This document shows, one piece after another, positions 1 to 64,000 of a stretch of DNA of 64,000 nt. The notes beneath the pieces were generated by a model. That model worked only from the letters and a program-made list of their open reading frames with translations. It did not search any database and was not told where the DNA came from. Both the position numbers and the translations under genes were made by a program. The stretch covers positions 62,001-126,000 of the forward strand of contig QPGO01000065.1 of assembly GCA_008632985.1 (NCBI GenBank), given 5' to 3'. The stretch comes from Psammoneis japonica (taxonomy: Eukaryota). Numbering within the stretch: the stretch's first letter is position 1; each line of letters opens with the position of its first letter.

Positions 1-760
1 CACATTGTTGCCAAGCAGAGCCACATGGCATGTGCCCACCATTTGTGCCTGCAACAGTGATCCCTGGCCACAAAAAAGCCAACAAAAAGTTGAGCCTGCT
101 TTTGTGGTTGAAGGGTGAAGAAATTGTGAGTGAGGTTGGGTTCAAGAGTTTGTTGGCAATGCCAAGTGGGCAGCCAAAGAGAGGCACCAAAAATGACTGT
201 GTGAAGTGTCTCTCACTCATTTCTCAAGAGGAGCTTGTGCTCATGATGCGGGGTCTGAAGCAAGCACCAGTCAAGAGGACAACAATTCTTTCCCTCTCTG
301 TTCCACCCAAAACACAGCCTTTGAGTCAATGTGGTGCTCCTTCAACAATCGATGCACACACTGGGAGGAGCAGCTGTGGAGCCAGGGCAGCAGGCCTGGC
401 AGGGCTTGGCTCACAACCAAGCTGGGCTTCTCAGCTTGGCAGCACACACTCAGAGTCACATTGTTGCCCTCCTGCAGCTGCAATGTGCCCCACTCTTTGC
501 ACCTGCAGCAACCACCCTGGACCAAAAGAAGCCAGTGCAACTCTGGCCCTGGTTGCATGGTCAAATTGTGTGTGTGTTCAACTGTCGGAATCCCCTCCTT
601 TTTTTCCCTTTTCCTTTAAACCGGCCACGAACATGAAAAAATTGCCGTCGGTTCGCAAAAGAAAATCGGTCCGTTACGTAGGATGCTGTGGGATTTTTAC
701 GTACAAGTTAGCCTGCTAGTGCAGCAGAGCTGAGCCTGTGTCGCAAAGGTCAAAGCTCAA

Positions 761-780
761 CACTGCAAATGAGAATCACT
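761..780 (+). repeat. Left terminal inverted repeat of the CACTA-type element
   Basis: CACTGCAAATGAGAATCACT; 17/20 match to revcomp of 18528-18547. Confidence 0.75.
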
Positions 781-1492
781 CTGAATGAGCTGTTTTCGCT
801 CTAAATAAAAAACAAACAGAGCATTTTGCTCCGATTGCAAGTGCCAAACAATTGATTGTGGCTTTGCTCTGTTCAAGCCACAGTCAGAGCGACATGCTCT
901 GTGCACAAGACAATCAGAGCAAAATGCCAACATTTGCCCTGTTTGACCGCATTCAGAGGATGCCTTCGATTAAGTGCAATTGTTCAGGGCATTCGCTTCA
1001 AACAACTGCAGCCTCCTGCGACCTTTTACATTCTCAGAGCAAATGGTTTTTCTTCAAAGCAAACGAACAATGAACACACACACACACAACAAGACGTGCA
1101 GCGGAACATGACTCAGGCGGGACTCAGATGATTGGGTCCCATTCACGAATGAAGAGTCACGTGGTTTCTGGTCACAAGAATCACGGCGAACCGGGATGTT
1201 TGCGATCCAGGGACGATGGTCCCCCGTGATGTTTGACGTGACGTTTGGACATGTTGCTTTTAGTTTGACAGGACTGCAACTCAGAAGAAGCAGAAAAGCA
1301 GATTGTAATTTAGCGAGAGTGAGAAAAGTGAAGACTGTTAATTTTAGTTTTGTGTGCCACTGACAAGGTGCCAGTGGTGTCGGCATCTGGTTGTCCAACA
1401 AAGACGCAATGATGGACGATTCAAAGCGTCATTGGCGCATGTGCACGCATGCATTCATGGTTGCCAGTCAATGCTCGTAATCTCATTTTTGT

Positions 1493-4485
1493 TTGTGGCG
1501 ATCTCGACGAGCATCGTTGTTGCTCTGTTGTTGTCATTTGTCGCCTGTGTCAGCGCATCGCACACACAACACAATTTTTGCATTTCCGCCTTTGTCTGCA
1601 CAAGTCATGGCCTCCACAGCCTTCTCCATGTGCTGCAAACATTGCTTCTCGACTGTTCCATTGACTCAACATGACAACTCCAACAGCATCGTAAACATGG
1701 GTGATTGCCTCCATTCCGGCAAATGTCTCAACCCGGAGTGTTCAGTTGATTCCTTTTTTGTCTGCGAATGCTGCTGGAACAGCAGCAACACAAACAGCGG
1801 TGGTCGTCATCTTCCAATTCTCAAAGATTGGAAAACCTGCATTGAGCACGCCAAAACTCCAACTCATGTGCAATCCTTTGAAGCTTTGAAAGCCGCACCA
1901 ACAAGCAGTGCAAATGCCATGTGTGCGCCGGCGGAGCCTGCACATGACGAATGTTGGTGCAACGATGACAATGACGCCTCTGTTTCCGAGAGCAAGGAGC
2001 CTTCCAACCAAGATGATTGGATTTACGACGTCAATGATGCCGGCTCACGTCCTCCATTGCGCATTGATGATCTCCGACAAGGTTTTGATCCGCACTCCAA
2101 CAGCCCGGCCTTTTTTTGGCACGAGCATTTGCACCCCGGACAAGGCATCCAGAAATTGACAGCTGACGCTTTCGAATTGCCTGTCACCGAGGTGACCAAA
2201 GAAGAGGCCCATTTTTCACTTGTGATGGCTAGCCTGCTTTCACAACTCACCGAGAAACAATGTGAATTGTTGGCAGAATGCATGCTGCAAGCCACAAACA
2301 GCCGTGATCCAGACTTGTCCATTTTTCGTCGGACTCGTGTCCCCACTTCTGTGAAAGATTTTGAAATTTTGCATTTGTCCAGCAAACGTGCCATTGTGCC
2401 AAATTTGCCTCATCCTGTTCCCAGGAAAACCGATGATGGCAGTCATTCCCATGTTTCCTTTAAAGACGTGCTTGCAAATGAGTTGGCAAAAGCCACGCAA
2501 TTTGACAAGTTCCATTTTGATGCGGACGTCATTGTTCAAGATTCGCAACCTGCCATTTCGCACACACCGGCGGCGCATTCCTTGTTCATGGAACTTAAAG
2601 AAGATGTCGACGGTTTTGTGTTGCATCTTTGGGTGCAAGAATGGTGTGATGACTTCGATCCCAACGGCACGAAGAAGTCACGCAACCAAGTCTGGCTTAA
2701 CACGCACACCTGCTGCCCTCCTCCCAATTCTTCCAGTGGACGCCACACCTGCTTCATGGCAATGTTGTCCAAGGGAGAAAATCATGAAGTTGTGGAGACA
2801 ACATTTGAGCGCGAACTGCAGTCGTTGTCTGAAGAATGCCATTGGTTTTACCATGGTGGCCTGCAGAAGCTCACACGGGTTGAAGCTGGCAAACTCAGTG
2901 TTTGTGTGGATCGGCCTGAACATTCCTGCATGTTTCGTGTTGGAGACCACAATGGCAGCTGTTCAACGTTTTGGGAACATGCCTGTTGTGCAGATGGAAA
3001 CTGTTCTTTCAATCACTTGCCTCATTGTCAGCTCTGTCGCAAAGCACATGTGAGCAACCATTTTAGCACGTCCGAGGATCCTTCTGATGTCGCCGACAAT
3101 TCACAGGAAGAAGGAGCACCAGTGGATGGCGCAGTTGCAATCAACGTTCCTCCTGTTTGCCACATCAACACAGTGCACGCAGCTGCAAAATCCAATCTGC
3201 CTTGCCCAACACATCCAGCACCTTGGCTCAATCCCAAAGCACTTTCACGTTGTCATTGTGCACCAATGCACACCATTGGTCTGGGCAATGTTAAAAGTGA
3301 TTTCGAAATGATGTCCAAATTGTTCTCTCGATTTGAACTTCAGGCAACCTTTGGAAAGCAAGCAAACAAATGCTTGCGGTCCATCCAGTCCCTCCGATCA
3401 ACCAAATGTTTTGCGGCTCATCCACTGTCCACCAGCAAGTGGGGCACAGGTCCCTGGGTCAGTGAAAATTACTTCTTTTGGGCAAGGACAGTAAAATTTA
3501 TGGTTACGCTGCCTGTGCTTCACCAACAACGGGTGATGGACAATCACTCGGATTGTGCAGGTGTGTCACGGATGTTGCTTCGATTCGCTTCTGCCACACA
3601 AGCTTGTCTGAGCCGAGTCATGTCTTCGGAGCGCGTTGTTGGGGACCTTCACGAAATGGTTTTGATGCATTTGGATGCAATGGTCAAGATGGACATGTGG
3701 TTGATGAAAGCACCCTCAGATGAGGCAGACAACGATGCCATAGAAGGCAACGGTGAAGTTCAGAAGAAAAAGAAAAAAAGGTGAACTTTGTGAAATCTGT
3801 TTCACTTGGAATGCTGGGAGTCGCGGAATCCCACCAACATGATGGACCGGCCACTCTGCATGGGGAGGGTGACGATTCTGGAGAAAGTGGTGTGCAAACT
3901 GTGAGGCCAGAGGTCAGCATCAAACGCAGCAATGCAGACTGGCAAACAATCGCTTTGCATCACATTCACCAACAGGCAACCATTTCTTGGCTTTTAGAAC
4001 GTGACAGTGAGAAAGGTTCATCGAAGAACAGACGTCTAGATGGCATTTTCAAAATCTGCAGCAACTGGAACACATTGTTGGAGGCAAGACAGCAATGCCT
4101 TCCCTTTGCTGGCCTTGTGTCATCCGATTGCACTGTGTGGTTGTTGTTTCGACCAGTGGGTGAAAAAGGAGCCACTTGCTCCTCTGCAACTGCAGTTGCT
4201 TTAGAATTTGTGGATGAGGAAGGTGAAGAAATTTTGGACTTGTGTTGGATGGCGCCAGTTCAAGCAACAGACAGGAGAAAATCATTTGATGCGGTGACAG
4301 ATCTTTGCAACAGTTTGGGACATCAGTTTGTGCTGGCATTGCCAAGGATGGAAGATGATGGTGAAACGTTCCTAAACAGCTTTTATTGTGTCAGCCATCT
4401 GTGGAATGAAAGAACCAGAGATGGATGCTTTGTGAAAACGGAACTCAGCTTGGACGTTTTCGACGATTGGTTGACAGCCGGCTAA
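1493..4485 (+). pseudogene. CMC/CACTA-Plavaka-like DDE transposase, disrupted
   Basis: ORFs 1493-3784 and 3781-4485. Motifs EWCDDFDPN (first Asp), VCVDRPE, PMHTIGLGNVK (xMH...LG..K of CACTA-related transposases), GPATLHGEG..SGE, and an N-terminal CCHH finger. Only 3 Tyr in 763 aa. Confidence 0.65.
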
Positions 4486-4733
4486 CCATCAACTGCTCTG
4501 TCATCCGTCTCGGTTGACAATCCAGCCTGTGTGGGGGAGACAATGGCATGAGCAGTGCACGTGCTCCAATGGTGTGTGGACCCGTGAAGGAGCAGCGCAC
4601 ATGCTCTTTTGTTTAAAGACGCGCTGTTGTGGCCGACACGCAACTAGCTGCGGGGGACAAGAAGGACATGCGAGCTGGGCATCTGCTCTCATTTCATGTT
4701 CCTCTTTCTCTTTATGAAGCAGAACTGTGCAGA

Positions 4734-6530
4734 TTAGTCCCTCATTGCGTTCAACATTTTGTTTTTGGCCAAAATGTCCAACATCGCCTCTGGTGGATTA
4801 GACAGCAGTTTGTCAAAATTGAGTTCAAATGCAATTTGAATGGGGCCATGATCCCAGGTCAACCCGGCCCAATCATTGTCCTCACACAGTTCTTTGGCAA
4901 TCTCCTCCATCGTTTTTTCCTCACTTTTACATGAAAAGTTTTGGATTAATCCACCGGGAGGCAGCTCTTCGGGGTCACTGGAACCATCAAAGTGACAAAG
5001 AAAATTCGCCTCATCGTGGAAAACAAAAAATGACATTCCTGCAAAATGGACATCGCAGCAGTTTACCCTCCCTTTGCTGATCCAGAAGCGAAACATTTTG
5101 CAAAGAATGTTCTCAACAAAACGAATGGTGAAGTGAGTGTCTTTCTTGTCATCACCCCCGGGGTTGTTCAACTGCACGGTGAATGCACCCTGCATGGTTT
5201 GAGCCAAACGGAACATGTCCGCATCATCCATCTTGCCCAGTCCACATTCTTCGGCAATTTTTGTGTCAGGGAGGGAATCCTTTTTGCAGTGGCAACAATG
5301 CAGCATCCAAATGGGAAGCTGGCCAATTTCTGCCATGATCGCAATCGAATGATTGAGATGCAAGACGTCGCATTGCGGGGAGAATTCAGACAACTGATTC
5401 ATCAGTTTCTTGCAAATGGAGACGATGTCTTTGTTTTGTGGCTTGTTTGCATGCTCATTCCAAATGTCACAAATCCACTTTCCCTTTTTATCATTCTGTT
5501 TTTTCCATTCAGCCTTGGTTGGCAAGGGTGGTCTCTTGCTGCGTGACGCACATCGCAGAGGGATTCCTCTAGAATGTGCCTCTTTTACGTGGACCATCAT
5601 TTCGCAAATGAGACACCCCAATCCCGCAGGGGTCGCTTGGTGGCTGGAAGGCATTAACGGACAAAAGAACCAACGCAACTGCTCCAAAGCAATGTGACTG
5701 CGCCGGGCACACCTCGAAGCAAGTCTGAACAGCGACAACTTGCGGCAACGTAAGTGAGAATTTGTCAATCATTGCGACAATGAAGTGTAGAAGTTGCAGT
5801 CGCCTTTTAATGCATCGATTCCTTTGCATCCCTTAAATCCTGTCAAGTGATCACAGACAATTGCCGGCTCCAGTCGTTGCCGGTGCACGGGTGAGTTTTG
5901 GCAGGTGCGAATGGCTCGTGTTGTGATGGGCAAGGTGAGTCGAATCCTCTTCTCCGCAGTTTCTACAGAACTGCGGGTGCAAGCAATGGCAGCATCTCTT
6001 GTTTCTCCATCATTTGTGATTTTTGAAACAGACAAAACTGGGGTCATGTCTTTGTTTTGGCCGTTGCATTCATCCGAGTGGCAATCCGTAATTTTGCCAA
6101 ATTTGGCATTCGCCAGACGCAGTGCCTCCACGACATCATTTGCTGAGGCATCCGGCAACGAACCCGCATGGTCTTGACGTCGGTTTTTTGTCTCTTCATC
6201 GTGCCACAATCTAGATGTAAAAGCAGGATTCAGTGTCTCCGCAATTTCAGACATTGACTCAAAAAAAGGCATTGCTTCCTCAGTCCCTTTCCCAACTCGA
6301 GGCCGTGCAACACCATCAGCATGGCCTTCCCTTGCAGTGCTTGTGTTGGTGCACACGCCGAAATCTGCAAAGTGGTCCTTTGGTTGACGATGGGTCCCAG
6401 TTTTCTTGGGCTTGTTGCTTTTCTTTTTCTGAAAACGTTTTCTCTTGCCAGTTTTCTTGCCAACATTGCCTTTCCTTGTTTTCTTTCCCTGGCTGGTTGC
6501 TTTTCGACTCACGTTCATGGCATTTGTCAA
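4734..6530 (-). pseudogene. Cargo ORF broken by an in-frame TGA; possible TET/JBP-like 2OG-dioxygenase remnant plus HhH/aGPT-pyrophosphorylase-like domain
   Basis: ORFs 5769-6530 and 4734-5768 share a frame and are separated by one TGA. Motifs HSDECN...RDAAIACTRSS and FVENILCKMFR...DVHFAG. Motif resemblance only. Confidence 0.35.
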
Positions 6531-7287
6531 TCAGCACGTGCGATCGGTCCCAGTCAATGCAGTGGATTGGGTGTTTGTTTGGAAAGTGGTTGAGCACCAA
6601 CATGAAGTCATTGCAATGGTCGGAATCAACATCACACAAAGACCATTTGATGTCAGTTTCATCCTGTCCAAGTGTTGACGCCAAATCCGGAATTGGCACT
6701 TGGCAGTGGGGGATGTCTGCTCTGCTTGCCAAGCAAACCTGCAGTTTCGACTGGAAGACAACATGCAGATGGGTGGCATGCTTTTGCCTGCGTTCTCCAG
6801 ACAGTTTCCCCAAATTGTCAAGTGCTTTGGCTTTTCCAGAATTGTGACGGAAGTGAGCACTGTTCATCTCCTCAAACACAAAAACAACATTGAACATGTT
6901 TTTGGCATGCAAGCTCTCTTCTTGCAGCAGGGAACGGGACAACACTGTTTTCTCCCGCCGAGTCTTGCAGTTGCCAGTGAAAGTTGGATGCTGCATCTGC
7001 AAGGGCAGTGCTGCCTCAAAAGCGCTTGAATGGCAATCAGATGATTCGTCTCTGCTTCCATTGGGCAAATCAGAATCGGAGAAATCAATGGGAAGTGCTG
7101 ACACAACTGTGCCATCATGCCAATGCGATGATGATTGGTCACTCTGACTTGAGAAAACAGAATCAATGACATCGCTGTTTGTTGATTGTTCCTCGACGTG
7201 ACGCACAGAAGCCGAGTCCTCATGGCGTTTTGCTTCTTCCCGCATGTGCTGCTCACTCAGCAAGCAAAGCAACTGGTCTGCTGGTCT

Positions 7288-8331
7288 TCACTTGCGAGGA
7301 GGTGGAGACCGTCCCAGGGGAGATTCCAGGCTGCGTGACCTGGATGTGGCAAATCTTGTACAGTGTGAGATTGGACTGCCACTTCTGTTTCTGCGGAGTC
7401 GCATTTGACAAAATGGGGCCATGCCACAGTTGGTGGGTTGACTTGTTCTGCTTGAACTCCTTGAGCGGATGCTGTCATCTGCAGAACGTGCGGGAGGATG
7501 GCTTTTGTCCCAACCGGGACTCTCAGATTTCCTCGATGCACCCAACCTGTGCAAGCGCAATGAATGCCTGGGTTTGCGAACACGCGATCGACCCCGACAC
7601 CTGGATGGTGACCTCAACATTGTTGGAGACCTGTTTTTTGACCTGGAGGGTGACCTGCACCTGGATGGTGACCTGTGCGGTGACCTTTGTCTACGCCGAG
7701 GTGACAATCTAGACCTTTTGTTGGAAGAATCCAGAGACCTTTTGTTGGAAGAATCCAGAGACCTTCGACGAGACCATTGCGGTGAACTAGATGGAGACCT
7801 TTGGCATGACCTCTGCCGCGATTGCGATTGACCTTGGTGATCCCCACATGGAGAGTGGGGAACAGCACCACAACGTTCCCTGTAACTGCGCCGGGAACTT
7901 GAGTTGTGGCAACCCATGGATGGTGACCGACACCATCGCAGATGCCTTCGACGAGAATGAGACCTAGACCCAGAACAACGAGACCTTGATCGACAAGGAG
8001 AACCACGCGAAGAAGCTCCAGAACGACAACGATGTCTGGTCCAATGACGCGATCGAGACCGAGAACTTGACAAAGAGCAAGAGACCGAGAACTTGACCAA
8101 GACCGGGACGGCGATTGATGCCTTCATCGTTGGTGGGAATTCGACCTCGACCTGCATTGCCGTCCAGACAGTCTGCGTTCCCTGGATCCCTCGTTTGGAT
8201 TTGACCACAGCCGACCTGTGGAACTTTGAACAGGCGATTCGGATCTTTGACGAATCAAGCGACCCGGCGGATCTCTTGATGGACGCGCACTCCTTGTCCT
8301 TCTTCCCTTGGGAGCGCCGGATCTGCTCCAA
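7288..8331 (-). CDS. Arg/Ser-rich low-complexity cargo ORF (RS and RSPS repeats), probably degenerate
   Basis: Translation shows SRSRS, RSPSR and a duplicated SLDSSNKR; short 18-24 bp internal repeats at about 7590-7800. Confidence 0.4.
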   Translation of the reverse strand: MEQIRRSQGKKDKECASIKRSAGSLDSSKIRIACSKFHRSAVVKSKRGIQGTQTVWTAMQVEVEFPPTMKASIAVPVLVKFSVSCSLSSSRSRSRHWTRHRCRSGASSRGSPCRSRSRCSGSRSHSRRRHLRWCRSPSMGCHNSSSRRSYRERCGAVPHSPCGDHQGQSQSRQRSCQRSPSSSPQWSRRRSLDSSNKRSLDSSNKRSRLSPRRRQRSPHRSPSRCRSPSRSKNRSPTMLRSPSRCRGRSRVRKPRHSLRLHRLGASRKSESPGWDKSHPPARSADDSIRSRSSSRTSQPTNCGMAPFCQMRLRRNRSGSPISHCTRFATSRSRSLESPLGRSPPPRK

Positions 8332-9058
8332 GCGGGAGCATCACATTTGCCTTTTCCACGATGCATGGATGGTTGGAATTTGAGCAAGCAGATGCTGCAA
8401 TGAAAAACAATGAGAGCAGAACAGCTTCACAACTCCTTTGTCATTTGTGCGAGAATGTGATTTTGCGATGATGATGTCGCCTTCATGTGGTCGTGATCAA
8501 GAGATGATGTGTGTTGGGTGAGTCAGAACATCGGAATCCGGAATTTTGCATGTCATCCCCTCACGTGGCCAACTGGTTGAGGCCACCTGCAGCGCCACAA
8601 ACAGAACACCACAAAAATTCTGCACTCATCATAGAATTTGACAAGAAAACAAGTCCCCTCTTTTCTGTGACATCACTGCATTTGCCGCATGTCACAATGG
8701 CACAAATGTCGGAAAAGCACGCATCCATGACACCGCCGCTGACACTGCTGTTGTCATCAAACTTTGCTGTTTGTGCAATGCTGTTGTCATTCATCCTTCC
8801 ATTGCATGTTGTCATTTTTGTCAACTTGTTGACAAGTGTTGACAATGTTGTGACCTTTAGTGAAGGTTCATTGTGAGACACCACCAGGACCGAAACTTCA
8901 TCGCTGCTGCAAGAACAACACTGAGCTCACGGCGCAGTCTGCACATTGTTTCTTCATCGCGCATCTCAGACAATTTGGTGTGTGTGCTGCACTTTGTTGA
9001 CTCTTTACAATCATCATCAGGTGCTGCCACGAAATTGGTTGCAGACAAAGTCAGCAAC

Positions 9059-10570
9059 TTCCCTGCATCTCCGCGTCAACTGCTGACAATTGCACAGCAA
9101 CGGACGAGTGGGACTGCCAGTCCGTCGCCCAGCGACATTCCGCCAATCGGTTTTCAATGACAAGACCTGGAGAACTGGCTGGGGCACCCTCGTTGTGTTG
9201 CACAGTTTGAAGAAAAGGGGACCGGCTGATCTGGGTTGTGTTGGCAGACGGCGCAAGCTCCTTTTTCCTTGACATTGTCAAGAACACATGCATTCCAAGG
9301 CCACTGTTGTCGGTTGGTCGTCTCCGTCTGTTGCATCTCTTCCCTGTGTCTCCGCGTCAACTGCTGATGATTGCACAGCAACGGACGAGTGGGACTGCCA
9401 GTCCGTCGCCCAGTGACATTCCGCCAATCGGTTTTCAACAATGAGACCTGGAGAACTGGCTGGGGCACCCTCGTTGTGTTGCACAGTTTGAAGAAAAGGG
9501 GACCGGCTGATCTGGGTGGTGTTGGCAGACGGCGCAAGCTCCTTTTTCCTTGACGTTGTCAAGAACATGTGCACTCCAAGGCCACTGTTGTCGGTGGGTC
9601 GTCTCCGTCTGTCATGTCTCTTCCCTGCATCTCCGCGTCAACTGCTGACAATTGCACAGCAACGGACGAGTGGGACTGCCAGTCCGTCGCCCAGCGACAT
9701 TCTGCTGATTGGTCTTCAATGACAAGACCTGGAGAACTGGCTGGGGCACCCTCGTTGTGTTGCACAGTTTGAAGAAAAGGGGACCGGCTGATCTGGGTTG
9801 TGTTGGCAGACGGCGCAAGCTCCTTTTTCCTTGACATTGTCAAGAACACATGCATTCCAAGGCCACTGTTGTCGGTTGGTCGTCTCCGTCTGTTGCATCT
9901 CTTCCCTGTGTCTCCGCGTCAACTGCTGATGATTGCACAGCAACGGACGAGTGGGACTGCCAGTCCGTCGCCCAGTGACATTCCGCCAATCGGTTTTCAA
10001 CAATGAGACCTGGAGAACTGGCTGGGGCACCCTCGTTGTGTTGCACAGTTTGAAGAAAAGGGGACCGGCTGATCTGGGTGGTGTTGGCAGACGGCGCAAG
10101 CTCCTTTTTCCTTGACGTTGTCAAGAACATGTGCACTCCAAGGCCACTGTTGTCGGTGGGTCGTCTCCGTCTGTCATGTCTCTTCCCTGCATCTCCGCGT
10201 CAACTGCTGACAATTGCACAGCAACGGACGAGTGGGACTGCCAGTCCGTCGCCCAGTGACATTCCGCTGATTGGTCTTCAATGACAAGACCTGGAGAACT
10301 GGCTGGGGCACCCTCGTTGTGTTGCACAGTTTGAAGAAAAGGGGACCGGCTGATCTGGGTTGTGTTGGCAGACGGCGCAAGCTCCTTTTTCCTTGACATT
10401 GTCAAGAACACACATGTTCCAAGGCCACTGTTGTCGGTGGGTCGTCTCCGTCTGTCACATCTCTTCCCTGCATTTCCGCGTCTGTTGCCCACCGATGGTC
10501 CGCCAATTGGGTTTTCAATGATGAGACCTGGAAAACTGGCTGGGGCACCCTCGTTGTGTTGCACAGTTTG
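9059..10570. repeat. Tandem array of a 281-bp unit, 5 full copies plus 1 partial
   Basis: TTCCCTG unit starts at 9059, 9340, 9621, 9902, 10183 and 10464. Units 2 and 4 share all diagnostic variants (562-bp higher-order period). No TpA seen in the units. Confidence 0.95.
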
Positions 10571-10614
10571 ACGCAAATGAGGCAGCAGCAAAGGGAAGCG
10601 AGGATTCGCCTGCG

Positions 10615-13600
10615 ATGTCAAGGGACAATGGAATGAAAGCTCTTGCCAAAGCGGCTGTTGTGGCTTCCCGAGAAGAGAACGAGGAAATCCGGTTGTCACA
10701 GGAGGAGAATGACCACAATTCCCCGGAAGAAGATGTGGAAGAAGAGGAGGAGGAAATGCCGGAGGAAATGCGGACGTCAGAGGTGGACAAGGAAGCTGTG
10801 AATTCTAAGGAAATGGACAATGATGCTTCTCAGGAGAAGGAAGATGCGGGTTCTTTACCAAAATCATCAAAATCCAAGAAGGGGGACATTCAACACATTC
10901 CCGCCAAGCTCCGGTTTTTCGTGAATGCAATCAAACATGACATGTCAAAGCGTGTGCGGGACAATGTCCACCGCACTTGTCCCTTGTTTGCCGTGGTCAA
11001 CCCAAGCACAGAACCAAAATCACCAACTGCGCTGGCAAATTCTGGACGCAGGCCGAACAATCGCGGGAAGAAATGCATTTTGTTGCATCACAACCAGAAG
11101 GGGTTGTCATCCGACTTCGGCAAAGAAGCAAGTAAAAAAGCAAGGGCAGCTGCAAAGGATTTTCTTCTTCGTGAATTCAATCAAGAAAACGAAGGCGACA
11201 TTGTCGACTTGTTGAACAACAAACACACTCACATTTTGGGAATTTGTGCAATGCCAAAAAATCAAGAAAGCGGCAAACTGGCAACTGATCTTGTCGCTGC
11301 ACTGTTGCACCGGTGCATTGAATTGGTGCCAGCAACAATTGTTGACCATGTTCGAGTCAACAGAGGAGCCAAAGTCCACAACCATGGGTTGTGCCCCTTC
11401 CTGATTAGCCTGGCTCAATCTGTCGGCCACACGGTTGTTGGCACTTGGGACACAATGCTGCATTGTCAAGTCAAGCTCAAACAATGCCACTGTGAAAGTT
11501 TGGGTTTCGAGGACATCACAGAGGAAATGAATGAGGAGCCCTCTTGGGAAAGAGTGAGACAGCATTGGAATTGGAATGCTTTGATCGAAGAGGACGGAGA
11601 CAACACTGGGGCACTGAAGGTGAAATGCAGAGTCACCACACGTTGTGCAAAAATTGTGTTGCCCATCTCTCACACAGAGGATGATTTCCAATGCAATGTA
11701 AAACATTGGCGAGATCGTGTTGGGTTCTGGAGCAGCAAGAAGAGACCCACCGATCAATGCCAAGATTTGGTGGATCAAGAGAAAGACCTCATCTACAAAT
11801 CGTCAGTGGTGATGGTCGGCAATGCGACGCTGGATTCTTTTAAAGATTCCTGGCAAAAACACATGGATGGACGCCAATGGTTTGACATTGGAAAGTGCAT
11901 TTGCGAATCCCACGAATGTTGCGTGGGTGCAAGTGACGCCAACCAAGTTAAGTCACATTTCGAGACAACGGCTTTGTTTGCCGCAAGCGTCAATTTCTCC
12001 TGCCAAATGAGCGAACCAGCAAATGATGAAACATGGAAAAGAGCGGCGTTTTGATCGAGGACTTCCGAGCAGCTCAAAGAGCGAAATGTGTGAGGGGCAA
12101 GTTCAACGCAACTGCGGAGTCGGGAACTGACAACCGGAAGCATGTTCTCAACCCCAAGCATTGCCAACGGACTCAGAGCGATTCAGATGAAGACATGGAA
12201 ATGGAAATGCCTTTGGGTGATGATGGAGCCACATGTCAACTTCTTGAAAGGATCTGTTTGAAGTGCAACACGTGCAACATGGTGTTTCCCATCGATTGCA
12301 ACCAGGAAGATCAAGGTGGACTGTCACCAGCAGCAACTTTGTTTTCAGCGCTTACGGGACCTTGCCATGATCATGTGATGTGTGTTCCGGGCAAGTGCCC
12401 CATTTGCACTACACAAAGCAAAAGTGCAGTGTACGAACTGCTGGTTGGTGCTGCACAAGAAGACAGAGAAACTCTGAAGGACCTGGAGAAACGCCAAGTG
12501 CGGTTGAACAAAAAGGATTTCTTTCTGCCACCTTTGCGACACATTGCAATTTGGTGCAAAGAAGCGGAACAACTGCATTGGCACCAGATCAATCGGTTGT
12601 TCCGACAATGTCGTTTTGCAGAGCTGGCGAAGGAGGCGATGCTTGACAAAAAATTCTGTGCCAGGGGAAACAAGAGAGAAAAGAAGGAACCGATGCCACA
12701 AGAGGGAGATGGTGACCTGGAGGAAGAGGAGTCCGAATCGGAACCAGAAGATCAAGGTCTCCTTGTGTCACGAAGAAAAGTGTTGTCTGCCAAAGACAAG
12801 AAATGTCAAGATCTACGTCATGAGGCAAGGATGCACTGTGAGGATGCCAAAGAATTGGAACGGCTGCGTGGTTTTGAGTGGGTCGATCGGGCCACACGGC
12901 CGGATGAAAGTGAGGTGCCAGGTGATGCTGTTGATTGTGAAGGACCAGTTTCATGTGGATGGTTCGAAGATTTCAAGCACAGCAGAACATTTGCTGAAGA
13001 CTGTTTTGGAGCGACGAATGACAAGGACATTGGAGGAGGGTCGATGAACCTTGTTCGAGCCGCAATTGAGGAAGCTAAAAAGAACCCCAACACAAGAGTG
13101 AATTTCAATGCCAGACAAAAGAGGCAAATTGGCAAAAGAGCTGATCACGCAATGAACAATGGTCAGGTTCACAAAGTGAGACGGCTGACAGCCAAGGAGC
13201 TGACGAAGGAGGGGCTTGTAGCCGATGATGATTTTGAAGGTCCGGAGGGAACGCCAGCATTCGTGGGGGTTGGCACAAGGAAGAAACCACACTGTCACAC
13301 CATGGAGTGGGCAAGAGCCAATTTTCAGCAGCGATGTCCCACAGTGTACAAGGCCATGTGTGATTGGGAACCAGGGAAGAAAAAATGGTGCAGACTGCCG
13401 GAGGGTCATGTGTCAGATAAAAGCGGGCTGGAATTTCCCAGCTCGGGACCCCCAGTCAAACATCAACAAGGGGAGAAAGACACGTGCGTGTTTTCGAGCC
13501 TGGCCAGTGTCCTAAATTACATTGGAGATGAAAGGATGGAGCGATGTGTTGTGAACTACATGGATCATTCTTGCAGATCAGAGAACACCAACAACAAACG

Positions 13601-14150
13601 GTTGGAGTTCGCCATCAGCATGTTGTTGGGACAAAAGCAGAAGCTTTGTCCTCCACCGGCTGCATCAATGAAGTGGTGTGCACACAAGAAGCGTCAGAAA
13701 ATGGTGGCTGGCAAGAGGGGATTCTTCGATTTGACCACCTGCGTTGCCGATGACATCGTTTTTTGTCGGTTGACAAACAATCACTGTGTTGCTTTGCATG
13801 GTGGTTGGATCTTCGACTCCAATCATGAATTCGCTCTTCCGGCAAAAGACATTCATTGGTTGAATTGGTGTTTGGGGAATGACACATTTGAAACAGATGC
13901 ACTGGTGGAAGATCCAAAATCAGCAGTGGAGGAAGCAGTTTTTTTTGAAATGCCGAAGGCTGTCCAAACAAGGTTGCGCAAATGCAAGCGGCAAGATGAT
14001 GCAATTGCAGGTCAATTCTTCTTACTTGGCATGGTTGTCGGGGCCAACGATTTCCAGGCATGCAGGCATTTGCGAGTCACCAATGTTTTGCTGACAAGCC
14101 CGGCCTTTTCTGCAGCACACAACAGTTGGCACGTTTGCGGCAGTGTGTGA
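10615..14150 (+). pseudogene. Large cargo protein (frameshift near 12040): acidic N-terminus, GNAT-like acetyltransferase region, C-terminal papain-like cysteine-peptidase-like region
   Basis: ORFs 10615-12054 and 12033-14150. IVDHVRV...NHGLCPFLISLAQ...KQCHCESLGFE resembles GNAT motifs A/B once H/C are reverted to Y. QQGEKDTCVFSSLAS...NHCVALHGGWIFDSN gives a Q-C-H-D arrangement. Confidence 0.5.
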
Positions 14151-15213
14151 GGCTTCCCACCAAGGACATTCATCATGAGCCCCTTAGTTTGAAAACACGT
14201 GCCCACGGGTTGATCCGCAAAATGACTGAGCAATTTATGCATGCCACTCATTTCCTGGTGTGCGTTTAACCAACAGCGGCATCCATCAACAATGCATTGG
14301 CTCACAAGAGGCTTCGTCCACTGATCGTGCTTTTGGACTTTCACGTTGTCCAATGGGGTGGCGCAAAGCAAAGGAAGGAAACGATTCTTGGTCGCTGGCG
14401 TCAGATCACTTCGTTTCACGGGAGCAAACACAAGCAAGCCGCTGCCCCACGCATCTTGCTCTGTCACTTTGAGTTTCTTTAGGACGGTTTGTCGACGCTC
14501 GGCTGTGAGACAAAACTGTGAAGTTGCAGTCTTCCATGTCATGACAATTTGTTTACAATCCATGCCCGTGGAGGTGCCACGATTGGGAAGAGATGATGTC
14601 ATGCTGCAAAACTGATTGCAATGATCGGGTTTTGCCAAAACTGTGCCAGCTTGCAGCCATTTGCCCATGGCAACACAGGCAACAGCATCAACAAAACACA
14701 CATGAAAAATCAAACTTTGATCATGGAAAATCGTACATTCAAAAGTGAACCAATGAGAACCCAATTTTTGTTCAAGGAAAATTTTGTTTCAAATGGGAGG
14801 AAAGAACAATCTTCTTAACACAACAGGTCGACATGGTTGTCAATGTTCATTTTAGAACAACAATGCTTGATTGAAACAATGAAAAATGCAGAAAAGAATG
14901 AAACTGAATGCAACTCAAAAACCGTGCAATGAGAACATGCAACCGTGACTTTGCAATTGTGCCAAACAGATTTGGCTCGTCCCGGACCATCCACAAGTGT
15001 AAAAAGCGATCAGAAGTCGAAAACACAATGACAAATTCATTTCATCAGACACAGGTGTCGGTCGTCAGCCTTGATCTACAAACACATCGAGGGCAAACAC
15101 TTCAACAGAGGGAAACACAACCCCGTCAAGGACAGATGTTGCAACAGCGGGGAACACAGGCAGGTGCATTTGAAATCGAAGTGTGCGTTTGGAAGCCAAC
15201 ATTGTGATCTGAC

Positions 15214-16509
15214 ATGCAGTGGGAAGCTTCTGTGACAAATCCAGGGGAAAAAATAACAGCACCCAATCGTCCATTGGATTGTCCAAGAGACTTTTTCCAT
15301 CCGACGACAGGGGCTGACCCCACAAGACCAGAGGATGCTGCTCTTTTGTGGTCATGCCGAAAGGCACGTCCACAACTTGGTGAGGTGGAGACGGTGCCGC
15401 CCAATGGCAAGAAGATGCTTCAAGAGGTGGCACAAATCCGGTCGTCCCTTCGACAACACGTCATGACTCAACACCTGGAGGGCTGTCGGAAAAATGCAAT
15501 GGACAAGGAAGTGGCAATGCCATCAACAAACACCAATCCCGTCACAACAGAAGACTTCAAAAACATTCTGGCAAGCATGGACAACACAACCGAGAATCAG
15601 CAGCTCGTGCATCAAGTTTTCCATGCCTTTCATCGCAACAGAGGATGGCTGGCTGCTGCCATTGACAAATGGTTCACCGCAAACAACATGAAGCTCATGC
15701 CGCACGCCACGGACGCTTCCAGCAAACCTCGCAAAATGTGCCGCGATGACAGAGGCGGGTTTGCTGTGGTGGCATGCCAAGCCAAATGTCAAATAATTAA
15801 AACGTTTGTGGAGTTTATGCTGCAGAAAGCAGGCTGGTGTGTGGCAACTACAATGCACAAGAGCAACAAGGAGAATGGAGGTAAAACACATGTGGCCATC
15901 CCCGCTGCAACCAATGTGGAAACAACAACCAAAGCAAAGTTTTACGTCGTGTCGATGAAACCAGTGGCGGTGAGTTAGTCGCACATTGTTTGTTTGTCCT
16001 TTTGTTGACAATCTTGTTTGGTTGATGACTTCGTTCCCATTTCCAGTCCTTGACAGCAGGAGGAGAACACCAAAGCATCAAAACAAGTTGCTCAGGGAGC
16101 ACCCAGCAGAGACATTGACATTGCATCCCTTGTGGACCTTGCGAAAACAGCAAGCATGTTGTCAGAACAAATGGGAGCTCCGCTGTCCAAGGAAGATTTG
16201 CTCCAGTCGATTCATGGCAGCATGACAGTCACCAGTTCATCCCAAATGGTCAACGAAGAGATTGTGCTTGATCCGCAACATGAGTCCAAAACTCAGGTGT
16301 CAACACTGACCATGGACACCGCGCTAAATTGCCCATCCGAACCAACGGCAAAGCGGAAGTTAACCGAGAAGGAGAAGGAGGCAGAGCAAATTCCTCGTCG
16401 GGAGCGCAATGATGAACTAGAACCCCTCACCATGGATTTGGATGTCATCGATGGTTGGAATTCCAATGACGAAGAGTTGGCAGAAATGGTGTCACAGGTG
16501 ACCATGTGA
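15214..16509 (+). pseudogene. Spliced cargo gene of unknown function
   Basis: ORF 15214-15978 ends within a GTGAGT donor at 15970; a pyrimidine tract and TTGACAG acceptor follow at about 16056; coding-like sequence resumes in ORF 16132-16509. Confidence 0.4.
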
Positions 16510-16745
16510 TTTGGTGGTCCAATTGCTGTGGTGTTGGATGGCTCTAACCAACTTCCGCTTTGATGCCTTGTTTGGCTTGTCAGACACAGTTGTCTGGGTC
16601 CCCTTGTTGCAGGACGGAACAAGAGCCCAGGAACGCTCCAGCGGCAAGAAAAATGCATTGTGTCGTGCGGCTGAATTGCACGTTGCTCACACCACTGTTC
16701 TTCATGCGAAAGGTTGATGAGATGGACGAGCCAGCTGGTGCAAAA

Positions 16746-17280
16746 GAAAAGGTGAGAGCATTGTCGGTGCTCCAGCTGTCAATTTGGACTGTTGCTCTAA
16801 CAGCTCTTTGGCCTCATTGGGTTGCTGGATGCCACACCAAACCATCCCAGACAGTTGAAACACTGGAGTGAGCACAAAAAAAACAAGTGAGTGAACAGAG
16901 TTCTGAGGCAGAGCGCGACACATGGATTGGATCAACCAATCACACTGCTCCTGCTGTTCTTTATGACCAGGCAAATGAGGTGGTTGACAGTGGCAACAAT
17001 GAAAAGGTGAGAGCAATGTCGGTGCTCCAGTTGCAAATGAAACAGTTGCTCTGACCACTTTGGGGCGTCATTGCTGGATGCCAGACTCAACCATCCCCAG
17101 TTGCTGAAATGCCAGAGAGAGCACCACAGAAGACGGTAAGATCGCATTGTCTTGCAGCCAACTGTGCAATTCATCAGACACGTCTCACACAGCCATTGTT
17201 GTTTGCAATGAAAAAGGTCAAAGAGACAATGGCAAATGGCGCAAATGAAAAGGTGAGAGCATTGTTGGTGCTCCGGATTG
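16746..17280 (+). repeat. Degenerate ~250-bp repeat, three copies of a GAAAAGGTGAGAGCA(T/A)TGT(C/T)GGTGCTCC core
   Basis: Core starts at 16746, 17001 and 17247. Confidence 0.7.
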
Positions 17281-18104
17281 CCATTGAGAAGTTGATCTAA
17301 CGGCATTCAATGTGTGTCATGATGGCATTTCTTTTGCAGACTCAACCAGCCAACCACTCTAAACCATTGTTAAATCCATTGCAAAACAAAGCGGTGAGAA
17401 TGCATGATGAAGTCGTGCGGATTGTGCCAAGTGTCTTGGAAACATCACCTCTCACTTTGTTGTTTGTTTGCAACAAAGACAAAGACAGCAAATGACAAAC
17501 GCACACACAAAACTGCAACACTCGTTGTGGCTCAAGTGGATCAAACAACTGCTTGCAATTCGCAGGTGTGGAGCAAACGTCATTGTTGATTTGGCATGCC
17601 TGTTGTTGTGTTGTCTTGTTCACGCACGCAAACCAATTGTGTTTGTTTGTTTGTGTTTGCAGTGCAAGTGCGAGGAGGCTCACTTGTTCCATGCCTTGGT
17701 CCATCAAGATGACTGGAAAACATTTTGCTCAAGCGCACTTCAAAACCAACCCACTGTTCCCTGCAAAGTGCTGTGGCGAAAAGTGTGATGTTGTTTTTGG
17801 ATCAAGCAGTTACAAGGTTGGACAAAGAAAGGCAGTTTGGGTTTGCATGAATGCATTGAATGGTTCTTGCAATTGCAGGTTTGCATTGTGTGTGCAGTGT
17901 TGTCAAAAGACCATGTCAGCTGCATCTAACAAACGGCGCCGAAGGACAACCCGAAACAACAACAACAAATGACAAGGCAGCGCAACACATGCGCACGATG
18001 CAACACAACATGTGATTGCTTGGGATTGATTTCACCGGCACAGTCAGGGTTTGGCGGATGTGTTTGTCAACAGAGTCAATCGAAGCACAGCTTCGTAAAT
18101 GACA

Positions 18105-18547
18105 GTCATTCAGAGCATCAGCAAATTTGTTCATAGTTGTGATCTGTTTAAATGGAGAGGCTGTCGTCGTCCGTTGTTTATTCAGAGCTTTGCTCTAGTT
18201 AAATGTCCGTTGTTTATTCAGAGCTTTGCTCTAATTAAATGGAGATTCCACGGGCATCCAAACATCATTCAGAGTCGTGCTCTGATTGAATGGACACAAT
18301 CACAGCAGCGCTCTGAATGTCAGCACAATGCTCTAATTTACAAATTAATGCTCTGAATACAATGCTCTAAATAAAATTCTATGGCTCCGAATAACCAAAT
18401 TTACTGATTGTGCTCTGCGTGGGCGTTATCGCCTTAATTAACTCTTATTTGCTCTGAATGTCCCACATTGTGTCGGGATAATTTAAATAAAGCGTTGCTC
18501 AGAATAAAATATTCGGAGCATAAATGAAGAGAATCTCATCTGCAGTG
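18105..18547. repeat. Right subterminal repeat region (many GCTCT(G/A)A and TCAGAGC motifs in both orientations) and right TIR
   Basis: More than ten copies of the short motif; the same motif occurs at about 778-835. Typical of CACTA subterminal regions. Confidence 0.75.
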
Positions 18548-18673
18548 AAAGCTGGAAGCAACGCGTTCGAGAACTACGATTCACACAAAAAACTTGAAAC
18601 TTGAAAATCAACAACGACAGAAAAGCACTGACAAACAACAGAAAAACCAAGACTCTCAGTCGTACGGCAGACA

Positions 18674-19692
18674 ATGGCCAAGCACTGGGCGAGGCGATAC
18701 AGACTCACAGAGGCGAAGGAAGAAAAAGAGGCGGAGGCCACTGCAGCTGAAGCTGCTGAAGCTGCGGTCGATGCTGCGGTCGATGCTGCTGAAGCTGCGG
18801 TCGATGCTCACTACGGAAACTCTCATACCCCGCTGGTGGTGGGCGGCCTCAGTTTTTGCCGCTCTTCGCTCCTCAGCCGGCAATCGCCGTTCATGACGGA
18901 TGTTATCCATGCCACGCTGGTGGTGTGCGGCCTCCAGCTTTGCCGTTCTACGCTCATCAGCCGCCACTGAACAATCATGTGGCCAATGACCGTGAGAAAG
19001 CTGTGCACTCGAAGCTATTTGAGGAGAGTGAAACGTTGCAGTTTGGGGAAATCGACGGACTATTGAAAACGCTTGGTGAAGTAAAAGGGTTGACCAGCTT
19101 TGTGCATAGCTTGTTGGACTCCGAGGCTGACCTTTCCATTTATCTTGTGGGAACTCACGTGGATCTTTCTGGAGGAGGCATTCGATGCCCCGCAGTGGAT
19201 TTGATTTTGATTCGAAAACCGCATCGTCTTGATAATTGTCTCACAGAGATTGTCGATTCGGACGCTCAGAATGTAAATCACCCGTTTGCAACTATGGGTA
19301 TGGAATGGTACGATGTCAAGACAACCTTGGAGGAGTACCAAGGACGAATCAAAATTTTGCGTGCGTTGGAGAAATTGGAAGAGTTGCCGGTGAATTGCGT
19401 CCCAAAATGGAAAGACAGCAACAGCAATTTCATGCTTGCACCCAGCGTAAATGCAGCGGGAATTGAAACCGTTCTTCGTTTTATTGACACGCACGGCTTT
19501 TTTGTCGACAGCAAGCTACTTCTGGAATCCCTTCAGAATGGTGTAAATCGACACCTGTATCCAGTGTTTGGTGTCTGGTTGAACGGTGTCTTTCATCAAA
19601 GTGGCGAGCTACCTGTTGCAAGCCACACGAGGACGTCCGAGAACCAAAATGCTGTGCGACCTAAGGGGAAAGGTGGCGATAATGGCCCATAA
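18674..19692 (+). pseudogene. Frameshifted/chimeric paralogue of the 42051-43324 gene
   Basis: Shares 5' context AGTCGTACGGCAGACAATGGCCAAG and two of the 84-bp Pro-rich units. The ATG frame (18674) and the repeat frame (ORF 18856-19692) differ by a 1-nt deletion near 18822; the 3' part is unrelated. Confidence 0.65.
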
Positions 19693-19930
19693 GTCTAGAA
19701 ATACCAATAACACCATTATAAACGACACAAGTCTGATGGATTTTGACAGCATCCTAAGTGGCAACAATACGGTAGCGAGGCTAGGGTCTATTAGTTGTGC
19801 TGCAACAGTATACCGTACGACAGTTGGTTCGAAATACTCCTAGTGCACAAAAGCAACACCTCATGTAACGGTATTAAAAGTATTATCAAATGCTAGCTGC
19901 AGTGACATTTATCTCAGCCGCGCGGCGTCA

Positions 19931-22560
19931 TCATCGGTGTGAAGTCAAAGCTGTAACGGCCTTGCATAAAGCCTCGCCAAACTCAAAGGCTTCTTTCACT
20001 GATCGACGAGGAAGCTTGATAAAGTACAGAGGGTGCAAGTTGAAACAGCATACGCACGATCTTTGAGTCGTCGTTTGTTTGTTGCCGCCTTTAAAGATTC
20101 TCATGAAGAAAGGGACTTCATGTGGTGAGCAAGAACCGTCGCGGTGCGACTTTCTGGGTGGACAAAAGGACCTAGCCGCTTTGAAGTCTGCCCCAAACGA
20201 TGCATCTCTATTCGTGTGCTGTGATACTCTAAGTGACGGGCACATGTTGCGTAACAAAGATTGTATGCTATGATTAGCGACGGATAAAGAGAAGTGAAAT
20301 CACACATGACAACCGGATCGTGGTAAACTCCGGACTCGGGCTCGAGAGTAAGTGCCTGGCACTCAAGTGCTTCTTGTCGCCCTGTGTCTTCCCCCGAGGG
20401 CGAAAAGAAAAAGTAACAACTGTCGTCCTTTTGCTACCCTCGCCGTTGTTACGCGTAGCACTGCGTATTTCGGCTGCAAGCTTTCTTCTGAGCTTCCACG
20501 CGTCATGGGTCTGGGACATACTCTAGCTGCTCAAACAGGAAACAGGATCAGTTCCAATGCTTTTGTCATTATTTGAGAACGGATCGATCTGTTCACCTTT
20601 TTTCGGCCCTCTTTCATCTCACTGTATACTTTGTAAAGCTCGAAGTAGAACGCCTTCAACTTTGTACTGACTGCCACGTATACCCGGGAAACTTTGTGAA
20701 AATTCGACTCCACTCAACCTTGCAGCCTCATCTGCTATACCAATAACATACAACGCGTCAAGAAGAAGGAGGCACGCAAATTCTCGACAAAGGCGGAGCT
20801 GCAGGGCTATCCACCTGTCTCTTCAATGGTCGCCACCGTACCACGCCGAGAGGACCCAATCATCGTGGTACGGAATTCATTTGTTTAGAAAAGTAGCAAC
20901 CATCGCCGGTAAGTAGGAAGCATTGGGATGTTTAAGGCAACAATCTTCCATCCACAAACTACCAGCCTTCCCGCAATGGAAGTCGCCGCATCACCCGGGC
21001 CAACTCTCACTTCCAAGGCCACTGCCGGCTTATTGATGATCCCATCTGGTCGATTCGCCTTTTGACACTATTGTAGCACTTGGCTGTTCATCCTTAAAAA
21101 CATCTTTCCTGACGGTGCTTGGTTTTGCTCGTAGAGTTCGACCCAGGAGACGTACCATATCCACCCCTGAAGAGTTAGTGGCCGTCGTGTCGCTTATCGC
21201 CAAGGAATATTTCCCTTGTTTCCCTAGTAATGCGCCACGTTCAAGTATAAGGCATACATCCCAAAGCCCACCTTTAGTATCCCAATCTGACGATTGAAGC
21301 GAGCCTCAGGAGAAGATGACGTTCATTACGAACAGGACATCCGAAGCTTTTACAAATGATTTTTGGAGCATGATTGTTACCATTCTCTTTTCGTTCAGCA
21401 ACATCAATGGCCTCTCCATCTCCGGGATCTCCCTTCAAACGTATACCGATGCAAATATTCTGTCTCTCTCTGAGATTGGCTTCATTGCGATCTCTTTCGA
21501 CTCGCTGATTCCAGTTTTACTGGTCCGGCACTTAGCATGGATTTCAATGGACATTATCGAGAGACACATCGGAAGATCGAAGAAAAATGATAGCTTTTTC
21601 ACTGCAGAACATGCTGAAAGTTGAGGGCGAACACCAACCAGACCTGTGTTCATTGCGTTGCAGCTTTCAATCCTCAGCCACCTTCGACGTAAATGCGTCC
21701 ACCAATCTATCCTATGCCATCTAATGCCTGCGGTGTCTCTTCGACATGCAATTGAGACATGGTAAGGGTTTGTAGGGCACAATCAGCGTGCCTCCTTTGA
21801 TTACTTTGGTTCGAATAAAGTGGCCGTTGCTATGAAGTTGTTCGTGATTGCCCTCTCGCAGTTTCGTCAGTGATGCCAGAGCCTCCAGTCTCCCGTTAAT
21901 CAACTTGCAACGTTCAATGTTGAACTTTGTCTTTGCGGCATATCCTGTAGGCCGCGCCCACGTCTTGGTTCGTTCCTGCTCTTTGGTTTCCACCTCGTCA
22001 TTACTACTTGTCCGTAGTGCAAAGACCACACCGGTACATACGCTGAAAGAGATTCCCCAAGTTCAGCCAGAGCGATGTGGACGTCAGAAAGCTACTAAAA
22101 GCACAGTCATTGTAGGGTCCGATATCATCATGCTTCTAAGGGAATCTGGTAACTTCGCATTGTGAAATAACGCTTAAAAACGACGGACCACTCTGCAAGT
22201 AATCTTGATGGTCTTGACGCACAACTTTTGATAGCATTTGAAATACCCCCTTCTCAGTAACAGTCCAGCAGTCATCATTGGTAGAATCCGAGTCCAAGAG
22301 AGGTCCAAATTCCGACTCCCCCGTTTGTTCAAGAGACGGAAAGGGCTTGATTTGAGTAACTTAAACGCCTTCGATTTCCATGTGTTGTTCTGCAAGGTTA
22401 TCTTTTTGAGAAACAAAATCATCTTAACTGACGTGAAAGGGCTCCCATCAATGGCGACTCCCGAAAACCGATGGGATAGAGTAGATTTAAAATCTGGACC
22501 CTTACCTCTCGATTCGTCTTCTCCCCAAGGAGAGGCAGCTTCTCTGGTTTCCGACGCCAT
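19931..22560 (-). pseudogene. REV3: Decayed DNA polymerase zeta catalytic subunit (family B), many indels
   Basis: Collinear fragments on the minus strand: LSIMSIEIHAKCR (~21550), ERHLLLRLASIVR (~21300), EAARLSGVEFSQSFPGIRGSQYKVEGVLLRAL (~20640-20730), ALECQALTLEPES/YHDPVVMCDFTSLYPSLIIAYNLCYAT (~20245-20370), FIKLPRRSVKEAFEFGEALCKAVT (~19950-20025). The YGDTDS region appears deleted. Confidence 0.85.
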
Positions 22561-22807
22561 GATGCTTGGAGTGCATGGTATTTTGATGTCATCATATGGC
22601 GTTCAACTTCGACCGATTATTCCAACTTTTTTGTTTCGAAAGCCCATAGACATACCATATGCAAAAACGGCTCTGGCACAAAGTATATAATCAATAGCGG
22701 CATTTCTACTTGAACAAAAACAACCCCATATTTCCACTGTTGCCTCCCGCATCACCAGTACTTTCGTTTGTCGAGACAGCACACCGAGCGTTTGCTTCCT
22801 GGGGCGT

Positions 22808-23080
22808 ATGATATGGATGTACACCGACCGTTGTCTTTATGGGAATCATGGCGTTTGCTCGGGAGAGTGTTTCCAAGCCGACTTTGGCCTCGGCTAGAGT
22901 GGAAGACGGCGAGAGCATGGCCACAATGTTGGATTCTTTTACAGCGTCTTGTTGTAAAATATCAAAAGCGGATTTTTCGTCGTCGTGCGGTTCTGACTGA
23001 AAAGAAATGAGATCTTCATGCCACAAGTTGCAGTCCACGTCAATCAACCGGGGTGATGGGGATGGCTGGATTGCTGACAT
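22808..23080 (-). pseudogene. N-terminal fragment of a TatD-family nuclease
   Basis: LIDVDCNL...IKTTVGVHPYH match TatD N-terminal motifs; similarity ends right after GVHPYH. Confidence 0.65.
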
Positions 23081-23314
23081 GATGGTGTGAGCATGAATAA
23101 TTCTACCAATGCGGTGTCTCGTCGTAGTACTCGATATCAGCCTTGTGGAACCAGTTGCTGCAGTCAATGTTGGCACAAAGGAGAGTCTCATTGGCAAGAA
23201 GCGAATTACCAGCAGCGCAACAACAGCTTAGCTCTGTACCCCCCTTTAATAGTAGATCAGTGAACAGCAGATGCCGCTTGCGTACATTGAAGATGATAAT
23301 AAGGAAGAGCGTCA

Positions 23315-23675
23315 TGGCGGACACCACCGCGACCGCGACAGCCGACAGAACACAGCACAGCGCACAGCCACAGACAGATGAGGCCGCGTGCGCATTCGAG
23401 TAAATCTAGCTGCCGAATAGGCTCAGCCACTCACAGTCTTAGTACGATAACGCGAATACAACCGATAAGATGCTTCTAGGCCTGTTACAACTACAACGGA
23501 TGCAACAAGCCTAGAAGCATCTTATCGGTTGTATTCGCGTTATCGTACTAAGACTGTGAGTGGCTGAGCCTATTCGGCAGCTAGATTTACTCGAATGCGC
23601 ACGCGGCCTCATCTGTCTGTGGCTGTGCGCTGTGCTGTGTTCTGTCGGCTGTCGCGGTCGCGGTGGTGTCCGCCA
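23315..23675. repeat. Perfect 167-bp inverted repeat with 27-bp spacer, ending at the N (23676)
   Basis: Arms 23315-23481 and 23509-23675 are reverse complements. Confidence 0.95.
23397..23509 (-). repeat. Unmutated partial LTR (3' 113 bp) of the neighbouring copia family
   Basis: Revcomp aligns without gaps to 29893-30005 with 9 substitutions. Confidence 0.9.
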
Positions 23676-23870
23676 NCGAATGCCGGTCGATCGAAGGGTG
23701 TATGATGATTATCATCGCCTGGCATCAGTGAATGCACGAGCAGTGAGGAGACATGGCGCCAGTCTCCATGCTTCTAATGGCCATGTGTTGTCGTCAACAC
23801 AAACTGAGACATCCTTTTGAATTTATGATTTCTCACATAACTCTGTTTTCCTGCTGGCACAGGTACCACC

Positions 23871-25298
23871 ATGGCGGCTGCTCCTCCGGATCCTATCGAG
23901 ACAGTGCTCGAATGGATCGGATTTGTTGATCCAGCTCAACGAGTCCCGCTCATGGCGGACTTTGCGTCTTTTGACGATTTAGAAGACCTCAAGGAAGAGG
24001 ATGTCGATTCTCTTGCGTCTTCGTACACTAGGAGGACGGTTGCTGAAGGGCGCATTCATTTTGGTTTGGCCCGTAGTCGTCGACTCAAAGCTCTTGCACA
24101 TTGGGTTCAGGACTTTGGTCGCGTGAGCGAGAATCCTGCTCTGGATGGGCTTGATCAAGCCACTTTCCGTGCTGCTCTCCAGATGGCACTTAGTCGCACC
24201 GAGATCCGCTCCCAGACCAAGGCCACTGCTGACTCTTTTGGTAAAGAGGCGTCACCCGGAATGTCAGAGAGCGAAAAGAATTGGGTCAAGTGGAGCACCG
24301 GTTTGACGAATGTGCTTGGCATTGTGCTGGGAGTTTCTGGCGCGCCGTTGGCACATTGCATTCGTCAAAACGATGCACCCGAACCTCAAGGCCACAACAC
24401 TTTCGTCCAGAAGTGCGTTGCATGTGCACCCCTCCAAGGCCCAGCTTTCGAGGCTGATGCTCGTACGGTTCATCTGCTCATCGAGTCCCTGACCACGGGC
24501 ACACCCAGTGAGCAATGGTTGAAGGACCACAAGAATGAACAGAACGGACGAGTTGACTTTAGGGCGTTGTGCGACCATCACCAGGGAGAAGGTAACACCT
24601 CCCGCCGCATCTCTGAAGCCGAGCGCATGGAGAATGCCCTTCATCACAAGAGTGAGCGCGCTGTGCCGTTTGAGTCGTTTGTAAATGAGCTCCAAGAAAT
24701 GTTCAACATTTTTGACAAGAACGACGAACCAAAAACGGAGGCCCAGAAGTCACGGATCCTTTTTGAGAAGACGCAGCACCAATCACTGCAAGCAGTGGTT
24801 GAAACCTTGAAGGTGCAGAATGAGTTTGGAGGAGGCATCACGTTCACCACGGCGGCCAATCATCTTGCCGCCAAAGTCGCCACCCTTCCAGAGATGATTG
24901 CGCATCATCGTGCGATTGCCGCAGTTGCCTCTGGAGGAGGAAGAGAGGGTGGCACCATTTACAATGAGGATGGATCCATCAACACTGGACACCACAAAAA
25001 CTGGCACCAGCTGAGCAAGGAGGACAAACAGAAGGTTGTCGACGAGCGCGTGCGTCCAGGTGTCGCCAAACAACCTGAACCAACCAAACGTCATGCTGCA
25101 TCCGTCAAGTCGCTCAAGAAGAAGAATCGGAAGCTGTCGTTGCAGCTCAAAGAAGCGAACCGCAAAATCTCCGCCCTGAACACTAATGTCAGTGCCGATT
25201 CTGGCGATGATGAATCAAGGGCTGGTGGTGGAGACGGAGATGATGCCGGAGACGCATTCGGTGGTCGCAGCGAAAAGCGCCAAGGAAAGCAGAAATGA
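23871..25298 (+). CDS. gag: Gag-like protein of the CoDi element (open but mutated)
   Basis: 475-aa ORF upstream of pol with CoDi-like GVSGAPLAHCIR and NGRVDFRALCDHHQGEG segments. Confidence 0.85.
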   Translation: MAAAPPDPIETVLEWIGFVDPAQRVPLMADFASFDDLEDLKEEDVDSLASSYTRRTVAEGRIHFGLARSRRLKALAHWVQDFGRVSENPALDGLDQATFRAALQMALSRTEIRSQTKATADSFGKEASPGMSESEKNWVKWSTGLTNVLGIVLGVSGAPLAHCIRQNDAPEPQGHNTFVQKCVACAPLQGPAFEADARTVHLLIESLTTGTPSEQWLKDHKNEQNGRVDFRALCDHHQGEGNTSRRISEAERMENALHHKSERAVPFESFVNELQEMFNIFDKNDEPKTEAQKSRILFEKTQHQSLQAVVETLKVQNEFGGGITFTTAANHLAAKVATLPEMIAHHRAIAAVASGGGREGGTIYNEDGSINTGHHKNWHQLSKEDKQKVVDERVRPGVAKQPEPTKRHAASVKSLKKKNRKLSLQLKEANRKISALNTNVSADSGDDESRAGGGDGDDAGDAFGGRSEKRQGKQK

Positions 25299-25337
25299 CT
25301 GCTGAGCTGGACCCTGCTTGGTTGCATCATAAACTTC

Positions 25338-28300
25338 TTGTTGTGGTTGCCACAATGGGGCGGGGGACAGCCGCATCAATCAAAGGAGCAGTGTCCACGT
25401 GCCTGTGTTGAACGCATCTGTGAGGTTGTCACCTCGACGAGACGTGTCTCGGCAACGCGGTCTGACACCACACGAATCACCCACATCCGTGATGTGAGCA
25501 AGGCACAGCACGGGCGTCTTGAAATGGATTCGCATGCTGACACCAATGTTTTTGGTCAAAACTTTACCCTCTTGGGTTGTTCTGGACGAGAATGTGACGC
25601 ATCGCCTTTTAACGAGGGATGCGAGTCCATCAAGAGTGTCCCAATTGTCTCTGCAGCCACGGCGTGGACTTCACCGACATCGGGAGCAACTTTTGTTCTG
25701 GTCTTCCACGAGGGCTTGTGGATGCCGGAGTCCATGGAGCACTGGCTGGTCAACCCAAACCAGCTGCGGCACTTTGGTGTTAAGGTTCAGGACAACCCCT
25801 GCTCCGATTCGCCACTGCATGTCCTTGCTGAGGACAGATCTTTCATGATGCCGCTTGAAGCTGTGGGGACCAATGTCGTTGCGGCAACTCGCACTCCCAC
25901 AGAGCAGGAATTGCACGAATGCCCCAAGATCCAGATGACCTCCCAACAACCTTGGGATCCACAGACCGTCAAGTTCAAATCTGTTGGAACTCGACGATCT
26001 GCGGAGGAGGAAATGGAGCTAGTTCGGTCAATTGCGACGATCCACACCAATCTGACACACGAGTTCAAAGCTGATCCTGTCTGCAGCAACCCTCAATCCG
26101 GGGACTGTTGCGATGAGCGATTCATTTGTGGAGTCGATCAAGTCCAATCAAGGCTCACAGCCGCCGTCAATGTGGAAATGGAGCCAACAGTCCAGATCTC
26201 CACCACGGAAACAATCGGCGAAGGACCTGAAGACTTGGCACTCCCGAAGACGTTCATGTCTGAGGAGAGACACAGTGACGTGTCGGCTGCTGACTCAAGT
26301 GAACGATGGTGCATGGGACTCAAGCAAGCAGCAAGCACGCTCAAGAAGACTACACAAAAGCTCGTCAGGTCAGCGTTGATGCCCATGGGTCGGCGCTGTC
26401 GGGCCGATCGGATGTTCACAAGGCCCAGGTTACGGGGTGAATGGGCAACCGACACGGCAGACGGCAAGGTGGTTTCGCTGGAGGGCAATCGACATGCCCA
26501 GATCTTTACAAACAAGCAATGCTTCGCTGCGATCTATCCCATGGACAAGAAGAGCAAGGCTGGCAAGGCTCTCAAGACATTTTGCCAGGAATTTGGCGTG
26601 CCAGAGAAACTCCTGATGGACGGATCTAAGGAGCAAACAAAACCTGGCACGGAGTTCATGAAGACCGTGCGCAAGGAGGGCACAGACCATCACATCATCG
26701 AACCTGATCGACACAACCAGAATCCTGCAGAAGGAGTTGTGCGCGAGGTCAGACGCAAGTGGTTCCGCATCATGGTCAAGAAGCAAGTGCTGTGGCGACT
26801 GTGGGGCTGCGGATTTACGTGGACATGTGAGACCATGTCTCGCACGTTCCTTCGAGCACATCATTTGGATGCAGGAGCACCACTGGAGAATGTTCTCGGA
26901 GAGACCGTGGACATCTCGGAGTGCCTCGACTTTGGATTTTATGATTGGGTCTGGCACAGGGAGAATGCCGGTCCAGGGGACGAGAAGCTTGGTGGGTGGC
27001 TTGGTGCATCTCACAGAACAGGGAGTCTCATGTCGCATTGCGTTCTGACACAGACAGGCAGTGTCATTTCGAGAACTTCTGTCCAACGAGTCACCAATTT
27101 GGAAGCCGCTGCTCAAGAGAAAAAGGCAGAGTTCAACAGTTTTGACGAGGAGATCAAGCGACGGTTGAAGGAGCAAGATTTCCCCGATGACGAGGATCAC
27201 AAGATCAGTCCCGAAGACTGGAAAGACTTCCTTGGATGCGACAATGAATTCCTCGATGAGCATGATTGTGCCATGTCCTCAGAGGAGGCAGCAAATGACG
27301 ACGACGACAAGAAAGACGAGGAAGCCTCACCGGAGGCGGCGGACTGGGGATGCATTAACATGGAGGTTGCACTTCCACGAGATGACAATGGTCCTGAGTT
27401 TGCTCGTGTCACGAAGAGGTTGAGAGATGCCAATGGTGTTCTGACAGGAACGGCGAATGACAATCCCATCCTTGACACAAGGATGCATGAGGTAGAGCAC
27501 CCTGATGGGCACCATGCTGTGCTCTCTGCTAACTCCATCGCCATGAACATGTTTGCTCAGATCGACGAGGACGGAAACCGGCACGTCTTGTTCGATGAGA
27601 TCGTTGATTGCCGCACCAACGGGGACGTTCCTGAATCCGAATTCTTTGAGACCGAGCGAGGCGTTCGGAAGAGGCGCAAGACTGCCAAAGGATGGGAACT
27701 TTTATTCCAGTGGAAGGATGGAAGTGCGACTTGGATCGACTTGAAGATTGCAAAGGAGAGCTTCCCAGTCCAAGTTGCCGAGTTCGCCATTCAGCGCAAG
27801 ATCTCGGGTGAGGCAGCGTTTGCTTGGTGGGTTCCTCATGTCATGAAAACCCGCAAGCGTTCCATTGCGAAGGTCAAGTCGAAGTGCTGGCTACGAACAC
27901 ACAAATTTGGCATGCGGATCCCAAAGAGTGTCAAGGAGGCGATCCAGATTGATCGCGCAAATGGCAACACACTGTGGTGGGACGCCATTTGCATGGAGAT
28001 GAAGAATGTGCGGGTTGCTTTTGACAAGCATGAAGGGGAGCTCAAGGACATGGCGCCTGGTTTCCAGGAAGTGAAGTGCCACATGATTTTTGATGTCAAG
28101 TTGGGAGAAAACTTCCGCCGCAAAGCTCGTATGGTGGCTGGAGGCCACACCACTGAAACCCCCGCACACATCACTTGCTCCTCTGTCGTCTCTCGGGATT
28201 CGGTGAGAATTGCGCTGACGCTTGCTGCGCTCAATGACTTGCAAGTCTTTGCATGTGATGTCCAGAACGCCTGCCTCACTGCCCCTTGCAGGGAGAAGAT

Positions 28301-29598
28301 TTGGACCAGAGCTGGGTCTGAGTTTGGCGAAGATGAAGGTTGCATCATGATTGTGGTCAGGGCCCCACATGGATTGAAGAGCTCCGGAGCAGCGTTCAGG
28401 GCTTTTCCAGTGGAGACGCTTTATGATCTAGGGCACAAACCGAGCAAGGCTGATCCGGATGCATGGATGAGACCTGCGGTGAAACCCGACGGATTCGAGT
28501 GCTACGAATGCGTTCTAGTTTACGTGGACGACGTGCTGTCGATCAGCCACGAACCCATGAAGACGATGGATGGCATCAGGTCCAAGTTCAAGCTCAAGGG
28601 TGATGAGGCAGCCGAACCGGATTCCTGCCTCGGTGCTGCGCTTTCCAAGATGACTTTAGCCGATGGGACTGCCTGTTGGGCAATGTCTGCGGAGAAGCAC
28701 TGCAAGTCCGCTGTCCAAAATGTAGAGGACAGGCTCGGCAAGGAGGGGAAACATCTGCCTGGCAAGGCGACAACCCCATTGAGCAGCGGATGCAAACCCG
28801 AGTTAGACACTGCTGGCGAGTTGGACGCTGAAGGACTCCACAGTTGTCAAGAGCTGATTGGCATGCTGGTTTGGGCGGCAGAACTCGGTGGAGTGGACAT
28901 CCATTTGGAGGTTTCGTCAATGTCTGCTCACCTCGCTCTCCCTGCATTGGTCATCTGGAACAGGCATTGCATGTCTTTGCATGCCTTGAACAGGTCCCAA
29001 AGCGTCAAGCAGCATTCGATCTGGCTCATCCCAAGATCGATGAATCACGATTCGTGAAGTGCGACTGGTGTGACTTCTGCCGAGATGCAAGAGAAGCCAT
29101 TCCGACAAATGCACCGCCAGCTCGAGGCAATGCAGCATCGACACATTGTTTTGTGGATGCTGACCATGCCGGAAATGTTGCCGATCGCCGCAGCCATGCA
29201 GGTGTCTTGATGTTTGTCAACCGGGCACCCATTGTGTGGCACTCGAAGCGTCAGAATGCCGTGGAGGCTGGCACATTTGGAGCAGAGATCGTTGCACTCA
29301 AGAGTGCCACAGAGCTTGCAGAGAGTCCACGACACAAGCTTCGAATGTTTGGAGTGCCGATCGAAGGGCCAACAAATGTCTTCTGTGACAATGAGGCCGT
29401 CCACAAGAATTGTTCCATTCCTGAGTCTACACTCAAGAAGAAGCATCACTCCATTGCGTGTCACCGCAACGCGAAGCTGTTGCTGCGGGGAATGTTGGGA
29501 TTGCAAAGGAGGGAACAGAGACAAACCTTGGCGATCTGTTCACGAAGGTCATGTCATCTGTCAGGCGAAATTTTCTGTTAGACAAGTTCGCGCATTAA
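25338..29598 (+). pseudogene. pol: Copia Pol polyprotein (protease, integrase, RT, RNase H); frameshifts near 28942 and 29469
   Basis: MDSHADT protease; DTADG/MDGSKEQ/NPAEGVVRE integrase; RKARMVAGGH, YVDD RT; FVDADHAG, CDNEAV RNase H; stop TAA at 29596-29598. Confidence 0.95.
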
Positions 29599-29773
29599 GA
29601 TGGATGCGTGAAGCGGTGGTGAGTTTCTTCCCCAGTGAGGGTTCACACCATGCACAAAGGATTGGCGGCTTTTCCCTGGCAAGGGTTTTATGTCGATCAA
29701 TGAGTCAAGATGTTTGAGCCAGATCACTGATGCAGCATTGGGTCGAATTGTGCCTTACGAGTCAGGCACATTT

Positions 29774-29782
29774 CGAGGGGAC
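29774..29782 (+). other. Polypurine tract
   Basis: CGAGGGGAC immediately before TG at 29783. Confidence 0.7.
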
Positions 29783-30007
29783 TGAGTGAAATCCGATGTG
29801 TCAGAAACTGTCCAGTGCGCTCTGTGAGTTGAAGTGGCGGAACTGTGACGTGGTGTCGGTGGGAAAGTGACCATGACCATCGATCGGTCTCACTTGTTGC
29901 ATCCGTTGTAGTTGCAACAGGCCCAGAAGCATCTTGTCGGTTGTGTTCGCGTCATCGCACTAAGACTGTGAGTGGCTGAGCCCACTCGGCAGCTAGATTT
30001 GCTCGCA
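29783..30007 (+). repeat. 3' LTR, about 225 bp (TG...CA)
   Basis: Starts TG after the PPT; homology to the second copy stops at CTCG(CA) 30005-30007. Confidence 0.8.
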
Positions 30008-32750
30008 CTGAAGCATTCTGCACTGACTGAAGGCGACAGCCAGGCGGTGACCGTCGGACCCGCTGCGGACTTGTTTGAAAAAGAAGCTCAGATCTCCAAG
30101 AAGAGAAAAACAAGCTTTGCAAAACTTGCTTGTGCTGTGCTTGCACTTGTGCAAACACTGCACTGGGCTGCATGCTGTGGGTTCAGGCACAGCAGATCAG
30201 TTTGAAGCAAGAGCTTGGTCTGGCCACCCACATCTCCTTGAGAGGTGAGCATCCCTGGCAAAAATGTCGGTGTGGTGCCAGCCCAAGCAACTTTTGCCAG
30301 AGGCTGCTGCCACAGGAAAACAAGAGCAGTGCCATGTGTTTTCGTTCTCAAACTGGCAGCACCCCCACGTGGCTGAAAACTTGTTCATTTTTCAACCCAG
30401 CAGGGGCAATGGTGTGGTGCACATTCTTGAGAGCAACCATGACTTTGTGGCAGCAAGTTGTGGTGTGACATTCTCTCTGAACCCACCAGCAATTTGCCAC
30501 AACAAGCTCTTGAAATGTTGCTGCCCTTGTTGTGCACTTTCATGTGTCAACAACAAAGTCAGAAGAGGCTTCAGCGGTGAGCACAGTCCCAGCAAACTGC
30601 CGGGCAGCATCAACTCACACAATGTGGAGAGGACACAAGCCAAGGAGAGGTGGGTGACAGCACAAAAATGGCAGCTGGCAGTGCTTGAGATGCTGTTGCA
30701 ATCTCTGAAGCTTTGTTGGCTGCACCTTTTTGTGTGGGCATGCTGCTGCTCACAGAGTGCTCCTGCAGCTCACTTTGAACAATGGGCGCAGCCAGGGCTT
30801 GCACCAAGCCAATCAACCCAGCAGCAGCACATCTTTTTGGCCAGCAAAATTCAAGGCTTGGTGCAGCCAGCAGCTCAAAAAAAGAAGCTGCTGGACTCAA
30901 AAACTCTCCACAGATGAGAGAGACAACAGAAATCATTCGAAAATGTTGCGTGGGTCACAGTTGACATTTTGCATGAGGAAAAACACAAAATCGTGTGGAA
31001 ATGCACACAATGTCATGCAAGAGAGTGACTGGAGCTAACAACTTTTTGGGAACTGAGCTGAAATCCTGTCTGGTTGACGGCATTGGCCTTCACCATGTGA
31101 ATCAAAATGCCGTCAATCAGATGGCATTTCAACTGATTTCCCGAAAAGTTGACATTCATGTGTGGATAGATGGACAGACTGACAACAATTGTTTTTGGCA
31201 CTCTCCTGCACAATTTCTGCGTGTGACTCTCAGGACCCGAATGATTCCCATTGGAGAGGGACAGGACAGAGACAGAGAGACAGAGAGACAGAGACAGAGC
31301 TGGCTTGTTTGTTGCCAAGTGCCAATGAAGCAAGTTTGCTGCCCAACAAAGAAACTCTGGAATGACAAATTCAAAAAAGTGTCTGGAATGTCACTGAGTG
31401 GAAATTCGTTGCAGAATCAGCACCAGGGGTGTCAAAAAATCACAAAATTCCAGACTTTTCTGGGGCCCTGGTGCTGCGTCTGCAAAACTTTGTTGTTCCA
31501 GAGTTTTTTGAACGGTGGCTTGAACAAGTTGAGCTCATGAGGGCTCCTTCTCAAGATTTTTGGTGATCTTGCATCCCCAAGGAACGCTGCCTTTGTCCAG
31601 CTGTGCTTGTTGTCCCCGTTGCTGAGGCAGCCCACACTTGTCCTCCCACAATGTCCCACCACAATGTTGCATGCTGGTGCTGTGAGCTTGATCCTCATCT
31701 CTGTGTGAGAGCCACTGGCTGTCAAACTTGTTGAACTTTTGCTTGTTTTGCATGTCTGCACTTTTAAGGCTCAAAACACTGGATTCATGCTGAGGCAAAA
31801 ATGTGACTTCTGCACCACCAAAAAGACCTGCCAGATGAACAGGAAGTCCCAAGCAGCATGACAATGAAACATCAAATGTCCACAATTGTGTGTCTTGTGC
31901 AGCTTGCAGCTTGTCTTCAATGGGGCGCACTGGCCCCACAGACACAGAAGCAGTTTTTCTTCTCTGGTCTCAGCTCCTGCCAGGTGCGCTCTGGTCATGC
32001 AACATGCACACAAAGAAGAGCTTTAAAAGGACCTCAAGCTTGCCACCAAAAGTCAGCCTGTTGGTTCAGTGCCCCTCAGAAGAATGGCTCCAATGACACC
32101 CACAACAAAGCAGTGTGTCAGCTGCTCACTGAGTGGAAAGCACCAAGGAGACTGGCTCCTGTTTGTGCCATTGCCGCGCAAGTGTGGAGCAAGCTGGGAT
32201 TTTGTCTAAAAAAACCAACTGTTGTCCCTTTTCTCCCCACAACTCCTTTTGTTTCAAAATGGCAGTGGAAGCCAAAAAGCCATCAGAGAAGCCAAGTTGC
32301 CACAGACACTCTTTGAAAATGCCTGCACTTTTCTCCTGTCTGCTGCCTCACTCTGGGGTTGGGAAGGAGCATTTCACAGCTCTGGTGAATCCACATCTCC
32401 ACTCCAGATGCTCTCAAGATCTGCTTTGCCGGCACCAAATGTCTCTTGGCCCTCCAGGAGCAGCACAATTTTGGCGGTCTCCAGTGCATGATGTGGCATG
32501 GCATGATCGGGCCATCACTGCTGTCTGCCTGTCTGGCAGCAGCTTGCGCACTTGCAAATGTCGGCCAGAGCATTACTGTGGCAGCATGGTGCAACGCAAC
32601 AGGCCTTGCAGACAGAATTCAAGGGCCAGCTTGAGACAGCTTCAACTTTTTTGTGAGCCTTTTGGACGATTCAACATCAACGACAGCTTTGATGTTATGG
32701 AAAATCAAAAATGAGCAGAGGTGCTGTCGACGTTGAAGGTGTTCTCCACA
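30008..32750. other. Heavily decayed, probably TE-derived DNA depleted of both TpA and CpG
   Basis: CA/TG-saturated composition, no recognisable intact domain, abrupt return to normal TpA content at about 32760. Confidence 0.6.
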
Positions 32751-32891
32751 TTCTCTTTGCAGATTTCTGTATTGGAAAGTCGTCTTACTTGCGCGAAACC
32801 TAGAGTACAAGTCTAGTGACATAATCCTAATGTCAGATTTACAATAATTATTCGTCTGCTGCTTCGAGTAGTGTTGTTACTGAGTCACCAG

Positions 32892-34236
32892 CTAGGAGTA
32901 TGGCCCAAACCACGGATCCCCTCCATCATAGGCAGGGTCTCGTTTTCGAAAGCCGGTTTCAAAAATGACAGAAGTGCATTCTACTCCAGCATCACGAATC
33001 ATGGATTCAGTCCAAGCCGCCATACCAGCCTTGTTCTTCATCAATCCGTGGTAATGAAATCTAAATATAGTTCCATCAATGGTCTCCAACAATTCGGCAC
33101 AGCTCCCCAACACATCAAGTACAGGCTGAATCTCTTGCACCAATGCCTGGTCAATTTCTCCCTTTCTCAAGGTACCCACAAGGGTCCCGTAGTCTTCGTA
33201 TGGCTGTCTTTGAGCCTTGTGGTATTCCAATGACTTGCCCTCCGGCAGCCACTCACAATTCTTGGATCGTGCCAGTTCAACGGCACGTTGACGAGCGCGA
33301 TGAGGAGTCATAGAGTCGAAATCTGTCATGTCTTCTGGTTTGGTGAATCGATTGTTGGTGTAGTTCTTTTCTGGATAGGACAAGGCCTCGGGGTATCCGT
33401 GCCAAGTAGCAACGTGACGAGGAACTTGCAATTCCGGAAGAAACGGATCGACGTAGGTGTCAATGATACCAAGCGATTTTCGTAGTTTCACAACGTCCTC
33501 GTTGAATCCAATTTCCAAGTCGTTTTCAGGAAAAACTGGTTCGAGAATAGTGTCGTCTCGTGTGTCATCTGCAATCATGTACGAGTCGATGGGTGTAACA
33601 ATCGTACGGGTGTCAATCGGATTGGATGGTCCAAAGATCGGATCCCACCCCACCTCAATACCTTCTTTATCCTTTTCAGGCTCCTTTACATACTCCAACT
33701 CGTCACTAAGGTCGTTAGGATCAGGATCTCCAGCTTCTGGATCCCACTCGTAATCAAACTTGGATTTGAGATCAAAAATATCATACGTACCCAAGGTTGA
33801 CGAATCAATCGCATCTGGGTCGTCCGTATCAAATTTCAAATTCTGCACCACCTTCTTCTTCCGGATCTCCATATTCATCAATCCATGCAGGATACTTGCG
33901 AACTCCGTCCTCAATTTCTTGCAGGATTTCCGCTTTGCGCTCCAATTGTTCTTCTGTTTCTATGATTGCACCCGGCCTGCCGCCCGTAAGATCGATGTTT
34001 GCCATGTCCGGGCGTTTCGGTTCGACTGCATTCAGCCTCGTGCTTCTTATCCATCTTGCACTGGGTGGTATCCAAGCATGTGATGGACGCAGGCACCATG
34101 CAAGGAGCGCCGCCGCTGAAAGCACATACTGTACGTCATGATTGTTTTTACAGTACCGGTAAGTTACGGTATGTGGTGGGTGATGGCTGGACGGTGTCAT
34201 CGTTCTTTTATTTGTCCTACGCAGAAGTGACGTCAT
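32892..34236 (-). CDS. Acidic protein of unknown function with diatom-type bipartite plastid-targeting peptide; frameshifted by a 7-bp duplication
   Basis: ORF 33829-34239 (VLSAAALLAWCLRPSHA-W, signal peptide plus ASAF-like motif) joins ORF 32892-33914 once one TCAAATT copy at 33829-33842 is removed. Normal Tyr content (14 in 340 aa). Start codon uncertain. Confidence 0.75.
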
Positions 34237-36906
34237 CACTTCCCAAACTTCCGAAGATTTTCATGACCAACGACGGGCTTGGATTCGAGAGCGCGACGTA
34301 GAAATCTACGAAAGTTTTGTACTAGAGAAACGCAAATTGGCTTTCTTGTGGCCTCGTCCGGTGAGAAAACGACGCATCACAGTCACAATGGCGTGTGAGA
34401 CGCAGTGCTCTCCACTCCGTAACTATAAAGATTTGGCTCATGATACGTTGTGAACTTGTTCTATACACTACGAAGTATATTATCATTGCTTGAAGTTTTG
34501 ATTTTTAAGGCAAAGGATCATCATGAGTATTACAATCAAAGTGACGGATGATTTGCAAGTCGCAATTTCGATCTTGTACACAATAGAGCTCCACTCGAAG
34601 TTGTTGAAGCTGGATTTGAAGGATACCAAATCGTTATCGAAGGTTGAATCCGACATGACAAAGTCGGGAGCCTCTGCGGCTCTCCCAAAAGTAGCCATTG
34701 GATGCTCCAGCAAATTCCGAATAGTGCATAGAGAAAGAGTTTGATGTTTGATGGAGCAAAAGAAGCAGCTCCGAGCGAAAATAACAGCTTTGAGCAATAA
34801 AGACACACACCAATCAAACCAGCAGAACGAACCCCTCCTGCTAGTTCCGTCACGTCTTCACCCACCAATTCCAGTCGCCCATCAACTAGAAGAGCTCAAA
34901 AAGAGGCCATGGAAGCGGAAGAGAGCATCCCAGCTCTTACTGAGCGCACCGCTGGCCGCTGGCGAGGAAAAAAAACACGTTCTCACTGTCCATTTCATTC
35001 ATTAAAGATTCAAGATCATATATTTATGTATCTTATAAAATGCATGATAGATAACTTTATGCTAGTCTTCTCTGTCTCATCGCAAAATCGTTTTGCTCAC
35101 GCAACCTTCTGGGACTGCTTTTTCAGCAATCATTGCAGCAAAGGGACTCCCCACGCCCATCGTCCACGTAGACCTCGCCACTTGTTGAGTATTTGAAGGA
35201 CCTTGCCAGAGCTCGAGGATGGCCTTGAGCGGAAGACCGTCTGTTCCCAGGCGAACTTGTAAACGATCAACTGAATGATCAAATTGAAATGTTTTTTAAG
35301 AGTACCGCTGTCAGTAATGTCTTTCTGAAGATGCGTTGCTTCCTCTCTTTTCCCTCGATCGGTGTCCTCCACATGGAAGCCACGGCAGGGAATTCCAAGG
35401 TGTCCAAGCTACGAACCTGCATTGTGCAAGGATATACACCATATTACCATATTGACTTGAGCTCTCAAACTCGGCCTGAAAAGTACAAAGCCATCCATCC
35501 ATGCTCCATGACTGAACCCATCGTGGGGTGTTTCCCTGTCCTTGCCGCAACGACTTCAGCTTCAACAGGACTGTGCGCTCTTCCACTTCCCAAGTTTACC
35601 TGTGTTCGCTCGGGGCTTGCTTCAAAGTGCTCCCTCGAGGTAAAGGAATAAAATGGCACATCGCCACCATTGTCACCGAACTCCGGCCCAAGCATCATTC
35701 CATCCGGTCCTCCCATTCGCTCGGGTCCAAACGCTGTCTCTGGGCCGCTACTGCTCGGATCGAGTTGGCATCCCGTCTTCTGGCCGGCTGTCCTCCAATG
35801 CTAATCCTTTTCATTCTTCTTTTTCTTTTCTTGTTCTTCCGTAATAGAGACAGAACATTAAGTCCCATAGAAAACTGTTGTCCGACTTCGCAAGCTCTGT
35901 AAGCGCTCGTTCGGTAGGATACACAGTCGGGTCGCATCTCCTGGTAGTGCTAGAGTCGTTTCCACCGGTGATCAGAATCGAGTGAAGACGCCTCACCAGC
36001 CTGAAAAAACACTGTACAGTAGATTGCTGTCTCGAAGAGAGACGTTTTTTCCTTTAAAGACCACTCGCATTGGACGCACAGAACGTAGTTAGACACGACG
36101 TATAGTGCCTGATAAGATTGCATGGTATTGCTTGTCAAATGGTAATAGTTATTGAGTGGTAGGCCTCCACATTTCTCACACCATCATGGTGCGGTGTTTT
36201 TTGTGCGGCCGCGGAGGGCGGAGGTGATGAAGCAGGATGGTTCTTGAAACAACCGTGCTTTTCTACGTGCCTCGGTATAAGACCCTGTCCAAACACTATC
36301 ATACGTATGATCATACCTGACGTCATAGCGCCTAAAATGAGCCTCTTCGAAAAAATTAGTGGTTATTAGCCCTATGCATGACGTAATTTTAGGCCATACC
36401 AACTTTCATGAGGATGTTTGTTCTCGCGAGAACAGACTTCCTCGGAAACATCATACCCAAACATCATACCCCACCGACGAAACACGAAAACAACCGATAT
36501 GCATCGTTTTTTTGATACGGCCAAAGCGCATGTGTCTGTATATTATACGAGGCAACCACATGAGACCATGCATGAGCCGTTTGTTGTCTTTGGGGGGCTT
36601 TGTGTGCCATTCTGGACTCTTCTGACACAACCATTTTGCCAAACAGTTTCTTAAAATAAATTCATGTCATACACTCTTACAGACAACTGATTTATCCATA
36701 AGTTATACATAAGCATGATTTTTTTATCGATAGGTGTCCTTTGTATGGCTTATTGTCGCCTTATGGTTGCGTTCTCGTCGTCATGGTCATGTCGTTCTCG
36801 TCGTGTTGTTGTCGCTGGTTCATTCATGTTGTATCTGGTATTGCTTCGCGTACTGTAAGTTTGAATCATTCGATTAAAATGTGTACGTACGAATGTGTTT
36901 GGACAT

Positions 36907-37372
36907 GCCTCGGTATAAAAGGGGATAATTCCTTCTGTTAACGGCTTTTATATCTAAAATTGTCGCTCCTTCGAAATATTTAGTTAACGATCAAAGCGGG
37001 ATGGTTTCTTGAAACAACCGTGCTTTTCTACGTGCCTCGGTATAAAAGGGGATGGCTCCTTCTGTTAACGGCTTTTCTATCTAAAATTGTCGCTCCTTCG
37101 AAATATTTAGTTAACGATCAAAGCGGGATGGTTTCTTGAAACAACCGTGCTTTTCTACGTGCCTCGGTATAAAAGGGGATGGCTCCTTCTGTTAACGGCT
37201 TTACGAACTCAAATTGTCGCTGCTTCGAAATATTTAGTTAACGATCAAAGCGGGATGGTTTCTTGAAACAACCGTGCTTTTCTACGTGCCTCGGTATAAA
37301 AGGGGATGGCTCCTTCTGTTAACGGCTTTACGAACTCAAATTGTCGCTGCTTCGAAATATTTAGTTAACGAT
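36907..37372. repeat. Tandem array of a 127-bp unit, about 3.7 copies; partial copy at ~36233-36280
   Basis: GCCTCGGTATAAAA at 36907, 37034, 37161 and 37288. TpA retained. Confidence 0.95.
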
Positions 37373-39399
37373 ATTGTTAGAATGACTTTCTTCGAAGAAA
37401 CGTTTTATGACTTCTATATAAAAAACAAACCAGTTTTAATTAAAAAAATATAAATTATCATATACCGGTTTGGTGAATGATACCGACTTTCAATCGCGAT
37501 TTGTCGTACAGAACGAAGCGGTCGGCCCATCTGACCCAAACACTGAAGTGCAGCTACTCTAGTAGACGAGGAGACGACTAGAGCTTCATGGGCTGACACT
37601 GGTACTAACTCAGATTCCGCCGCTCTATCAAATAATGCAGTACGGCTAGACAAGCCCTACGTCGAAACTCGATGCGAAATCTCCAATCCAAATCAGTCAC
37701 CACCACGACAACGGACGTTTCTCCATCTTCGATGTGGGTCCATTCCTCTTGGAGAACGCGTCAGCGTGCAACACTCTGTAACGACAGAGAACGCTCACCA
37801 AGAAGCAACCACTTTGCCACGGATCGATAATGATGGCGAACCCCTGAATATGGACGAGGACATGGTTAGAGTGGAACTCAGTGGCCAAGCCATCATCAAC
37901 CATTGCCGAATCTCTATCAAGGCTCCATCGGAGTCATTACAGCAAGGTTTTGACAGACCTGGAGCAAGCACCCCAGGACAGTCTGTATTTCAATACTTGC
38001 GTTAAGAAAGTGTTGGGGGGGGGGGGGGGGTGTGTGGCAGCTACTCGCAAAATCTGGAGCTTTGAAATCCAAATCTTTGCCGTCCACCCTGCGGATGGAT
38101 GAACGGGATCCTCCTTTTGCTGGCATGTCCGAGATGCAGCTTGACGATTCTTCTGTTGCTGCAACCATGTCTTCGTGAGGGAGAAGTGCTCTTTCAGTTT
38201 TAGCAGCAATGCAACAAAGGATCGACTTGACTATGACAGACTCGAGCTTTCTTTATCGCGAGCCAGAATGTACCTAGGGGCATCTCGATCGAAAAGCCAT
38301 GCCTCGCCTTTGTCCTCAAAGCTTGACAGATCGAGGAGGTGGATCAACAATATAGCTCCGCGATGGTTCCGATAATAAATGAGGATTCGGAGAATGAATC
38401 TTCACAAGTCGGCGGGAGCATGTCTCAAGGCTTTGCCCAGCATTCGGACAACAGCTTTGTCTATACGCAAGTAACACATTTTAAGCAGTGCTTGGATGAA
38501 CATGATTTTGAGTTATCACAAAGCAACAAAGAGCCGTTAGCAAGAGCCGACGAATATCGATACCGAAACTAAAAATCTACCGCGGTGTACGAACGACACG
38601 GAAACGTGCAGCTACTCATCAATTACAAAGGCATGCTCCCAGTAGCGTAGACGAGGCTACAATGAATAACACATAGGGGCTAAACTCAATCGAGGTCGCA
38701 AAGATCAATGAGCATGTGAAAAGTCGAGAATTAACAGCAAACTTCATCCAGAGGACATAGCGAAGGAGTGTTTGGAGGCGGCAAAGTGAAAAGCTGAAGA
38801 TACAACGGCAGATACGATCGACGACGCATCGTTAGGACCATGCTTCTTTTCACCCGCGGATCGACAGTCCAGGACAAGTGTTTCTGCCAAGCGCCTCGCT
38901 AAAGCCAGCCAGTTGTTGAGGAACAAAAGGACAGATACTACAAAATAAATCGCCTCAACCCAACCCTCCCAAGGAGAACAAGTCTGAGCACCCCGCACCA
39001 CCATCAGTCCAACCCATAGCCACGGCACGAAAGCAGCACTCCTTCGCTCCATTCTTTTATGGCAAACTGCAAGAAGTCTAGAATATTACTCTTTAGCAGA
39101 GAGAACGAAGCGTGCAGAACAAATTCAGGCTAGCAAGAGCATAAACGGCAAATCGCATCGTCCGAGGTCATGAAGGACGTAGGGAAGCTACTGTTGCAAA
39201 ACGTGCAAGTACGACTACCATTATTATGAGGCGAAACGTACTGCCCCACATCTGCAAGGAAGGAAAGCTTCAAGAGGCGACCACCTTGATTCCTCTGATG
39301 CCCATTCCGAGCATATGCATGAGCATTGCTTGGCCGCAGCCGCCCCACGAAGCGCCCAGCCCTACCAATGATTCTTGGCTTTGCGACATATTGTAAGAA

Positions 39400-40260
39400 G
39401 CTATAGTGAGTGTCTCGGTGGTGAGTATCGCACAGGCAGGGCAGCCACTAGCTGGAAATGGCGCTACTGAGACTTCTTTGGGCTTAAGCGGAACCTTGGA
39501 ATGCGCGCCCCTGTCTCCACAAACTGGTTTTGCAACAGGTGAAAAGAAGTTAAAGATGCCTGTATCTGTATCGACTCTCCAGAATGCGCAACAACTGCCA
39601 GTGATAAAGAGTTTCATAGATAGGCCTTCGGACACGAGTATCGCCAAGAAAAACGCGTCCGTTCCTCCATTTGTCGGGTTTTCGAGTTCTGGTAAGAATG
39701 CTGCAATACGTGTCTCGTCGGCCAGCCTTGAATAGGCAGGACAGCTACTACCGGTATCAAGACAGAGCGCAGCGGATAGTTCTGTGGACACAGGCTGGTC
39801 TTGGAAGGTGCGCAATTTTCGCCACAAACTAGTTTTGCGGTAGCTGGATCGAATCAAAGATACTCTAGTAGCTGTATCTGAAATACGTCTTGAAAAGGCA
39901 TGACAGCCGCTAGCGAGAAAGAGTGACTCAGACAGGCCTTTGGACACCGATCGTGCGTCGCTTCCTCCGCTTGGTAGCTCCACTACCGCAGTTAAGAACT
40001 CTGCCATAAGTGTCTTGGCGGCACTTCGTGAAAAGGCAGGACGGATACTTTCGAGTAAGAGTGCGATGGATCCTCCATAAGCCTCTACCGGTAGCAGCAC
40101 TAAGGGAGATTTTCTTCTTTCTCTCTCTGGCGTCGCCATAGCTGGTGTGAGGTCTACAACATTAGTCTCGGCACAGAGCCTCGAAAAGGCAGGAAAGTCG
40201 CCAGGGACGCGAACTTTGCCACGCATTTTCACCCCCTCTCCCTCCCCAGCCACCTTCGCA
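39400..40260. repeat. Degenerate ~150-bp coding-like repeat (about 6 units)
   Basis: GAA(A/T)AGGCA(G/T)GA core near 39730, 39892, 40030 and 40183, with weaker copies near 39430 and 39580; recurring PAFSR-like motif in ORF 39270-40286. Confidence 0.55.
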
Positions 40261-42050
40261 ACAGCAGGGTACAACTTCACGATCACTTAATTATCAGGGA
40301 GCCTTGAAGAGAACGGGGAGGTATTAACGAGCGTGAGTGGAACAGAAGATATGGAATCAGACTTAGACTCAAGCAGAAGCAATGTTCGCTGCCACCGCCG
40401 CTGAGGAGAATTTTACGACTCATAATGATTCGGTCGGAGACCCTCCGACTCATCCAGAGGTAGACGTTGATTTTTTGATTTCGCTTCGAGGTACTTGGTT
40501 ACTCGTGAGAAAGAGGAAGCATCCTTCTTGCTCCAGAGTCTTGAGAGCGACAAGGTAGTATCTTCTCAGTTCCTCACAGCTGCCAAATACCGCGGAGTGT
40601 TGTGCACCGGGTGCTAGTACTTCACCGTCGGAGTTGTCTCCTTGATTGAACGGAACAAAGACACTGATAAGAGACCGCGTTTCCGATATCTCGGAACAAC
40701 TCTTTTCCTGCATCATGGCAACATTTGCCACGTGTTGTGTTGGCTCTCGCAAAGCCATCCAAGCCACTTTGGAATCTCGCCACGTTCATGCATCAAATTC
40801 GATTGCTGCTCTCAACATCAACAACAACCACTCTTGTTGTTGTTGTTGTTGTTGCCAACAAGCTCTCGCTTTACCTTCCAACACTCTAGACGATCTTTGT
40901 ATTTCTGTTACATTTCAATTGCAACACAAACACATAAAAAATTCGTCACTCTACTCGTTTCGTCTACTCCACCTCGTCTTCGACGGCCTCACGCAGGCCG
41001 TGCACGCAACACACGGGTTACGCCAACAGCAAGGATATGCTCCAACTCCGAGAGCAAAAACGACACTGAGTCGTAGCAATACGACAAGTTCTACTCCAAC
41101 TACTTCTCCCAGAGCATCATCCAAACCAATGGAAATCGAAAATGGAAATTGATTCCAAACGGGTGGCGACGCCATAAGCCGTGAGAAAACCATCAATATT
41201 TCAAAGCCGTGATCGCAACAACGTGGTAAGCTGGATTTGTATTCGGAATGTCCCAAGATTGATTCGTCGCTAGCGGGTAGTTTCATTATTAATGCTTCGT
41301 TGTCCGCCGAAGAATGCCTTTCTCTGCTTATTGATGCCATGCAGGTGCAAGCCGGAACACTCTTTGTTCTATGTCGTCGAAGAGGTCAAATGAGTTAGGC
41401 GTATAGATAGCCGCGCCACCGCGTGAATGGCTACTACTTACGAGCCATTCATGTATGGCAGCAACGCGGCAATGGACAGGGCGGCGGCTAGTGAACTACC
41501 TATGCATGCAGCGTTCATGAAAGCATGGACTGCGAAAAGAGGAAGCACGTGAGAACGTGTCGGGTCGATCGATCTACCGTTCATGAAAACATGCTTACTC
41601 GCAGCTGGCTGAGTGATTGATTCGTCTTCCTTGTCTATCTTCCAGATCGTGAACATCCCCAAGAATGTTCTCCATCCAACAAACGGATTTGTGCGTACGG
41701 CCCTACAATTCATTCCATACCTCCGAGGAGAAGCACATAAATATTTTAATGTAGACCTTCTCAGATGGACAATTCAGACATGCAGATACCTCAGGTATGG
41801 GCTGATGAGGATGTTTCACTTCTCTTTTCGCGTAAGACATTCTCTTGGCTGTGTCGTAGTCACCACCTTTATTATAAACTGTGCGTTTCGTCCGAACTAA
41901 GGATCACACGTTGCAACTAGATGCGTCTCAGTCTTTCATAATATCTAGGTCTAGTATTTTTTAGCTTCTATGGTGTTTGTAGAAGTAACAATTTCAAAAT
42001 AGCAATACCCATATATGATGCACGTTGTCGTGTCTCCCATGTTATAGCCA

Positions 42051-43324
42051 CTACTTGTTGTCCATTGCACCAGAAGGTAAAACAGCCGCCCCACCAGCGC
42101 CGGCACCATAAGACATGACGCAGCCGTTTGTGTCGTTGACGGCGCTTTCGGCAACTGGCGGTGGCGCATTGTTTGTGACCCCGAAGCCCGAAGGAGCATG
42201 CGGGGGCTGATTAGCCGCAGAAGGGGCCGCCATAGTACCACCAAAAGGATCAGTAGCCACAGGAGGAGGGGCCGCAACAGCAGCACCAAAAAGATCAGTA
42301 GCCACAGGAGGAGGGGCCGCGATAGTCCCACCAAAAGGAGCAGGCGGCTGCTGATTTGCCGCAGGAGGGGCCACCACAGTCCCACCAGATCCAGTCGACG
42401 TATTCGGCACGCCAAAAGCCAGCCCAGAATTGTTGGACTGGTTTGCGGCGGCGGCAAAAGGCTGAGCCACCGGCACCACAACACTTTGTGGCAGATCAAG
42501 GCTGTATTGTGGAAAGAACAACACATCGCGAAAAGCATAAAACAGTCAGAGACATCGACAGAAAATAACAGCAAAGCAACACAAGTCACAGAAATGACTC
42601 ACTCGCGGGCATAAAGGACGAAGTTGTTGACGGTATCCACGAAGTTACTCGCCATTGCAATAACGTCGGCCGATGACGCCGATAACGCCGGTGAACCGGG
42701 TGGTACAGGCGTGCCAAGACGGCCTGTCGTGTTCACTTGCGGCGACTGATGAGCGTAGAACGGCAAAGCTGGAGGCCGCCCATCACCAGCGGGGTATGGA
42801 TAATATCCGTCATGAACGGCGATTGCCGGCTGAGGAACGAAGAGCGGCAAAACCGGAGGCCGCCCACCACCAGTGGGGTATGGAGAATATCCGTCATGAA
42901 CGGCGATTGCCGGCTGAGGAACGAAGAGCGGCAAAACCGGAGGCCGCCCACCACCAGCGGGGTATGGAGAATATCCGTCATGAACGGCGATTGTCGGTCG
43001 AGGAGCAAAGATCGGCAAAACTGGAGGCCGCCCACCACCAGCGTGGTATGGAGAATGTCCGTAAGAAGCGGCGATTGCCGGTCGAGGAGCAGAGACCGGA
43101 AAAGCCGGCGGCCGCCCATCACCAGCAGGGCGTTGAGAGTGTCCGTAGATAGCGGCGTGCGCAGCAGCCATGGCCGCCGCTTCTTTTTTTTTCTTCACTC
43201 TCTCTCTGTATCGCGTGTTCGTCGCATTCTTCTTTACCCGGGCAATCTCCGCAGCCGTTTCTCTCTCCTTTTTAGTCTTCTTCTTTCTCCGTGGCTTGCT
43301 CTGTGGCTTGGAATCCTTGGCCAT
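42051..43324 (-). CDS. Two-exon gene (~390 aa): basic N-terminus, 28-aa Pro/Gly-rich repeats, Ala/Pro/FG-rich tail
   Basis: Exon 1 43324-42603, GTGAGT...TACAG intron 42602-42502 (101 bp), exon 2 42501-42051. Splicing keeps frame (722+451=1173 nt). Confidence 0.75.
42750..43150 (-). repeat. 84-bp coding tandem repeat, 4-5 copies (YSPYPAGGGRPPVLPLFVPQPAIAVHDG)
   Basis: TATGGA anchors at 42795 and 42879 and onward; visible in the translation. Confidence 0.9.
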
Positions 43325-43599
43325 TGTCTGCCGTACGACTACAAGTCGTCTTCGTTTTTCTGTTTGTCGTGCTCAGTCGTTTTCAAGTTTTTTTGGTTTT
43401 TTTGTGTCAACGTTGCACAGGCTCTGTGAACGTTGTTCGCTGATAAAATAATTTCTCCAATCTGAATACAATTATTTATTTCTGAATCATCGTAGAATTC
43501 TACGACCTTGGTAGCAACTTTCAAATTTGAAAGGGACTGAGAGAACGGATTTAAGAAGTGTGACGTCACAACCCGAACTCCCTTTGCCACGACAGCCAA

Positions 43600-46230
43600 C
43601 ACAAGGGCCGGTCAAAAGCAGAGGGCTCCAAAAGCCCGCCCCTCTGCAAAAACTGTCAGAACACTGCTTCATGTCAGATGCACATTGATGATTGGGGCTA
43701 AAAAAAGCAAGCACAAACAGTCCGTCCAAAATGTGGAATGGCTCCCAGACAGGGCCCAGTAACCTCAAAACTGCAGAGGGCACGATGAGCATGTTTTTGA
43801 GACAACACGGTGCTGAGAGGGGTCGCGAGGGGTTGGGGGGCCTTGGCCAATGGGCAACATTGTTGAAAAGACAAAGAACCCACTTGTCTGTGACACTCTC
43901 TTGACAAAACATCTGGAGCAAGCCTCAACTCCACAGAGAGAAGAGAAGCCCACCTCCATGATGTTGGTGCCAAGCCTGCCAGACTTTTGAGAAAGGTGTC
44001 TGGGATGTTTGCAAGTTGGGCCAAAGTCAAGCAGCAAACATGGACCAGGTTGGACAGCACATTGCAGTCAAAGCTGTCATGGTTTGTGTTGGTGGCTTGG
44101 AAGTCAAAGGTGTGTGCATGGAGCAAGCCAAAGCAGGCTTCTTCAAAGGAGGTCAGGGGCTCACATGACAGGGGTCTTCTCTGGGAGCTGCGCAGCTTCA
44201 AGATGAGCACAGACTCCTTCTTTTCAGGGGTGCCCTAAGGAGCATCTGCAAAAAAGAGAACAGTGACTTGATGCTTTGCAGCATCAGCCATCATCTTTGA
44301 CCCTTTCCAGCACCACTCATGATGCTTGACAGCAGCGGGCATGTGGGAGCACCATCTTTGTGATCTGACGACACTCACTTGGCTTTTGCACAGAGTGTTT
44401 TGTGCTCAGCAAAGATGGCGCAGGGCAGCCCATTCACATCTGGTGCCTTTGATCAGGCAACAGCTGAGCAAAGAATTTTCCAGGCATCTTCACTCCTCCT
44501 TGCTGTGTCGCTGATTCTTTGAACATCCTCCTGCCTCCACAGCTTTGATGTGGAATGAACAATTTGGTGATTTCCACACTCTCAGCACCACAAAGACAAA
44601 ATGTGTGCCAGCTTCAAAACAAGAAACAGGAGAATTGGCCATGAGTTGATGACACATGAGCCCACCACATCACTTGACAAACTCAATCAACTTAAAAATT
44701 CCATCTTTTTGGTGAACTTTCAAAAATGATTTCCCCAGTGACAAGTTCCGTGACATGCAATGAAGCCAAGCCAATGCCATTCCTTGTTGAACAAACATGT
44801 GAAACAAATCAAGAAGTGAGAAAATCAGAGGAAAGTTTGTTGAGATGTCATCTGCTGAAAAAACCCATCGTGCTCATGGCATTGTGGCGTTGCTGTTGTG
44901 ATGTGTTTTTCTGTTAAAGTGATGGCCGTTTCTGTCTGGCTTGACACTCGTCCTGCCTGTTTTCTGCGCATGGTGTCATGGTGTGCACTGGCAGGAGAGA
45001 ATTGTCATTCCAGTGGTCAGAAACAAAAAAGTGGGCTGTGCAGCTGCTCATGTGCCATGCACACCACACTGGTCATGACCAGCCACACAGGGAGAACAAC
45101 AACGCTTTGCTGTGTTGACCCCAGTCAGACTGAGGGCAGCATGGCTGCCTCTGAGTCATGACTGCAGATCAAAGTGATCATGTCATTTTGGTGTTGCAGC
45201 CAGAACCTTCCACACAATTTTGACATCAACGACATCATGGATGCATGACAAAGCTTCAACATGGTGCATTTTTTGCACACACAAATGACACTGGCATGAT
45301 CCCAGATTCTTGATTTTCTGCCACTCTTCTCTCTCTCTCCAAGGAGAGATTTCTGCACATCTCTTGAAATGCAAGACAACACCAAATCAACCATGATGAT
45401 GCTCAGCAGGATGCAACAAGTTGGAGGCACATTTGCGAGGCCATCATCTCTGGCCATGAGATGGCTGTGCCACAGGGTTTGGGAGTGGCAGTGCCTCCAT
45501 GGTGGCTTCCAGGGGGCAACTGGTGAATGATGACTGAAACAGTGCTCAACCCAGTGGATCAGAATGCTGTCCACAATGGCGCACTCATGTTTGACCCAAA
45601 GAAGGATGAGTTCAGGGGACACTGTGAGTCCAGGGATGTTGCCAATGACAACACTCTCTGTGCACCTTGTTGCACAGGAGAAGGTGCACAACTTTGTGAT
45701 CCACCAGTCATTTTGAGAAAAGAAAAAGCAAGATGGCAAGCAGAGGCATGGAGAGTCAGTGCCAAAGGGCAATTTTGATGCAGCAGATTTTTGCAAGATT
45801 CTTCATTTGTGCCAGACATCTGGAAAATGTTGTGGCTCTTGTTCAGAGCTCATGTTCATTTGCTGAGAATCCTGTTTTCTTGCCAAGTCCTCATCAATTC
45901 TGTGTGAAAAGAATTTGGCAATCATCTCAACATGCAAAGCCGGACTCAATGCTTGAGATGAAGGAGCGTCATTGTGCGCACGTGATCTTGACAATTGCCC
46001 GCTGCCGCCAATTTTGAAATCTGTTGACAACCAAAATGACCCTCCAAGCAGCAAACAACAGCTCATGAAACCTGTCATTTTCCACTGTGTCTTTCTCAAC
46101 AAGTGCTCATTTGCAACAATTTTCCACATTGTTCAGTTCTGACAACAATGATGTTCAGACGCGTTCCAGCTCCAGGTGGGACCTCGCACTGCTGAACTGT
46201 GACATCAATGGTTTTTTGGATCGCGTCGTG
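43600..46230. other. Heavily decayed TE-like DNA depleted of TpA and CpG
   Basis: Composition switches at about 43560; no assignable domain. Confidence 0.55.
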
Positions 46231-46238
46231 TGTCGCGC

Positions 46239-49200
46239 ACTGCGTGTGACATTCTACGAAATTGTTTCATGCTCCCTGTTTTGCGAAGCCCAAAGGCTTT
46301 CTATTTTCAACATTTGTGAGAGTGAAAATGCGCTGGGCACATTCTTTAATGTCTGAAGAATGTGCCCGGGCAAACTGTCTGTGACTGGATTTGTTGTGAC
46401 ACTCCTTGGTGCAGAAATGTGCGCAAGCTGGCACAAAATCAAATGTGCTCTCTGATGATGACAGTGATTGTCATGTTGACGTCACAAAAATGTCCCCGTA
46501 CAAATTACACTGTGGCTGCGCGATTTTGAAAATTTGCTCCGAAACTCACTCCAAGATCGCAGCTGCAACCTCGTTCGCTGCAACCTTGTTCTCCGCAACG
46601 CAGCGAACGAACTTGAGCTCGAAATCAAGAGCACATCGGTGCGTCTTGAACGTCTTGATCATCTTGTCAAGCGCAACAGGTCCAAATTCGTGGACCCTCT
46701 CCGTGTCCTCCACGCATCCATTGTCAACAACATGGTGAGCTTGAATGTGCTGTCTTGCGCGTTTGGCAAACTTGCGAATGCGTTCTAGCATCAACGCCTC
46801 CTCCGACAAGCAACAATCAACTGATTTTTTGAAATTGTCTTTCCCTTGTTTCTGTGACAGGTTGAGGTTTCGACACTGACCCTTGGAGCATGCCCAGAGA
46901 CATTCCATGCCTTCTCCCGCCAATTCGGCATGGCATTTTGGAGTCAAGATCACTCTGACCCCCAGCAGCTTCGCATGATGCTGAAGTTGCGTTGTTTCAT
47001 TCGCAAAATCTTTGCAGGAGGCAAGTGGTTCTGTGGGCTCAGCATTTTCCTTGTGGCTCCCATGCTTGTCCTTTGTCCCTCCCTTTCCATGTTTTGGGCT
47101 TGCATCAATCAAACCACATTCAATCAAGACTTGCAGCAATCATCCTTTGGGCTTGCCCACCCAACCAGGTGCCATCTTTGGAACGGTCTTCTTTGCAGGA
47201 ATGCCGGCTTTTTCGCAATCTTCTTGCAAATCCTTTTTGGTTGCACCCTTGAGAACCGCATGGCTTGCATCATTTTGCTTCAGATCATTTTCCAGCTCTT
47301 CTCTGAGCTTGTCAACGGTCTTAATTTCGCTCGTCACAATGTCGTGCTTTCATCGCTGTCGTTCTTCCGGAGCCATGAGGTGAGGCCCTTTGTCTTCCTC
47401 CTGGAACACCATTGCTTGTGTCTCACCACTTTGCAATCTGTGAGCATTGTCGTGCTGTCCAATGCATTTGTCTGTGAGCCTGCTTGCTCTCATTTTGCAT
47501 TTCCCGCCCCAGCCCAGGTTCATCTTGTCAACCGATGAGCCGTCCTCCCTCTGCTTCGCACGACAGTCTTCCAACTGTGTCACCATGTGATTGCAGTTCC
47601 AACAGCCTTCGTCGTTGGAGCCGCACTCGAATTTCACCAGGAACGGGCTCTTCTCCAAGTCCTTCTTGTTGCTTGATTTCCTGGCTTCCTTTGCTGCTTC
47701 CTCGTCACTGCACTTGGTTCCACTTCTCTTTTCATTGACTCGCTTGAGCAGCTCCTTGTCGAGCTCACGCAACAAACCAAACTTGCTAGATGTGAATGGA
47801 GATGGCATGACACCCAGACCTTCGTCTTTCGGGACAAGAGCCGTCTCGCCATTGGGTCCCACCCACGCCTTCTTAGTCAACAGGAGCTGTTTGTAGATGG
47901 CCTCATCTTGTCCCCACACAACAACAGGCTTTTCACCAGTGGGAAAGCAGAAACTCAGATGGCCGCCACACTGCCTTGCATTCAAGTCGTCCGATTGCGC
48001 AATCATGTCACGGAAACTGCTGCAGTTGTCCACGTGAAACTCGACAGACACATCACCATCACGAGTGAATGCAGAGCTTTCACCCCGATGCGGAACCAAT
48101 GATTGGTTCATGAGCTCGATCGCCTCGTCCAAGGGCAATTGAATCCACCGGTGGCACCTCTTCTCCAACTCAAGATGCTCCTTTGTGAACTTCTTGCGAC
48201 GCGACTTTGTGGAGGGCTTCTCGTGACCATCGACATGAAATCCTTTCATTCTGTTTGTGTGTCTAAATCCCAGGAGACGCATCCAGCGTGCTGCTGCAGA
48301 AATGGAAAGTGAGCGGAGTTTGTGCTGTTTGAGAAACAAACTCTTGGTTTCTTCCTCAGCAGCTTCCTCTTCTGCACTGAGCGTGGGAGACTCACCCACA
48401 GAATCCATGGCTTGTTCAAAGTTTTTGTCATCCACCACCACGACGTCTTTCTTTGCATTTGGCATGAGAGCCGGTGTGATTTTTTGGTGGAGGCACTCAT
48501 GCATCAATTCGACCAACAGTTCCTTCAAGTTTTTGATTGCATGTCAAGCAAAAGCATTCTTAACCTCAGGATTCTTGCTGAAGAAGGATGGAAGCTGTTG
48601 TTTGCCTCAGTTGTGGCTTTGAGGAAAGCAATCACCGGCGTTGGCCAAACGATGATGCCACCGCTGAACCGTCTGCCAGTTGGATGTGGCCGTGATGCCA
48701 TCTTCTTTCAGTCTGGTGACAGCATGTTGACAACACTCACCCCAACTCATGTTGCCTTCAATCTCATTTCCTTTGCCTTTGAGATTGTCAAGCACCGTCT
48801 GAAGCGCCACCATGATGTGTGGCGCACGATGCCTCATGGTGACCTTCTCACAGTCGGTGGTCACATTGTTGTCATCCTGATCAGGCAACACAGATTTGCG
48901 TCCTTGGGCATTGTTGACAACAGCTGATAGAGTGTCGATTCTGTCTTGCACAGCCGCCTTTACATTGACGTCAGATGGGTGAACAGAGGGCAGAGCAAAG
49001 ATGCGATGGGCTCGGGTGGAATCCCAATGGTCAAATCGTGGTAGACTGTCTTGCCTGGCGGACTCCAAATCTTCAATGGACATGTTGTCATTTTCATTTT
49101 CATTTGAAACACGTTGCTTTTTCTTTGCTCGCCGTGCCTTCTCCATGTTCTGGATGTCGGGATCCATCTCCGAATGCTCTGTGAGCATTTCTGCTTGTCG

Positions 49201-49987
49201 TGCTGAGTCTCTCCCAATTTGCTTCCGGGCCGCCCCACTTTGCAGCCAAGCTTCAACACTGTCATTCCCAGTTGTTGGAGGACAAAGACAGCTGGGAACC
49301 CCAACAGTGACAAGAAAGAATGTGTGGTTGCCTCGTTTGCCATCAATCTGACAACTGCATTCTGTCTTGTGCAGACTCACGCCATCGCCGACAATGTCGT
49401 TTGTTGTTGTCACGTTTGACACTCCAGCTCGGTTTTTGTGTGTCTTCTTTATCTCTCTGCCCATCACACGGAGATCTTCATTGGAAAAACCAAATTTAGC
49501 ATTGCAACATTCCGCCCAGAGGTCCACCAGCATCCAACAGTTGTGAAGACGCTTGTCCCTGAAGACGAGTTGCACGTGTGCTTGGCAACGAATGAATTTC
49601 TGACGTCGCTCATTGTGATTTTTTATGTTGCGGGGCAGAGGGGGCTTCACTGGTCGCTCTGTGCCATGACATGAAAAGTCATGGGTTTTGGGAAAATGGT
49701 GAGCATCATCGTCGAGCGACCGGGTGCGTGACAATTCTCGTGCTTTTTGTTTTCCCGCCAACAAAACGAACTTCAACTTGATGACGTGTTGTGCCAATTA
49801 CGCAGAAATCTGCTCCAAATTTCTGAGACACGAGTCCAGCCACACGATGAACTTCAAGTGTGAAGGAGGAGACACGTTCGTAAAATTGCCTCTTTTTCTG
49901 TTGGCGATCATTTACATTGTCATTGCAGGACAAATTTGCTGGAAAAGCTCGCACGCAGAATTCTGTGGGCCCGATGTCACACGGAGT
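46239..49987 (-). mobile_element. IS630/Tc1/mariner-superfamily DNA transposon nested in older decayed DNA
   Basis: Candidate TIRs ACTGCGTGTGACAT (46239-46252) and revcomp of 49974-49987 ACTCCGTGTGACAT (13/14) bracket the transposase. CpG is retained inside but lost in both flanks. A TA TSD is not cleanly recoverable. Confidence 0.6.
46546..49797 (-). pseudogene. DDE transposase (ITm-like), disrupted by TGA stops and an internal deletion
   Basis: GFHVDGHE, WGQDEAIYKQ, VPKDEGLGVM, GWVGKPKG*LQVL, TPKCHAELAGEGMECLW (PKxHxELxxxE motif) across ORFs 48607-49797, 47350-48528, 47140-47337 and 46546-47139. Confidence 0.8.
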
Positions 49988-49989
49988 CC

Positions 49990-52900
49990 CACCCAGGACT
50001 GGAACCCGTCTTCAACGGCACTGTCAACTTTGTCACACATGCATCAGCTGTTTTGCCGTTTGTTGTCTGTTTCATGTCGGCTTTGTTGTGTCATTTCTGC
50101 ACTGAATGGCACTCTTTTGTTCCTTTTCCCTGAACTTGTTTTTCTCCTCCCCCCCATCAGCACCACAAAGCAAACACACAATGTTGTGGTCCCTCCCTTG
50201 CACTCACTGTCTCTCCATGGGCTGTCTCCAGAAGTGCCCCATTGAGGCTGCAATCCCTCTTTTGCTCCTCCCATTTTCTTGCCCACAGCATTGCCTGCAA
50301 CCCAAGAAAACAGCGCGCAAATGATTGTCAGAGCCTTGCACGTCTTTTGTGTTTGAGTGGCTTGTCACACTGTTTCTGCTCGCCATTTTGCCATCCCTGC
50401 CCCCACTTTCCTCTGTGCACACTTGCTGCATCGTTGCAATGCCTGTGTGCAAAGTTTTGCAAAAGTTTGAGCATGTTTGCCTTGTTTGCCCCAGCTCACT
50501 CTCTCTCTCTCTCACCTCATGTTGTGCATGACATCTTCCTCCTTCCCCTCTGCCACTCTGCTTCCTCTACCCGCCAAACTCTCTCTCTCTCTCTCTCTCA
50601 CTCTCATTGTTGGGGCTTTGCCATGTGTTGTTGTGTTTTGTGTCTTGTGAGGATGTTGCCACATTCATGTTTTTGCCACAATTTGGAGCCTGTCTGTCAG
50701 TTGGCTCCACTTGCTGTCTCAGTTTGCCGTCACAATTTTGTTTTGAAACACAATCTTTGTGTTGCATTTTGAAGTTTTGAGTGATTTGAGAAATGACTTG
50801 AGCACGTCATTTGACTTTGTGTCATGTCAGTGGGCTCTCACACTTTCGCCTGTCTGCTCCCCAGCAGTGGGACTTCAATCCACACCTTTTTGCCATTCAG
50901 TGTGTTTGTTGACCATGCCGCCAAAGAAAGGCACAAGCTGAGCCAACAAGGTGCTGGCCGCAACACAGCGCCAACCACACCATCATTGCTGGTGGCCATG
51001 GCCGTGGTCGTGGTGGTGGCCATGGTGGAGGTGGCAGTTGCGGTGCTCATTTACAAGGTCAGGGTCCTCCCACACAAGGCACCAAGAGGGAGGAGGGCTG
51101 GCCCTCATTGATGTGCTGGCTCTGCTTTCGCAGCTCCACCGGCTGCTGAGCCAGGAGCTGCTGCTGTTGCCACTGCTGCTGCCTCCCTCACTCAAGAGAT
51201 GCAGTGAGCCCTTTCATCCAAAGACAATTTGGACAAAGATCACTCTCCTGCAGCACCACCTGAAGATCTCGACTTTCTCCATCACCATGATGAAGTCCCT
51301 TTCTGCAAAAACTCCAACCTGCTTCAAGCCTCCAAGCACCATGTGCCACCCATGCTCTCAACCCAAAACAGCTGATGGCTGCGGGGAGTGCAAAATGTGG
51401 CTTTTTTTCCTGGCGAGTGTGGGGCCTTTGCAAACACCAAAACAAAAAGTTGGTCAAAAAGACATTTGGGAAAAGCACAATGCCCGTGGGAGAAAAATTG
51501 CCCAAGCCAACAAAATGACAGAGTTTCTCCAGAATGCATCACAGAAAAAGACCCTTCATGCCAGAGAAACAACAACTTCAGAGAACAACCTTGTCAAGAA
51601 AGTCAGCAACTCCATGGTGGGTTGTGCTCTTCTGTTCTCTTTTGCAATTGTGTTGAAACAAGAGATCGCCAACACCATGAATTGCCAGCCACTGCTGGAT
51701 GCTCATGTGTGTTTGCTCCAAGTGTCCCTTTGCAAATGAGGTCTGGGAGCAGGTCTTCTCACCCAAGGACAAGGACAAGTCCAGTCACAAGTTCAACAAA
51801 CTTGAAGTCCATCTAAAGTTTTGGGAGAAGGTTTGCCCCTCTGCCCCAAACTTTGTGAGTTGAGAGCTGAGCACCTTCACTTTTCTTTTCCCTGGTTGCA
51901 GTTTGATTGCCTTTTTCTGCCAAAGGCAGGCAGTGCCATGTTTCCTGACCTCCTTGACAGTGTGCTCAACAAGTGCCACACAACAGCACTCCAAGTGACA
52001 AGATTCAATGTCCCTCTTGTCACCAATGTTTTGTTGGCTCATTGGACAGGCAACTTGTGCTTGCTTTTTTTGGCCCCGGCCATCCACGTGCATCTGGGAA
52101 GAGAAGTGCTCAAGCACATTTTGGGACGGTGTGGCTTGGGGCTCTCTCTCCCTCTTGACCTTGCTTCTCTCCACCTGGCTGCAAAACTGCACTCTGGTGC
52201 ACTGTGGGGCACTCCAATGCCAGCAACCATCGTGGAGACTGCACCCTCATGACAAGAGAGTGCTGGGCACATGACTGCACAAATGCAGCAGTTGCCAAGT
52301 TTGCCACTCTTTGGTGCCTTCTGATCCTCTTTGATGTCATTCAAAGTGCTTGAGCCCAAACCCTTTTCCTCTTTTTAGCAGGAGGCTTCATGGGCCTCAG
52401 ATCAGAGCCGCCACAATGCATGGTCGCCTGCGTGTTGCTTTTGTCATCCAGGCACACCCCTGTGCAAGGGAAGAGCATGGATGTGATGGCATGGTGATGC
52501 AACCCAGACATCATCCAAAATTTCACATGGTGTGATTTGACAAAATTTGGCATTTGCACACAAGTGCTCATGGCATCAGGGAAAATCCTGGCCCATGCTC
52601 TCCCCTGGTTCTCTGGCCACCAAACACTGAGGGTGGCACTTGACCATTTTTTGCCTCTCGCACTGCACACAAATGACAAGCATCAACAACAACTCACCAT
52701 GACAGTGTCAAGCGATTTGTCGTGAACACCTTGGCACGATGCAGCACCTGTCGATGCGGTCCACAATGGCTCCGGCGCATCAGGTGATGCCATTCCTCAG
52801 TGTTTGGCGGTCAGAGATTTGTCACAGGGGTGCTGTGGGATGGGAGTTGTCACTTGATGACATGCAATCATTGGCGCGAATGTGGGTGTGTGCAACTCAA

Positions 52901-55750
52901 CGCATGTGGTGATGTCATCACACACCACACCTGCCCACCTGCATCCCATGGCAGTCCTTGCACAAAGGTGGTCCAGGCAGAGGGTTTGCTGGGGATGTGA
53001 CATCTCGTTGTCCCTTTGACACATGAAATTGCTTGTTTGGGGCCAGGCCCCAAATGAGAATTCAATGGTCAGACATTTTGTCTGACAGAATCTTGATGAC
53101 CACGATTTGAGCACAATGCCTGCTCTTGCGAACGGGAACCATGACGACTCGACAATGGCAGTTTCAGGACAAGAGACCCCGCTCACTCTCTGTTCTGACA
53201 GGTCTTCACAGCACAAACTCCATGTGTTTGCATGTGTCTGTTTGGTTGACACTTTAGCCACACAATTGTTTTCCATCCGAGTCAACAGTGTGTCAATCAC
53301 AGACGAGCAAATGACACGGCAAATCAGGGGGAAATTGACAATGTCAGGTGTTCGTGACACGGCGACCACCTTGTTGTTGTCTGAGACAAATGAAAACAAC
53401 ACGATCAAAACAACCATGCTCAATTTAACCCAAACTGCAACGTTCATGTTGGTTGTTGACCATTTTGGTGCCGCAAGATTTGACTTTGCATCAACAAGCA
53501 AAACAAGAATCGAGCTTGTGGTGGTTTGATGTTTGTTGCCATGCGGTGCTTTCAACCATTCCTTTTCATTTTTTGTTTCCACCAACAAACAATTCTGAAA
53601 TCTGAGATTCCCACATGACAGTTGCAGCTTTCCTGCCATTTTCTCCGGCCGCCGAAATGGCGGTTGAGTTGCCATCTTTGGACGCTGTTGCAGAGAGGCA
53701 AAAAAACTTGTTTTCTTGTCTGAGTTTTGCGTGTGATCGCTCAACACACCAGTGCAACAATCGACGCAAACAGCCATGAAAACCTTTCAATGCCTCGAGC
53801 CTTTGGGGCCAGGCGCTCCCCAAGCGATTTAGCCGTCATTTTCCCGCCGCATTGTTTGGGGCCAGCCCCCCACAGCGGTTTCAACGTGCATTTCAGGGCA
53901 AACGGTGAAATGTGCTCATCACCCATTTCTCCTTCCCTCGCCGATTCATTTTGTTGCACATTGCATGTCGCACGTCTTCAAGTCCACCACGATGGCACTC
54001 TTTGTCAATTGAAGATGCAACTCTGCAGTGCTGTTGACACCCCTTTGTGACACGCCATTTAGAGAAGACAGGTTGGTCAAATTTTGCCAACTGTGCCAGC
54101 CAGCAGTTCCTTCTTCCCCGCCAACATCCCCACCCAACTCCTCAATGTTGTTCTTTGTTCTGCAGCACAGTCTCTGTCTCGACAGCGAGGTTTGTCCTTT
54201 GCCACCTTTTTGGCTTCCTTCCTCTCCATCATCTCGTCTGAAAATTTCGTCTTTCGTTTGTCCTTTGTCTTGTCCCGAATGGCAGCTGATTCTGGCACGA
54301 CATTCCGAAAGAGCTCGGGGAGGAATTTGAGAATTCCAAGACGATTGCCGCCACATTGCGTCGGCTCAAGAAATCAACAGCTGAGCCTGTTGTCAGGAAC
54401 GATCGCACCGCTGTCATCAAGCCGAGTTTGACGCTGAGATTGATGGACTTGGTGCCAATGTAGACTGTTTTAAGTGGCAAGAATGATTGTTGGTTTCTCG
54501 ACAGGCTGAGCTGGAAGCCGAGCTGCACGACAAAACATGGAAGTTGCCCCGTTCAAGACGATTTGATGTCGACAGTCATGCCATTGTTTTTGCACCCGTG
54601 GCAGGACTGGACACGACAAAAGTGAGCATGGCATTGTTTCTCTTTCAGCAGATGCTGCTGTACTTTGTTTGACCCTGCTTGCAAAGCAACGCTTCTGAGA
54701 CCTCCTCTCAGTCCTCAGCAACCGCTCTTTGCTCTGGGAAATGTGCTTGGAAGCACCAGATGGCCAGTTTGAGTGCATGACTTGTTGCTGTGGGCATTGT
54801 GCATGTAAGATTCAACTGCAGTGCTAGAGATGATCACCTGCTGCTGCGTGTCGGTTGGTTCATGGCCTGCGTTGAATGGCAGGATTTGACCTCATGAGCA
54901 GTTTAAAACATGGACCTTCCCAGCAAGAATTCCATTGCCTCACACTGTTAGAATCATCCACACTGTCAAGATGTTAAATGCACAAGACCAACCAAGTAAA
55001 CTTGCCTGGATCATCGACCCACTTTGTCAGCCCGACGGTGCATTTCTCATCAACTGACAGAGAACAGCGGCTTGAGCTGATTTGAGCTCGGATGATCCCG
55101 ACAGAATGCCTCCAATGCCATCACACCAAGTCTTGACAAGCATGCCAAGACTGCGCTGCATTGTAGAGTCCACATGAGACTTTTCATCCACCCCTGCAGT
55201 CAAGCTCGTTCGTCCCGGCATCGTGGCATGAATCTCGTCATCAGGAGCGGCACGAATGATCTTGTGTTTTTCTCTCTGGGCTTCTACAGATGGAACAATT
55301 TTGCACAGCATGACAGTTGGATGCAACAGAGAGCTGAGACATGGGAGACACTGGGAAAGGCAAGTCAAAATGCCATCAACAAGGCCACCGTCAGATCGAT
55401 GACAACAAATCAATGAAAACTTGTTCCGACAATCCAGCACAAACCCCGCGCAGAAATCTGCCACATTTCCACGAAAAAAGCACAACCGAGATTCCATCTG
55501 CCATTGTCAACCATGTCGACAACGATGACATCAAAACATCTTGCACTGAGGAAAAAACGATGTGTGACCTCAACAATGCCATCAACGACAACACATCTCA
55601 TTTTTTCCTCAGTGTCGGCAGTTTGCATGAAGTGGAACCGGCTGTTGTCGATTCATCGTGACTGTGGTTCTGAGCAACAAAATTTTTTTGTGCGGTGACA
55701 GTGTGCTTTTTTCAAAACTTTGAAGATTCAAAGGTTCCCAATTCCAGTTT
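49990..55750. other. Decayed TE-like DNA, TpA-depleted (CpG also depleted at about 50.0-52.7 kb)
   Basis: Composition only; ORFs not assignable. Confidence 0.5.
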
Positions 55751-56183
55751 GATTTGGCACTCCTCGCACCCAAGTTTAGATGGAGATGGACTGACTTGAC
55801 TCAACCTTGCCCGATGACTGTGACCTCTCGCCTGATCCATTTCGGAAGTTGGGGACTTCCGGCTCAAGATGACCCAGTCTAGTCTTCCGACTGTGACCGG
55901 TCAAACTTCGGTTTTCTCTTCTCCACTTTTCCAGCTTGATTGGAACAGGAACCCTGATCAAGGTGACTGGATCACACAAGCCCGGAAAAGCAGCATTCTT
56001 TTTAGTCTCTCTTGTCATGTCGGATTTCTTCGCCTCGGGTGTCTCGGATGATGCATTCATTGATTTGGCTCGTCAGCTGGAGTCTGACATCATCTCACCG
56101 TTCTCGTCGAGCTCTCCGGTGGCTCCCTCTCCTCAGGCTCGCCCCTCTGGGGCTGCGCAACAGGGGGGGGGGGGTTCGGGGGC

Positions 56184-58481
56184 TTGGGTCCCCGGGGCAT
56201 GGGCAAGGATGTCTCGGGGGGTCACAGTCATCCCCAATCGGACATTGACAGGGCGGAGTCAGGGGAAGTCATTTCCCACCCTCCAGGAACTCACGTTTTG
56301 GAAGGAGACGCATCCCGCCCGTTTCGGAAGGAAACCCGCTCATCCCGGGTGGGCTTCTTTGGGCGGGATTTGCCGGGTGATGTCGGAGGCACGCTCGAGA
56401 CGGGGGAGGAAGGTGCATCTTCTTCGTCCTCGCATGTGTCTTGTCATCGAATCACCTGGCTGGAGACTGCTGGAGCACCTCGGTGCTTGGGGATCAAGGG
56501 CGGAGGGGCCACCTTCTGCCTCAAGAAAGCAAGCGACTGCAACGTCAAGCATGAGGGCGGAAGGATGAATGTCCCGGTTGAGGGGATGATGGCGATTCTC
56601 AAGGCGCCGGATGCGGCCTTTTGTCAGCCCATCCTAGACGGAGGCAGCATGTCCGGTGAGGTCTCAGTCAAGTGGGAATCGGAGTCAGATGCCCTGGCCG
56701 GATGGCGACAGAAATTTTTGGTCCCAGACAACAGTGAACCCTTTTTCACTGAGGACGAGGTGGAGCCCGCCCTGAAGGAGTGTGAAAGGGTGGCTGATTT
56801 CAAGACACCGGCATGCAAGCAGCGGCCAGAACCCACCTCGCCTCTCGAAGACACCGCCCCGGAGAGGTTCGTCCCGCATGAGAAACAAATCCTCTCCACA
56901 CCGGCGCAATTCCTGGCGGCAAACAAGAGTCCGTCCGGGTTGGCTCGAGTGGTGCAATCGACGGAGGACGGGTTAAGGCAGGCCGGGGAGGCACTGGCCG
57001 ACCCAGGTGACAAGGCTGGGAAGCGTCTCCATGCTGCAGAGTCCATGCTCGACATTCTCAGCAGAAAACTGGATCAACTCGATGCCTCTCTTGGGGAACC
57101 GACCCAGGGGTTTGACGAGGCTCTACTCGCCCCTGCGCTTTGGGGCACTCTAGCAAACGTCGCGTCCCGGGAATCCGGGTCCCAATCCCTGGATCTAGGG
57201 GAGTGCATCACACAAGTGGAGACGGGTTGGCAAAACCAATCCAACAATTTAGTGAGAACGTTTGACGCGAGGTTCCAAGGCATGCAAGACCGGATGGGAT
57301 CTGCGGCTAGCCGCACGGATCTAGAAAGCCTGAAGAGGAACATGCTTCGCGTTTGTACACAGCCAACTGCAAAGGTCAGGTTGATGGAGGCTCAGCGCGG
57401 TTCGGGGTTCGGGGCTTCAGGAGTTTCATTTGATCATGGGTCCGTGGATGCACGCCTCACTTGCCTGGACCATGCAGTGAGTGAGCTACATGCAAAATCG
57501 GGTGAGTCCGCCATCAAGTTTTCAGGGGTTGGCATGTCGTCCTACGAGGAGTGCCAGGCCTGGATGACACAGCACTTCCCCTCGAGGGCTTGTGGGTGTT
57601 TGACAGATGTCGTCCTGCTCTTGGACCGCATCAAAGGAATCGAGCCCACCGCCCTGCATCATTTTTTATCTCAGTGGGCCAAGCGAATGAGCATGAACAT
57701 CGTGACCGAGGAGGACGCGAGAACTTTAGCGGGTTTCCAATGCCGCGTGCCCCGGATTTTCGACTCGGGATCGGCAAAGTCGGCTCAGACCTTGGGGTTG
57801 CACCCTTCCCACCTGGACAAGGTGGAGACTTGTGAGCATTGGTCGTCTGGCAATGTGGGCACGAAGCATTTCATCGAAGGGAAGATCGCCTTGACGGAAA
57901 ATGACATCATGGAGGACATCAACCAACGGATTAGACCGGGGACGTTTGAGAGCCAGGCAGTGCGTGATGCGTTGTCCAAATCGGTGGCTTTCCTGCGGGC
58001 GCTGGTGCAGTTCATCGACTCAACTTGTGCTTCTCTCACCGATCCAAGCAAGTTCTCGAAGAAGCAAGCGTGGTCCCTGACCTCCAAATTGACGCATCGC
58101 ATCTTTGAGGACATTCATAAAGCCCGTTCAAGGGTTTTTACTTCCATTTCGGGGACAGATCCAGACGCGGTGTGCAGCAAAATTTTGTGGGCAGTGTTTC
58201 GGACCCAGGACATTGTGGCCGAGCACACCTCCATGGGGTTCTCCAATCACCCGTCAATGGCTTCGGAACATGTCAAGTTTCTCGCGACCAATTCCGGCTT
58301 CAAAGTGGTTGCGGACTTGCAATCCACGGTCCTGACGTTGACGGAGAAGGCCAAAAACGCAAGCTCTGAGGCGAAATCAGCCCAGGCTCGTGGGGATGCG
58401 GCTCACATGGAACTCGGAAAATTGCGCACGGAAGTGAAGGACCCAACTCGGCGCCTCAAGACGCTTGAGAACAAGAAGTGA
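56184..58481 (+). CDS. Gag-like ORF1 with Cys/His finger and coiled coils (true start perhaps ATG 56018, frameshift at G-run 56163-56174)
   Basis: 765 aa; CLGIKGGGATFCLKKASDCNVKH finger; only 1 Tyr. Confidence 0.7.
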   Translation: MGPRGMGKDVSGGHSHPQSDIDRAESGEVISHPPGTHVLEGDASRPFRKETRSSRVGFFGRDLPGDVGGTLETGEEGASSSSSHVSCHRITWLETAGAPRCLGIKGGGATFCLKKASDCNVKHEGGRMNVPVEGMMAILKAPDAAFCQPILDGGSMSGEVSVKWESESDALAGWRQKFLVPDNSEPFFTEDEVEPALKECERVADFKTPACKQRPEPTSPLEDTAPERFVPHEKQILSTPAQFLAANKSPSGLARVVQSTEDGLRQAGEALADPGDKAGKRLHAAESMLDILSRKLDQLDASLGEPTQGFDEALLAPALWGTLANVASRESGSQSLDLGECITQVETGWQNQSNNLVRTFDARFQGMQDRMGSAASRTDLESLKRNMLRVCTQPTAKVRLMEAQRGSGFGASGVSFDHGSVDARLTCLDHAVSELHAKSGESAIKFSGVGMSSYEECQAWMTQHFPSRACGCLTDVVLLLDRIKGIEPTALHHFLSQWAKRMSMNIVTEEDARTLAGFQCRVPRIFDSGSAKSAQTLGLHPSHLDKVETCEHWSSGNVGTKHFIEGKIALTENDIMEDINQRIRPGTFESQAVRDALSKSVAFLRALVQFIDSTCASLTDPSKFSKKQAWSLTSKLTHRIFEDIHKARSRVFTSISGTDPDAVCSKILWAVFRTQDIVAEHTSMGFSNHPSMASEHVKFLATNSGFKVVADLQSTVLTLTEKAKNASSEAKSAQARGDAAHMELGKLRTEVKDPTRRLKTLENKK

Positions 58482-58520
58482 AGTTCACGGGGAGCGGAAG
58501 AACTGGGGGAGGATCCGGTC

Positions 58521-59840
58521 TTGATTGACAGGCCTGGCAACCCAAGGCACGTCACACGAGGCCGCAAAGCCTTCTCATTTCAAGGAGCATGCTCAGTTCT
58601 TGCTTCCGGTCCCCCAATTTGGCTTTTGTCCCTCAGACCAAAGGAATGGCCCACTTTGCATTGCTGTTCGGACAACGCTTCCACATCCCACTGGAGTCCC
58701 CTGTTGGTGGACATGTTCCAAACCCAACCAGGTGCTTCCTTGGCGCAGGTCGCCTGGTCCAGCGTGGGACACCTTGCTTCCCAGGTTAATCTCGCACTCG
58801 TGTCGGGCCCACCAACATTCCTCGAATCCATTGCGCATGTGATTCAATCCGCACCCGTGATTTTGATCCCCATGGGAAAATTCTCGAGGCGCAGTCTCCT
58901 TGGACTGTGCCAGTTTCAATGTCGGGAGATTGCTCATGCGGGGGTCGGAGGGGTCACTTCCTTCCGCACAACCCTGTTCTGACAAGGGGCACCCGCTCCG
59001 GCTTTTGACGAAGGCCTGCGGCGGTCCATTGGACATGTCATTGATCACAAGCCACCCGGACCGCCGTCGCCCCAACACCCCCGGGATCAGTTTTACACTG
59101 AGGCTGACCATCTCAATCCACAGTTCTTGGATCGACCGGTTGTGCACCCGTCTCATCGGTCTGCGACAGGTTGGGTCTCCCGCACTCTTTCTGTGGATGA
59201 AATGTTGGCCGCCTGGGATTTTCCTTTGCATTGCCGCACGCCTCGGGTGCACAGGGCTTTCGAGCAGGGCTTTTTGTTTGTCCCGTTGAACCTCCTCACT
59301 TTGTTTGTGGAAGCTTGCATTGACGATGCTCCCCAATGCTCGTCGGAGCCTGGGCGTCTGGCTGACAGGGACACGGTTGTCGAGGTCATGCAGCGTCAGG
59401 CTGGAACCTGGTTGCCTGGCCTTCAGCGGTTTTTGCCGCACACTTGGATTGATGTGTCTCTCATGATGGCGAAAGCTGCTGAGGGTGATGCAGTGGCGCC
59501 TCCATTTTGTCTGTGGGACAAGCGGATCACCCTGCTGTTCCCGGCCTTTGGGAAGGCTCTACTTGCCCTCCGGGCTTTAACCCACCAATGGTGGCGGCGG
59601 AGGACTTTTCGATCCTTCCTGTCCCACCTGCGCCGGGAACATGGTCTGACTTGGGCCGGGTGGTTGGTCATTCAACGCCGGCGTTTTGGGGACACCAGGG
59701 GGCGTCTTCAAGGGGGGGTTTGTCGCCACCCTCCGCTCCCTTCTTTGCTGCTTGACGCACACCTTGGAGCCGAGGTGTTGACACAAGCATTGGCCAACTC
59801 ATGGTGGAACTGGGACCGAGGTTCTTCCCTCCCATTTTAG
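58521..59840 (+). pseudogene. Pre-RT region with possible degenerate C5-cytosine methyltransferase C-terminal motifs
   Basis: HAGVGGVT (~58935) and RTLSVDEMLAAWDFP (59181-59225), the latter resembling C5-MTase motif IX (RxLTxRExARLQGFP). Confidence 0.35.
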
Positions 59841-59864
59841 CAATGGCCCACCCCGGAGCAGAGG

Positions 59865-61916
59865 TTGTGCGCTCGGGATGGAATCCAAATCTTTGTTCAA
59901 GGTCCACTTCCCCGCAATCGTCGGCAACAGCAAATTTGGGGTTCGGAGCAGGAGATCCTGCAGATGGCAGACAAGATGCAGAAAGTCCCGGCCCAAGGAC
60001 ACATCTGCCAGGGCAAGGTGATTAGCCCAACGGACAATTTCTGGGTCCCAAAGACTGTCCGGGTCGAGCCCCAGAATGGGCGGTTGGTGGAAATCGTCGA
60101 AGACGTGCGCATGGTTTACAATGGCACGTCATCCAGTTTGAACGATGCTTTGTGGGCACCCTCCTTTTTCTTGCCCACACCCGCCTCGGCACTGGGCTGC
60201 ATGACCAGCTCCACCTTCTCGGTGGACCTCGACCTCGCTGACATGTTCTTAAATTTCTTCATGGATCCCACCATCCGGCCATGTGCGGGGATCAACCCAA
60301 CCCCACTCAAGCCGTGTCTGTCAACGACGGGGCCGGCCACGGGGAGCACACTTTGGTTTGAACAATGGAACCGCCCATTTGTGGGGATGCGCCCCAGCCC
60401 CCACTTGGCGGTGCGAGCCTTCCATTGGGCTGACGAGATTGCCAGAGGTGATCCACAACATGCGTCCAACATTGTGGGGCATGACAAGGTGATCCTCAAC
60501 TTGCCGGGGGACCCAAATTTCCAGATGGAAAAACCGTTTGTCATGAAGTGGAACTCGTGTCGGGAGGAAATCGCTGGGGACATTAAAACTTTCGTGGACG
60601 ACTTGCAAGGCATGGGAGCTGGCGAGGAAGCCGCATGGCAAGTGGCTCATCAAATGGCCTCTTGATTGCAGTGTCTGGGTCTGCAGAATGCGGCCCGAAA
60701 AGTGCGCCCTCCTTCTCAGGTCGAAACGGGAGCTTGGGTGGGCGCCATCTTCAGAGTCATCGACAACGATGTTGCCCAGTCTGTGGCTCAGGCCAAATGG
60801 GACAAAGCCAACAAGGTCATCATTGCCAATTTGCTTGGTCACTGTGCTGATCGGCCCGGGGGCTCCCTTCCTGTGTTTGACTTCAAGGATTTGGAGCGGA
60901 AACGGGGTTTTCTTGTTCACCTTGCGATGACTCATTCTTTTCTAACTCCATTCTTGAAAGGTGTCCATTTGACCCTCGATTCGTGGCGCCCAAACCGGAA
61001 GGCTGATGGTTGGGCGATGACTGGAAAGGAGTTCGCGAGTTGGATCCACCATCTCGCGGAGAAGCAGGGCCTAGAACCGTCAGTGGTCGCCAAAGGGCCA
61101 AGGGACCGTCCGCCACCTCAGCAGGTCACGGCGGTCCCTCGTTTGTTTGTGGACTTGACAGCTGTGTCCCGAATTGTGGAGCCCCCGACCCCCACTGTGG
61201 TGATCATTCGTCCGGCGAAAATCGTCGCAGTCCTCTGCGGTTTTGGTGATGCATCTGGAAAAGGCCTTGGCACGTCTCTGGAAACATCGGACGGATCAAT
61301 TGTCTTTCGAATCGGTGTGTGGGGCGAGGAGGAACTGGGAAATTCCTCGAATTGGAAGGAATTGTCCAACACAGTCGATGCCATCCAGGAACTTGGAGAG
61401 GGGGGCGAATTGACGGGCACGTGTTTGTTCTTTTTCACTGACAACTCAGTTGCTGAATTGGCTTGGTGCAAGGGCACATCCTCCAGCCCTCTCCTGCTCA
61501 AGCAAATTGTTCGGCTGAAATCATTAGAAGCCAAGCATGGGATTGGGCTGCATCTCATCCATGTCTCGGGAGGTCGGATGATGGCGCAGGGTGCGGACGG
61601 AGTCTCCAGGGGAGCATTGTCGGAAGGGGTTATGAACGGAGCCAAAATGTTGTCGTTCGCACCCCTTCACCTCGCCGCCACTGATCGGTCTCCCTCTCTT
61701 TTCACGTGGATCCGATCCTGGGCTGGTGCCCCACCTCCGGAGCTGCTGACCCCCTTGGAGTGGTGCCAGAAGGGTCACGACATTGCCGGGTGGAATTGCC
61801 TTTACCACGAGGCAATCAAGATGCCCCGGTTCAAATCAGGCACTTGGGTTTGGGCACTGCCCCCGGCTGCAGCAAGAGCTGCTCTGGAAGAGCTCCGTGT
61901 CGCTGGGATTAAATGA
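59865..61916 (+). pseudogene. Reverse transcriptase plus RNase H (DIRS type), in-frame TGA at 60663
   Basis: DLDLADMFLNF, GMRPSP, TFVDDL; GFGDASG, SSNWKEL, FTDNSVAE, ADGVSRG. Confidence 0.9.
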
Positions 61917-62110
61917 CAAACATCATTCAGCATGTTCGTCTGCCCACGGTTGATGACGCCGGAGTGGCAGAAGCAGTTGCACAAGGCGGCGGATCTTGTG
62001 TTCACTGTTCCGGCTGGGGGGAGGTCCTTCTGGCCAGGTGAAATGTTCGAGCCACTGCCAGTTGGTCTTCTCTTTCCGTTTGTTTCCTGCTGCCCTTGGC
62101 AGCTTTGGGG
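61840..62110 (+). pseudogene. Degenerate DIRS DAM-like (N6-adenine MTase) domain
   Basis: WALPPAAA...FVCPRLMTPEW resembles the NPP...P.W...W pattern found after RNase H in DIRS elements. Confidence 0.45.
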
Positions 62111-62338
62111 AACCCCAAAAATGCATGCTGTGGACCGGTCCTTGCAACGAATGTGGCCGGACGCTGCGGTGGACGAAAGGCACATTCTGTGCAAATGTTG
62201 TGCACAATGTGGGAATCTGGCCGGCATGTCGGAAGGTGTGGTGTCCAGGTTGTCATGCTTCGAGAAAAAGCACAACATTCCATCTGGGAGGGACCCTGAC
62301 GGACGACCCTCAAAACGACGACGCCCAAATTCTCGGGG

Positions 62339-63660
62339 GTGACTGCCCATGGTTGGATGACAATGTTTGGTTTCGGAAGCCCCAGGACAAAAACAAGTTT
62401 GTGCGTGCTCGGGTTGGAGACCATCTTGTGGTGGCATTTGAGTGCGATTCATGTGTCTTTCACAAGCTGTGCCAGAGGGAACCTGTGCCCACTTCACCTT
62501 GAGACGAGGTTGCCCCAGCTTGTGTTCGGCGGGTTGTCTTGGATGCTTTTTGGAGCAGGGAGACCACTGTGGTTGAAGCGAATGCAGCAAAAGTTGGGCG
62601 GGGCTTAACCCCATCTGAACGTCTGGGCCTGACGGGCCCTCACCTCGAACCAGGCCCGCTGCCGCCCCATGATCACTGTGGGTGCGAGGTCGTGATGCAG
62701 ATCGTTTTAGCGTCGACGACTGCAGGGAAGCACTCGGAGTCGCATGCCCAATTTGATGCGATCCGAAAATTGCGCACTGCATGCTCGAATCAGGTGCGGG
62801 CCTCTGCCCAGGCTAACTCACGAGCTTTGGCTTTGGGAGATTTGGAAGGAAAACAGTGTCTCCGGATGTGTGAAGACCCGCGCGCCTCACTTTGGTTCCA
62901 ACGTTTTATGACCGGCTGCAAGAGATGGATGGGCCAAGACTGGAGACCCGACAGGGCGACATCAGTGGACATCATGCAACACCTCATGCCTCGGGTCGAG
63001 GAGAAGGCTCTCCGAGCCCCAGGGGAGGCTGATCGATTCATGTGCCTCACCTGTGGGTTGCACTTTGCGGCCAGCTACGTCTTGTCCCTCTGGGGCCCAG
63101 AAGGTCCACTCATGGACTTGGGCACACTGGCGACGCATCCACCAAGACATGCGGATTGTGCTGCAGTCCCTCTTTTGGGACGAGTGAAGGGAGAACACGG
63201 GGAGCGGCAGCACCTCCTCCCAAGTGTGAATGTGACTGGCTCAGGGATTGACCTTCGGTTTTGGGTGGAGACGGCAGCATCGTTGCACTGGGGTCGTCGA
63301 CGATCTCGCGGACCAGCCATGTCAGATGTGGACGGCAAAGTCTTGTCCACAAAAGACCTCAACACTTTTCTGCATGAAGTGCTGGGAGACATCTATGATG
63401 ACCACCCAAGCTTGTTCGCAGCTGACATCACCTCTGTTGCTGACACACAGGATAAATGCGACGTGAGCCGCTCGTTCCAGAGGGGATCTGACTCTCGCGC
63501 CATCGCTCAAAAGGCACCCGAAGATGACATCGACGTTGTCAACCATTGGAAAAGGAAGGAGAGGTCAGGGGCGGCCCGACCCACCCACAAAATGTGGCAA
63601 CACTGCGCCGACATTGCTCTTCTCTTGCCTTCGTTCCTGCAATGCACCAAGGCCATGTGA
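62339..63660 (+). pseudogene. Tyrosine recombinase, catalytic residues mutated
   Basis: SLWGPEG (expected LRGxE), GRVKGE, SRSFQRGS (expected RSxRRG), WQHCAD (expected HYAD, catalytic Tyr). Confidence 0.85.
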
Positions 63661-64000
63661 TTTGGGACGACCACAAGCCCTTGGTGTCTTTAGACTCCCG
63701 GAGAGCAGACTTCCATCTCCCTGCTCTCTGGTTCGATTTTTGGGGTGGCCACCACCCAGGATTCTCATCGGGGGGGATTGGAGCTCGGCCCGTCTCATTC
63801 GGCCTCGGGAGTCGATGAGACGAGGTCCAAGATTGCCGAGTGGCACAAGACCTTCGACGGCTTTAGTTTTCGTGCGGGAAAACTTGGTCTGGCGTGTCTT
63901 CGTTCGAGTTGGCCATTTGCTCTCAAAATTGCACCCAACGTTGCGAAATGCCAAAGGGAACAATTCTCGAGATTGGTCCTCGAAAACGCCCAAGGTGCCG

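What the first reader, a model, noticed from the sequence alone, without database searches (positions are those of the whole stretch)
761..63660. Transposon-restricted TpA>TpG/CpA hypermutation: a candidate 'reverse-RIP' genome-defence system
Seen: TpA is scarce in all TE blocks but normal in the host islands. Tyr counts are 3/763 aa (CACTA transposase), 5/1239 (copia Pol) and 1/765 (DIRS Gag), versus 14/340 in the host gene at 32892-33914. Conserved Tyr positions read Cys (TAY>TGY) or His (TAY>CAY), and Leu CTA reads Pro CCA, in four unrelated element classes. Known: fungal RIP and 5mC decay are C>T and create TpA or TpG; neither removes TpA. Inference: a host process installs A>G at TpA on both strands of silenced repeats. 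Candidate chemistry is DNA adenosine deamination (TadA-family enzymes favour a TA context) or a mutagenic thymine/adenine modification. I know of no description of such a system.
Basis: partly seen in the sequence, partly recalled or inferred. Interest (0 to 1): 0.97.

Follow-up and report, generated by a model that had tools for sequence, protein, structure and literature searches.

The report
TpA-erasing hypermutation of diatom transposons
In this diatom DNA almost every T-A step inside the transposon blocks has been rewritten to T-G or C-A while the genes next door are untouched, the footprint of a transposon-directed mutation process reported so far only once, in an unrelated alga.

Summary
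Three blocks (47.2 kb) hold 5.4 TpA per kb. The two gene islands hold 44 per kb (Fisher p = 5e-227). The edges are sharper than 100 nt. The loss is a mutation, not native composition. At 37 columns where homologues of three element families keep Tyr, the window keeps 6 and reads Cys 12 times and His 12 times. Five tandem copies differ almost only by linked CA/TG double differences. A 114-nt piece differs from an unmutated relative by TA>TG or TA>CA at 8 of 9 internal sites. Thirteen environmental relatives of one family have normal TpA. Both strands are hit equally, and a DNA transposon and a satellite are affected too, so the process acts on DNA. RTAY sites are erased and YTAR sites partly survive. 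Ordinary CpG decay runs alongside and supplies about 40% of the TG/CA excess. The host is a raphid pennate diatom. The claim of no prior description is outdated: a 2026 preprint shows TpA-only hypermutation of integrated viruses in Bigelowiella natans. I found no report for diatoms. This is a new member of a very recently described, mechanistically unsolved kind.

The parts
5..18093 (.). TpA-depleted block 1
   Evidence: TA obs/exp 0.10, CG 0.64, TG 1.59, CA 1.58, 116 TA. Sub-blocks are listed.
761..5291 (+). Candidate CACTA-type DNA transposon. Its termini are CACTGCAAA...TTTGCAGTG and its degenerate transposase-like reading frame lies at 1511-4479, with one frame change near 3760.
   Evidence: 9-nt perfect inverted termini. 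tblastn of intact roughly 1100-aa homologues covers 1511-4479. 84 homologues found, many multi-copy, none of four tested with a Pfam domain. Tyr is 0.4% against about 3% in homologues. No target-site duplication was seen.
9058..10489 (.). 281-nt tandem array (5 copies) with no TpA
   Evidence: Copies are 84-93% identical in nucleotides but 99.3-99.8% in purine/pyrimidine letters. There are 28 variable columns, 26 of them transition-only. 10 linked CA/TG double sites cover 20 of these columns. 13 CpG sites are intact in all five copies.
18096..24074 (.). Island 1 with normal TpA
   Evidence: TA obs/exp 0.62, CG 0.97.
23315..23675 (.). 361-nt palindrome that ends at the single N (23676). It carries an unmutated relative of the piece at 29892-30005.
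   Evidence: Self reverse-complement match of 96.4%. RTAY sites are retained.
24077..32768 (.). TpA-depleted block 2
   Evidence: TA obs/exp 0.10, CG 0.64. Summed contig depth is 1200-3000 over most of 24001-30003 and at 30671-31337, against about 150 in unique DNA.
25362..29586 (+). Copia-type pol with one frame change near 28940
   Evidence: RVT_2 hit at 5.9e-10. Best homologue at 7.9e-252, 44% identity. tblastn extents are. At 17 conserved Tyr columns: 3 Tyr, 8 Cys, 3 His.
29892..30005 (+). Mutated LTR-like piece
   Evidence: Against the reverse complement of 23397-23510, 8 of 9 internal differences are TA>CA or TA>TG, 3 of 11 TA are kept, and identity in R/Y letters is 100%.
32770..43552 (.). 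Island 2 with normal TpA. It includes a conserved diatom gene at 32892-33959 (-).
   Evidence: TA obs/exp 0.67, CG 1.01. The gene has 288 homologues, the best at 72% identity, with named hits in Cylindrotheca, Nitzschia, Fistulifera and Bacillariaceae.
43559..63996 (.). TpA-depleted block 3
   Evidence: TA obs/exp 0.08, CG 0.60. An X1 contig of 1039 nt covers 43348-44000 across the edge with 1 difference.
58983..63657 (+).
   Evidence: The 416-aa piece 60666-61913 has 130 homologues of about 1300 aa, some from Cylindrotheca and Skeletonema. One homologue has a weak RVT_1 hit. At 9 conserved Tyr columns: 1 Tyr, 4 His, 2 Cys.

Best explanation
The nuclear genome of this raphid pennate diatom subjects transposon and repeat DNA to a DNA-level hypermutation. 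It converts the A of TpA to G on either strand (TpA>TpG or TpA>CpA). It runs almost to saturation and stops within tens of bases of the element's edge. It prefers R-T-A-Y sites and spares Y-T-A-R sites, and in young elements it is several times faster than the ordinary 5mCpG decay in the same blocks. The result is inactivated elements: Tyr becomes Cys or His, Ile becomes Val or Met, and TAA/TAG stops are lost, so false long ORFs appear. These steps are shown here: direction, dinucleotide specificity, strand symmetry, confinement to blocks and flank preference. These steps are inferred. The chemistry is most likely enzymatic adenine deamination to inosine by a TadA/ADAT2-family deaminase (my odds about 0.55). 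The enzyme is probably recruited to silenced, methylated chromatin or guided by homology or small RNA. The process is probably the same kind as the one measured in mutation-accumulation lines of Bigelowiella natans.
For: Depletion and balance: TA is 1591 below a normal-like expectation, CG is 1141 below, TG is 1249 above and CA is 1138 above. AA is nearly unchanged at 74.9 against 78.9 per kb.
Direction and purity: the tandem array has 10 CA/TG double sites with no copy keeping CG, while 13 CpG are intact in all copies, so the ancestor at these sites was TA. 26 of 28 variable columns are transitions. The LTR-like piece has 8 of 9 differences as TA>TG or TA>CA.
Protein level: Tyr is kept at 6 of 37 conserved columns, with Cys 12 and His 12. 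Of 25 first-position A>G replacements, 15 follow a T, against a 26.5% background (p = 4e-4).
Not native to the elements: 13 of 13 metagenome relatives of the CACTA-like family have TA obs/exp of 0.43-0.89. Homologues have a median of 3.6% Tyr.
Strand symmetry: Cys:His is 12:12, and TG and CA counts are similar in each block.
Flank rule: RTAY makes up 10 of 253 surviving TA in the blocks against 218 of 731 in the islands. YTAR makes up 127 of 253 against 134 of 731. ATAT survives at 0 and ATAC/GTAT at 0.003 of the island density.
Speed: the copia block has TA obs/exp 0.13 while CG is still 0.79.
The same signature occurs elsewhere. P0317 differs from its 78.8%-identical relative P0300 mainly by Y>C 20, Y>H 16, I>T 11, V>A 8 and T>A 7.
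Precedent: the B. natans preprint reports that 230 of its 231 mutations in the two viral regions are A>G or T>C and that all of these fall on TpA.
Against: No raw reads were seen, only contigs of one sample with an unrecorded library type. A base-calling artefact is therefore unlikely but not formally excluded.
No genome or proteome is held, so no deaminase candidate, methylation map or genome-wide TE-versus-TpA test was possible.
A TE-derived 114-nt piece, and the first roughly 400 nt upstream of and into the copia gag (23677-24074), keep TpA including RTAY sites. Either not all element DNA is hit or the assembly is chimeric at the N.
Of the 17 best-supported differences from other genomic copies shown for the block, 9 are CpG-type and only 2 are TpA-type. 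Current divergence is therefore driven by CpG decay, and ongoing TpA activity is not shown.
Only 1 of 150, 1 of 84 and 0 of 120 homologues in public protein sets are Tyr-poor, so the process is not general in diatoms.
Confidence: 0.82

Rival explanations
1. Same targeted TpA process, different chemistry. A TET/JBP-type dioxygenase oxidises thymine in TpA to 5hmU or 5-formyl-U, which mispairs with G and gives T>C (equivalent to A>G on the other strand).
For: The sequence alone cannot tell which base of the palindromic TpA is attacked, because outcomes are symmetric. That oxidised thymine is mutagenic towards T>C, and that related protists put 5hmU in TpA, is recalled knowledge and comes from no call.
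Against: Near-pure transitions (26 of 28 columns) fit deamination more simply. Excision repair of oxidised T would be expected to add transversions and indels. The B. natans authors favour ADAT2.
Confidence: 0.12
2. Error-prone repair synthesis in methylated repeats, as with Pol eta, whose hotspot is WA. Frequent T:G mismatches from 5mC deamination would trigger patch repair that misreads TpA.
For: CpG decay and TpA loss occur in the same blocks. The Pol eta WA>WG preference is recalled knowledge.
Against: AA is almost untouched (74.9 against 78.9 per kb) while TA falls by 88%. Changes are almost purely transitions. The young copia has lost about 80% of its TpA with only about 20% CpG loss.
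Confidence: 0.04
3. Sequencing or assembly artefact. A modified base at palindromic TpA in repeat DNA is systematically miscalled, giving G on one strand and C on the other, so the consensus shows TG or CA.
For: The predicted outcome, a random TG or CA at each TA, matches what is seen. The library type of the only holder runs is not on record, and they come from one sample that may be the assembly's own source.
Against: X1 contigs are exact 31-mer assemblies at depth of about 50-160. They match unique parts with 0 differences over 471-592 nt, hold 62% of the sampled words of 25001-35000 (78% of which is block), and cross the 43552 edge with 1 difference. TG/CA states are inherited in register between alternate tandem copies (1,3,5 against 2,4). 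The same protein-level signature is seen in two proteins from other data sets. The B. natans mutations were called from Illumina reads.
Confidence: 0.04
4. Editing before integration. A-to-I editing of element RNA (ADAR- or ADAT-like) is fixed by reverse transcription.
For: Two of the three identified families are retroelements.
Against: The pattern is strand-symmetric (Cys 12, His 12). A DNA transposon with TIRs and a non-coding tandem array are equally affected. Copies of the tandem array diverged in place.
Confidence: 0.02
5. No hypermutation. The elements are natively TpA-poor (codon usage or foreign origin), and the TG/CA excess comes from CpG decay alone.
For: CpG decay is real in the blocks (CG obs/exp 0.20-0.79), and 9 of 17 shown inter-copy differences are CpG-type.
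Against: Relatives have normal TpA (13 of 13 loci) and keep Tyr where the window has Cys or His. The CpG deficit (1141) cannot supply the TG+CA excess (2387). Non-coding parts are equally depleted.
Confidence: 0.01

Closest known systems
TpA-specific hypermutation of integrated NCLDV and virophage DNA in Bigelowiella natans (Mettrop et al., bioRxiv 10.64898/2026.01.13.699255; I read the abstract, Results, Discussion and a term search)
   Same: A:T>G:C transitions only, at TpA only, giving TpG or CpA depending on strand. The process is confined to foreign DNA beside normally mutating host DNA. A long-term footprint of low TpA with high CpA+TpG also marks CDS with DDE and RT domains.
   Different: The host is in another supergroup branch (Rhizaria against a stramenopile diatom). 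There the rate was measured in mutation-accumulation lines and depletion is mild in the active regions (Rho TpA 0.45 for the NCLDV). Here no rate is measured but depletion is near saturation (0.03-0.13) across every transposon block of a 64-kb window. A flank rule (RTAY erased, YTAR spared) is seen here; the preprint's text holds neither 'flanking' nor 'trinucleotide' and names no flank beyond TpA in the sections read, and its figures and supplements were not seen.
Repeat-induced point mutation (RIP) of Neurospora and other fungi
   Same: Repeat- or transposon-confined transition hypermutation with sharp edges that destroys element ORFs and skews dinucleotides.
   Different: RIP is C>T at CpA and creates TpA, lowering GC. 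Here A>G at TpA destroys TpA and raises GC (blocks 0.49-0.52, islands 0.475-0.479). Dependence on duplication and on a premeiotic stage could not be tested.
5-methylcytosine deamination decay of methylated repeats
   Same: It produces TpG/CpA excess in silenced elements and is present here too (CG obs/exp 0.20-0.79).
   Different: It cannot remove TpA. It is slower than the TpA loss in the young copia.
TadA/ADAT2-ADAT3 adenosine deaminases, including amphioxus ADAT2 reported to deaminate A and C in DNA (PMC10354150; search listing and start of the abstract only)
   Same: Their natural substrate has U/T directly 5' of the edited A. This is recalled knowledge (U33-A34 of tRNA). Bacterial TadA recoding TAC Tyr to TGC Cys in mRNA is also recalled. 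That matches T-A-Y and Tyr>Cys here.
   Different: No enzyme was identified here. The known enzymes act on tRNA or ssRNA loops, not on chromatin-embedded dsDNA domains.
APOBEC3 and ADAR hypermutation of retroelements and viruses
   Same: Deaminase-driven inactivation of parasitic nucleic acids.
   Different: APOBEC gives C>T (G>A) on one strand of cDNA, and ADAR edits dsRNA and favours a 3' G (recalled). Here the pattern is strand-symmetric, prefers a 3' pyrimidine and includes a DNA transposon and a satellite.

Membership tests
B. natans-type TpA hypermutation of foreign DNA | Changes are almost only A:T>G:C transitions | tested here: met
   26 of 28 variable columns in the tandem array are transition-only, and identity in R/Y letters is 99.3-99.8%. 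The 114-nt pair is 100% identical in R/Y letters.
B. natans-type TpA hypermutation of foreign DNA | Changes fall on TpA and give TpG or CpA | tested here: met
   TA is 5.4 against 44.2 per kb while AA is 74.9 against 78.9. 8 of 9 differences in the LTR-like pair are of this type. There are 10 CA/TG double sites. Tyr>Cys 12 and Tyr>His 12 of 37 columns.
B. natans-type TpA hypermutation of foreign DNA | Confined to foreign or mobile DNA next to normal host DNA | tested here: met
   Five segments with edges sharper than 100 nt. The blocks hold copia, CACTA-like and retroelement pol genes. The islands hold a conserved diatom gene.
B. natans-type TpA hypermutation of foreign DNA | Directly measured, roughly 1000-fold raised de novo rate, active only in some lines | not testable with these tools
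   Needs mutation-accumulation lines or pedigrees. Only contigs of one sample were available.
Fungal RIP | C>T transitions (CpA>TpA) that raise TpA | tested here: not met
   TpA is lost, not gained, and GC rises.
Fungal RIP | Triggered by sequence duplication above a length threshold | tested here: inconclusive
   Multi-copy depth is seen over the copia, but CpG-poor depleted parts lie at single-copy depth at 90% likeness or more. Short tandem repeats in the islands (127 nt x 3.7, 84 nt x 4.6) keep TpA.
5mC deamination decay | CpG loss with matching TpG/CpA gain and no effect on TpA | tested here: not met
   CpG loss is present (-1141), but TpA loss (-1591) is larger and is needed to balance the TG+CA gain of 2387. 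It is a co-occurring process, not the explanation.
RNA-level (ADAR-like) editing of retroelements | A>G on the transcribed strand only, retroelements only | tested here: not met
   Cys 12 against His 12. A TIR element and a satellite are equally depleted.
TadA/ADAT2-family DNA adenine deamination | A deaminase with the HxE-PCxxC site that acts on repeat DNA, and inosine in that DNA | not testable with these tools
   No genome or proteome is held for this window. Only the T at -1 and Y at +1 preference is compatible.

The most novel reading that the evidence does not exclude
Diatoms, or at least this lineage, possess a saturating RIP-like genome defence of opposite polarity. A chromatin- or homology-guided DNA adenine deaminase erases R-T-A-Y sites on both strands of every class of transposon, faster than 5mC decay. 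Because the same signature is measured in a chlorarachniophyte, the system would be ancient or recurrent across the SAR supergroup and would be a natural double-strand-DNA adenine editor.
Probability: 0.4. Interest if true: 0.85.

Novelty: new member of a known kind. Interest (0 to 1): 0.68.

Why it matters
Until 2026 the only known repeat-directed hypermutation of nuclear DNA was fungal RIP (C>T). One preprint now reports a TpA-specific A>G process in a rhizarian alga, with no enzyme identified. A saturated footprint of the same process in a diatom matters in three ways. First, it shows the process is not a curiosity of one species and that it hits ordinary transposons of several classes, not only integrated viruses. 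Second, it supplies a flank rule (RTAY erased, YTAR spared) and a speed relative to 5mC decay that any candidate enzyme must reproduce. Third, it moves the problem into a group with transformable, sexual laboratory species and major ecological weight. A natural enzyme that deaminates adenine in chromatin DNA would also interest base-editing work. On the practical side, such blocks have few TAA/TAG stops (2.4 and 1.6 per kb against 10.5 and 9.1). They therefore produce long false ORFs on both strands and Pfam-invisible element proteins, which misleads gene callers and repeat annotators.

Tried and rejected
Own genome search: no genome is held, so there was no genome-wide profile and no deaminase search.
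Pfam on 17 and then 34 block ORFs: only the copia RVT_2 passed, and all other hits were noise. Four intact homologues of the CACTA-like family and four of five of the pol family also lack Pfam hits. 'CACTA' rests on the termini only, and 'DIRS' is unverified.
Rfam and tRNA scans of the window found none.
Sequencing runs: no RNA holder is listed. X2 covers only island parts and X3 covers nothing. I draw no conclusion on expression or absence from this.
Read laying showed only 40 of 337 difference sites, so no context spectrum of inter-copy differences could be built.
LTR pairs: none were found by nucleotide or R/Y self-comparison apart from the 114-nt piece, so an LTR-pair clock was not possible.
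Paralogous proline-rich repeat gene pieces (18.8 kb against 42.7-43.2 kb): the differences are mixed and not informative.
Deciding whether the enzyme reads the base 5' of T or 3' of A: among Tyr codons preceded by a pyrimidine, Cys:His is 6:4, read by eye from the site lists. That is too few to decide.
Earlier findings of this scan: none for this genome and none relevant by words.
Literature: seven searches found no report of TpA-directed hypermutation in diatoms. One search was rejected for a malformed term and not repeated. The preprint's supplements are closed and were not seen; they may hold flank-context data.

Full report
**1. The observation**

The window as a whole has TpA obs/exp of 0.25, with CpA 1.44 and TpG 1.41. 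A two-state model on 'T followed by A' splits it into five segments.

| Segment | State | TA obs/exp | CG obs/exp | TG and CA obs/exp |
|---|---|---|---|---|
| 5-18093 | depleted | 0.10 | 0.64 | 1.59, 1.58 |
| 18096-24074 | normal | 0.62 | 0.97 | 1.20, 1.16 |
| 24077-32768 | depleted | 0.10 | 0.64 | 1.55, 1.50 |
| 32770-43552 | normal | 0.67 | 1.01 | 1.05, 1.15 |
| 43559-63996 | depleted | 0.08 | 0.60 | 1.45, 1.55 |

The depleted segments total 47,219 nt. In them A follows T at 253 of 11,636 T. In the islands it does so at 741 of 4,362 T (Fisher p = 5e-227). The edges are abrupt: at 32770 the TA count per 200 nt jumps from 1-3 to 14, and the other three edges behave likewise.

**2. The organism and the contents of the blocks**

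No genome is held for this window. The conserved ORF 32892-33959 (-) in island 2 has 288 homologues. The best is 72% identical, and the named ones come from Cylindrotheca, Nitzschia, Fistulifera and Bacillariaceae. The host is therefore a raphid pennate diatom whose own proteins are not in that collection.

Three element families were identified in the blocks:
- 25362-29586 is a copia pol. It has an RVT_2 hit, 20,115 library hits with the best at 7.9e-252, and one frame change.
- 1511-4479 belongs to a family of roughly 1100-aa, often multi-copy proteins with no Pfam domain. It lies between the inverted termini CACTGCAAA (761) and TTTGCAGTG (5291), which is the CACTA terminus with TA read as TG. 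No target-site duplication was seen, so the class is plausible but not proven.
- 58983-63657 is a degenerate retroelement pol. Its homologues of about 1300 aa occur in Cylindrotheca and Skeletonema, and one has a weak RVT_1 hit. DIRS identity was not verified.

The remaining depleted DNA is unidentified.

**3. The loss is a mutation, and its direction is TA>TG or TA>CA**

- *(a) The tandem array.* The five copies of the 281-nt array at 9058-10489 are 84-93% identical in nucleotides but 99.3-99.8% identical once purines and pyrimidines are collapsed. Of 28 variable columns, 26 are transition-only. Twenty of them lie in 10 linked sites where some copies read CA and the others TG. No copy keeps CG or TA at these sites, while 13 CpG sites are intact in all five copies and only 4 are partly decayed. 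The ancestor of the 10 sites was therefore TA, resolved to TG or CA independently.
- *(b) The LTR-like piece.* The piece 29892-30005 inside block 2 has an unmutated relative in island 1 (reverse complement of 23397-23510). Eight of the 9 internal differences are TA>CA or TA>TG, and 3 of 11 TA survive.
- *(c) Conserved residues.* I aligned the window's translation of each family to 30 homologues: the longest 30 of the 150, 84 and 120 listed hits, leaving out the Tyr-less P0217 and P0317. In columns where at least 60% of homologues agree, Tyr is kept at 6 of 37, with Cys 12, His 12 and other residues 7. Ile is kept at 22 of 47, with Val 12 and Met 6. All other residue types are kept at 65-95%. 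Of 25 replacements that need A>G at codon position 1, 15 follow a T, against a background of 26.5% (p = 4e-4).
- *(d) Relatives elsewhere.* The family is not natively TpA-poor. All 13 metagenome loci that encode relatives of the CACTA-like protein have TA obs/exp of 0.43-0.89. Homologue sets have about 2.3-3.6% Tyr, against 0.3-0.4% in the window's copies.

**4. A second process runs alongside**

CpG is also depleted, at 0.59-0.79 in most sub-blocks. It falls to 0.20-0.23 in 30006-32768, 43559-46000 and 50001-52500.

| Dinucleotide | Difference from an island-like expectation |
|---|---|
| TA | -1591 |
| CG | -1141 |
| TG | +1249 |
| CA | +1138 |

About 87% of the two deficits reappears as TG+CA, with TpA the larger source. 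Arg>Gln and Arg>stop at conserved Arg columns of the pol show the CpG component in proteins. In the young, multi-copy copia, TA obs/exp is already 0.13 while CG is still 0.79. The TpA process is therefore several-fold faster there.

**5. Properties that bear on mechanism**

- *Strand symmetry.* Cys:His is 12:12, TG and CA counts are similar in each block, and CA and TG states are mixed along single tandem copies. Together with an affected TIR element and an affected satellite, this excludes editing of RNA or of one cDNA strand before integration.
- *Flank preference.* Relative to the islands, ATAT survives at 0, ATAC/GTAT at 0.003, ATAG/CTAT at 0.035 and GTAC at 0.065. TTAA survives at 0.33 and CTAA/TTAG at 0.41. 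RTAY makes up 10 of 253 surviving TA, against 218 of 731 in the islands. YTAR makes up 127 of 253, against 134 of 731.
- *Specificity.* AA is almost unchanged, which speaks against a Pol-eta-like WA process.
- *Timing.* In the tandem array most TG/CA states are shared by copies 1, 3, 5 against copies 2, 4, while some differ within these sets. Mutation therefore went on while the array grew.
- *Targeting.* Short tandem repeats inside the islands (127 nt x 3.7 and 84 nt x 4.6) keep their TpA. Local repetition alone is not the trigger.

**6. Is it an artefact?**

One sample's runs hold the stretch. X1's contigs have word depth of about 50-160 on unique DNA and match it with 0 differences over 471-592 nt. 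They hold 62% of the sampled 31-mers of 25001-35000, of which 78% lies in the block. One contig crosses the 43552 edge 442 nt into block 3 with a single difference. Summed depth of 1200-3000 over the copia shows many genomic copies. Their differences from the window are mostly transitions: 239 of the 321 places counted by kind of change for X1.

The library type is not on record, the runs may be the assembly's own source, and I saw no raw reads. I therefore rate an artefact at about 4%, not zero. The in-register inheritance of TG/CA states in the array also speaks against it. So does the same signature in proteins from other data sets: P0217 has 0% Tyr, and P0317 keeps 1 of 18 conserved Tyr with 10 Cys and 6 His. 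P0317 differs from its 78.8%-identical relative P0300 mainly by Y>C 20, Y>H 16, I>T 11, V>A 8 and T>A 7.

**7. What is known**

Seven searches turned up one relevant paper, bioRxiv 10.64898/2026.01.13.699255. I read its abstract, Results, Discussion and a term search. In mutation-accumulation lines of Bigelowiella natans, two integrated viral regions mutate about 1000 times faster than the rest of the genome. Of the 231 mutations there, 230 are A>G or T>C, and the authors state that all of these fall on TpA. TpA-depleted CDS are enriched for DDE transposase and RT domains, and an ADAT2 homologue is proposed. The paper does not mention diatoms.

I found nothing on diatoms, on saturation of whole transposon blocks, or on the RTAY/YTAR rule in the text I could read; figures and supplements were not available. 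Amphioxus ADAT2 is reported to deaminate A and C in DNA (PMC10354150, listing and start of the abstract only).

**8. Verdict**

This is a real, DNA-level, transposon-confined TpA>TpG/CpA hypermutation superimposed on ordinary CpG decay, in a diatom. It belongs to the kind first reported in B. natans in 2026 and is a new member of that kind in a distant lineage, in a far more advanced state. The chemistry is inferred only. My odds are about 0.55 for adenine deamination by a TadA/ADAT2-type enzyme, 0.12 for thymine oxidation and 0.04 for error-prone repair, with the rest unknown.

Three things remain unexplained. An unmutated element piece sits in a palindrome beside the single N. TpA density is intermediate in the roughly 400 nt before the copia block edge. 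It is not known what defines the sharp domain edges.

Noticed in passing
window 23315-23676: A 361-nt near-perfect palindrome (96.4% self reverse-complement) ends exactly at the window's only N. This looks like a fold-back contig end at a scaffold join. It carries an unmutated copy of the element piece found mutated at 29892-30005, and the next roughly 400 nt (23677-24074) have intermediate TpA density with RTAY sites kept.
   Followed up: partly
window 30006-32768, 43559-46000, 50001-52500: Three sub-blocks combine the lowest TpA (obs/exp 0.03-0.04) with very low CpG (0.20-0.23) and TG/CA of 1.7-1.8. 43614-43729 and 52153-52042 match in inverted orientation in purine/pyrimidine letters, so these may be the ends of one older, large element.
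   Followed up: partly
window 18794-18966 (+) and 42741-43165 (-): Inverted paralogous pieces of a proline-rich gene built of 84-nt repeats (GGGRPP...AVHDGY motif) lie near the inner edges of the two depleted blocks that flank the central 25 kb.
   Followed up: partly
window 36906-37372: A 127-nt tandem repeat (3.7 copies, 97% matches), TpA-rich and unmutated, lies inside island 2.
   Followed up: no
window 1-64000, depleted blocks: Because TAA and TAG are nearly gone (2.4 and 1.6 per kb against 10.5 and 9.1 in the islands), 46 of the 53 stop-to-stop ORFs of 180 aa or more overlap the blocks, many overlapping each other on both strands. Most must be spurious.
   Followed up: yes
window 32892-33959 (-): A protein conserved across pennate and centric diatoms (288 homologues, up to 72% identity) has no Pfam family. 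Its stop codon lies only about 120 nt from the sharp edge of block 2.
   Followed up: no
proteins P0317 and P0300: This is a mutated and unmutated pair of the CACTA-like family from environmental data, 78.8% identical. Nearly all of the excess differences are of the TpA type, so the same process acted recently in some sampled organism. Its DNA could not be fetched.
   Followed up: partly

Follow-up and report, generated by a model that had tools for sequence, protein, structure and literature searches.

The closest described counterpart of the pattern reported here is the hypermutation that integrated viral DNA undergoes at TpA in the marine alga Bigelowiella natans (Mettrop et al., bioRxiv 10.64898/2026.01.13.699255). 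In mutation-accumulation lines of this alga, 231 of 302 mutations fell in two integrated viral regions, as de novo TpA to TpG or CpA changes that arose in the living lines at a rate raised more than 100-fold (10.64898/2026.01.13.699255). The same preprint describes TpA-poor coding sequences as enriched for RT and DDE domains, puts forward a DNA adenine deaminase (ADAT2/TadA-like) for the signature and, in its Discussion, gives a 5' U preference for ADARs (10.64898/2026.01.13.699255). A directed A:T to G:C hypermutation that strikes invading DNA was first described in 2026, for one alga and mainly for two integrated viruses. Our literature search for a process leading from TpA to CpA or TpG returned this preprint only; the other hits dealt with RIP or were unrelated.

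We analyzed a window of 64,000 nucleotides, by which we mean the whole stretch of DNA under study. Judged by its sequence, the window would be a new instance of the process just described in B. natans, with added detail. In our reading, to which we assign a probability of roughly three in four, repeats were mutated in place from TpA to TpG or CpA, and two copies of an LTR-like repeat represent the unmutated and the mutated sequence. The process would work on the DNA itself, changing A to G on either strand. Its targets would be repeats and mobile elements, with neighboring genes spared, and an A would be struck best when a pyrimidine follows (5'-TAY-3'). The enzyme may be a DNA adenine deaminase (ADAT2/TadA-like), as proposed for B. 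natans.

TpA content of the window and its mobile elements

The window is divided into TpA-depleted and TpA-normal blocks, with sharp borders at about 18096, 32770 and 43552.

1..18095: TpA-depleted block, 1-12 TpA per kb vs 51-73 expected
18096..23314, minus strand: TpA-normal gene block; the exon at 20104-20433 matches the DNA polymerase zeta catalytic subunit
23594..32770: TpA-depleted block (by dinucleotide counts), comprising an element and its right flank
32771..43552: TpA-normal block, TpA observed/expected (o/e) about 0.5-0.8, CpG about 1
43553..64000: TpA-depleted block (by dinucleotide counts)

The depleted blocks (46,202 bp) hold 247 TpA, at an o/e of 0.09, with CA at 1.54 and TG at 1.52; the normal (gene) blocks (15,902 bp) hold 700 TpA, at an o/e of 0.64, with CA at 1.16 and TG at 1.10. 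About 90% of TpA has been removed by this signature from transposons and repeats, and the adjoining genes are untouched: depleted blocks contain a copia-type pol and a multi-copy ORF, and a normal block contains the polymerase zeta-like exon. At the TpA cut-off of the B. natans study, 48 of the 64 1-kb windows qualify, and 28 of the 64 do so at both cut-offs. From the element at about 23.7-30.0 kb, some 85-90% of the TpA is gone. Its right flank (30006-32000) is CpG-poor as well, and the 1 kb after the right LTR-like copy contains 0 TpA.

Among the stop triplets in depleted blocks, 1991 of 2352 are TGA. The near absence of TAA and TAG from such DNA should warn annotators of many long spurious ORFs, and the loss of Tyr to Cys or His of proteins that escape domain searches. 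The ORF at 56088-58478, for which neither an Atlas match nor a homologue was found, is probably spurious, its frame staying open for lack of TAA and TAG. A Pfam search, run on 26 long ORFs and on 34 from gene blocks, returned the DNA_pol_B exon and otherwise weak matches only.

The element in the third block carries the following reading frames.

23841..25298, plus strand: ORF in gag position, 485 aa with 2 Tyr, matching no family
25299..29057, plus strand: pol ORF, 1252 aa, Ty1/copia-type, with the RVT_2 domain at ~28107-28595
28832..29581, plus strand: continuation of pol in another frame, 249 aa, 0 Tyr, collinear with the C-terminal part of its relatives

Since pol continues in another frame, this copy of the element carries a frameshift. 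Pol has 1939 relatives, the best at 63% identity, and is collinear with them, a gag-position ORF being followed by a long pol. The reverse transcriptase is of the RVT_2 type (PF07727, E 6e-10, 39.6 bits, cut-off 31.6; relatives reach 62-69 bits). For an integrase upstream and an RNase H downstream of the reverse transcriptase, full-length collinearity with the relatives is the sole support, and Pfam gave no match to integrase, RNase H or a gag family in the window copy or in relatives, even at E <= 5. A PDB sequence search with the pol profile found no match, and scans of viral_contigs with pol and with the pol alignment found no relative. The tRNA and Rfam scans of the window returned nothing, and a PBS for the element was not identified.

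Copies of the element in public sequencing data (three runs from one sample, as Logan contigs) differ mainly by transitions (A>G 96, T>C 108, G>A 109, C>T 99; each transversion 4-13). Among the 40 fixed differences listed between this copy and other genomic copies, the window has CA or TG where the others have TA in 4 cases and the reverse in 1, and 17 are private CpG losses of the window copy. With so few TA differences, most of the TpA loss in the element body appears to be common to the family and may predate this insertion, so that the element body may not be a simple 'after' state of this locus.

Direction, strand and sequence context of the change

The direction of change was read from tyrosine codons. 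Tyr makes up 0.4% of pol vs 2.7-4.2% in 120 relatives. In pol, 30 columns carry Tyr in at least 70% of 60 relatives, and at these the window copy shows 3 Tyr, 14 Cys, 8 His and 5 Phe; residues of other classes are retained at 56-100%, and 12 of the 13 A to G replacements at first codon positions follow a T. Two further features of the first depleted block bear on the same question.

1481..3781, plus strand: ORF of a second multi-copy element, unrelated to the first, Plavaka/Transposase_21-like by an Atlas lead only
9058..10577, plus strand: tandem repeat of 281-bp units with 0 TpA, the units differing mainly by CA<->TG doubles

In the ORF at 1481-3781, whose relatives matched no Pfam family, Tyr amounts to 0.39% vs a median of 2.98% in 44 relatives, and the nine conserved Tyr columns hold 2 Tyr, 5 His and 2 Cys. 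The tandem units, with 15 CpG intact, show 7 CA<->TG double differences vs 2 CpG-type changes; units u0 and u1 differ by 7 such doubles, 3 other transitions and 2 transversions. Doubles of this kind between tandem units require an ancestral TA that was resolved independently after duplication, and they provide a polarity test that needs no outgroup.

On this evidence, namely Tyr-codon loss in two unrelated elements, the tandem doubles and the TAY preference described below, we take the direction to be from TA to TG or CA. A TpA-specific process (TA to CA and TA to TG, with CpG untouched) and its direction had been asserted in a sequence-only reading of the window. Both are borne out by the outgroup comparison of the two coding elements and by the double differences between tandem units, a result that covers the element body, the second element and the tandem repeat, while the LTR copies themselves stand outside those data.

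Both outcomes are seen on the sense strand, with 16 Cys (A to G in the sense strand) and 13 His (A to G in the antisense strand). When pooled, the Tyr codons that follow a purine gave 12 His and 9 Cys with 0 kept, and those that follow a pyrimidine 1 His and 7 Cys with 5 kept (Fisher 0.038 and 0.0046). The loss of TpA by trinucleotide is 97% for TAT, 91% for TAC, 83% for TAG and 78% for TAA. The TpA that remain in depleted vs normal blocks number 0/50 for ATAT, 0/57 for ATAC and 1/61 for GTAT, and 37/28 for TTAG and 22/22 for CTAA. A putative 5'-TAY-3' preference on each strand fits both data sets. We also considered a preference set by the base before the T instead of the base after the A, which was ruled out by the 7 Cys vs 1 His among pyrimidine-preceded Tyr codons. 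The rule of TAY per strand lends itself to an immediate comparison with the published mutation-accumulation calls and with candidate deaminases.

The same counts bear on the idea that the depletion arose in RNA, either because element RNA underwent ADAR-like A-to-I editing that reverse transcription then fixed, or because UpA was selected against. ADARs prefer a 3' G. TAG is among the least depleted contexts, contrary to that preference, although the preference of ADARs for a 5' U and the presence of retroelements among the targets would agree with editing. The occurrence of both sense-strand outcomes and the divergence of tandem units in place also argue against it, as does the equal depletion of non-retro DNA (the tandem repeat, non-coding flanks and the transposase-like ORF). 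Selection on RNA, for its part, would not destroy conserved Tyr residues of a catalytic domain. We consider an origin in RNA highly improbable.

The two LTR-like copies and the palindrome

23397..23509, minus strand: LTR-like repeat, TA-rich copy with 11 TpA; the loop orientation fits the right copy on the minus strand only
29893..30005, plus strand: LTR-like repeat, TA-poor copy with 3 TpA, from the alignment
23315..23675: near-perfect palindrome, 361 bp, with arms 23315-23489 and 23501-23675 and loop 23490-23500
23315..23396: TA-free segment of 82 nt outside the LTR copy, mirrored at 23594-23675
23676: the window's sole N, immediately past the right palindrome arm

The reverse complement of 23397-23509 aligns with 29893-30005 without gaps over 113 nt (blastn E 2e-41 within the window, far beyond chance). 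Pairwise alignment shows 9 differences, all transitions, of which 8 are at TpA (5 TA/CA and 3 TA/TG); the ninth, T/C in ATT/ACT, lies 2 nt from a changed TpA. The 3 TpA of the right copy are all common to both copies, and the same 7 CpG are present in both, 0 of 7 having changed. The earlier description of the alignment was thus reproduced, and the concentration of differences on TpA is beyond chance (P = 5e-6 for at least 8 of 9 in the 22 TpA positions of 113). Save for the T/C beside a changed TpA, no ordinary substitutions separate the copies, which must therefore be very close relatives. Provided, and only provided, that both copies date from one insertion, TpA sites in the pair took 1.3 hits each vs 1 change among the 91 other positions. 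The full 3' LTR may span 29868-30007, which starts with TG, ends with CA and has a purine run just upstream. Further copies of the repeat were not found within the window, and a metagenome scan with a 20-nt LTR core yielded one contig (L001) that was unrelated by blastn, a chance word match.

In the reading we prefer, the 3' LTR-like repeat at 29893-30005 would have lost 8 of 11 TpA by the process seen elsewhere in the window. The left copy would have kept all 11, at a place 82 nt from the edge of the gene block and inside a fold-back palindrome. Its escape may be due to the border of active-gene chromatin, to hairpin DNA shielded from a single-strand-specific enzyme, or to a younger age of the copy. 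Against this reading, only 5 of the 8 LTR changes fit the TAY rule per strand.

From the pair by itself the direction cannot be read, since the test is equally extreme when counted from the right copy (21 positions that are C of CA or G of TG, P = 3e-6). The TA-poor copy could thus be ancestral, with the left copy, for example as an inverted duplication, having undergone RIP-like C to T change at CpA/TpG. The TpA o/e of 1.42 in the left copy (above the gene-block norm of 0.64) and 0.53 in the right copy (near the norm) would suit such a history, as would the terminal hairpin, which at one differing site is stabler in the TA-poor state (-5.5 vs -2.0 kcal/mol in the TA-rich state). We regard this history as very unlikely, however. 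All polarized comparisons in the window go from TA to CA or TG, and its repeats are depleted of TpA, not enriched. RIP mutates copies independently of one another, yet the arms of the palindrome agree at every one of the 11 TpA. The TpA kept in the right copy (GTAG, CTAA and CTAG, two of the three in the refractory YTAR class) stand in contexts that survive in depleted blocks, and this copy is continuous with the 1 kb of 0 TpA, so that an unmutated state would be special pleading.

The structure of the locus is less simple than that of an LTR pair. The palindrome has arms of 175 nt with 2 mismatches, both at most 8 nt from the 11-nt loop, and its axis sits on the terminal hairpin of the LTR itself. 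The left copy is complete, with a hairpin (9-bp stem, 11-nt loop) at its own 5' end and its 3' (U5-like) end pointing left. At its start the right arm is exactly complementary to stem 1, and it mirrors the 82 nt past the LTR end, so that it reads as the left arm and junction folded back. As the left copy lies in a palindrome, a copy in direct orientation is present as well (23501-23593 vs 29913-30005, 93 nt, 90%); this match is the fold-back arm, and the complete copy (113 nt plus hairpin) is inverted. The two copies therefore stand in inverted orientation, 3' ends outward, around a degenerate Ty1/copia-type element, which is not the layout of an LTR retrotransposon. A reverse-transcription snap-back that leaves a complete LTR on the plus strand was ruled out by the loop orientation. 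The 82-nt segment is either DNA flanking an older repeat or the leader of the element; a contig joint favors flank, and no paralogue of the segment or of the right flank was found within the window. The N at 23676 is probably a scaffold join or an ambiguous base. The closest long ORF (22709-23227) ends 88 nt from the palindrome; a PDB sequence search with this ORF gave nothing, and an early impression of a TatD-like protein was dropped.

These features make it a real possibility, somewhat short of an even chance, that the process is as proposed and yet the copies do not stem from one insertion, the left copy and palindrome being another (younger or solo) member of the family or in part an assembly product. 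As the palindrome ends exactly at the window's only N, the left copy may have such an origin. The inverted copies and the fold-back nature of the right arm speak for it, as does a public-run contig (run X1) that links ~23386 straight to ~30006-30015 with the element absent. Contigs leave the window sequence at 23397 (four) and 29890 (five), and the depth of the element family sums to 1000-3200 vs 55-100 in the gene flank. On the other side, the near lack of ordinary substitutions between the copies makes them very close relatives, and TpA density declines gradually past the N, with no step (12 TpA in the 424 nt of 23677-24100 vs 38 in the ~5690 nt of 24200-29890). The words at the fold-back junction are not derivable from a canonical LTR alone, which would mean that a real molecule carried them. 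GCATT at 23392-23396 and 30013-30017 is a possible but ambiguous target-site duplication, 7 nt off at the right and with a chance of ~0.01.

Three joints connect 23251-23373 with 30026-30063. Only one of them, with 19 letters between, is readable as an element-free junction; the other two run from 23278 to 30030 and from 30063 to 23251.

The claim of an LTR pair in the usual sense is not supported by these observations. Nor do nine differences make more than a thin mutation spectrum, the remaining window providing a far better one. The pair is a neat illustration, too small and structurally too uncertain to bear the claim alone.

Comparison with known systems

The palindrome resembles fold-back (snap-back) inverted duplications in that its axis lies on a hairpin with a 9-bp stem and its second arm opens with the complement of the first stem. 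The fold-back may have formed in the cell, or else in the course of sequencing or assembly. The element shares with Ty1/copia (Pseudoviridae), abundant in marine metagenomes, the RVT_2 reverse transcriptase, the gag-position ORF before a long pol, and a short terminal repeat that follows pol and, if read as 29868-30007, has TG..CA ends with a purine run upstream. It differs in its inverted and palindromic 5' repeat, in that neither a PBS nor a clear target-site duplication was found, and in the degeneracy of this copy (conserved Tyr lost, frameshift).

G to A hypermutation of retroviruses and ERVs by APOBEC3 and hyper-editing by ADAR are likewise of a deaminase type, context-dependent and directed at mobile or viral sequences. 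However, they act on cDNA minus strands or dsRNA and are strand-asymmetric, whereas the window is affected on both strands and in non-retro DNA. With fungal RIP the window has in common a regional, repeat-directed transition hypermutation in a dinucleotide context that inactivates mobile elements in place and involves the same four dinucleotides. RIP proceeds from CpA/TpG to TpA and enriches TpA and AT; the window is the opposite, TpA-poor (o/e 0.09) and rich in CpA and TpG. The process in the window never creates stop codons and frames stay open, unlike in RIP. We suggest, tentatively and at less than even odds, that TpA to CpA/TpG editing could be this organism's main RIP-like transposon defence rather than a peculiarity of two viral inserts, acting on both strands with a preference for 5'-TAY-3', as an ADAT2/TadA-like adenine deaminase would be expected to do, saturating tens of kb and stopping within ~100 bp of genes. 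The unmutated LTR-like copy would in that case mark what keeps the process off DNA, whether chromatin at a gene border or hairpin-forming DNA in which the enzyme finds no single strands.

The closest likeness is to B. natans as described in the preprint: A to G and T to C changes exclusively at TpA, giving TpG and CpA; a limitation to foreign or silent regions, with the remaining genome normal; and a long-term footprint of scarce TpA combined with abundant CpA+TpG in clustered 1-kb windows. The targets in the window differ in being transposons and tandem and dispersed repeats; the terms 'retrotransposon', 'LTR' and 'trinucleotide' have 0 occurrences in the main text of the preprint (10.64898/2026.01.13.699255). 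What the window records is the footprint, and its depletion is near saturation (o/e 0.09 vs 0.45 in the NCLDV region of B. natans). Transposons as targets, near-saturation, the 3'-pyrimidine context and action in place, as on the tandem units, are thus what the window would add to the published account. If the host is not B. natans, the process would also, on the tentative defence reading, be wider among eukaryotes than reported.

Differences between the two repeat copies

The pair consists of two copies of an LTR-like repeat:

23397-23509, minus strand: left copy, TA-rich
29893-30005, plus strand: right copy, TA-poor

Pairwise alignment of the reverse complement of the left copy with the right copy confirmed the sequence-only reading of an ungapped inverted match over 113 nt with nine differences, eight of them at TpA, and the blastn match within the window (E = 2e-41) indicates that the pair is real. 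Only transitions occur among the nine. At five sites the left copy reads TA and the right copy CA, at three sites they read TA and TG respectively, and the last difference is T (left) versus C (right) in ATT/ACT, two bases off a changed TpA. The claim that 8 of 11 TpA and no CpG were altered was also borne out. Of the 11 TpA in the left copy, 3 are present in the right copy, which has no others, and the 7 CpG are the same in both. The clustering of differences on TpA is far above chance expectation (P = 5e-6). The test is as extreme from the side of the right copy (P = 3e-6), so that the pair alone gives no direction of change.

TpA depletion and the direction of change

The window as a whole has a TpA o/e of 0.25 and a CpA/TpG o/e of 1.4, and is a mosaic of two kinds of block:

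1-18095, 23594-32770 and 43553-64000: depleted blocks, repeat DNA, TpA o/e 0.09
18096-23314 and 32771-43552: normal blocks, TpA o/e 0.64

The 46,202 bp measured in depleted blocks contain 247 TpA (o/e CA 1.54, TG 1.52, CpG 0.62), and the 15,902 bp measured in normal blocks contain 700 (CA 1.16, TG 1.10, CpG 0.98). The gain of CpA and TpG roughly matches the loss of TpA, and block borders are sharp, to about 100 bp. The normal block beside the palindrome described below is host gene DNA, since an exon in it matches the catalytic subunit of DNA polymerase zeta (Pfam 7e-16, PDB 2e-14). Depletion is near saturation, with 48 of 64 1-kb windows at the TpA cut-off of the Bigelowiella natans preprint and 28 of 64 at both of its cut-offs. 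Sub-blocks at 30006-32000, 44001-46000 and 50001-53000 are nearly TpA-free (0-3 per kb) and also CpG-poor (8-19 CpG per kb versus about 56-69 expected). Their CpG poverty is separate, ordinary CpG decay, which suggests that some repeats underwent CpG methylation decay and others did not.

Three independent tests used the following features:

25299-29057, plus strand: pol ORF, 1252 aa, RVT_2 domain (E = 6e-10)
1481-3781, plus strand: second multi-copy ORF, 767 aa, unrelated to pol; 84 relatives, best 48% identity
9058-10577, plus strand: tandem repeat, 281-bp units, about 5.4 copies, 0 TpA in every unit

In pol, Tyr makes up 0.4% of residues, versus 2.7-4.2% in 120 relatives. Of the 30 columns where at least 70% of 60 relatives have Tyr, 3 are still Tyr in the window pol, 14 are Cys, 8 His and 5 Phe; other residue classes are 56-100% kept. 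Of 13 A→G replacements at the first codon position, 12 are preceded by T. In the second ORF the Tyr share is 0.39% (median of its relatives 2.98%), and its 9 conserved Tyr columns hold Tyr 2, His 5 and Cys 2 times. Neither this ORF nor its relatives matched a Pfam family; a lead from the Atlas is that it is Plavaka/Transposase_21-like. Many of its relatives lie on Mb-size contigs.

The tandem repeat has a two-unit higher-order pattern (u1 = u3). Between units u0 and u1 there are 7 CA↔TG double differences, 2 CpG-type differences, 1 other transition and 2 transversions, and 15 CpG are intact in each. Since a CA↔TG double difference requires a TA or CG ancestor and CpG decay is slight, only TA fits. 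The repeat also shows that the process worked in place, once the units had been duplicated, and affected both strands. All three tests point to a change polarised from TA to TG/CA, and the part of the earlier reading that proposed a TpA-specific process with this direction agrees with them.

Sequence context appears in what is left. Among leftover TpA, ATAT (0 in depleted versus 50 in normal blocks), ATAC (0 versus 57) and GTAT (1 versus 61) have virtually disappeared, whereas TTAG (37 versus 28), CTAA (22 versus 22) and TTAA (41 versus 44) persist. By strand-symmetrised trinucleotide, the loss is 97% for TAT, 91% for TAC, 83% for TAG and 78% for TAA. Pooled Tyr codons discriminate between two readings of this dependence, a preference set by the base before the T or by the base after the A. 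Those preceded by a purine, which present TAY on both strands, became His 12 and Cys 9 times and were never kept; those preceded by a pyrimidine became His once and Cys 7 times, and 5 were kept (Fisher 0.038 and 0.0046). The target A is therefore one with a 3' pyrimidine, on either strand. The repeat pair is in line with this TAY rule, though noisy: 5 of 8 changes obey it, and of the 3 TpA that survive, 2 belong to the refractory YTAR class.

The element and the palindrome at its left end

Between the copies, pol is accompanied by two further parts of a Ty1/copia-type element:

23841-25298, plus strand: gag-position ORF
28832-29581, plus strand: remainder of pol, in a different frame

Among 7999 scored candidates, 1939 were pol relatives at E <= 0.001, the closest being 63% identical; most of them come from metagenome contigs about 6.5 kb long. 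The copia copy in the window is degenerate, as 27 of 30 conserved Tyr are lost, the frame is shifted and RVT_2 scores 39.6 bits versus 62-69 in relatives. A 12-nt stretch (23720-23731) resembles, with one TA→CA change, the primer-binding site for initiator tRNA in plant copia elements. Its distance from the end of the repeat, about 125 nt, puts it outside the canonical place.

In contigs of a public sample (3 runs, one study), depth is 55-100 in the gene flank and 1000-3200 when summed over the element, which is therefore a member of a multi-copy family. Two of these runs, X1 and X2, disagree with the window at 22858 and 22885 in the gene flank in every contig that covers these positions, so that the sample is near to, but distinct from, the assembled sequence.

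Other repeats in the window, and an ORF overlapping one of them, are:

31039-31151: hairpin repeat, diverged, with arms of 55 nt (78% complementary), within a stretch of very high summed depth
36903-37372 and 36230-36280: 127-bp tandem repeat; the surrounding stretch is TpA-normal and richer in AT (GC 0.42-0.44)
42743-43157 and 18794-18966: 84-bp tandem repeat in one gene block and its copy, inverted and 78-92% similar, in the other
42054-42545, minus strand: ORF overlapping the 84-bp repeat region, weak FG-nucleoporin repeat match

The first, with a summed depth of 6252 in X1 (bin 30852-31185), may be a foldback or MITE-like element present in many copies.

The left copy lies within a palindrome:

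23315-23489 and 23501-23675: palindrome arms, 175 nt each, 11-nt loop, two mismatches, both at most 8 nt from the loop
23501-23593, plus strand: direct-orientation repeat copy, 93 nt, 90% match to 29913-30005

The palindrome axis lies on a small hairpin with 9-bp stems and an 11-nt loop, which sits at the 5' end of the repeat itself and is also present in the right copy. The loop is canonical in orientation on the minus strand only, and the first bases of the right arm complement stem 1 exactly; this makes the inverted left copy the complete member of the two and the direct-orientation copy a fold-back of it. Mirroring runs 82 nt past the repeat end. In the public sample, four contigs diverge from the window at 23397 and five do so at 29890, and one, as read from contig joints, links about 23386 to about 30006-30015 without the element. 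This joint favours the 82-nt segment as flanking DNA over element leader, and places the copies at both insertion ends, inverted, with 3' ends outward. GCATT at 23392-23396 and 30013-30017 is a possible 5-bp duplication, ambiguous with the right one 7 nt off. The fold-back may be cellular, by snap-back synthesis at the hairpin, or may be a product of sequencing or assembly, and the sole N of the window (23676) directly follows the right arm. With this ambiguity, identical LTRs of one insertion are a supposition; the earlier reading as an LTR pair in the usual sense is not supported, the left copy being a palindrome arm and the copies inverted.

On the most parsimonious view, the right copy went through the TpA process, as did the element body and the flank beyond, and the left copy stayed outside it. 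The kilobase past the right copy has 0 TpA, and the loss is 8/11 in the right copy versus about 86-88% in the body. Depletion is graded at the element's left end (12 TpA in 23677-24100 versus 38 in 24200-29890). Three points speak against this view or qualify it. TpA o/e is 1.42 in the left copy versus 0.53 in the right, and at one changed site the hairpin is better in the TA-poor state. Moreover, among the 40 best-supported fixed differences listed between the window element and the family in the run, 4 have CA/TG in the window versus TA elsewhere, 1 is the reverse (window TA) and 17 are private CpG losses; most body TpA loss is therefore common to the family, and it may be older than this insertion. 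If the left copy did escape, proximity to the gene block could have shielded it, as it lies 82 nt from the block, whose nearest long ORF ends 88 nt further. The perfect hairpin that it forms could also have withheld substrate from a single-strand-specific enzyme, or the left copy is perhaps a younger one joined at this locus.

Open frames and comparison with Bigelowiella natans

In depleted blocks TAA and TAG are near absent and long ORFs occur in several frames on both strands. Frames stay open because TA→CA/TG creates no stop codon and removes TAA and TAG; TGA makes up 1991 of 2352 stop triplets in depleted versus 559 of 1173 in normal blocks. "Intact" ORFs there are therefore uninformative on function, and gene callers would over-predict. 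A homologue search with one of them (56088-58478, 797 aa) found none.

A full-text literature search for a matching process returned one report (Mettrop et al., bioRxiv 10.64898/2026.01.13.699255), and the window is a further case of the process first described there in 2026. In mutation-accumulation lines of B. natans, according to the preprint's main text, 231 of 302 mutations fell in integrated NCLDV and virophage DNA, nearly all A→G/T→C and all at TpA. TpA-poor 1-kb windows formed 124 clusters, RT and DDE domains were enriched in TpA-poor CDS, and an ADAT2-like deaminase was put forward. The words "retrotransposon", "LTR" and "trinucleotide" do not occur in that main text, and its supplements may hold a context analysis. 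The window extends this precedent to transposons and plain repeats and adds near-saturation, the TAY context rule and a test for action in place.

Follow-up and report, generated by a model that had tools for sequence, protein, structure and literature searches.

The closest described counterpart of the sequence analysed here is the TpA hypermutation of NCLDV and virophage DNA in Bigelowiella natans, where, according to the main text of a recent preprint, the same signature arises de novo in mutation-accumulation lines (Mettrop et al., bioRxiv 10.64898/2026.01.13.699255). In two hypermutable regions 230 of the 231 single-nucleotide mutations are A>G or T>C, all 230 of them on TpA; coding sequences low in TpA are enriched in reverse transcriptase (RT) and DDE domains, and an ADAT2/TadA-like enzyme is proposed. 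This preprint is the sole report of TpA hypermutation that our literature searches turned up, and a term search of Maumus 2009 (PMC2806351) returned none of the words RIP, hypermutation and dinucleotide.

The window, by which we mean the whole 64-kb stretch of DNA analysed, shares with the B. natans case a hypermutation confined to A:T>G:C at TpA and yielding TpG or CpA, a regional depletion of TpA with enrichment of CpA and TpG, foreign DNA including RT and DDE genes as the sequence that is hit, and an adenine deaminase as the proposed mechanism. The two differ in host, which is a chlorarachniophyte in the one case and probably a diatom or haptophyte here, and in target, a single-copy giant-virus insert there as opposed to a multi-copy LTR retrotransposon and a satellite here. 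The extent also differs, with near saturation here (TA o/e 0.00-0.18) compared to 0.45 in the B. natans NCLDV region. The hierarchy of 3' neighbours and the association with CpG loss described below do not appear in the main text of the preprint, and de novo mutations are known for B. natans whereas the process here is read from sequence alone.

Two other systems invite comparison. RIP of ascomycete fungi likewise proceeds in blocks, makes transitions at a particular dinucleotide and disables repeats through changes on both DNA strands, but its C>T changes at CpA make TpA whereas A>G at TpA destroys it, and it creates stop codons where the process described here only removes them; the RIP hallmark of TpA excess with CpA/TpG deficit was not found in the TA-poor blocks of the window. 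ADAR and fungal A-to-I editing, as well as TadA/ADAT2, share the A>G outcome and the requirement for a 5' U/T, but they act on RNA (tRNA, dsRNA or mRNA), whereas the changes here are heritable, affect both DNA strands after integration, include repeats of a non-transcribed type, and favour a 3' pyrimidine.

The copia-type element and its TA-poor surroundings

Between positions 23501 and 30005 the window contains what is probably a dead Ty1/copia-type LTR retrotransposon within a repeat block, which has undergone TpA-specific A:T>G:C hypermutation on both strands after integration. The evidence for LTRs is a 93-nt direct repeat only, D1, whose copies on the plus strand (23501-23593 and 29913-30005, spacing 6412) are 90% identical; a palindrome arm has taken the place of the rest of the 5' LTR. 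This palindrome is a 175-nt unstranded inverted repeat (arms 23315-23489 and 23501-23675, 99% complementary, with an 11-nt spacer), which stands in for the upstream portion of that LTR and has the window's single N within it at 23666. The 5' LTR remnant has its TA sites intact and the 3' LTR end is TA-depleted, having kept only two, CTAA and CTAG.

Both genes of the element lie on the plus strand. The gag-like ORF (23841-25298, 485 aa, ending in TGA) appears by eye to be Tyr-poor and His-rich, and gave no match in Pfam. It is followed by pol (25299-29598), which has no in-frame stop. Its three frames run over 25299-28943, 28940-29467 and 29470-29595, the last of them closed by a TAA stop at 29596, and are separated by two 1-nt frameshifts located by tblastn of homologues P0001 and P0002. 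Other copies in run X1 have an extra C after 28943 (2 contigs, depth 493/1548) and after 29469 (3 contigs, depth 423/1269). A copia-type reverse transcriptase domain (RVT_2, PF07727) is recognizable at 28107-28595 (ORF residues 937-1099, E=6e-10), scoring 39.6 bits against a cut-off of 31.6, compared with 67-69 bits for the intact homologues. As for the integrase that Ty1/copia elements encode upstream of the RT, no rve or other integrase profile matched the window pol or the intact homologues P0001 and P0002, and nothing relevant came up when 26301-27299 was compared with PDB sequences. No second copy of the element is present in the window by self-BLAST and tblastn, the sole internal pair being the 93-nt LTR remnant, but the element appears to be multi-copy, with 2449 contigs in run X1 matching it at 90% identity or more.

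The window pol has 2585 relatives at E≤0.001, the best at E=6e-188 with 67% identity, and PF07727 is present in 120 of the 120 relatives listed. The element resembles the CoDi-like Ty1/copia elements of marine protists in its RVT_2 reverse transcriptase, in the order of a gag-like ORF and then pol, in its flanking direct repeat, and in the 58-68% identity of its product to pol proteins of about 1400 aa from marine metagenomes; it differs from them in that this copy is dead, pol having two frameshifts and replacements at about 16% of the conserved residues, and the 5' LTR being truncated. A metagenome scan for close relatives, whether hypermutated or intact, found none, and the only hits were four distant copia loci (31-48% identity), which serve as a control and have normal TA (o/e 0.62-0.83). 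Among the nearest Atlas clusters Bacillariophyta is the commonest phylum, although with few records, which is only a lead towards the CoDi clade of diatom copia elements. The host carries a PyShell gene fragment, and it is from this that a diatom or haptophyte is the probable identity.

Most of the element lies in an unstranded TA-poor block (24250-32750) that runs on for about 2.7 kb past its 3' end, where the sequence at 30001-32750 is also CpG-poor; the first 600-750 nt of the element are spared. TA o/e is below 0.3 in 46 of the 64 1-kb windows (median 0.09), compared with a median of 0.61 in the remaining 18. The thresholds of the B. natans preprint (rho TA≤0.43 and rho CA+TG≥1.52) select 28 of the 64, and these are contiguous. 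TA and CA+TG are inversely related across the 1-kb windows (Spearman -0.71): the TA-poor blocks have a TA o/e of 0.00-0.18 and a CA+TG o/e of 1.1-1.9, and across the element CA and TG each stand at 1.35-1.48. The base that follows the TA influences its fate, and with the window's TA-normal blocks standing in for ancestral composition, the fitted survival of A in T-A-N is 0.075 for N=T, 0.26 for C, 0.52 for G and 0.67 for A, giving an order of loss of TAT>TAC>TAG>TAA.

CpG decay is present as well, accounting for 5 of the 108 changes at conserved columns of pol described below and for 5 of 8 within-element variant places viewed in run X1 contigs. Because CpG decay also yields CA and TG, the excess of these dinucleotides alone cannot separate the two processes. 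A Pfam scan of 39 long ORFs of the window found nothing, as did Rfam and tRNA scans of the 64 kb. A search at E≤0.001 for relatives of the 797-aa ORF at 56088-58478 came up empty. For the ORF at 12030-14147 there are 61 relatives, all weak (best E=3e-25), with no informative Pfam domain in the 11 of them that were scanned.

Direction of change at conserved residues

A sequence-only reading of this locus had proposed, from conserved RT and RNase H motifs at 27880-29470, that TA is the ancestral state and its loss the direction of change, and had suggested counting residue changes against homologues. We aligned pol with 86 full-length homologues (1300-1430 aa) drawn from the 120 relatives listed, and defined as conserved the 658 columns at least 80% identical among the 86; the window pol differs at 108 of these. 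The count bears the proposal out. Three of the 31 conserved Tyr columns still read Tyr in the window pol, the other 28 having become Cys (16), His (8) or Phe (4), compared to 80 changes at the 627 conserved columns of all other residues (Fisher p=1.2e-20); 2 of 33 Phe and 0 of 22 Trp columns are changed. When each of the 86 homologues is left out in turn and treated in the same manner, the mean number of Y>C/H changes is 0.23 over about 31 Tyr columns and the maximum is 1. The window pol contains 0.41% Tyr, compared with 3.6% in the homologues.

The nature of the 108 changes points the same way. Forty-seven fit a single TA step (30 TA>TG and 17 TA>CA), although six of these assignments (3 R>G and 3 I>M) are also reachable by transversion; the remainder comprise 2 other A:T>G:C changes, 5 CpG transitions, 8 other G:C>A:T changes, 27 transversions and 19 multi-step changes. 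Thus 47 of the 49 A:T>G:C transitions at conserved columns fall on TpA. Ordinary decay has also occurred, as seen in the 4 Tyr>Phe and 46 transversion or multi-step changes.

The individual codons cited in the sequence-only reading are correctly placed (GCC CCA CAT at 28362-28370, TGC at 28272 and CAC at 29240), and for six of its seven motifs the columns concerned have 84-100% conservation. L>P at 28365, Y>H at 28368 and Y>C at 28176 occur at columns conserved in 100% of the 86 homologues, Y>H at 29333 at 98%, Y>C at 28272 at 95%, Y>C at 29459 at 94%, L>P at 29327 at 93%, and Y>H at 28434 at 84%. The seventh motif, WYSKRQ, is weak: among the 86 homologues the column at 29240 has 59 Y, 15 H, 11 F and 1 L, so that His is found at this position in functional relatives too. 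Conserved TAY tyrosine codons have become TGY or CAY, and we regard this test of direction as sound and as evidence for TA-directed hypermutation that is independent of the mutation-accumulation lines.

Action on DNA and rival explanations

Besides its direction and its restriction to TpA, the process displays a two-strand outcome, post-insertion timing, blockwise spread and a 3'-neighbour preference. The two LTR copies differ at nine positions, all of them A/T in the 5' copy and G/C in the 3' copy, and seven of the nine are at TpA. Inside another TA-poor block, an unstranded tandem array of 281-nt units (9058-10577, 5.4 units) has 11 dinucleotide sites at which CA in one unit is TG in another; these make up 22 of its 44 variable columns, and its CpG sites mostly survive. 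These two observations, together with the continuation of TA loss past the 3' end of the element, argue for a loss at the DNA level that followed insertion. The TA-intact 5' end may, however, derive from a younger copy or an assembly join, given the adjoining 175-nt palindrome with its N, and the argument from the LTR pair would then weaken. The strand balance of 16 Y>C to 8 Y>H does not depart significantly from equality (binomial p=0.15), and a runs test for strand-coordinated clustering of TG versus CA events was not significant (18 runs against 22.7 expected, P=0.09).

The LTR pair taken alone is direction-neutral and would equally suit a history in which CA and TG are ancestral and the TA of other copies, or of the 5' LTR remnant, came from RIP-like C>T changes at CpA. 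The conservation of Tyr in the 86 homologues and its scarcity in the window pol contradict this. RIP-type changes in other copies would moreover enrich TA, whereas TA o/e in the element is 0.09-0.18 compared with 0.5-0.8 in flanking unique DNA, and the TA-poor blocks as a whole lie far below the unique DNA of the window (median 0.09 vs 0.61); the earlier exclusion of classical RIP acting on the other copy is thereby upheld, and a reversed direction can practically be dismissed. Non-specific forces, whether GC-biased gene conversion between repeat copies, decay of methylated CpG by itself or selection on composition that disfavours TA, find some encouragement in the higher GC content of the TA-poor blocks (50.9% vs 47.6%) and in the CpG decay of some of them. 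But gene conversion is not TpA-specific, and only 2 of the 49 A:T>G:C transitions lie outside TpA; the Tyr codons cannot derive from CpG; and compositional selection would not destroy conserved RT residues, so we consider such forces extremely improbable.

RNA-level A-to-I editing of the retroelement transcript by an ADAR- or ADAT-like enzyme, made permanent by reverse transcription whenever the element retrotransposes, would account for A>G with a 5' U, the neighbour that ADAR prefers according to the Discussion of Mettrop et al., and would suit a retroelement that is apparently multi-copy in run X1. Sense-strand T>C changes (17 TA>CA; 8 Y>H) are nonetheless not a product of editing genomic RNA, and LTRs that are identical at insertion should not differ by seven TpA changes. 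The non-retro tandem array has independent CA and TG outcomes in each unit, and the loss extends 2.7 kb beyond the element. ADAR also prefers a 3' G, whereas the preference here is for T or C. We consider this explanation very improbable. It is also very improbable that the genome is truly TA and that the pattern is an artefact, whether of modified bases at the TpA sites of repeat chromatin or of an error in base calling, polishing or assembly. The N and the palindrome at the 5' end of the element are suggestive of such trouble, and all three runs with the sequence (no RNA run is among those listed) come from one sample, possibly the source of the assembly, and give its accuracy no independent support. 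The Logan contigs of run X1 do, however, repeat the TA-poor sequence (595 contigs at 99% identity or more), a miscall on both strands should also create CG, which is not raised, and the loss is incomplete and graded by flanking base. The element also shows ordinary decay and frameshifts, and in the B. natans lines, according to the preprint, this signature proved to be genuine mutation.

A probable TpA-directed process and its consequences

The loss of nearly all TA dinucleotides of this element to CA or TG is the mark of the recently described TA-directed hypermutation of foreign DNA. In the mechanism we propose, A>G on the top strand would turn a TA into TG, and A>G on the bottom strand would turn it into CA. 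The chemistry would presumably be deamination, within DNA, of adenine to hypoxanthine, catalysed by a polynucleotide adenosine deaminase requiring a 5' T; a DNA adenine deaminase is the most likely agent. The most strongly TA-depleted blocks are also CpG-depleted, suggesting that the process may be aimed at silenced foreign or repeat chromatin. A TA>TG or TA>CA change never makes a stop from a sense codon and only removes stops, and pol therefore stays open; it has been inactivated by missense changes, namely Tyr>Cys/His, Leu>Pro/Ser, Ile>Thr/Met/Val and Val>Ala.

We tentatively suggest, at somewhat short of even chances, that these features reflect a 'reverse RIP', that is, a defence by TpA-directed DNA adenine deamination in a red-plastid alga (diatom or haptophyte), which comes near to saturation on LTR retrotransposons, satellites and unannotated repeats, prefers T-A-pyrimidine, and is coupled to CpG-methylated chromatin. 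The hierarchy TAT>TAC>TAG>TAA provides a testable fingerprint by which the enzyme could be traced, and such an enzyme would amount to a DNA adenine editor of natural origin. Should the host be a diatom or haptophyte, Tyr-poor orphan ORFs in repeat blocks would have their explanation in this process. Gene prediction would then also be biased, since with the disappearance of TAA and TAG, ORFs of 700-1250 codons remain open; under a 'reverse RIP' such erasure of stop codons would fill assemblies with long spurious ORFs. With such a host, the process described in 2026 in one chlorarachniophyte would not be a curiosity of that lineage but would extend to ecologically dominant algae, and if the 'reverse RIP' is real it would constitute an old and widespread genome-immunity system of marine protists.

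Tyrosine loss in the pol gene of a copia-type element

The dead Ty1/copia-type LTR retrotransposon at 23501-30005 is bracketed by a 93 nt direct repeat (23501-23593 and 29913-30005) representing two LTR pieces. A gag-like ORF of 485 aa (23841-25298) precedes pol, which is read on the plus strand in three frames (25299-28943, 28940-29467 and 29470-29595), followed by a TAA stop at 29596. Pol matches RVT_2 in Pfam (E=6e-10). Among 5.8 billion proteins searched, 2585 relatives were found; the 120 best are mostly ~1200-1420 aa long (range 707-1838), have identities of 58-68%, and are all annotated with PF07727.

The three pol segments, unjoined, were aligned with 86 homologues of 1300-1430 aa from these best 120, and a column was called conserved if the same residue was present in at least 80% of the 86 (n=658). 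The window's pol deviates at 108 of the 658 conserved columns, and 28 of 31 conserved Tyr columns are changed (16 to Cys, 8 to His and 4 to Phe) versus 11/28 for Ile, 10/38 for Thr, 2/33 for Phe and 0/22 for Trp (Tyr against all other conserved residues, Fisher p=1.2e-20). When each homologue was used as the query, Y>C/H changes averaged 0.23, with a maximum of 1, of ~31 Tyr columns. Tyr content is 0.41% in the window's pol and 3.6% in homologues. The sequence-only reading had proposed TA loss in the RT and downstream pol region (27880-29470, plus strand), and its codons lie exactly where it placed them. Of its seven motifs, six lie on columns with 84-100% conservation; the exception is WYSKRQ, whose column at 29240 is variable (Y in 59, H in 15, F in 11 and L in 1 of the 86).

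Each changed conserved residue was classed by the single nucleotide step yielding the window's codon. TA>TG accounts for 30 and TA>CA for 17, alongside two other A:T>G:C transitions, five CpG transitions, eight other G:C>A:T transitions, 27 transversions and 19 multi-step changes. The 47 TA-type steps, six of which (three R>G and three I>M) are also reachable by transversion, compared with two elsewhere, show that A:T>G:C change is essentially restricted to TpA; TpA change accounts for ~44% of the damage at conserved residues. Both products are present, the skew between Y>C (16) and Y>H (8) is not significant (p=0.15), and no significant strand clustering of TG versus CA events was found in the element. 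Alignment and counting, as the earlier reading had advised, thus confirm TA loss in the copia pol and support its interpretation.

Around the 5' LTR there is an inverted repeat (23315-23675) with 175 nt arms, 99% complementary, and an 11 nt spacer; its left arm consists of the LTR end inverted plus 82 nt of leader, its right arm contains the window's sole N (23666), and TAs are retained in both arms. This pattern resembles a fold-back and may be an artefact of assembly or a genuine palindromic rearrangement. At the matching place (~29893-29921), the 3' LTR forms a small natural hairpin whose loop has the opposite orientation. In the leader, TGGCATCAGTGA at 23720-23731 resembles the copia-type primer-binding site TGGTATCAGAGC, differing by one TA>CA, but as it lies ~125 nt past the apparent LTR end the likeness may be due to chance.

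Direction and timing of the change

The argument that TA is ancestral stands, because Tyr codons cannot stem from CpG and functional relatives lack Cys or His at these columns. An LTR pair is identical at integration; here 9 of 93 positions differ, seven of them at TpA, the 5' copy always having A/T and the 3' copy always G/C, and only two TAs (in CTAA and CTAG) survive in the 3' copy. A non-retroelement tandem array (281 nt unit, 9058-10577) reads CA or TG, depending on the unit, at 11 dinucleotide sites, which constitute 22 of its 44 variable columns. Such pairs could in principle arise from CpG as well, but CpG o/e (observed/expected) in the array region is still ~0.7, with TA o/e at 0.02-0.04, and CG is mostly retained at its CpG-polymorphic sites. 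The loss also ignores the element's borders, sparing the first ~600-750 nt and reaching ~32750, 2.7 kb beyond the 3' LTR. Together, the LTR differences, the array and the crossing of borders show that the change occurred on DNA, post-insertion.

Three sequencing runs (X1-X3) from one sample, possibly the assembly's own data, gave contigs containing the window's sequence. At ≥90% identity, 2449 X1 contigs align to 17000-34000, and X1 summed word depth, which is not a copy number, is ~870-2870 over the element versus ~60-215 over unique flank, indicating many diverged copies. Other X1 copies have an additional C following 28943 and again following 29469, which makes both frameshifts private 1-nt deletions. 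Transitions, running both ways, make up most differences between the window and these copies (A>G 75, G>A 76, T>C 61, C>T 52; transversions 84). Among the eight best-supported within-element variant places shown, two are surviving TAs with TG elsewhere, five are CpG-type and one is neither. At the two edges of a unique island (18700-23300), 18134-18700 and 23237-24100 have high X1 summed depth (~870-1400) and normal TA density; repeat edges adjoining unique DNA seem to escape TA loss, depth being weak evidence here.

TA-poor and TA-normal DNA across the window

TA o/e is bimodal, with 46 of 64 1-kb windows below 0.3 (median 0.09) and a median of 0.61 in the other 18; TA-poor blocks span about 1-18000, 24250-32750 and 44000-64000. 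Over the 1-kb windows, TA declines as CA+TG rises (Spearman -0.71). The most extreme parts (30001-32000, 44001-46000 and 50001-53000) have TA o/e of 0.00-0.04 and CpG o/e of 0.14-0.28, and this joint depletion suggests long residence in CpG-methylated chromatin, a link that we infer. CA+TG o/e is 1.6-1.9 in the depleted stretches 30001-32750, 44001-46000 and 50001-53000, among which no similarity was found at E≤1e-10 and in which no protein domain was found. A multiplicative two-strand model of NTAN frequencies in TA-poor versus TA-normal blocks, which takes the latter as ancestral composition, gives fitted survival of A in T-A-N of 0.075 for T, 0.26 for C, 0.52 for G and 0.67 for A.

From TA-normal to TA-poor blocks, TAA falls from 10.3 to 2.4 and TAG from 8.7 to 1.6 per kb, and this scarcity yields many long ORFs on both strands; none of the window's long ORFs has a Pfam match besides RVT_2 in pol. 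Two plus-strand open frames in TA-poor blocks are nearly Tyr-free: 12030-14147 (706 codons) is weakly related to 61 proteins (best E=3e-25) that share an unannotated ~270 aa domain with Cys/His motifs, by eye like a cysteine protease, and for 56088-58478 (797 codons) no relatives were found. A lone match of 83 aa to family B DNA polymerase (PF00136, E=7e-16, positions 44-126 of the 453 in the profile) lies in TA-normal DNA at 20104-20433 (minus strand); no further pieces were found in 46 neighbouring minus-strand ORFs, and the match could represent either a fragment of a gene or one small exon from an intron-rich gene. The two TA-normal regions contain mutually inverted copies of a ~84 nt tandem unit (18794-18966 and 42741-43165, 78-92% identity), and a further tandem repeat lies at 36903-37372.

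Host lineage and comparison with Bigelowiella natans

An exon-sized minus-strand ORF at 35080-35295, in TA-normal DNA, matches the diatom pyrenoid shell protein PF25192 (Pfam, E=3e-11). PyShell homologues are reported chiefly from diatoms and haptophytes, and some from other stramenopiles and alveolates (bioRxiv 10.1101/2023.10.25.564039). The match marks the host as a diatom, a haptophyte or a comparable red-plastid alga. In the Atlas, the clusters closest to the fragment come from haptophytes and diatoms, and those closest to the element's RT list Bacillariophyta; the host is thus probably not a chlorarachniophyte.

In mutation-accumulation lines of B. natans, Mettrop et al. counted 231 single-nucleotide mutations within two integrated viral regions; A>G and T>C made up 230, every one of which lay on TpA. 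RT and DDE domains were enriched in low-TpA coding sequences, and an ADAT2-like DNA adenine deaminase was proposed (bioRxiv 10.64898/2026.01.13.699255). By the thresholds in that preprint, 28 of 64 1-kb windows here qualify. The present case matches that account in every sequence-level feature tested, but the probable host differs, the target is a multi-copy LTR element plus a satellite, and the degree is near saturation; relative to that account, it adds the 3'-neighbour hierarchy and the CpG association. No report of TpA hypermutation in diatoms or haptophytes was found in the literature searched, Maumus 2009 being covered by term search only. For the window's TA loss, the enzyme and the targeting rule are what we infer; the mechanism is of a known kind, described in a single 2026 preprint, acting in a host lineage that is probably new for it.
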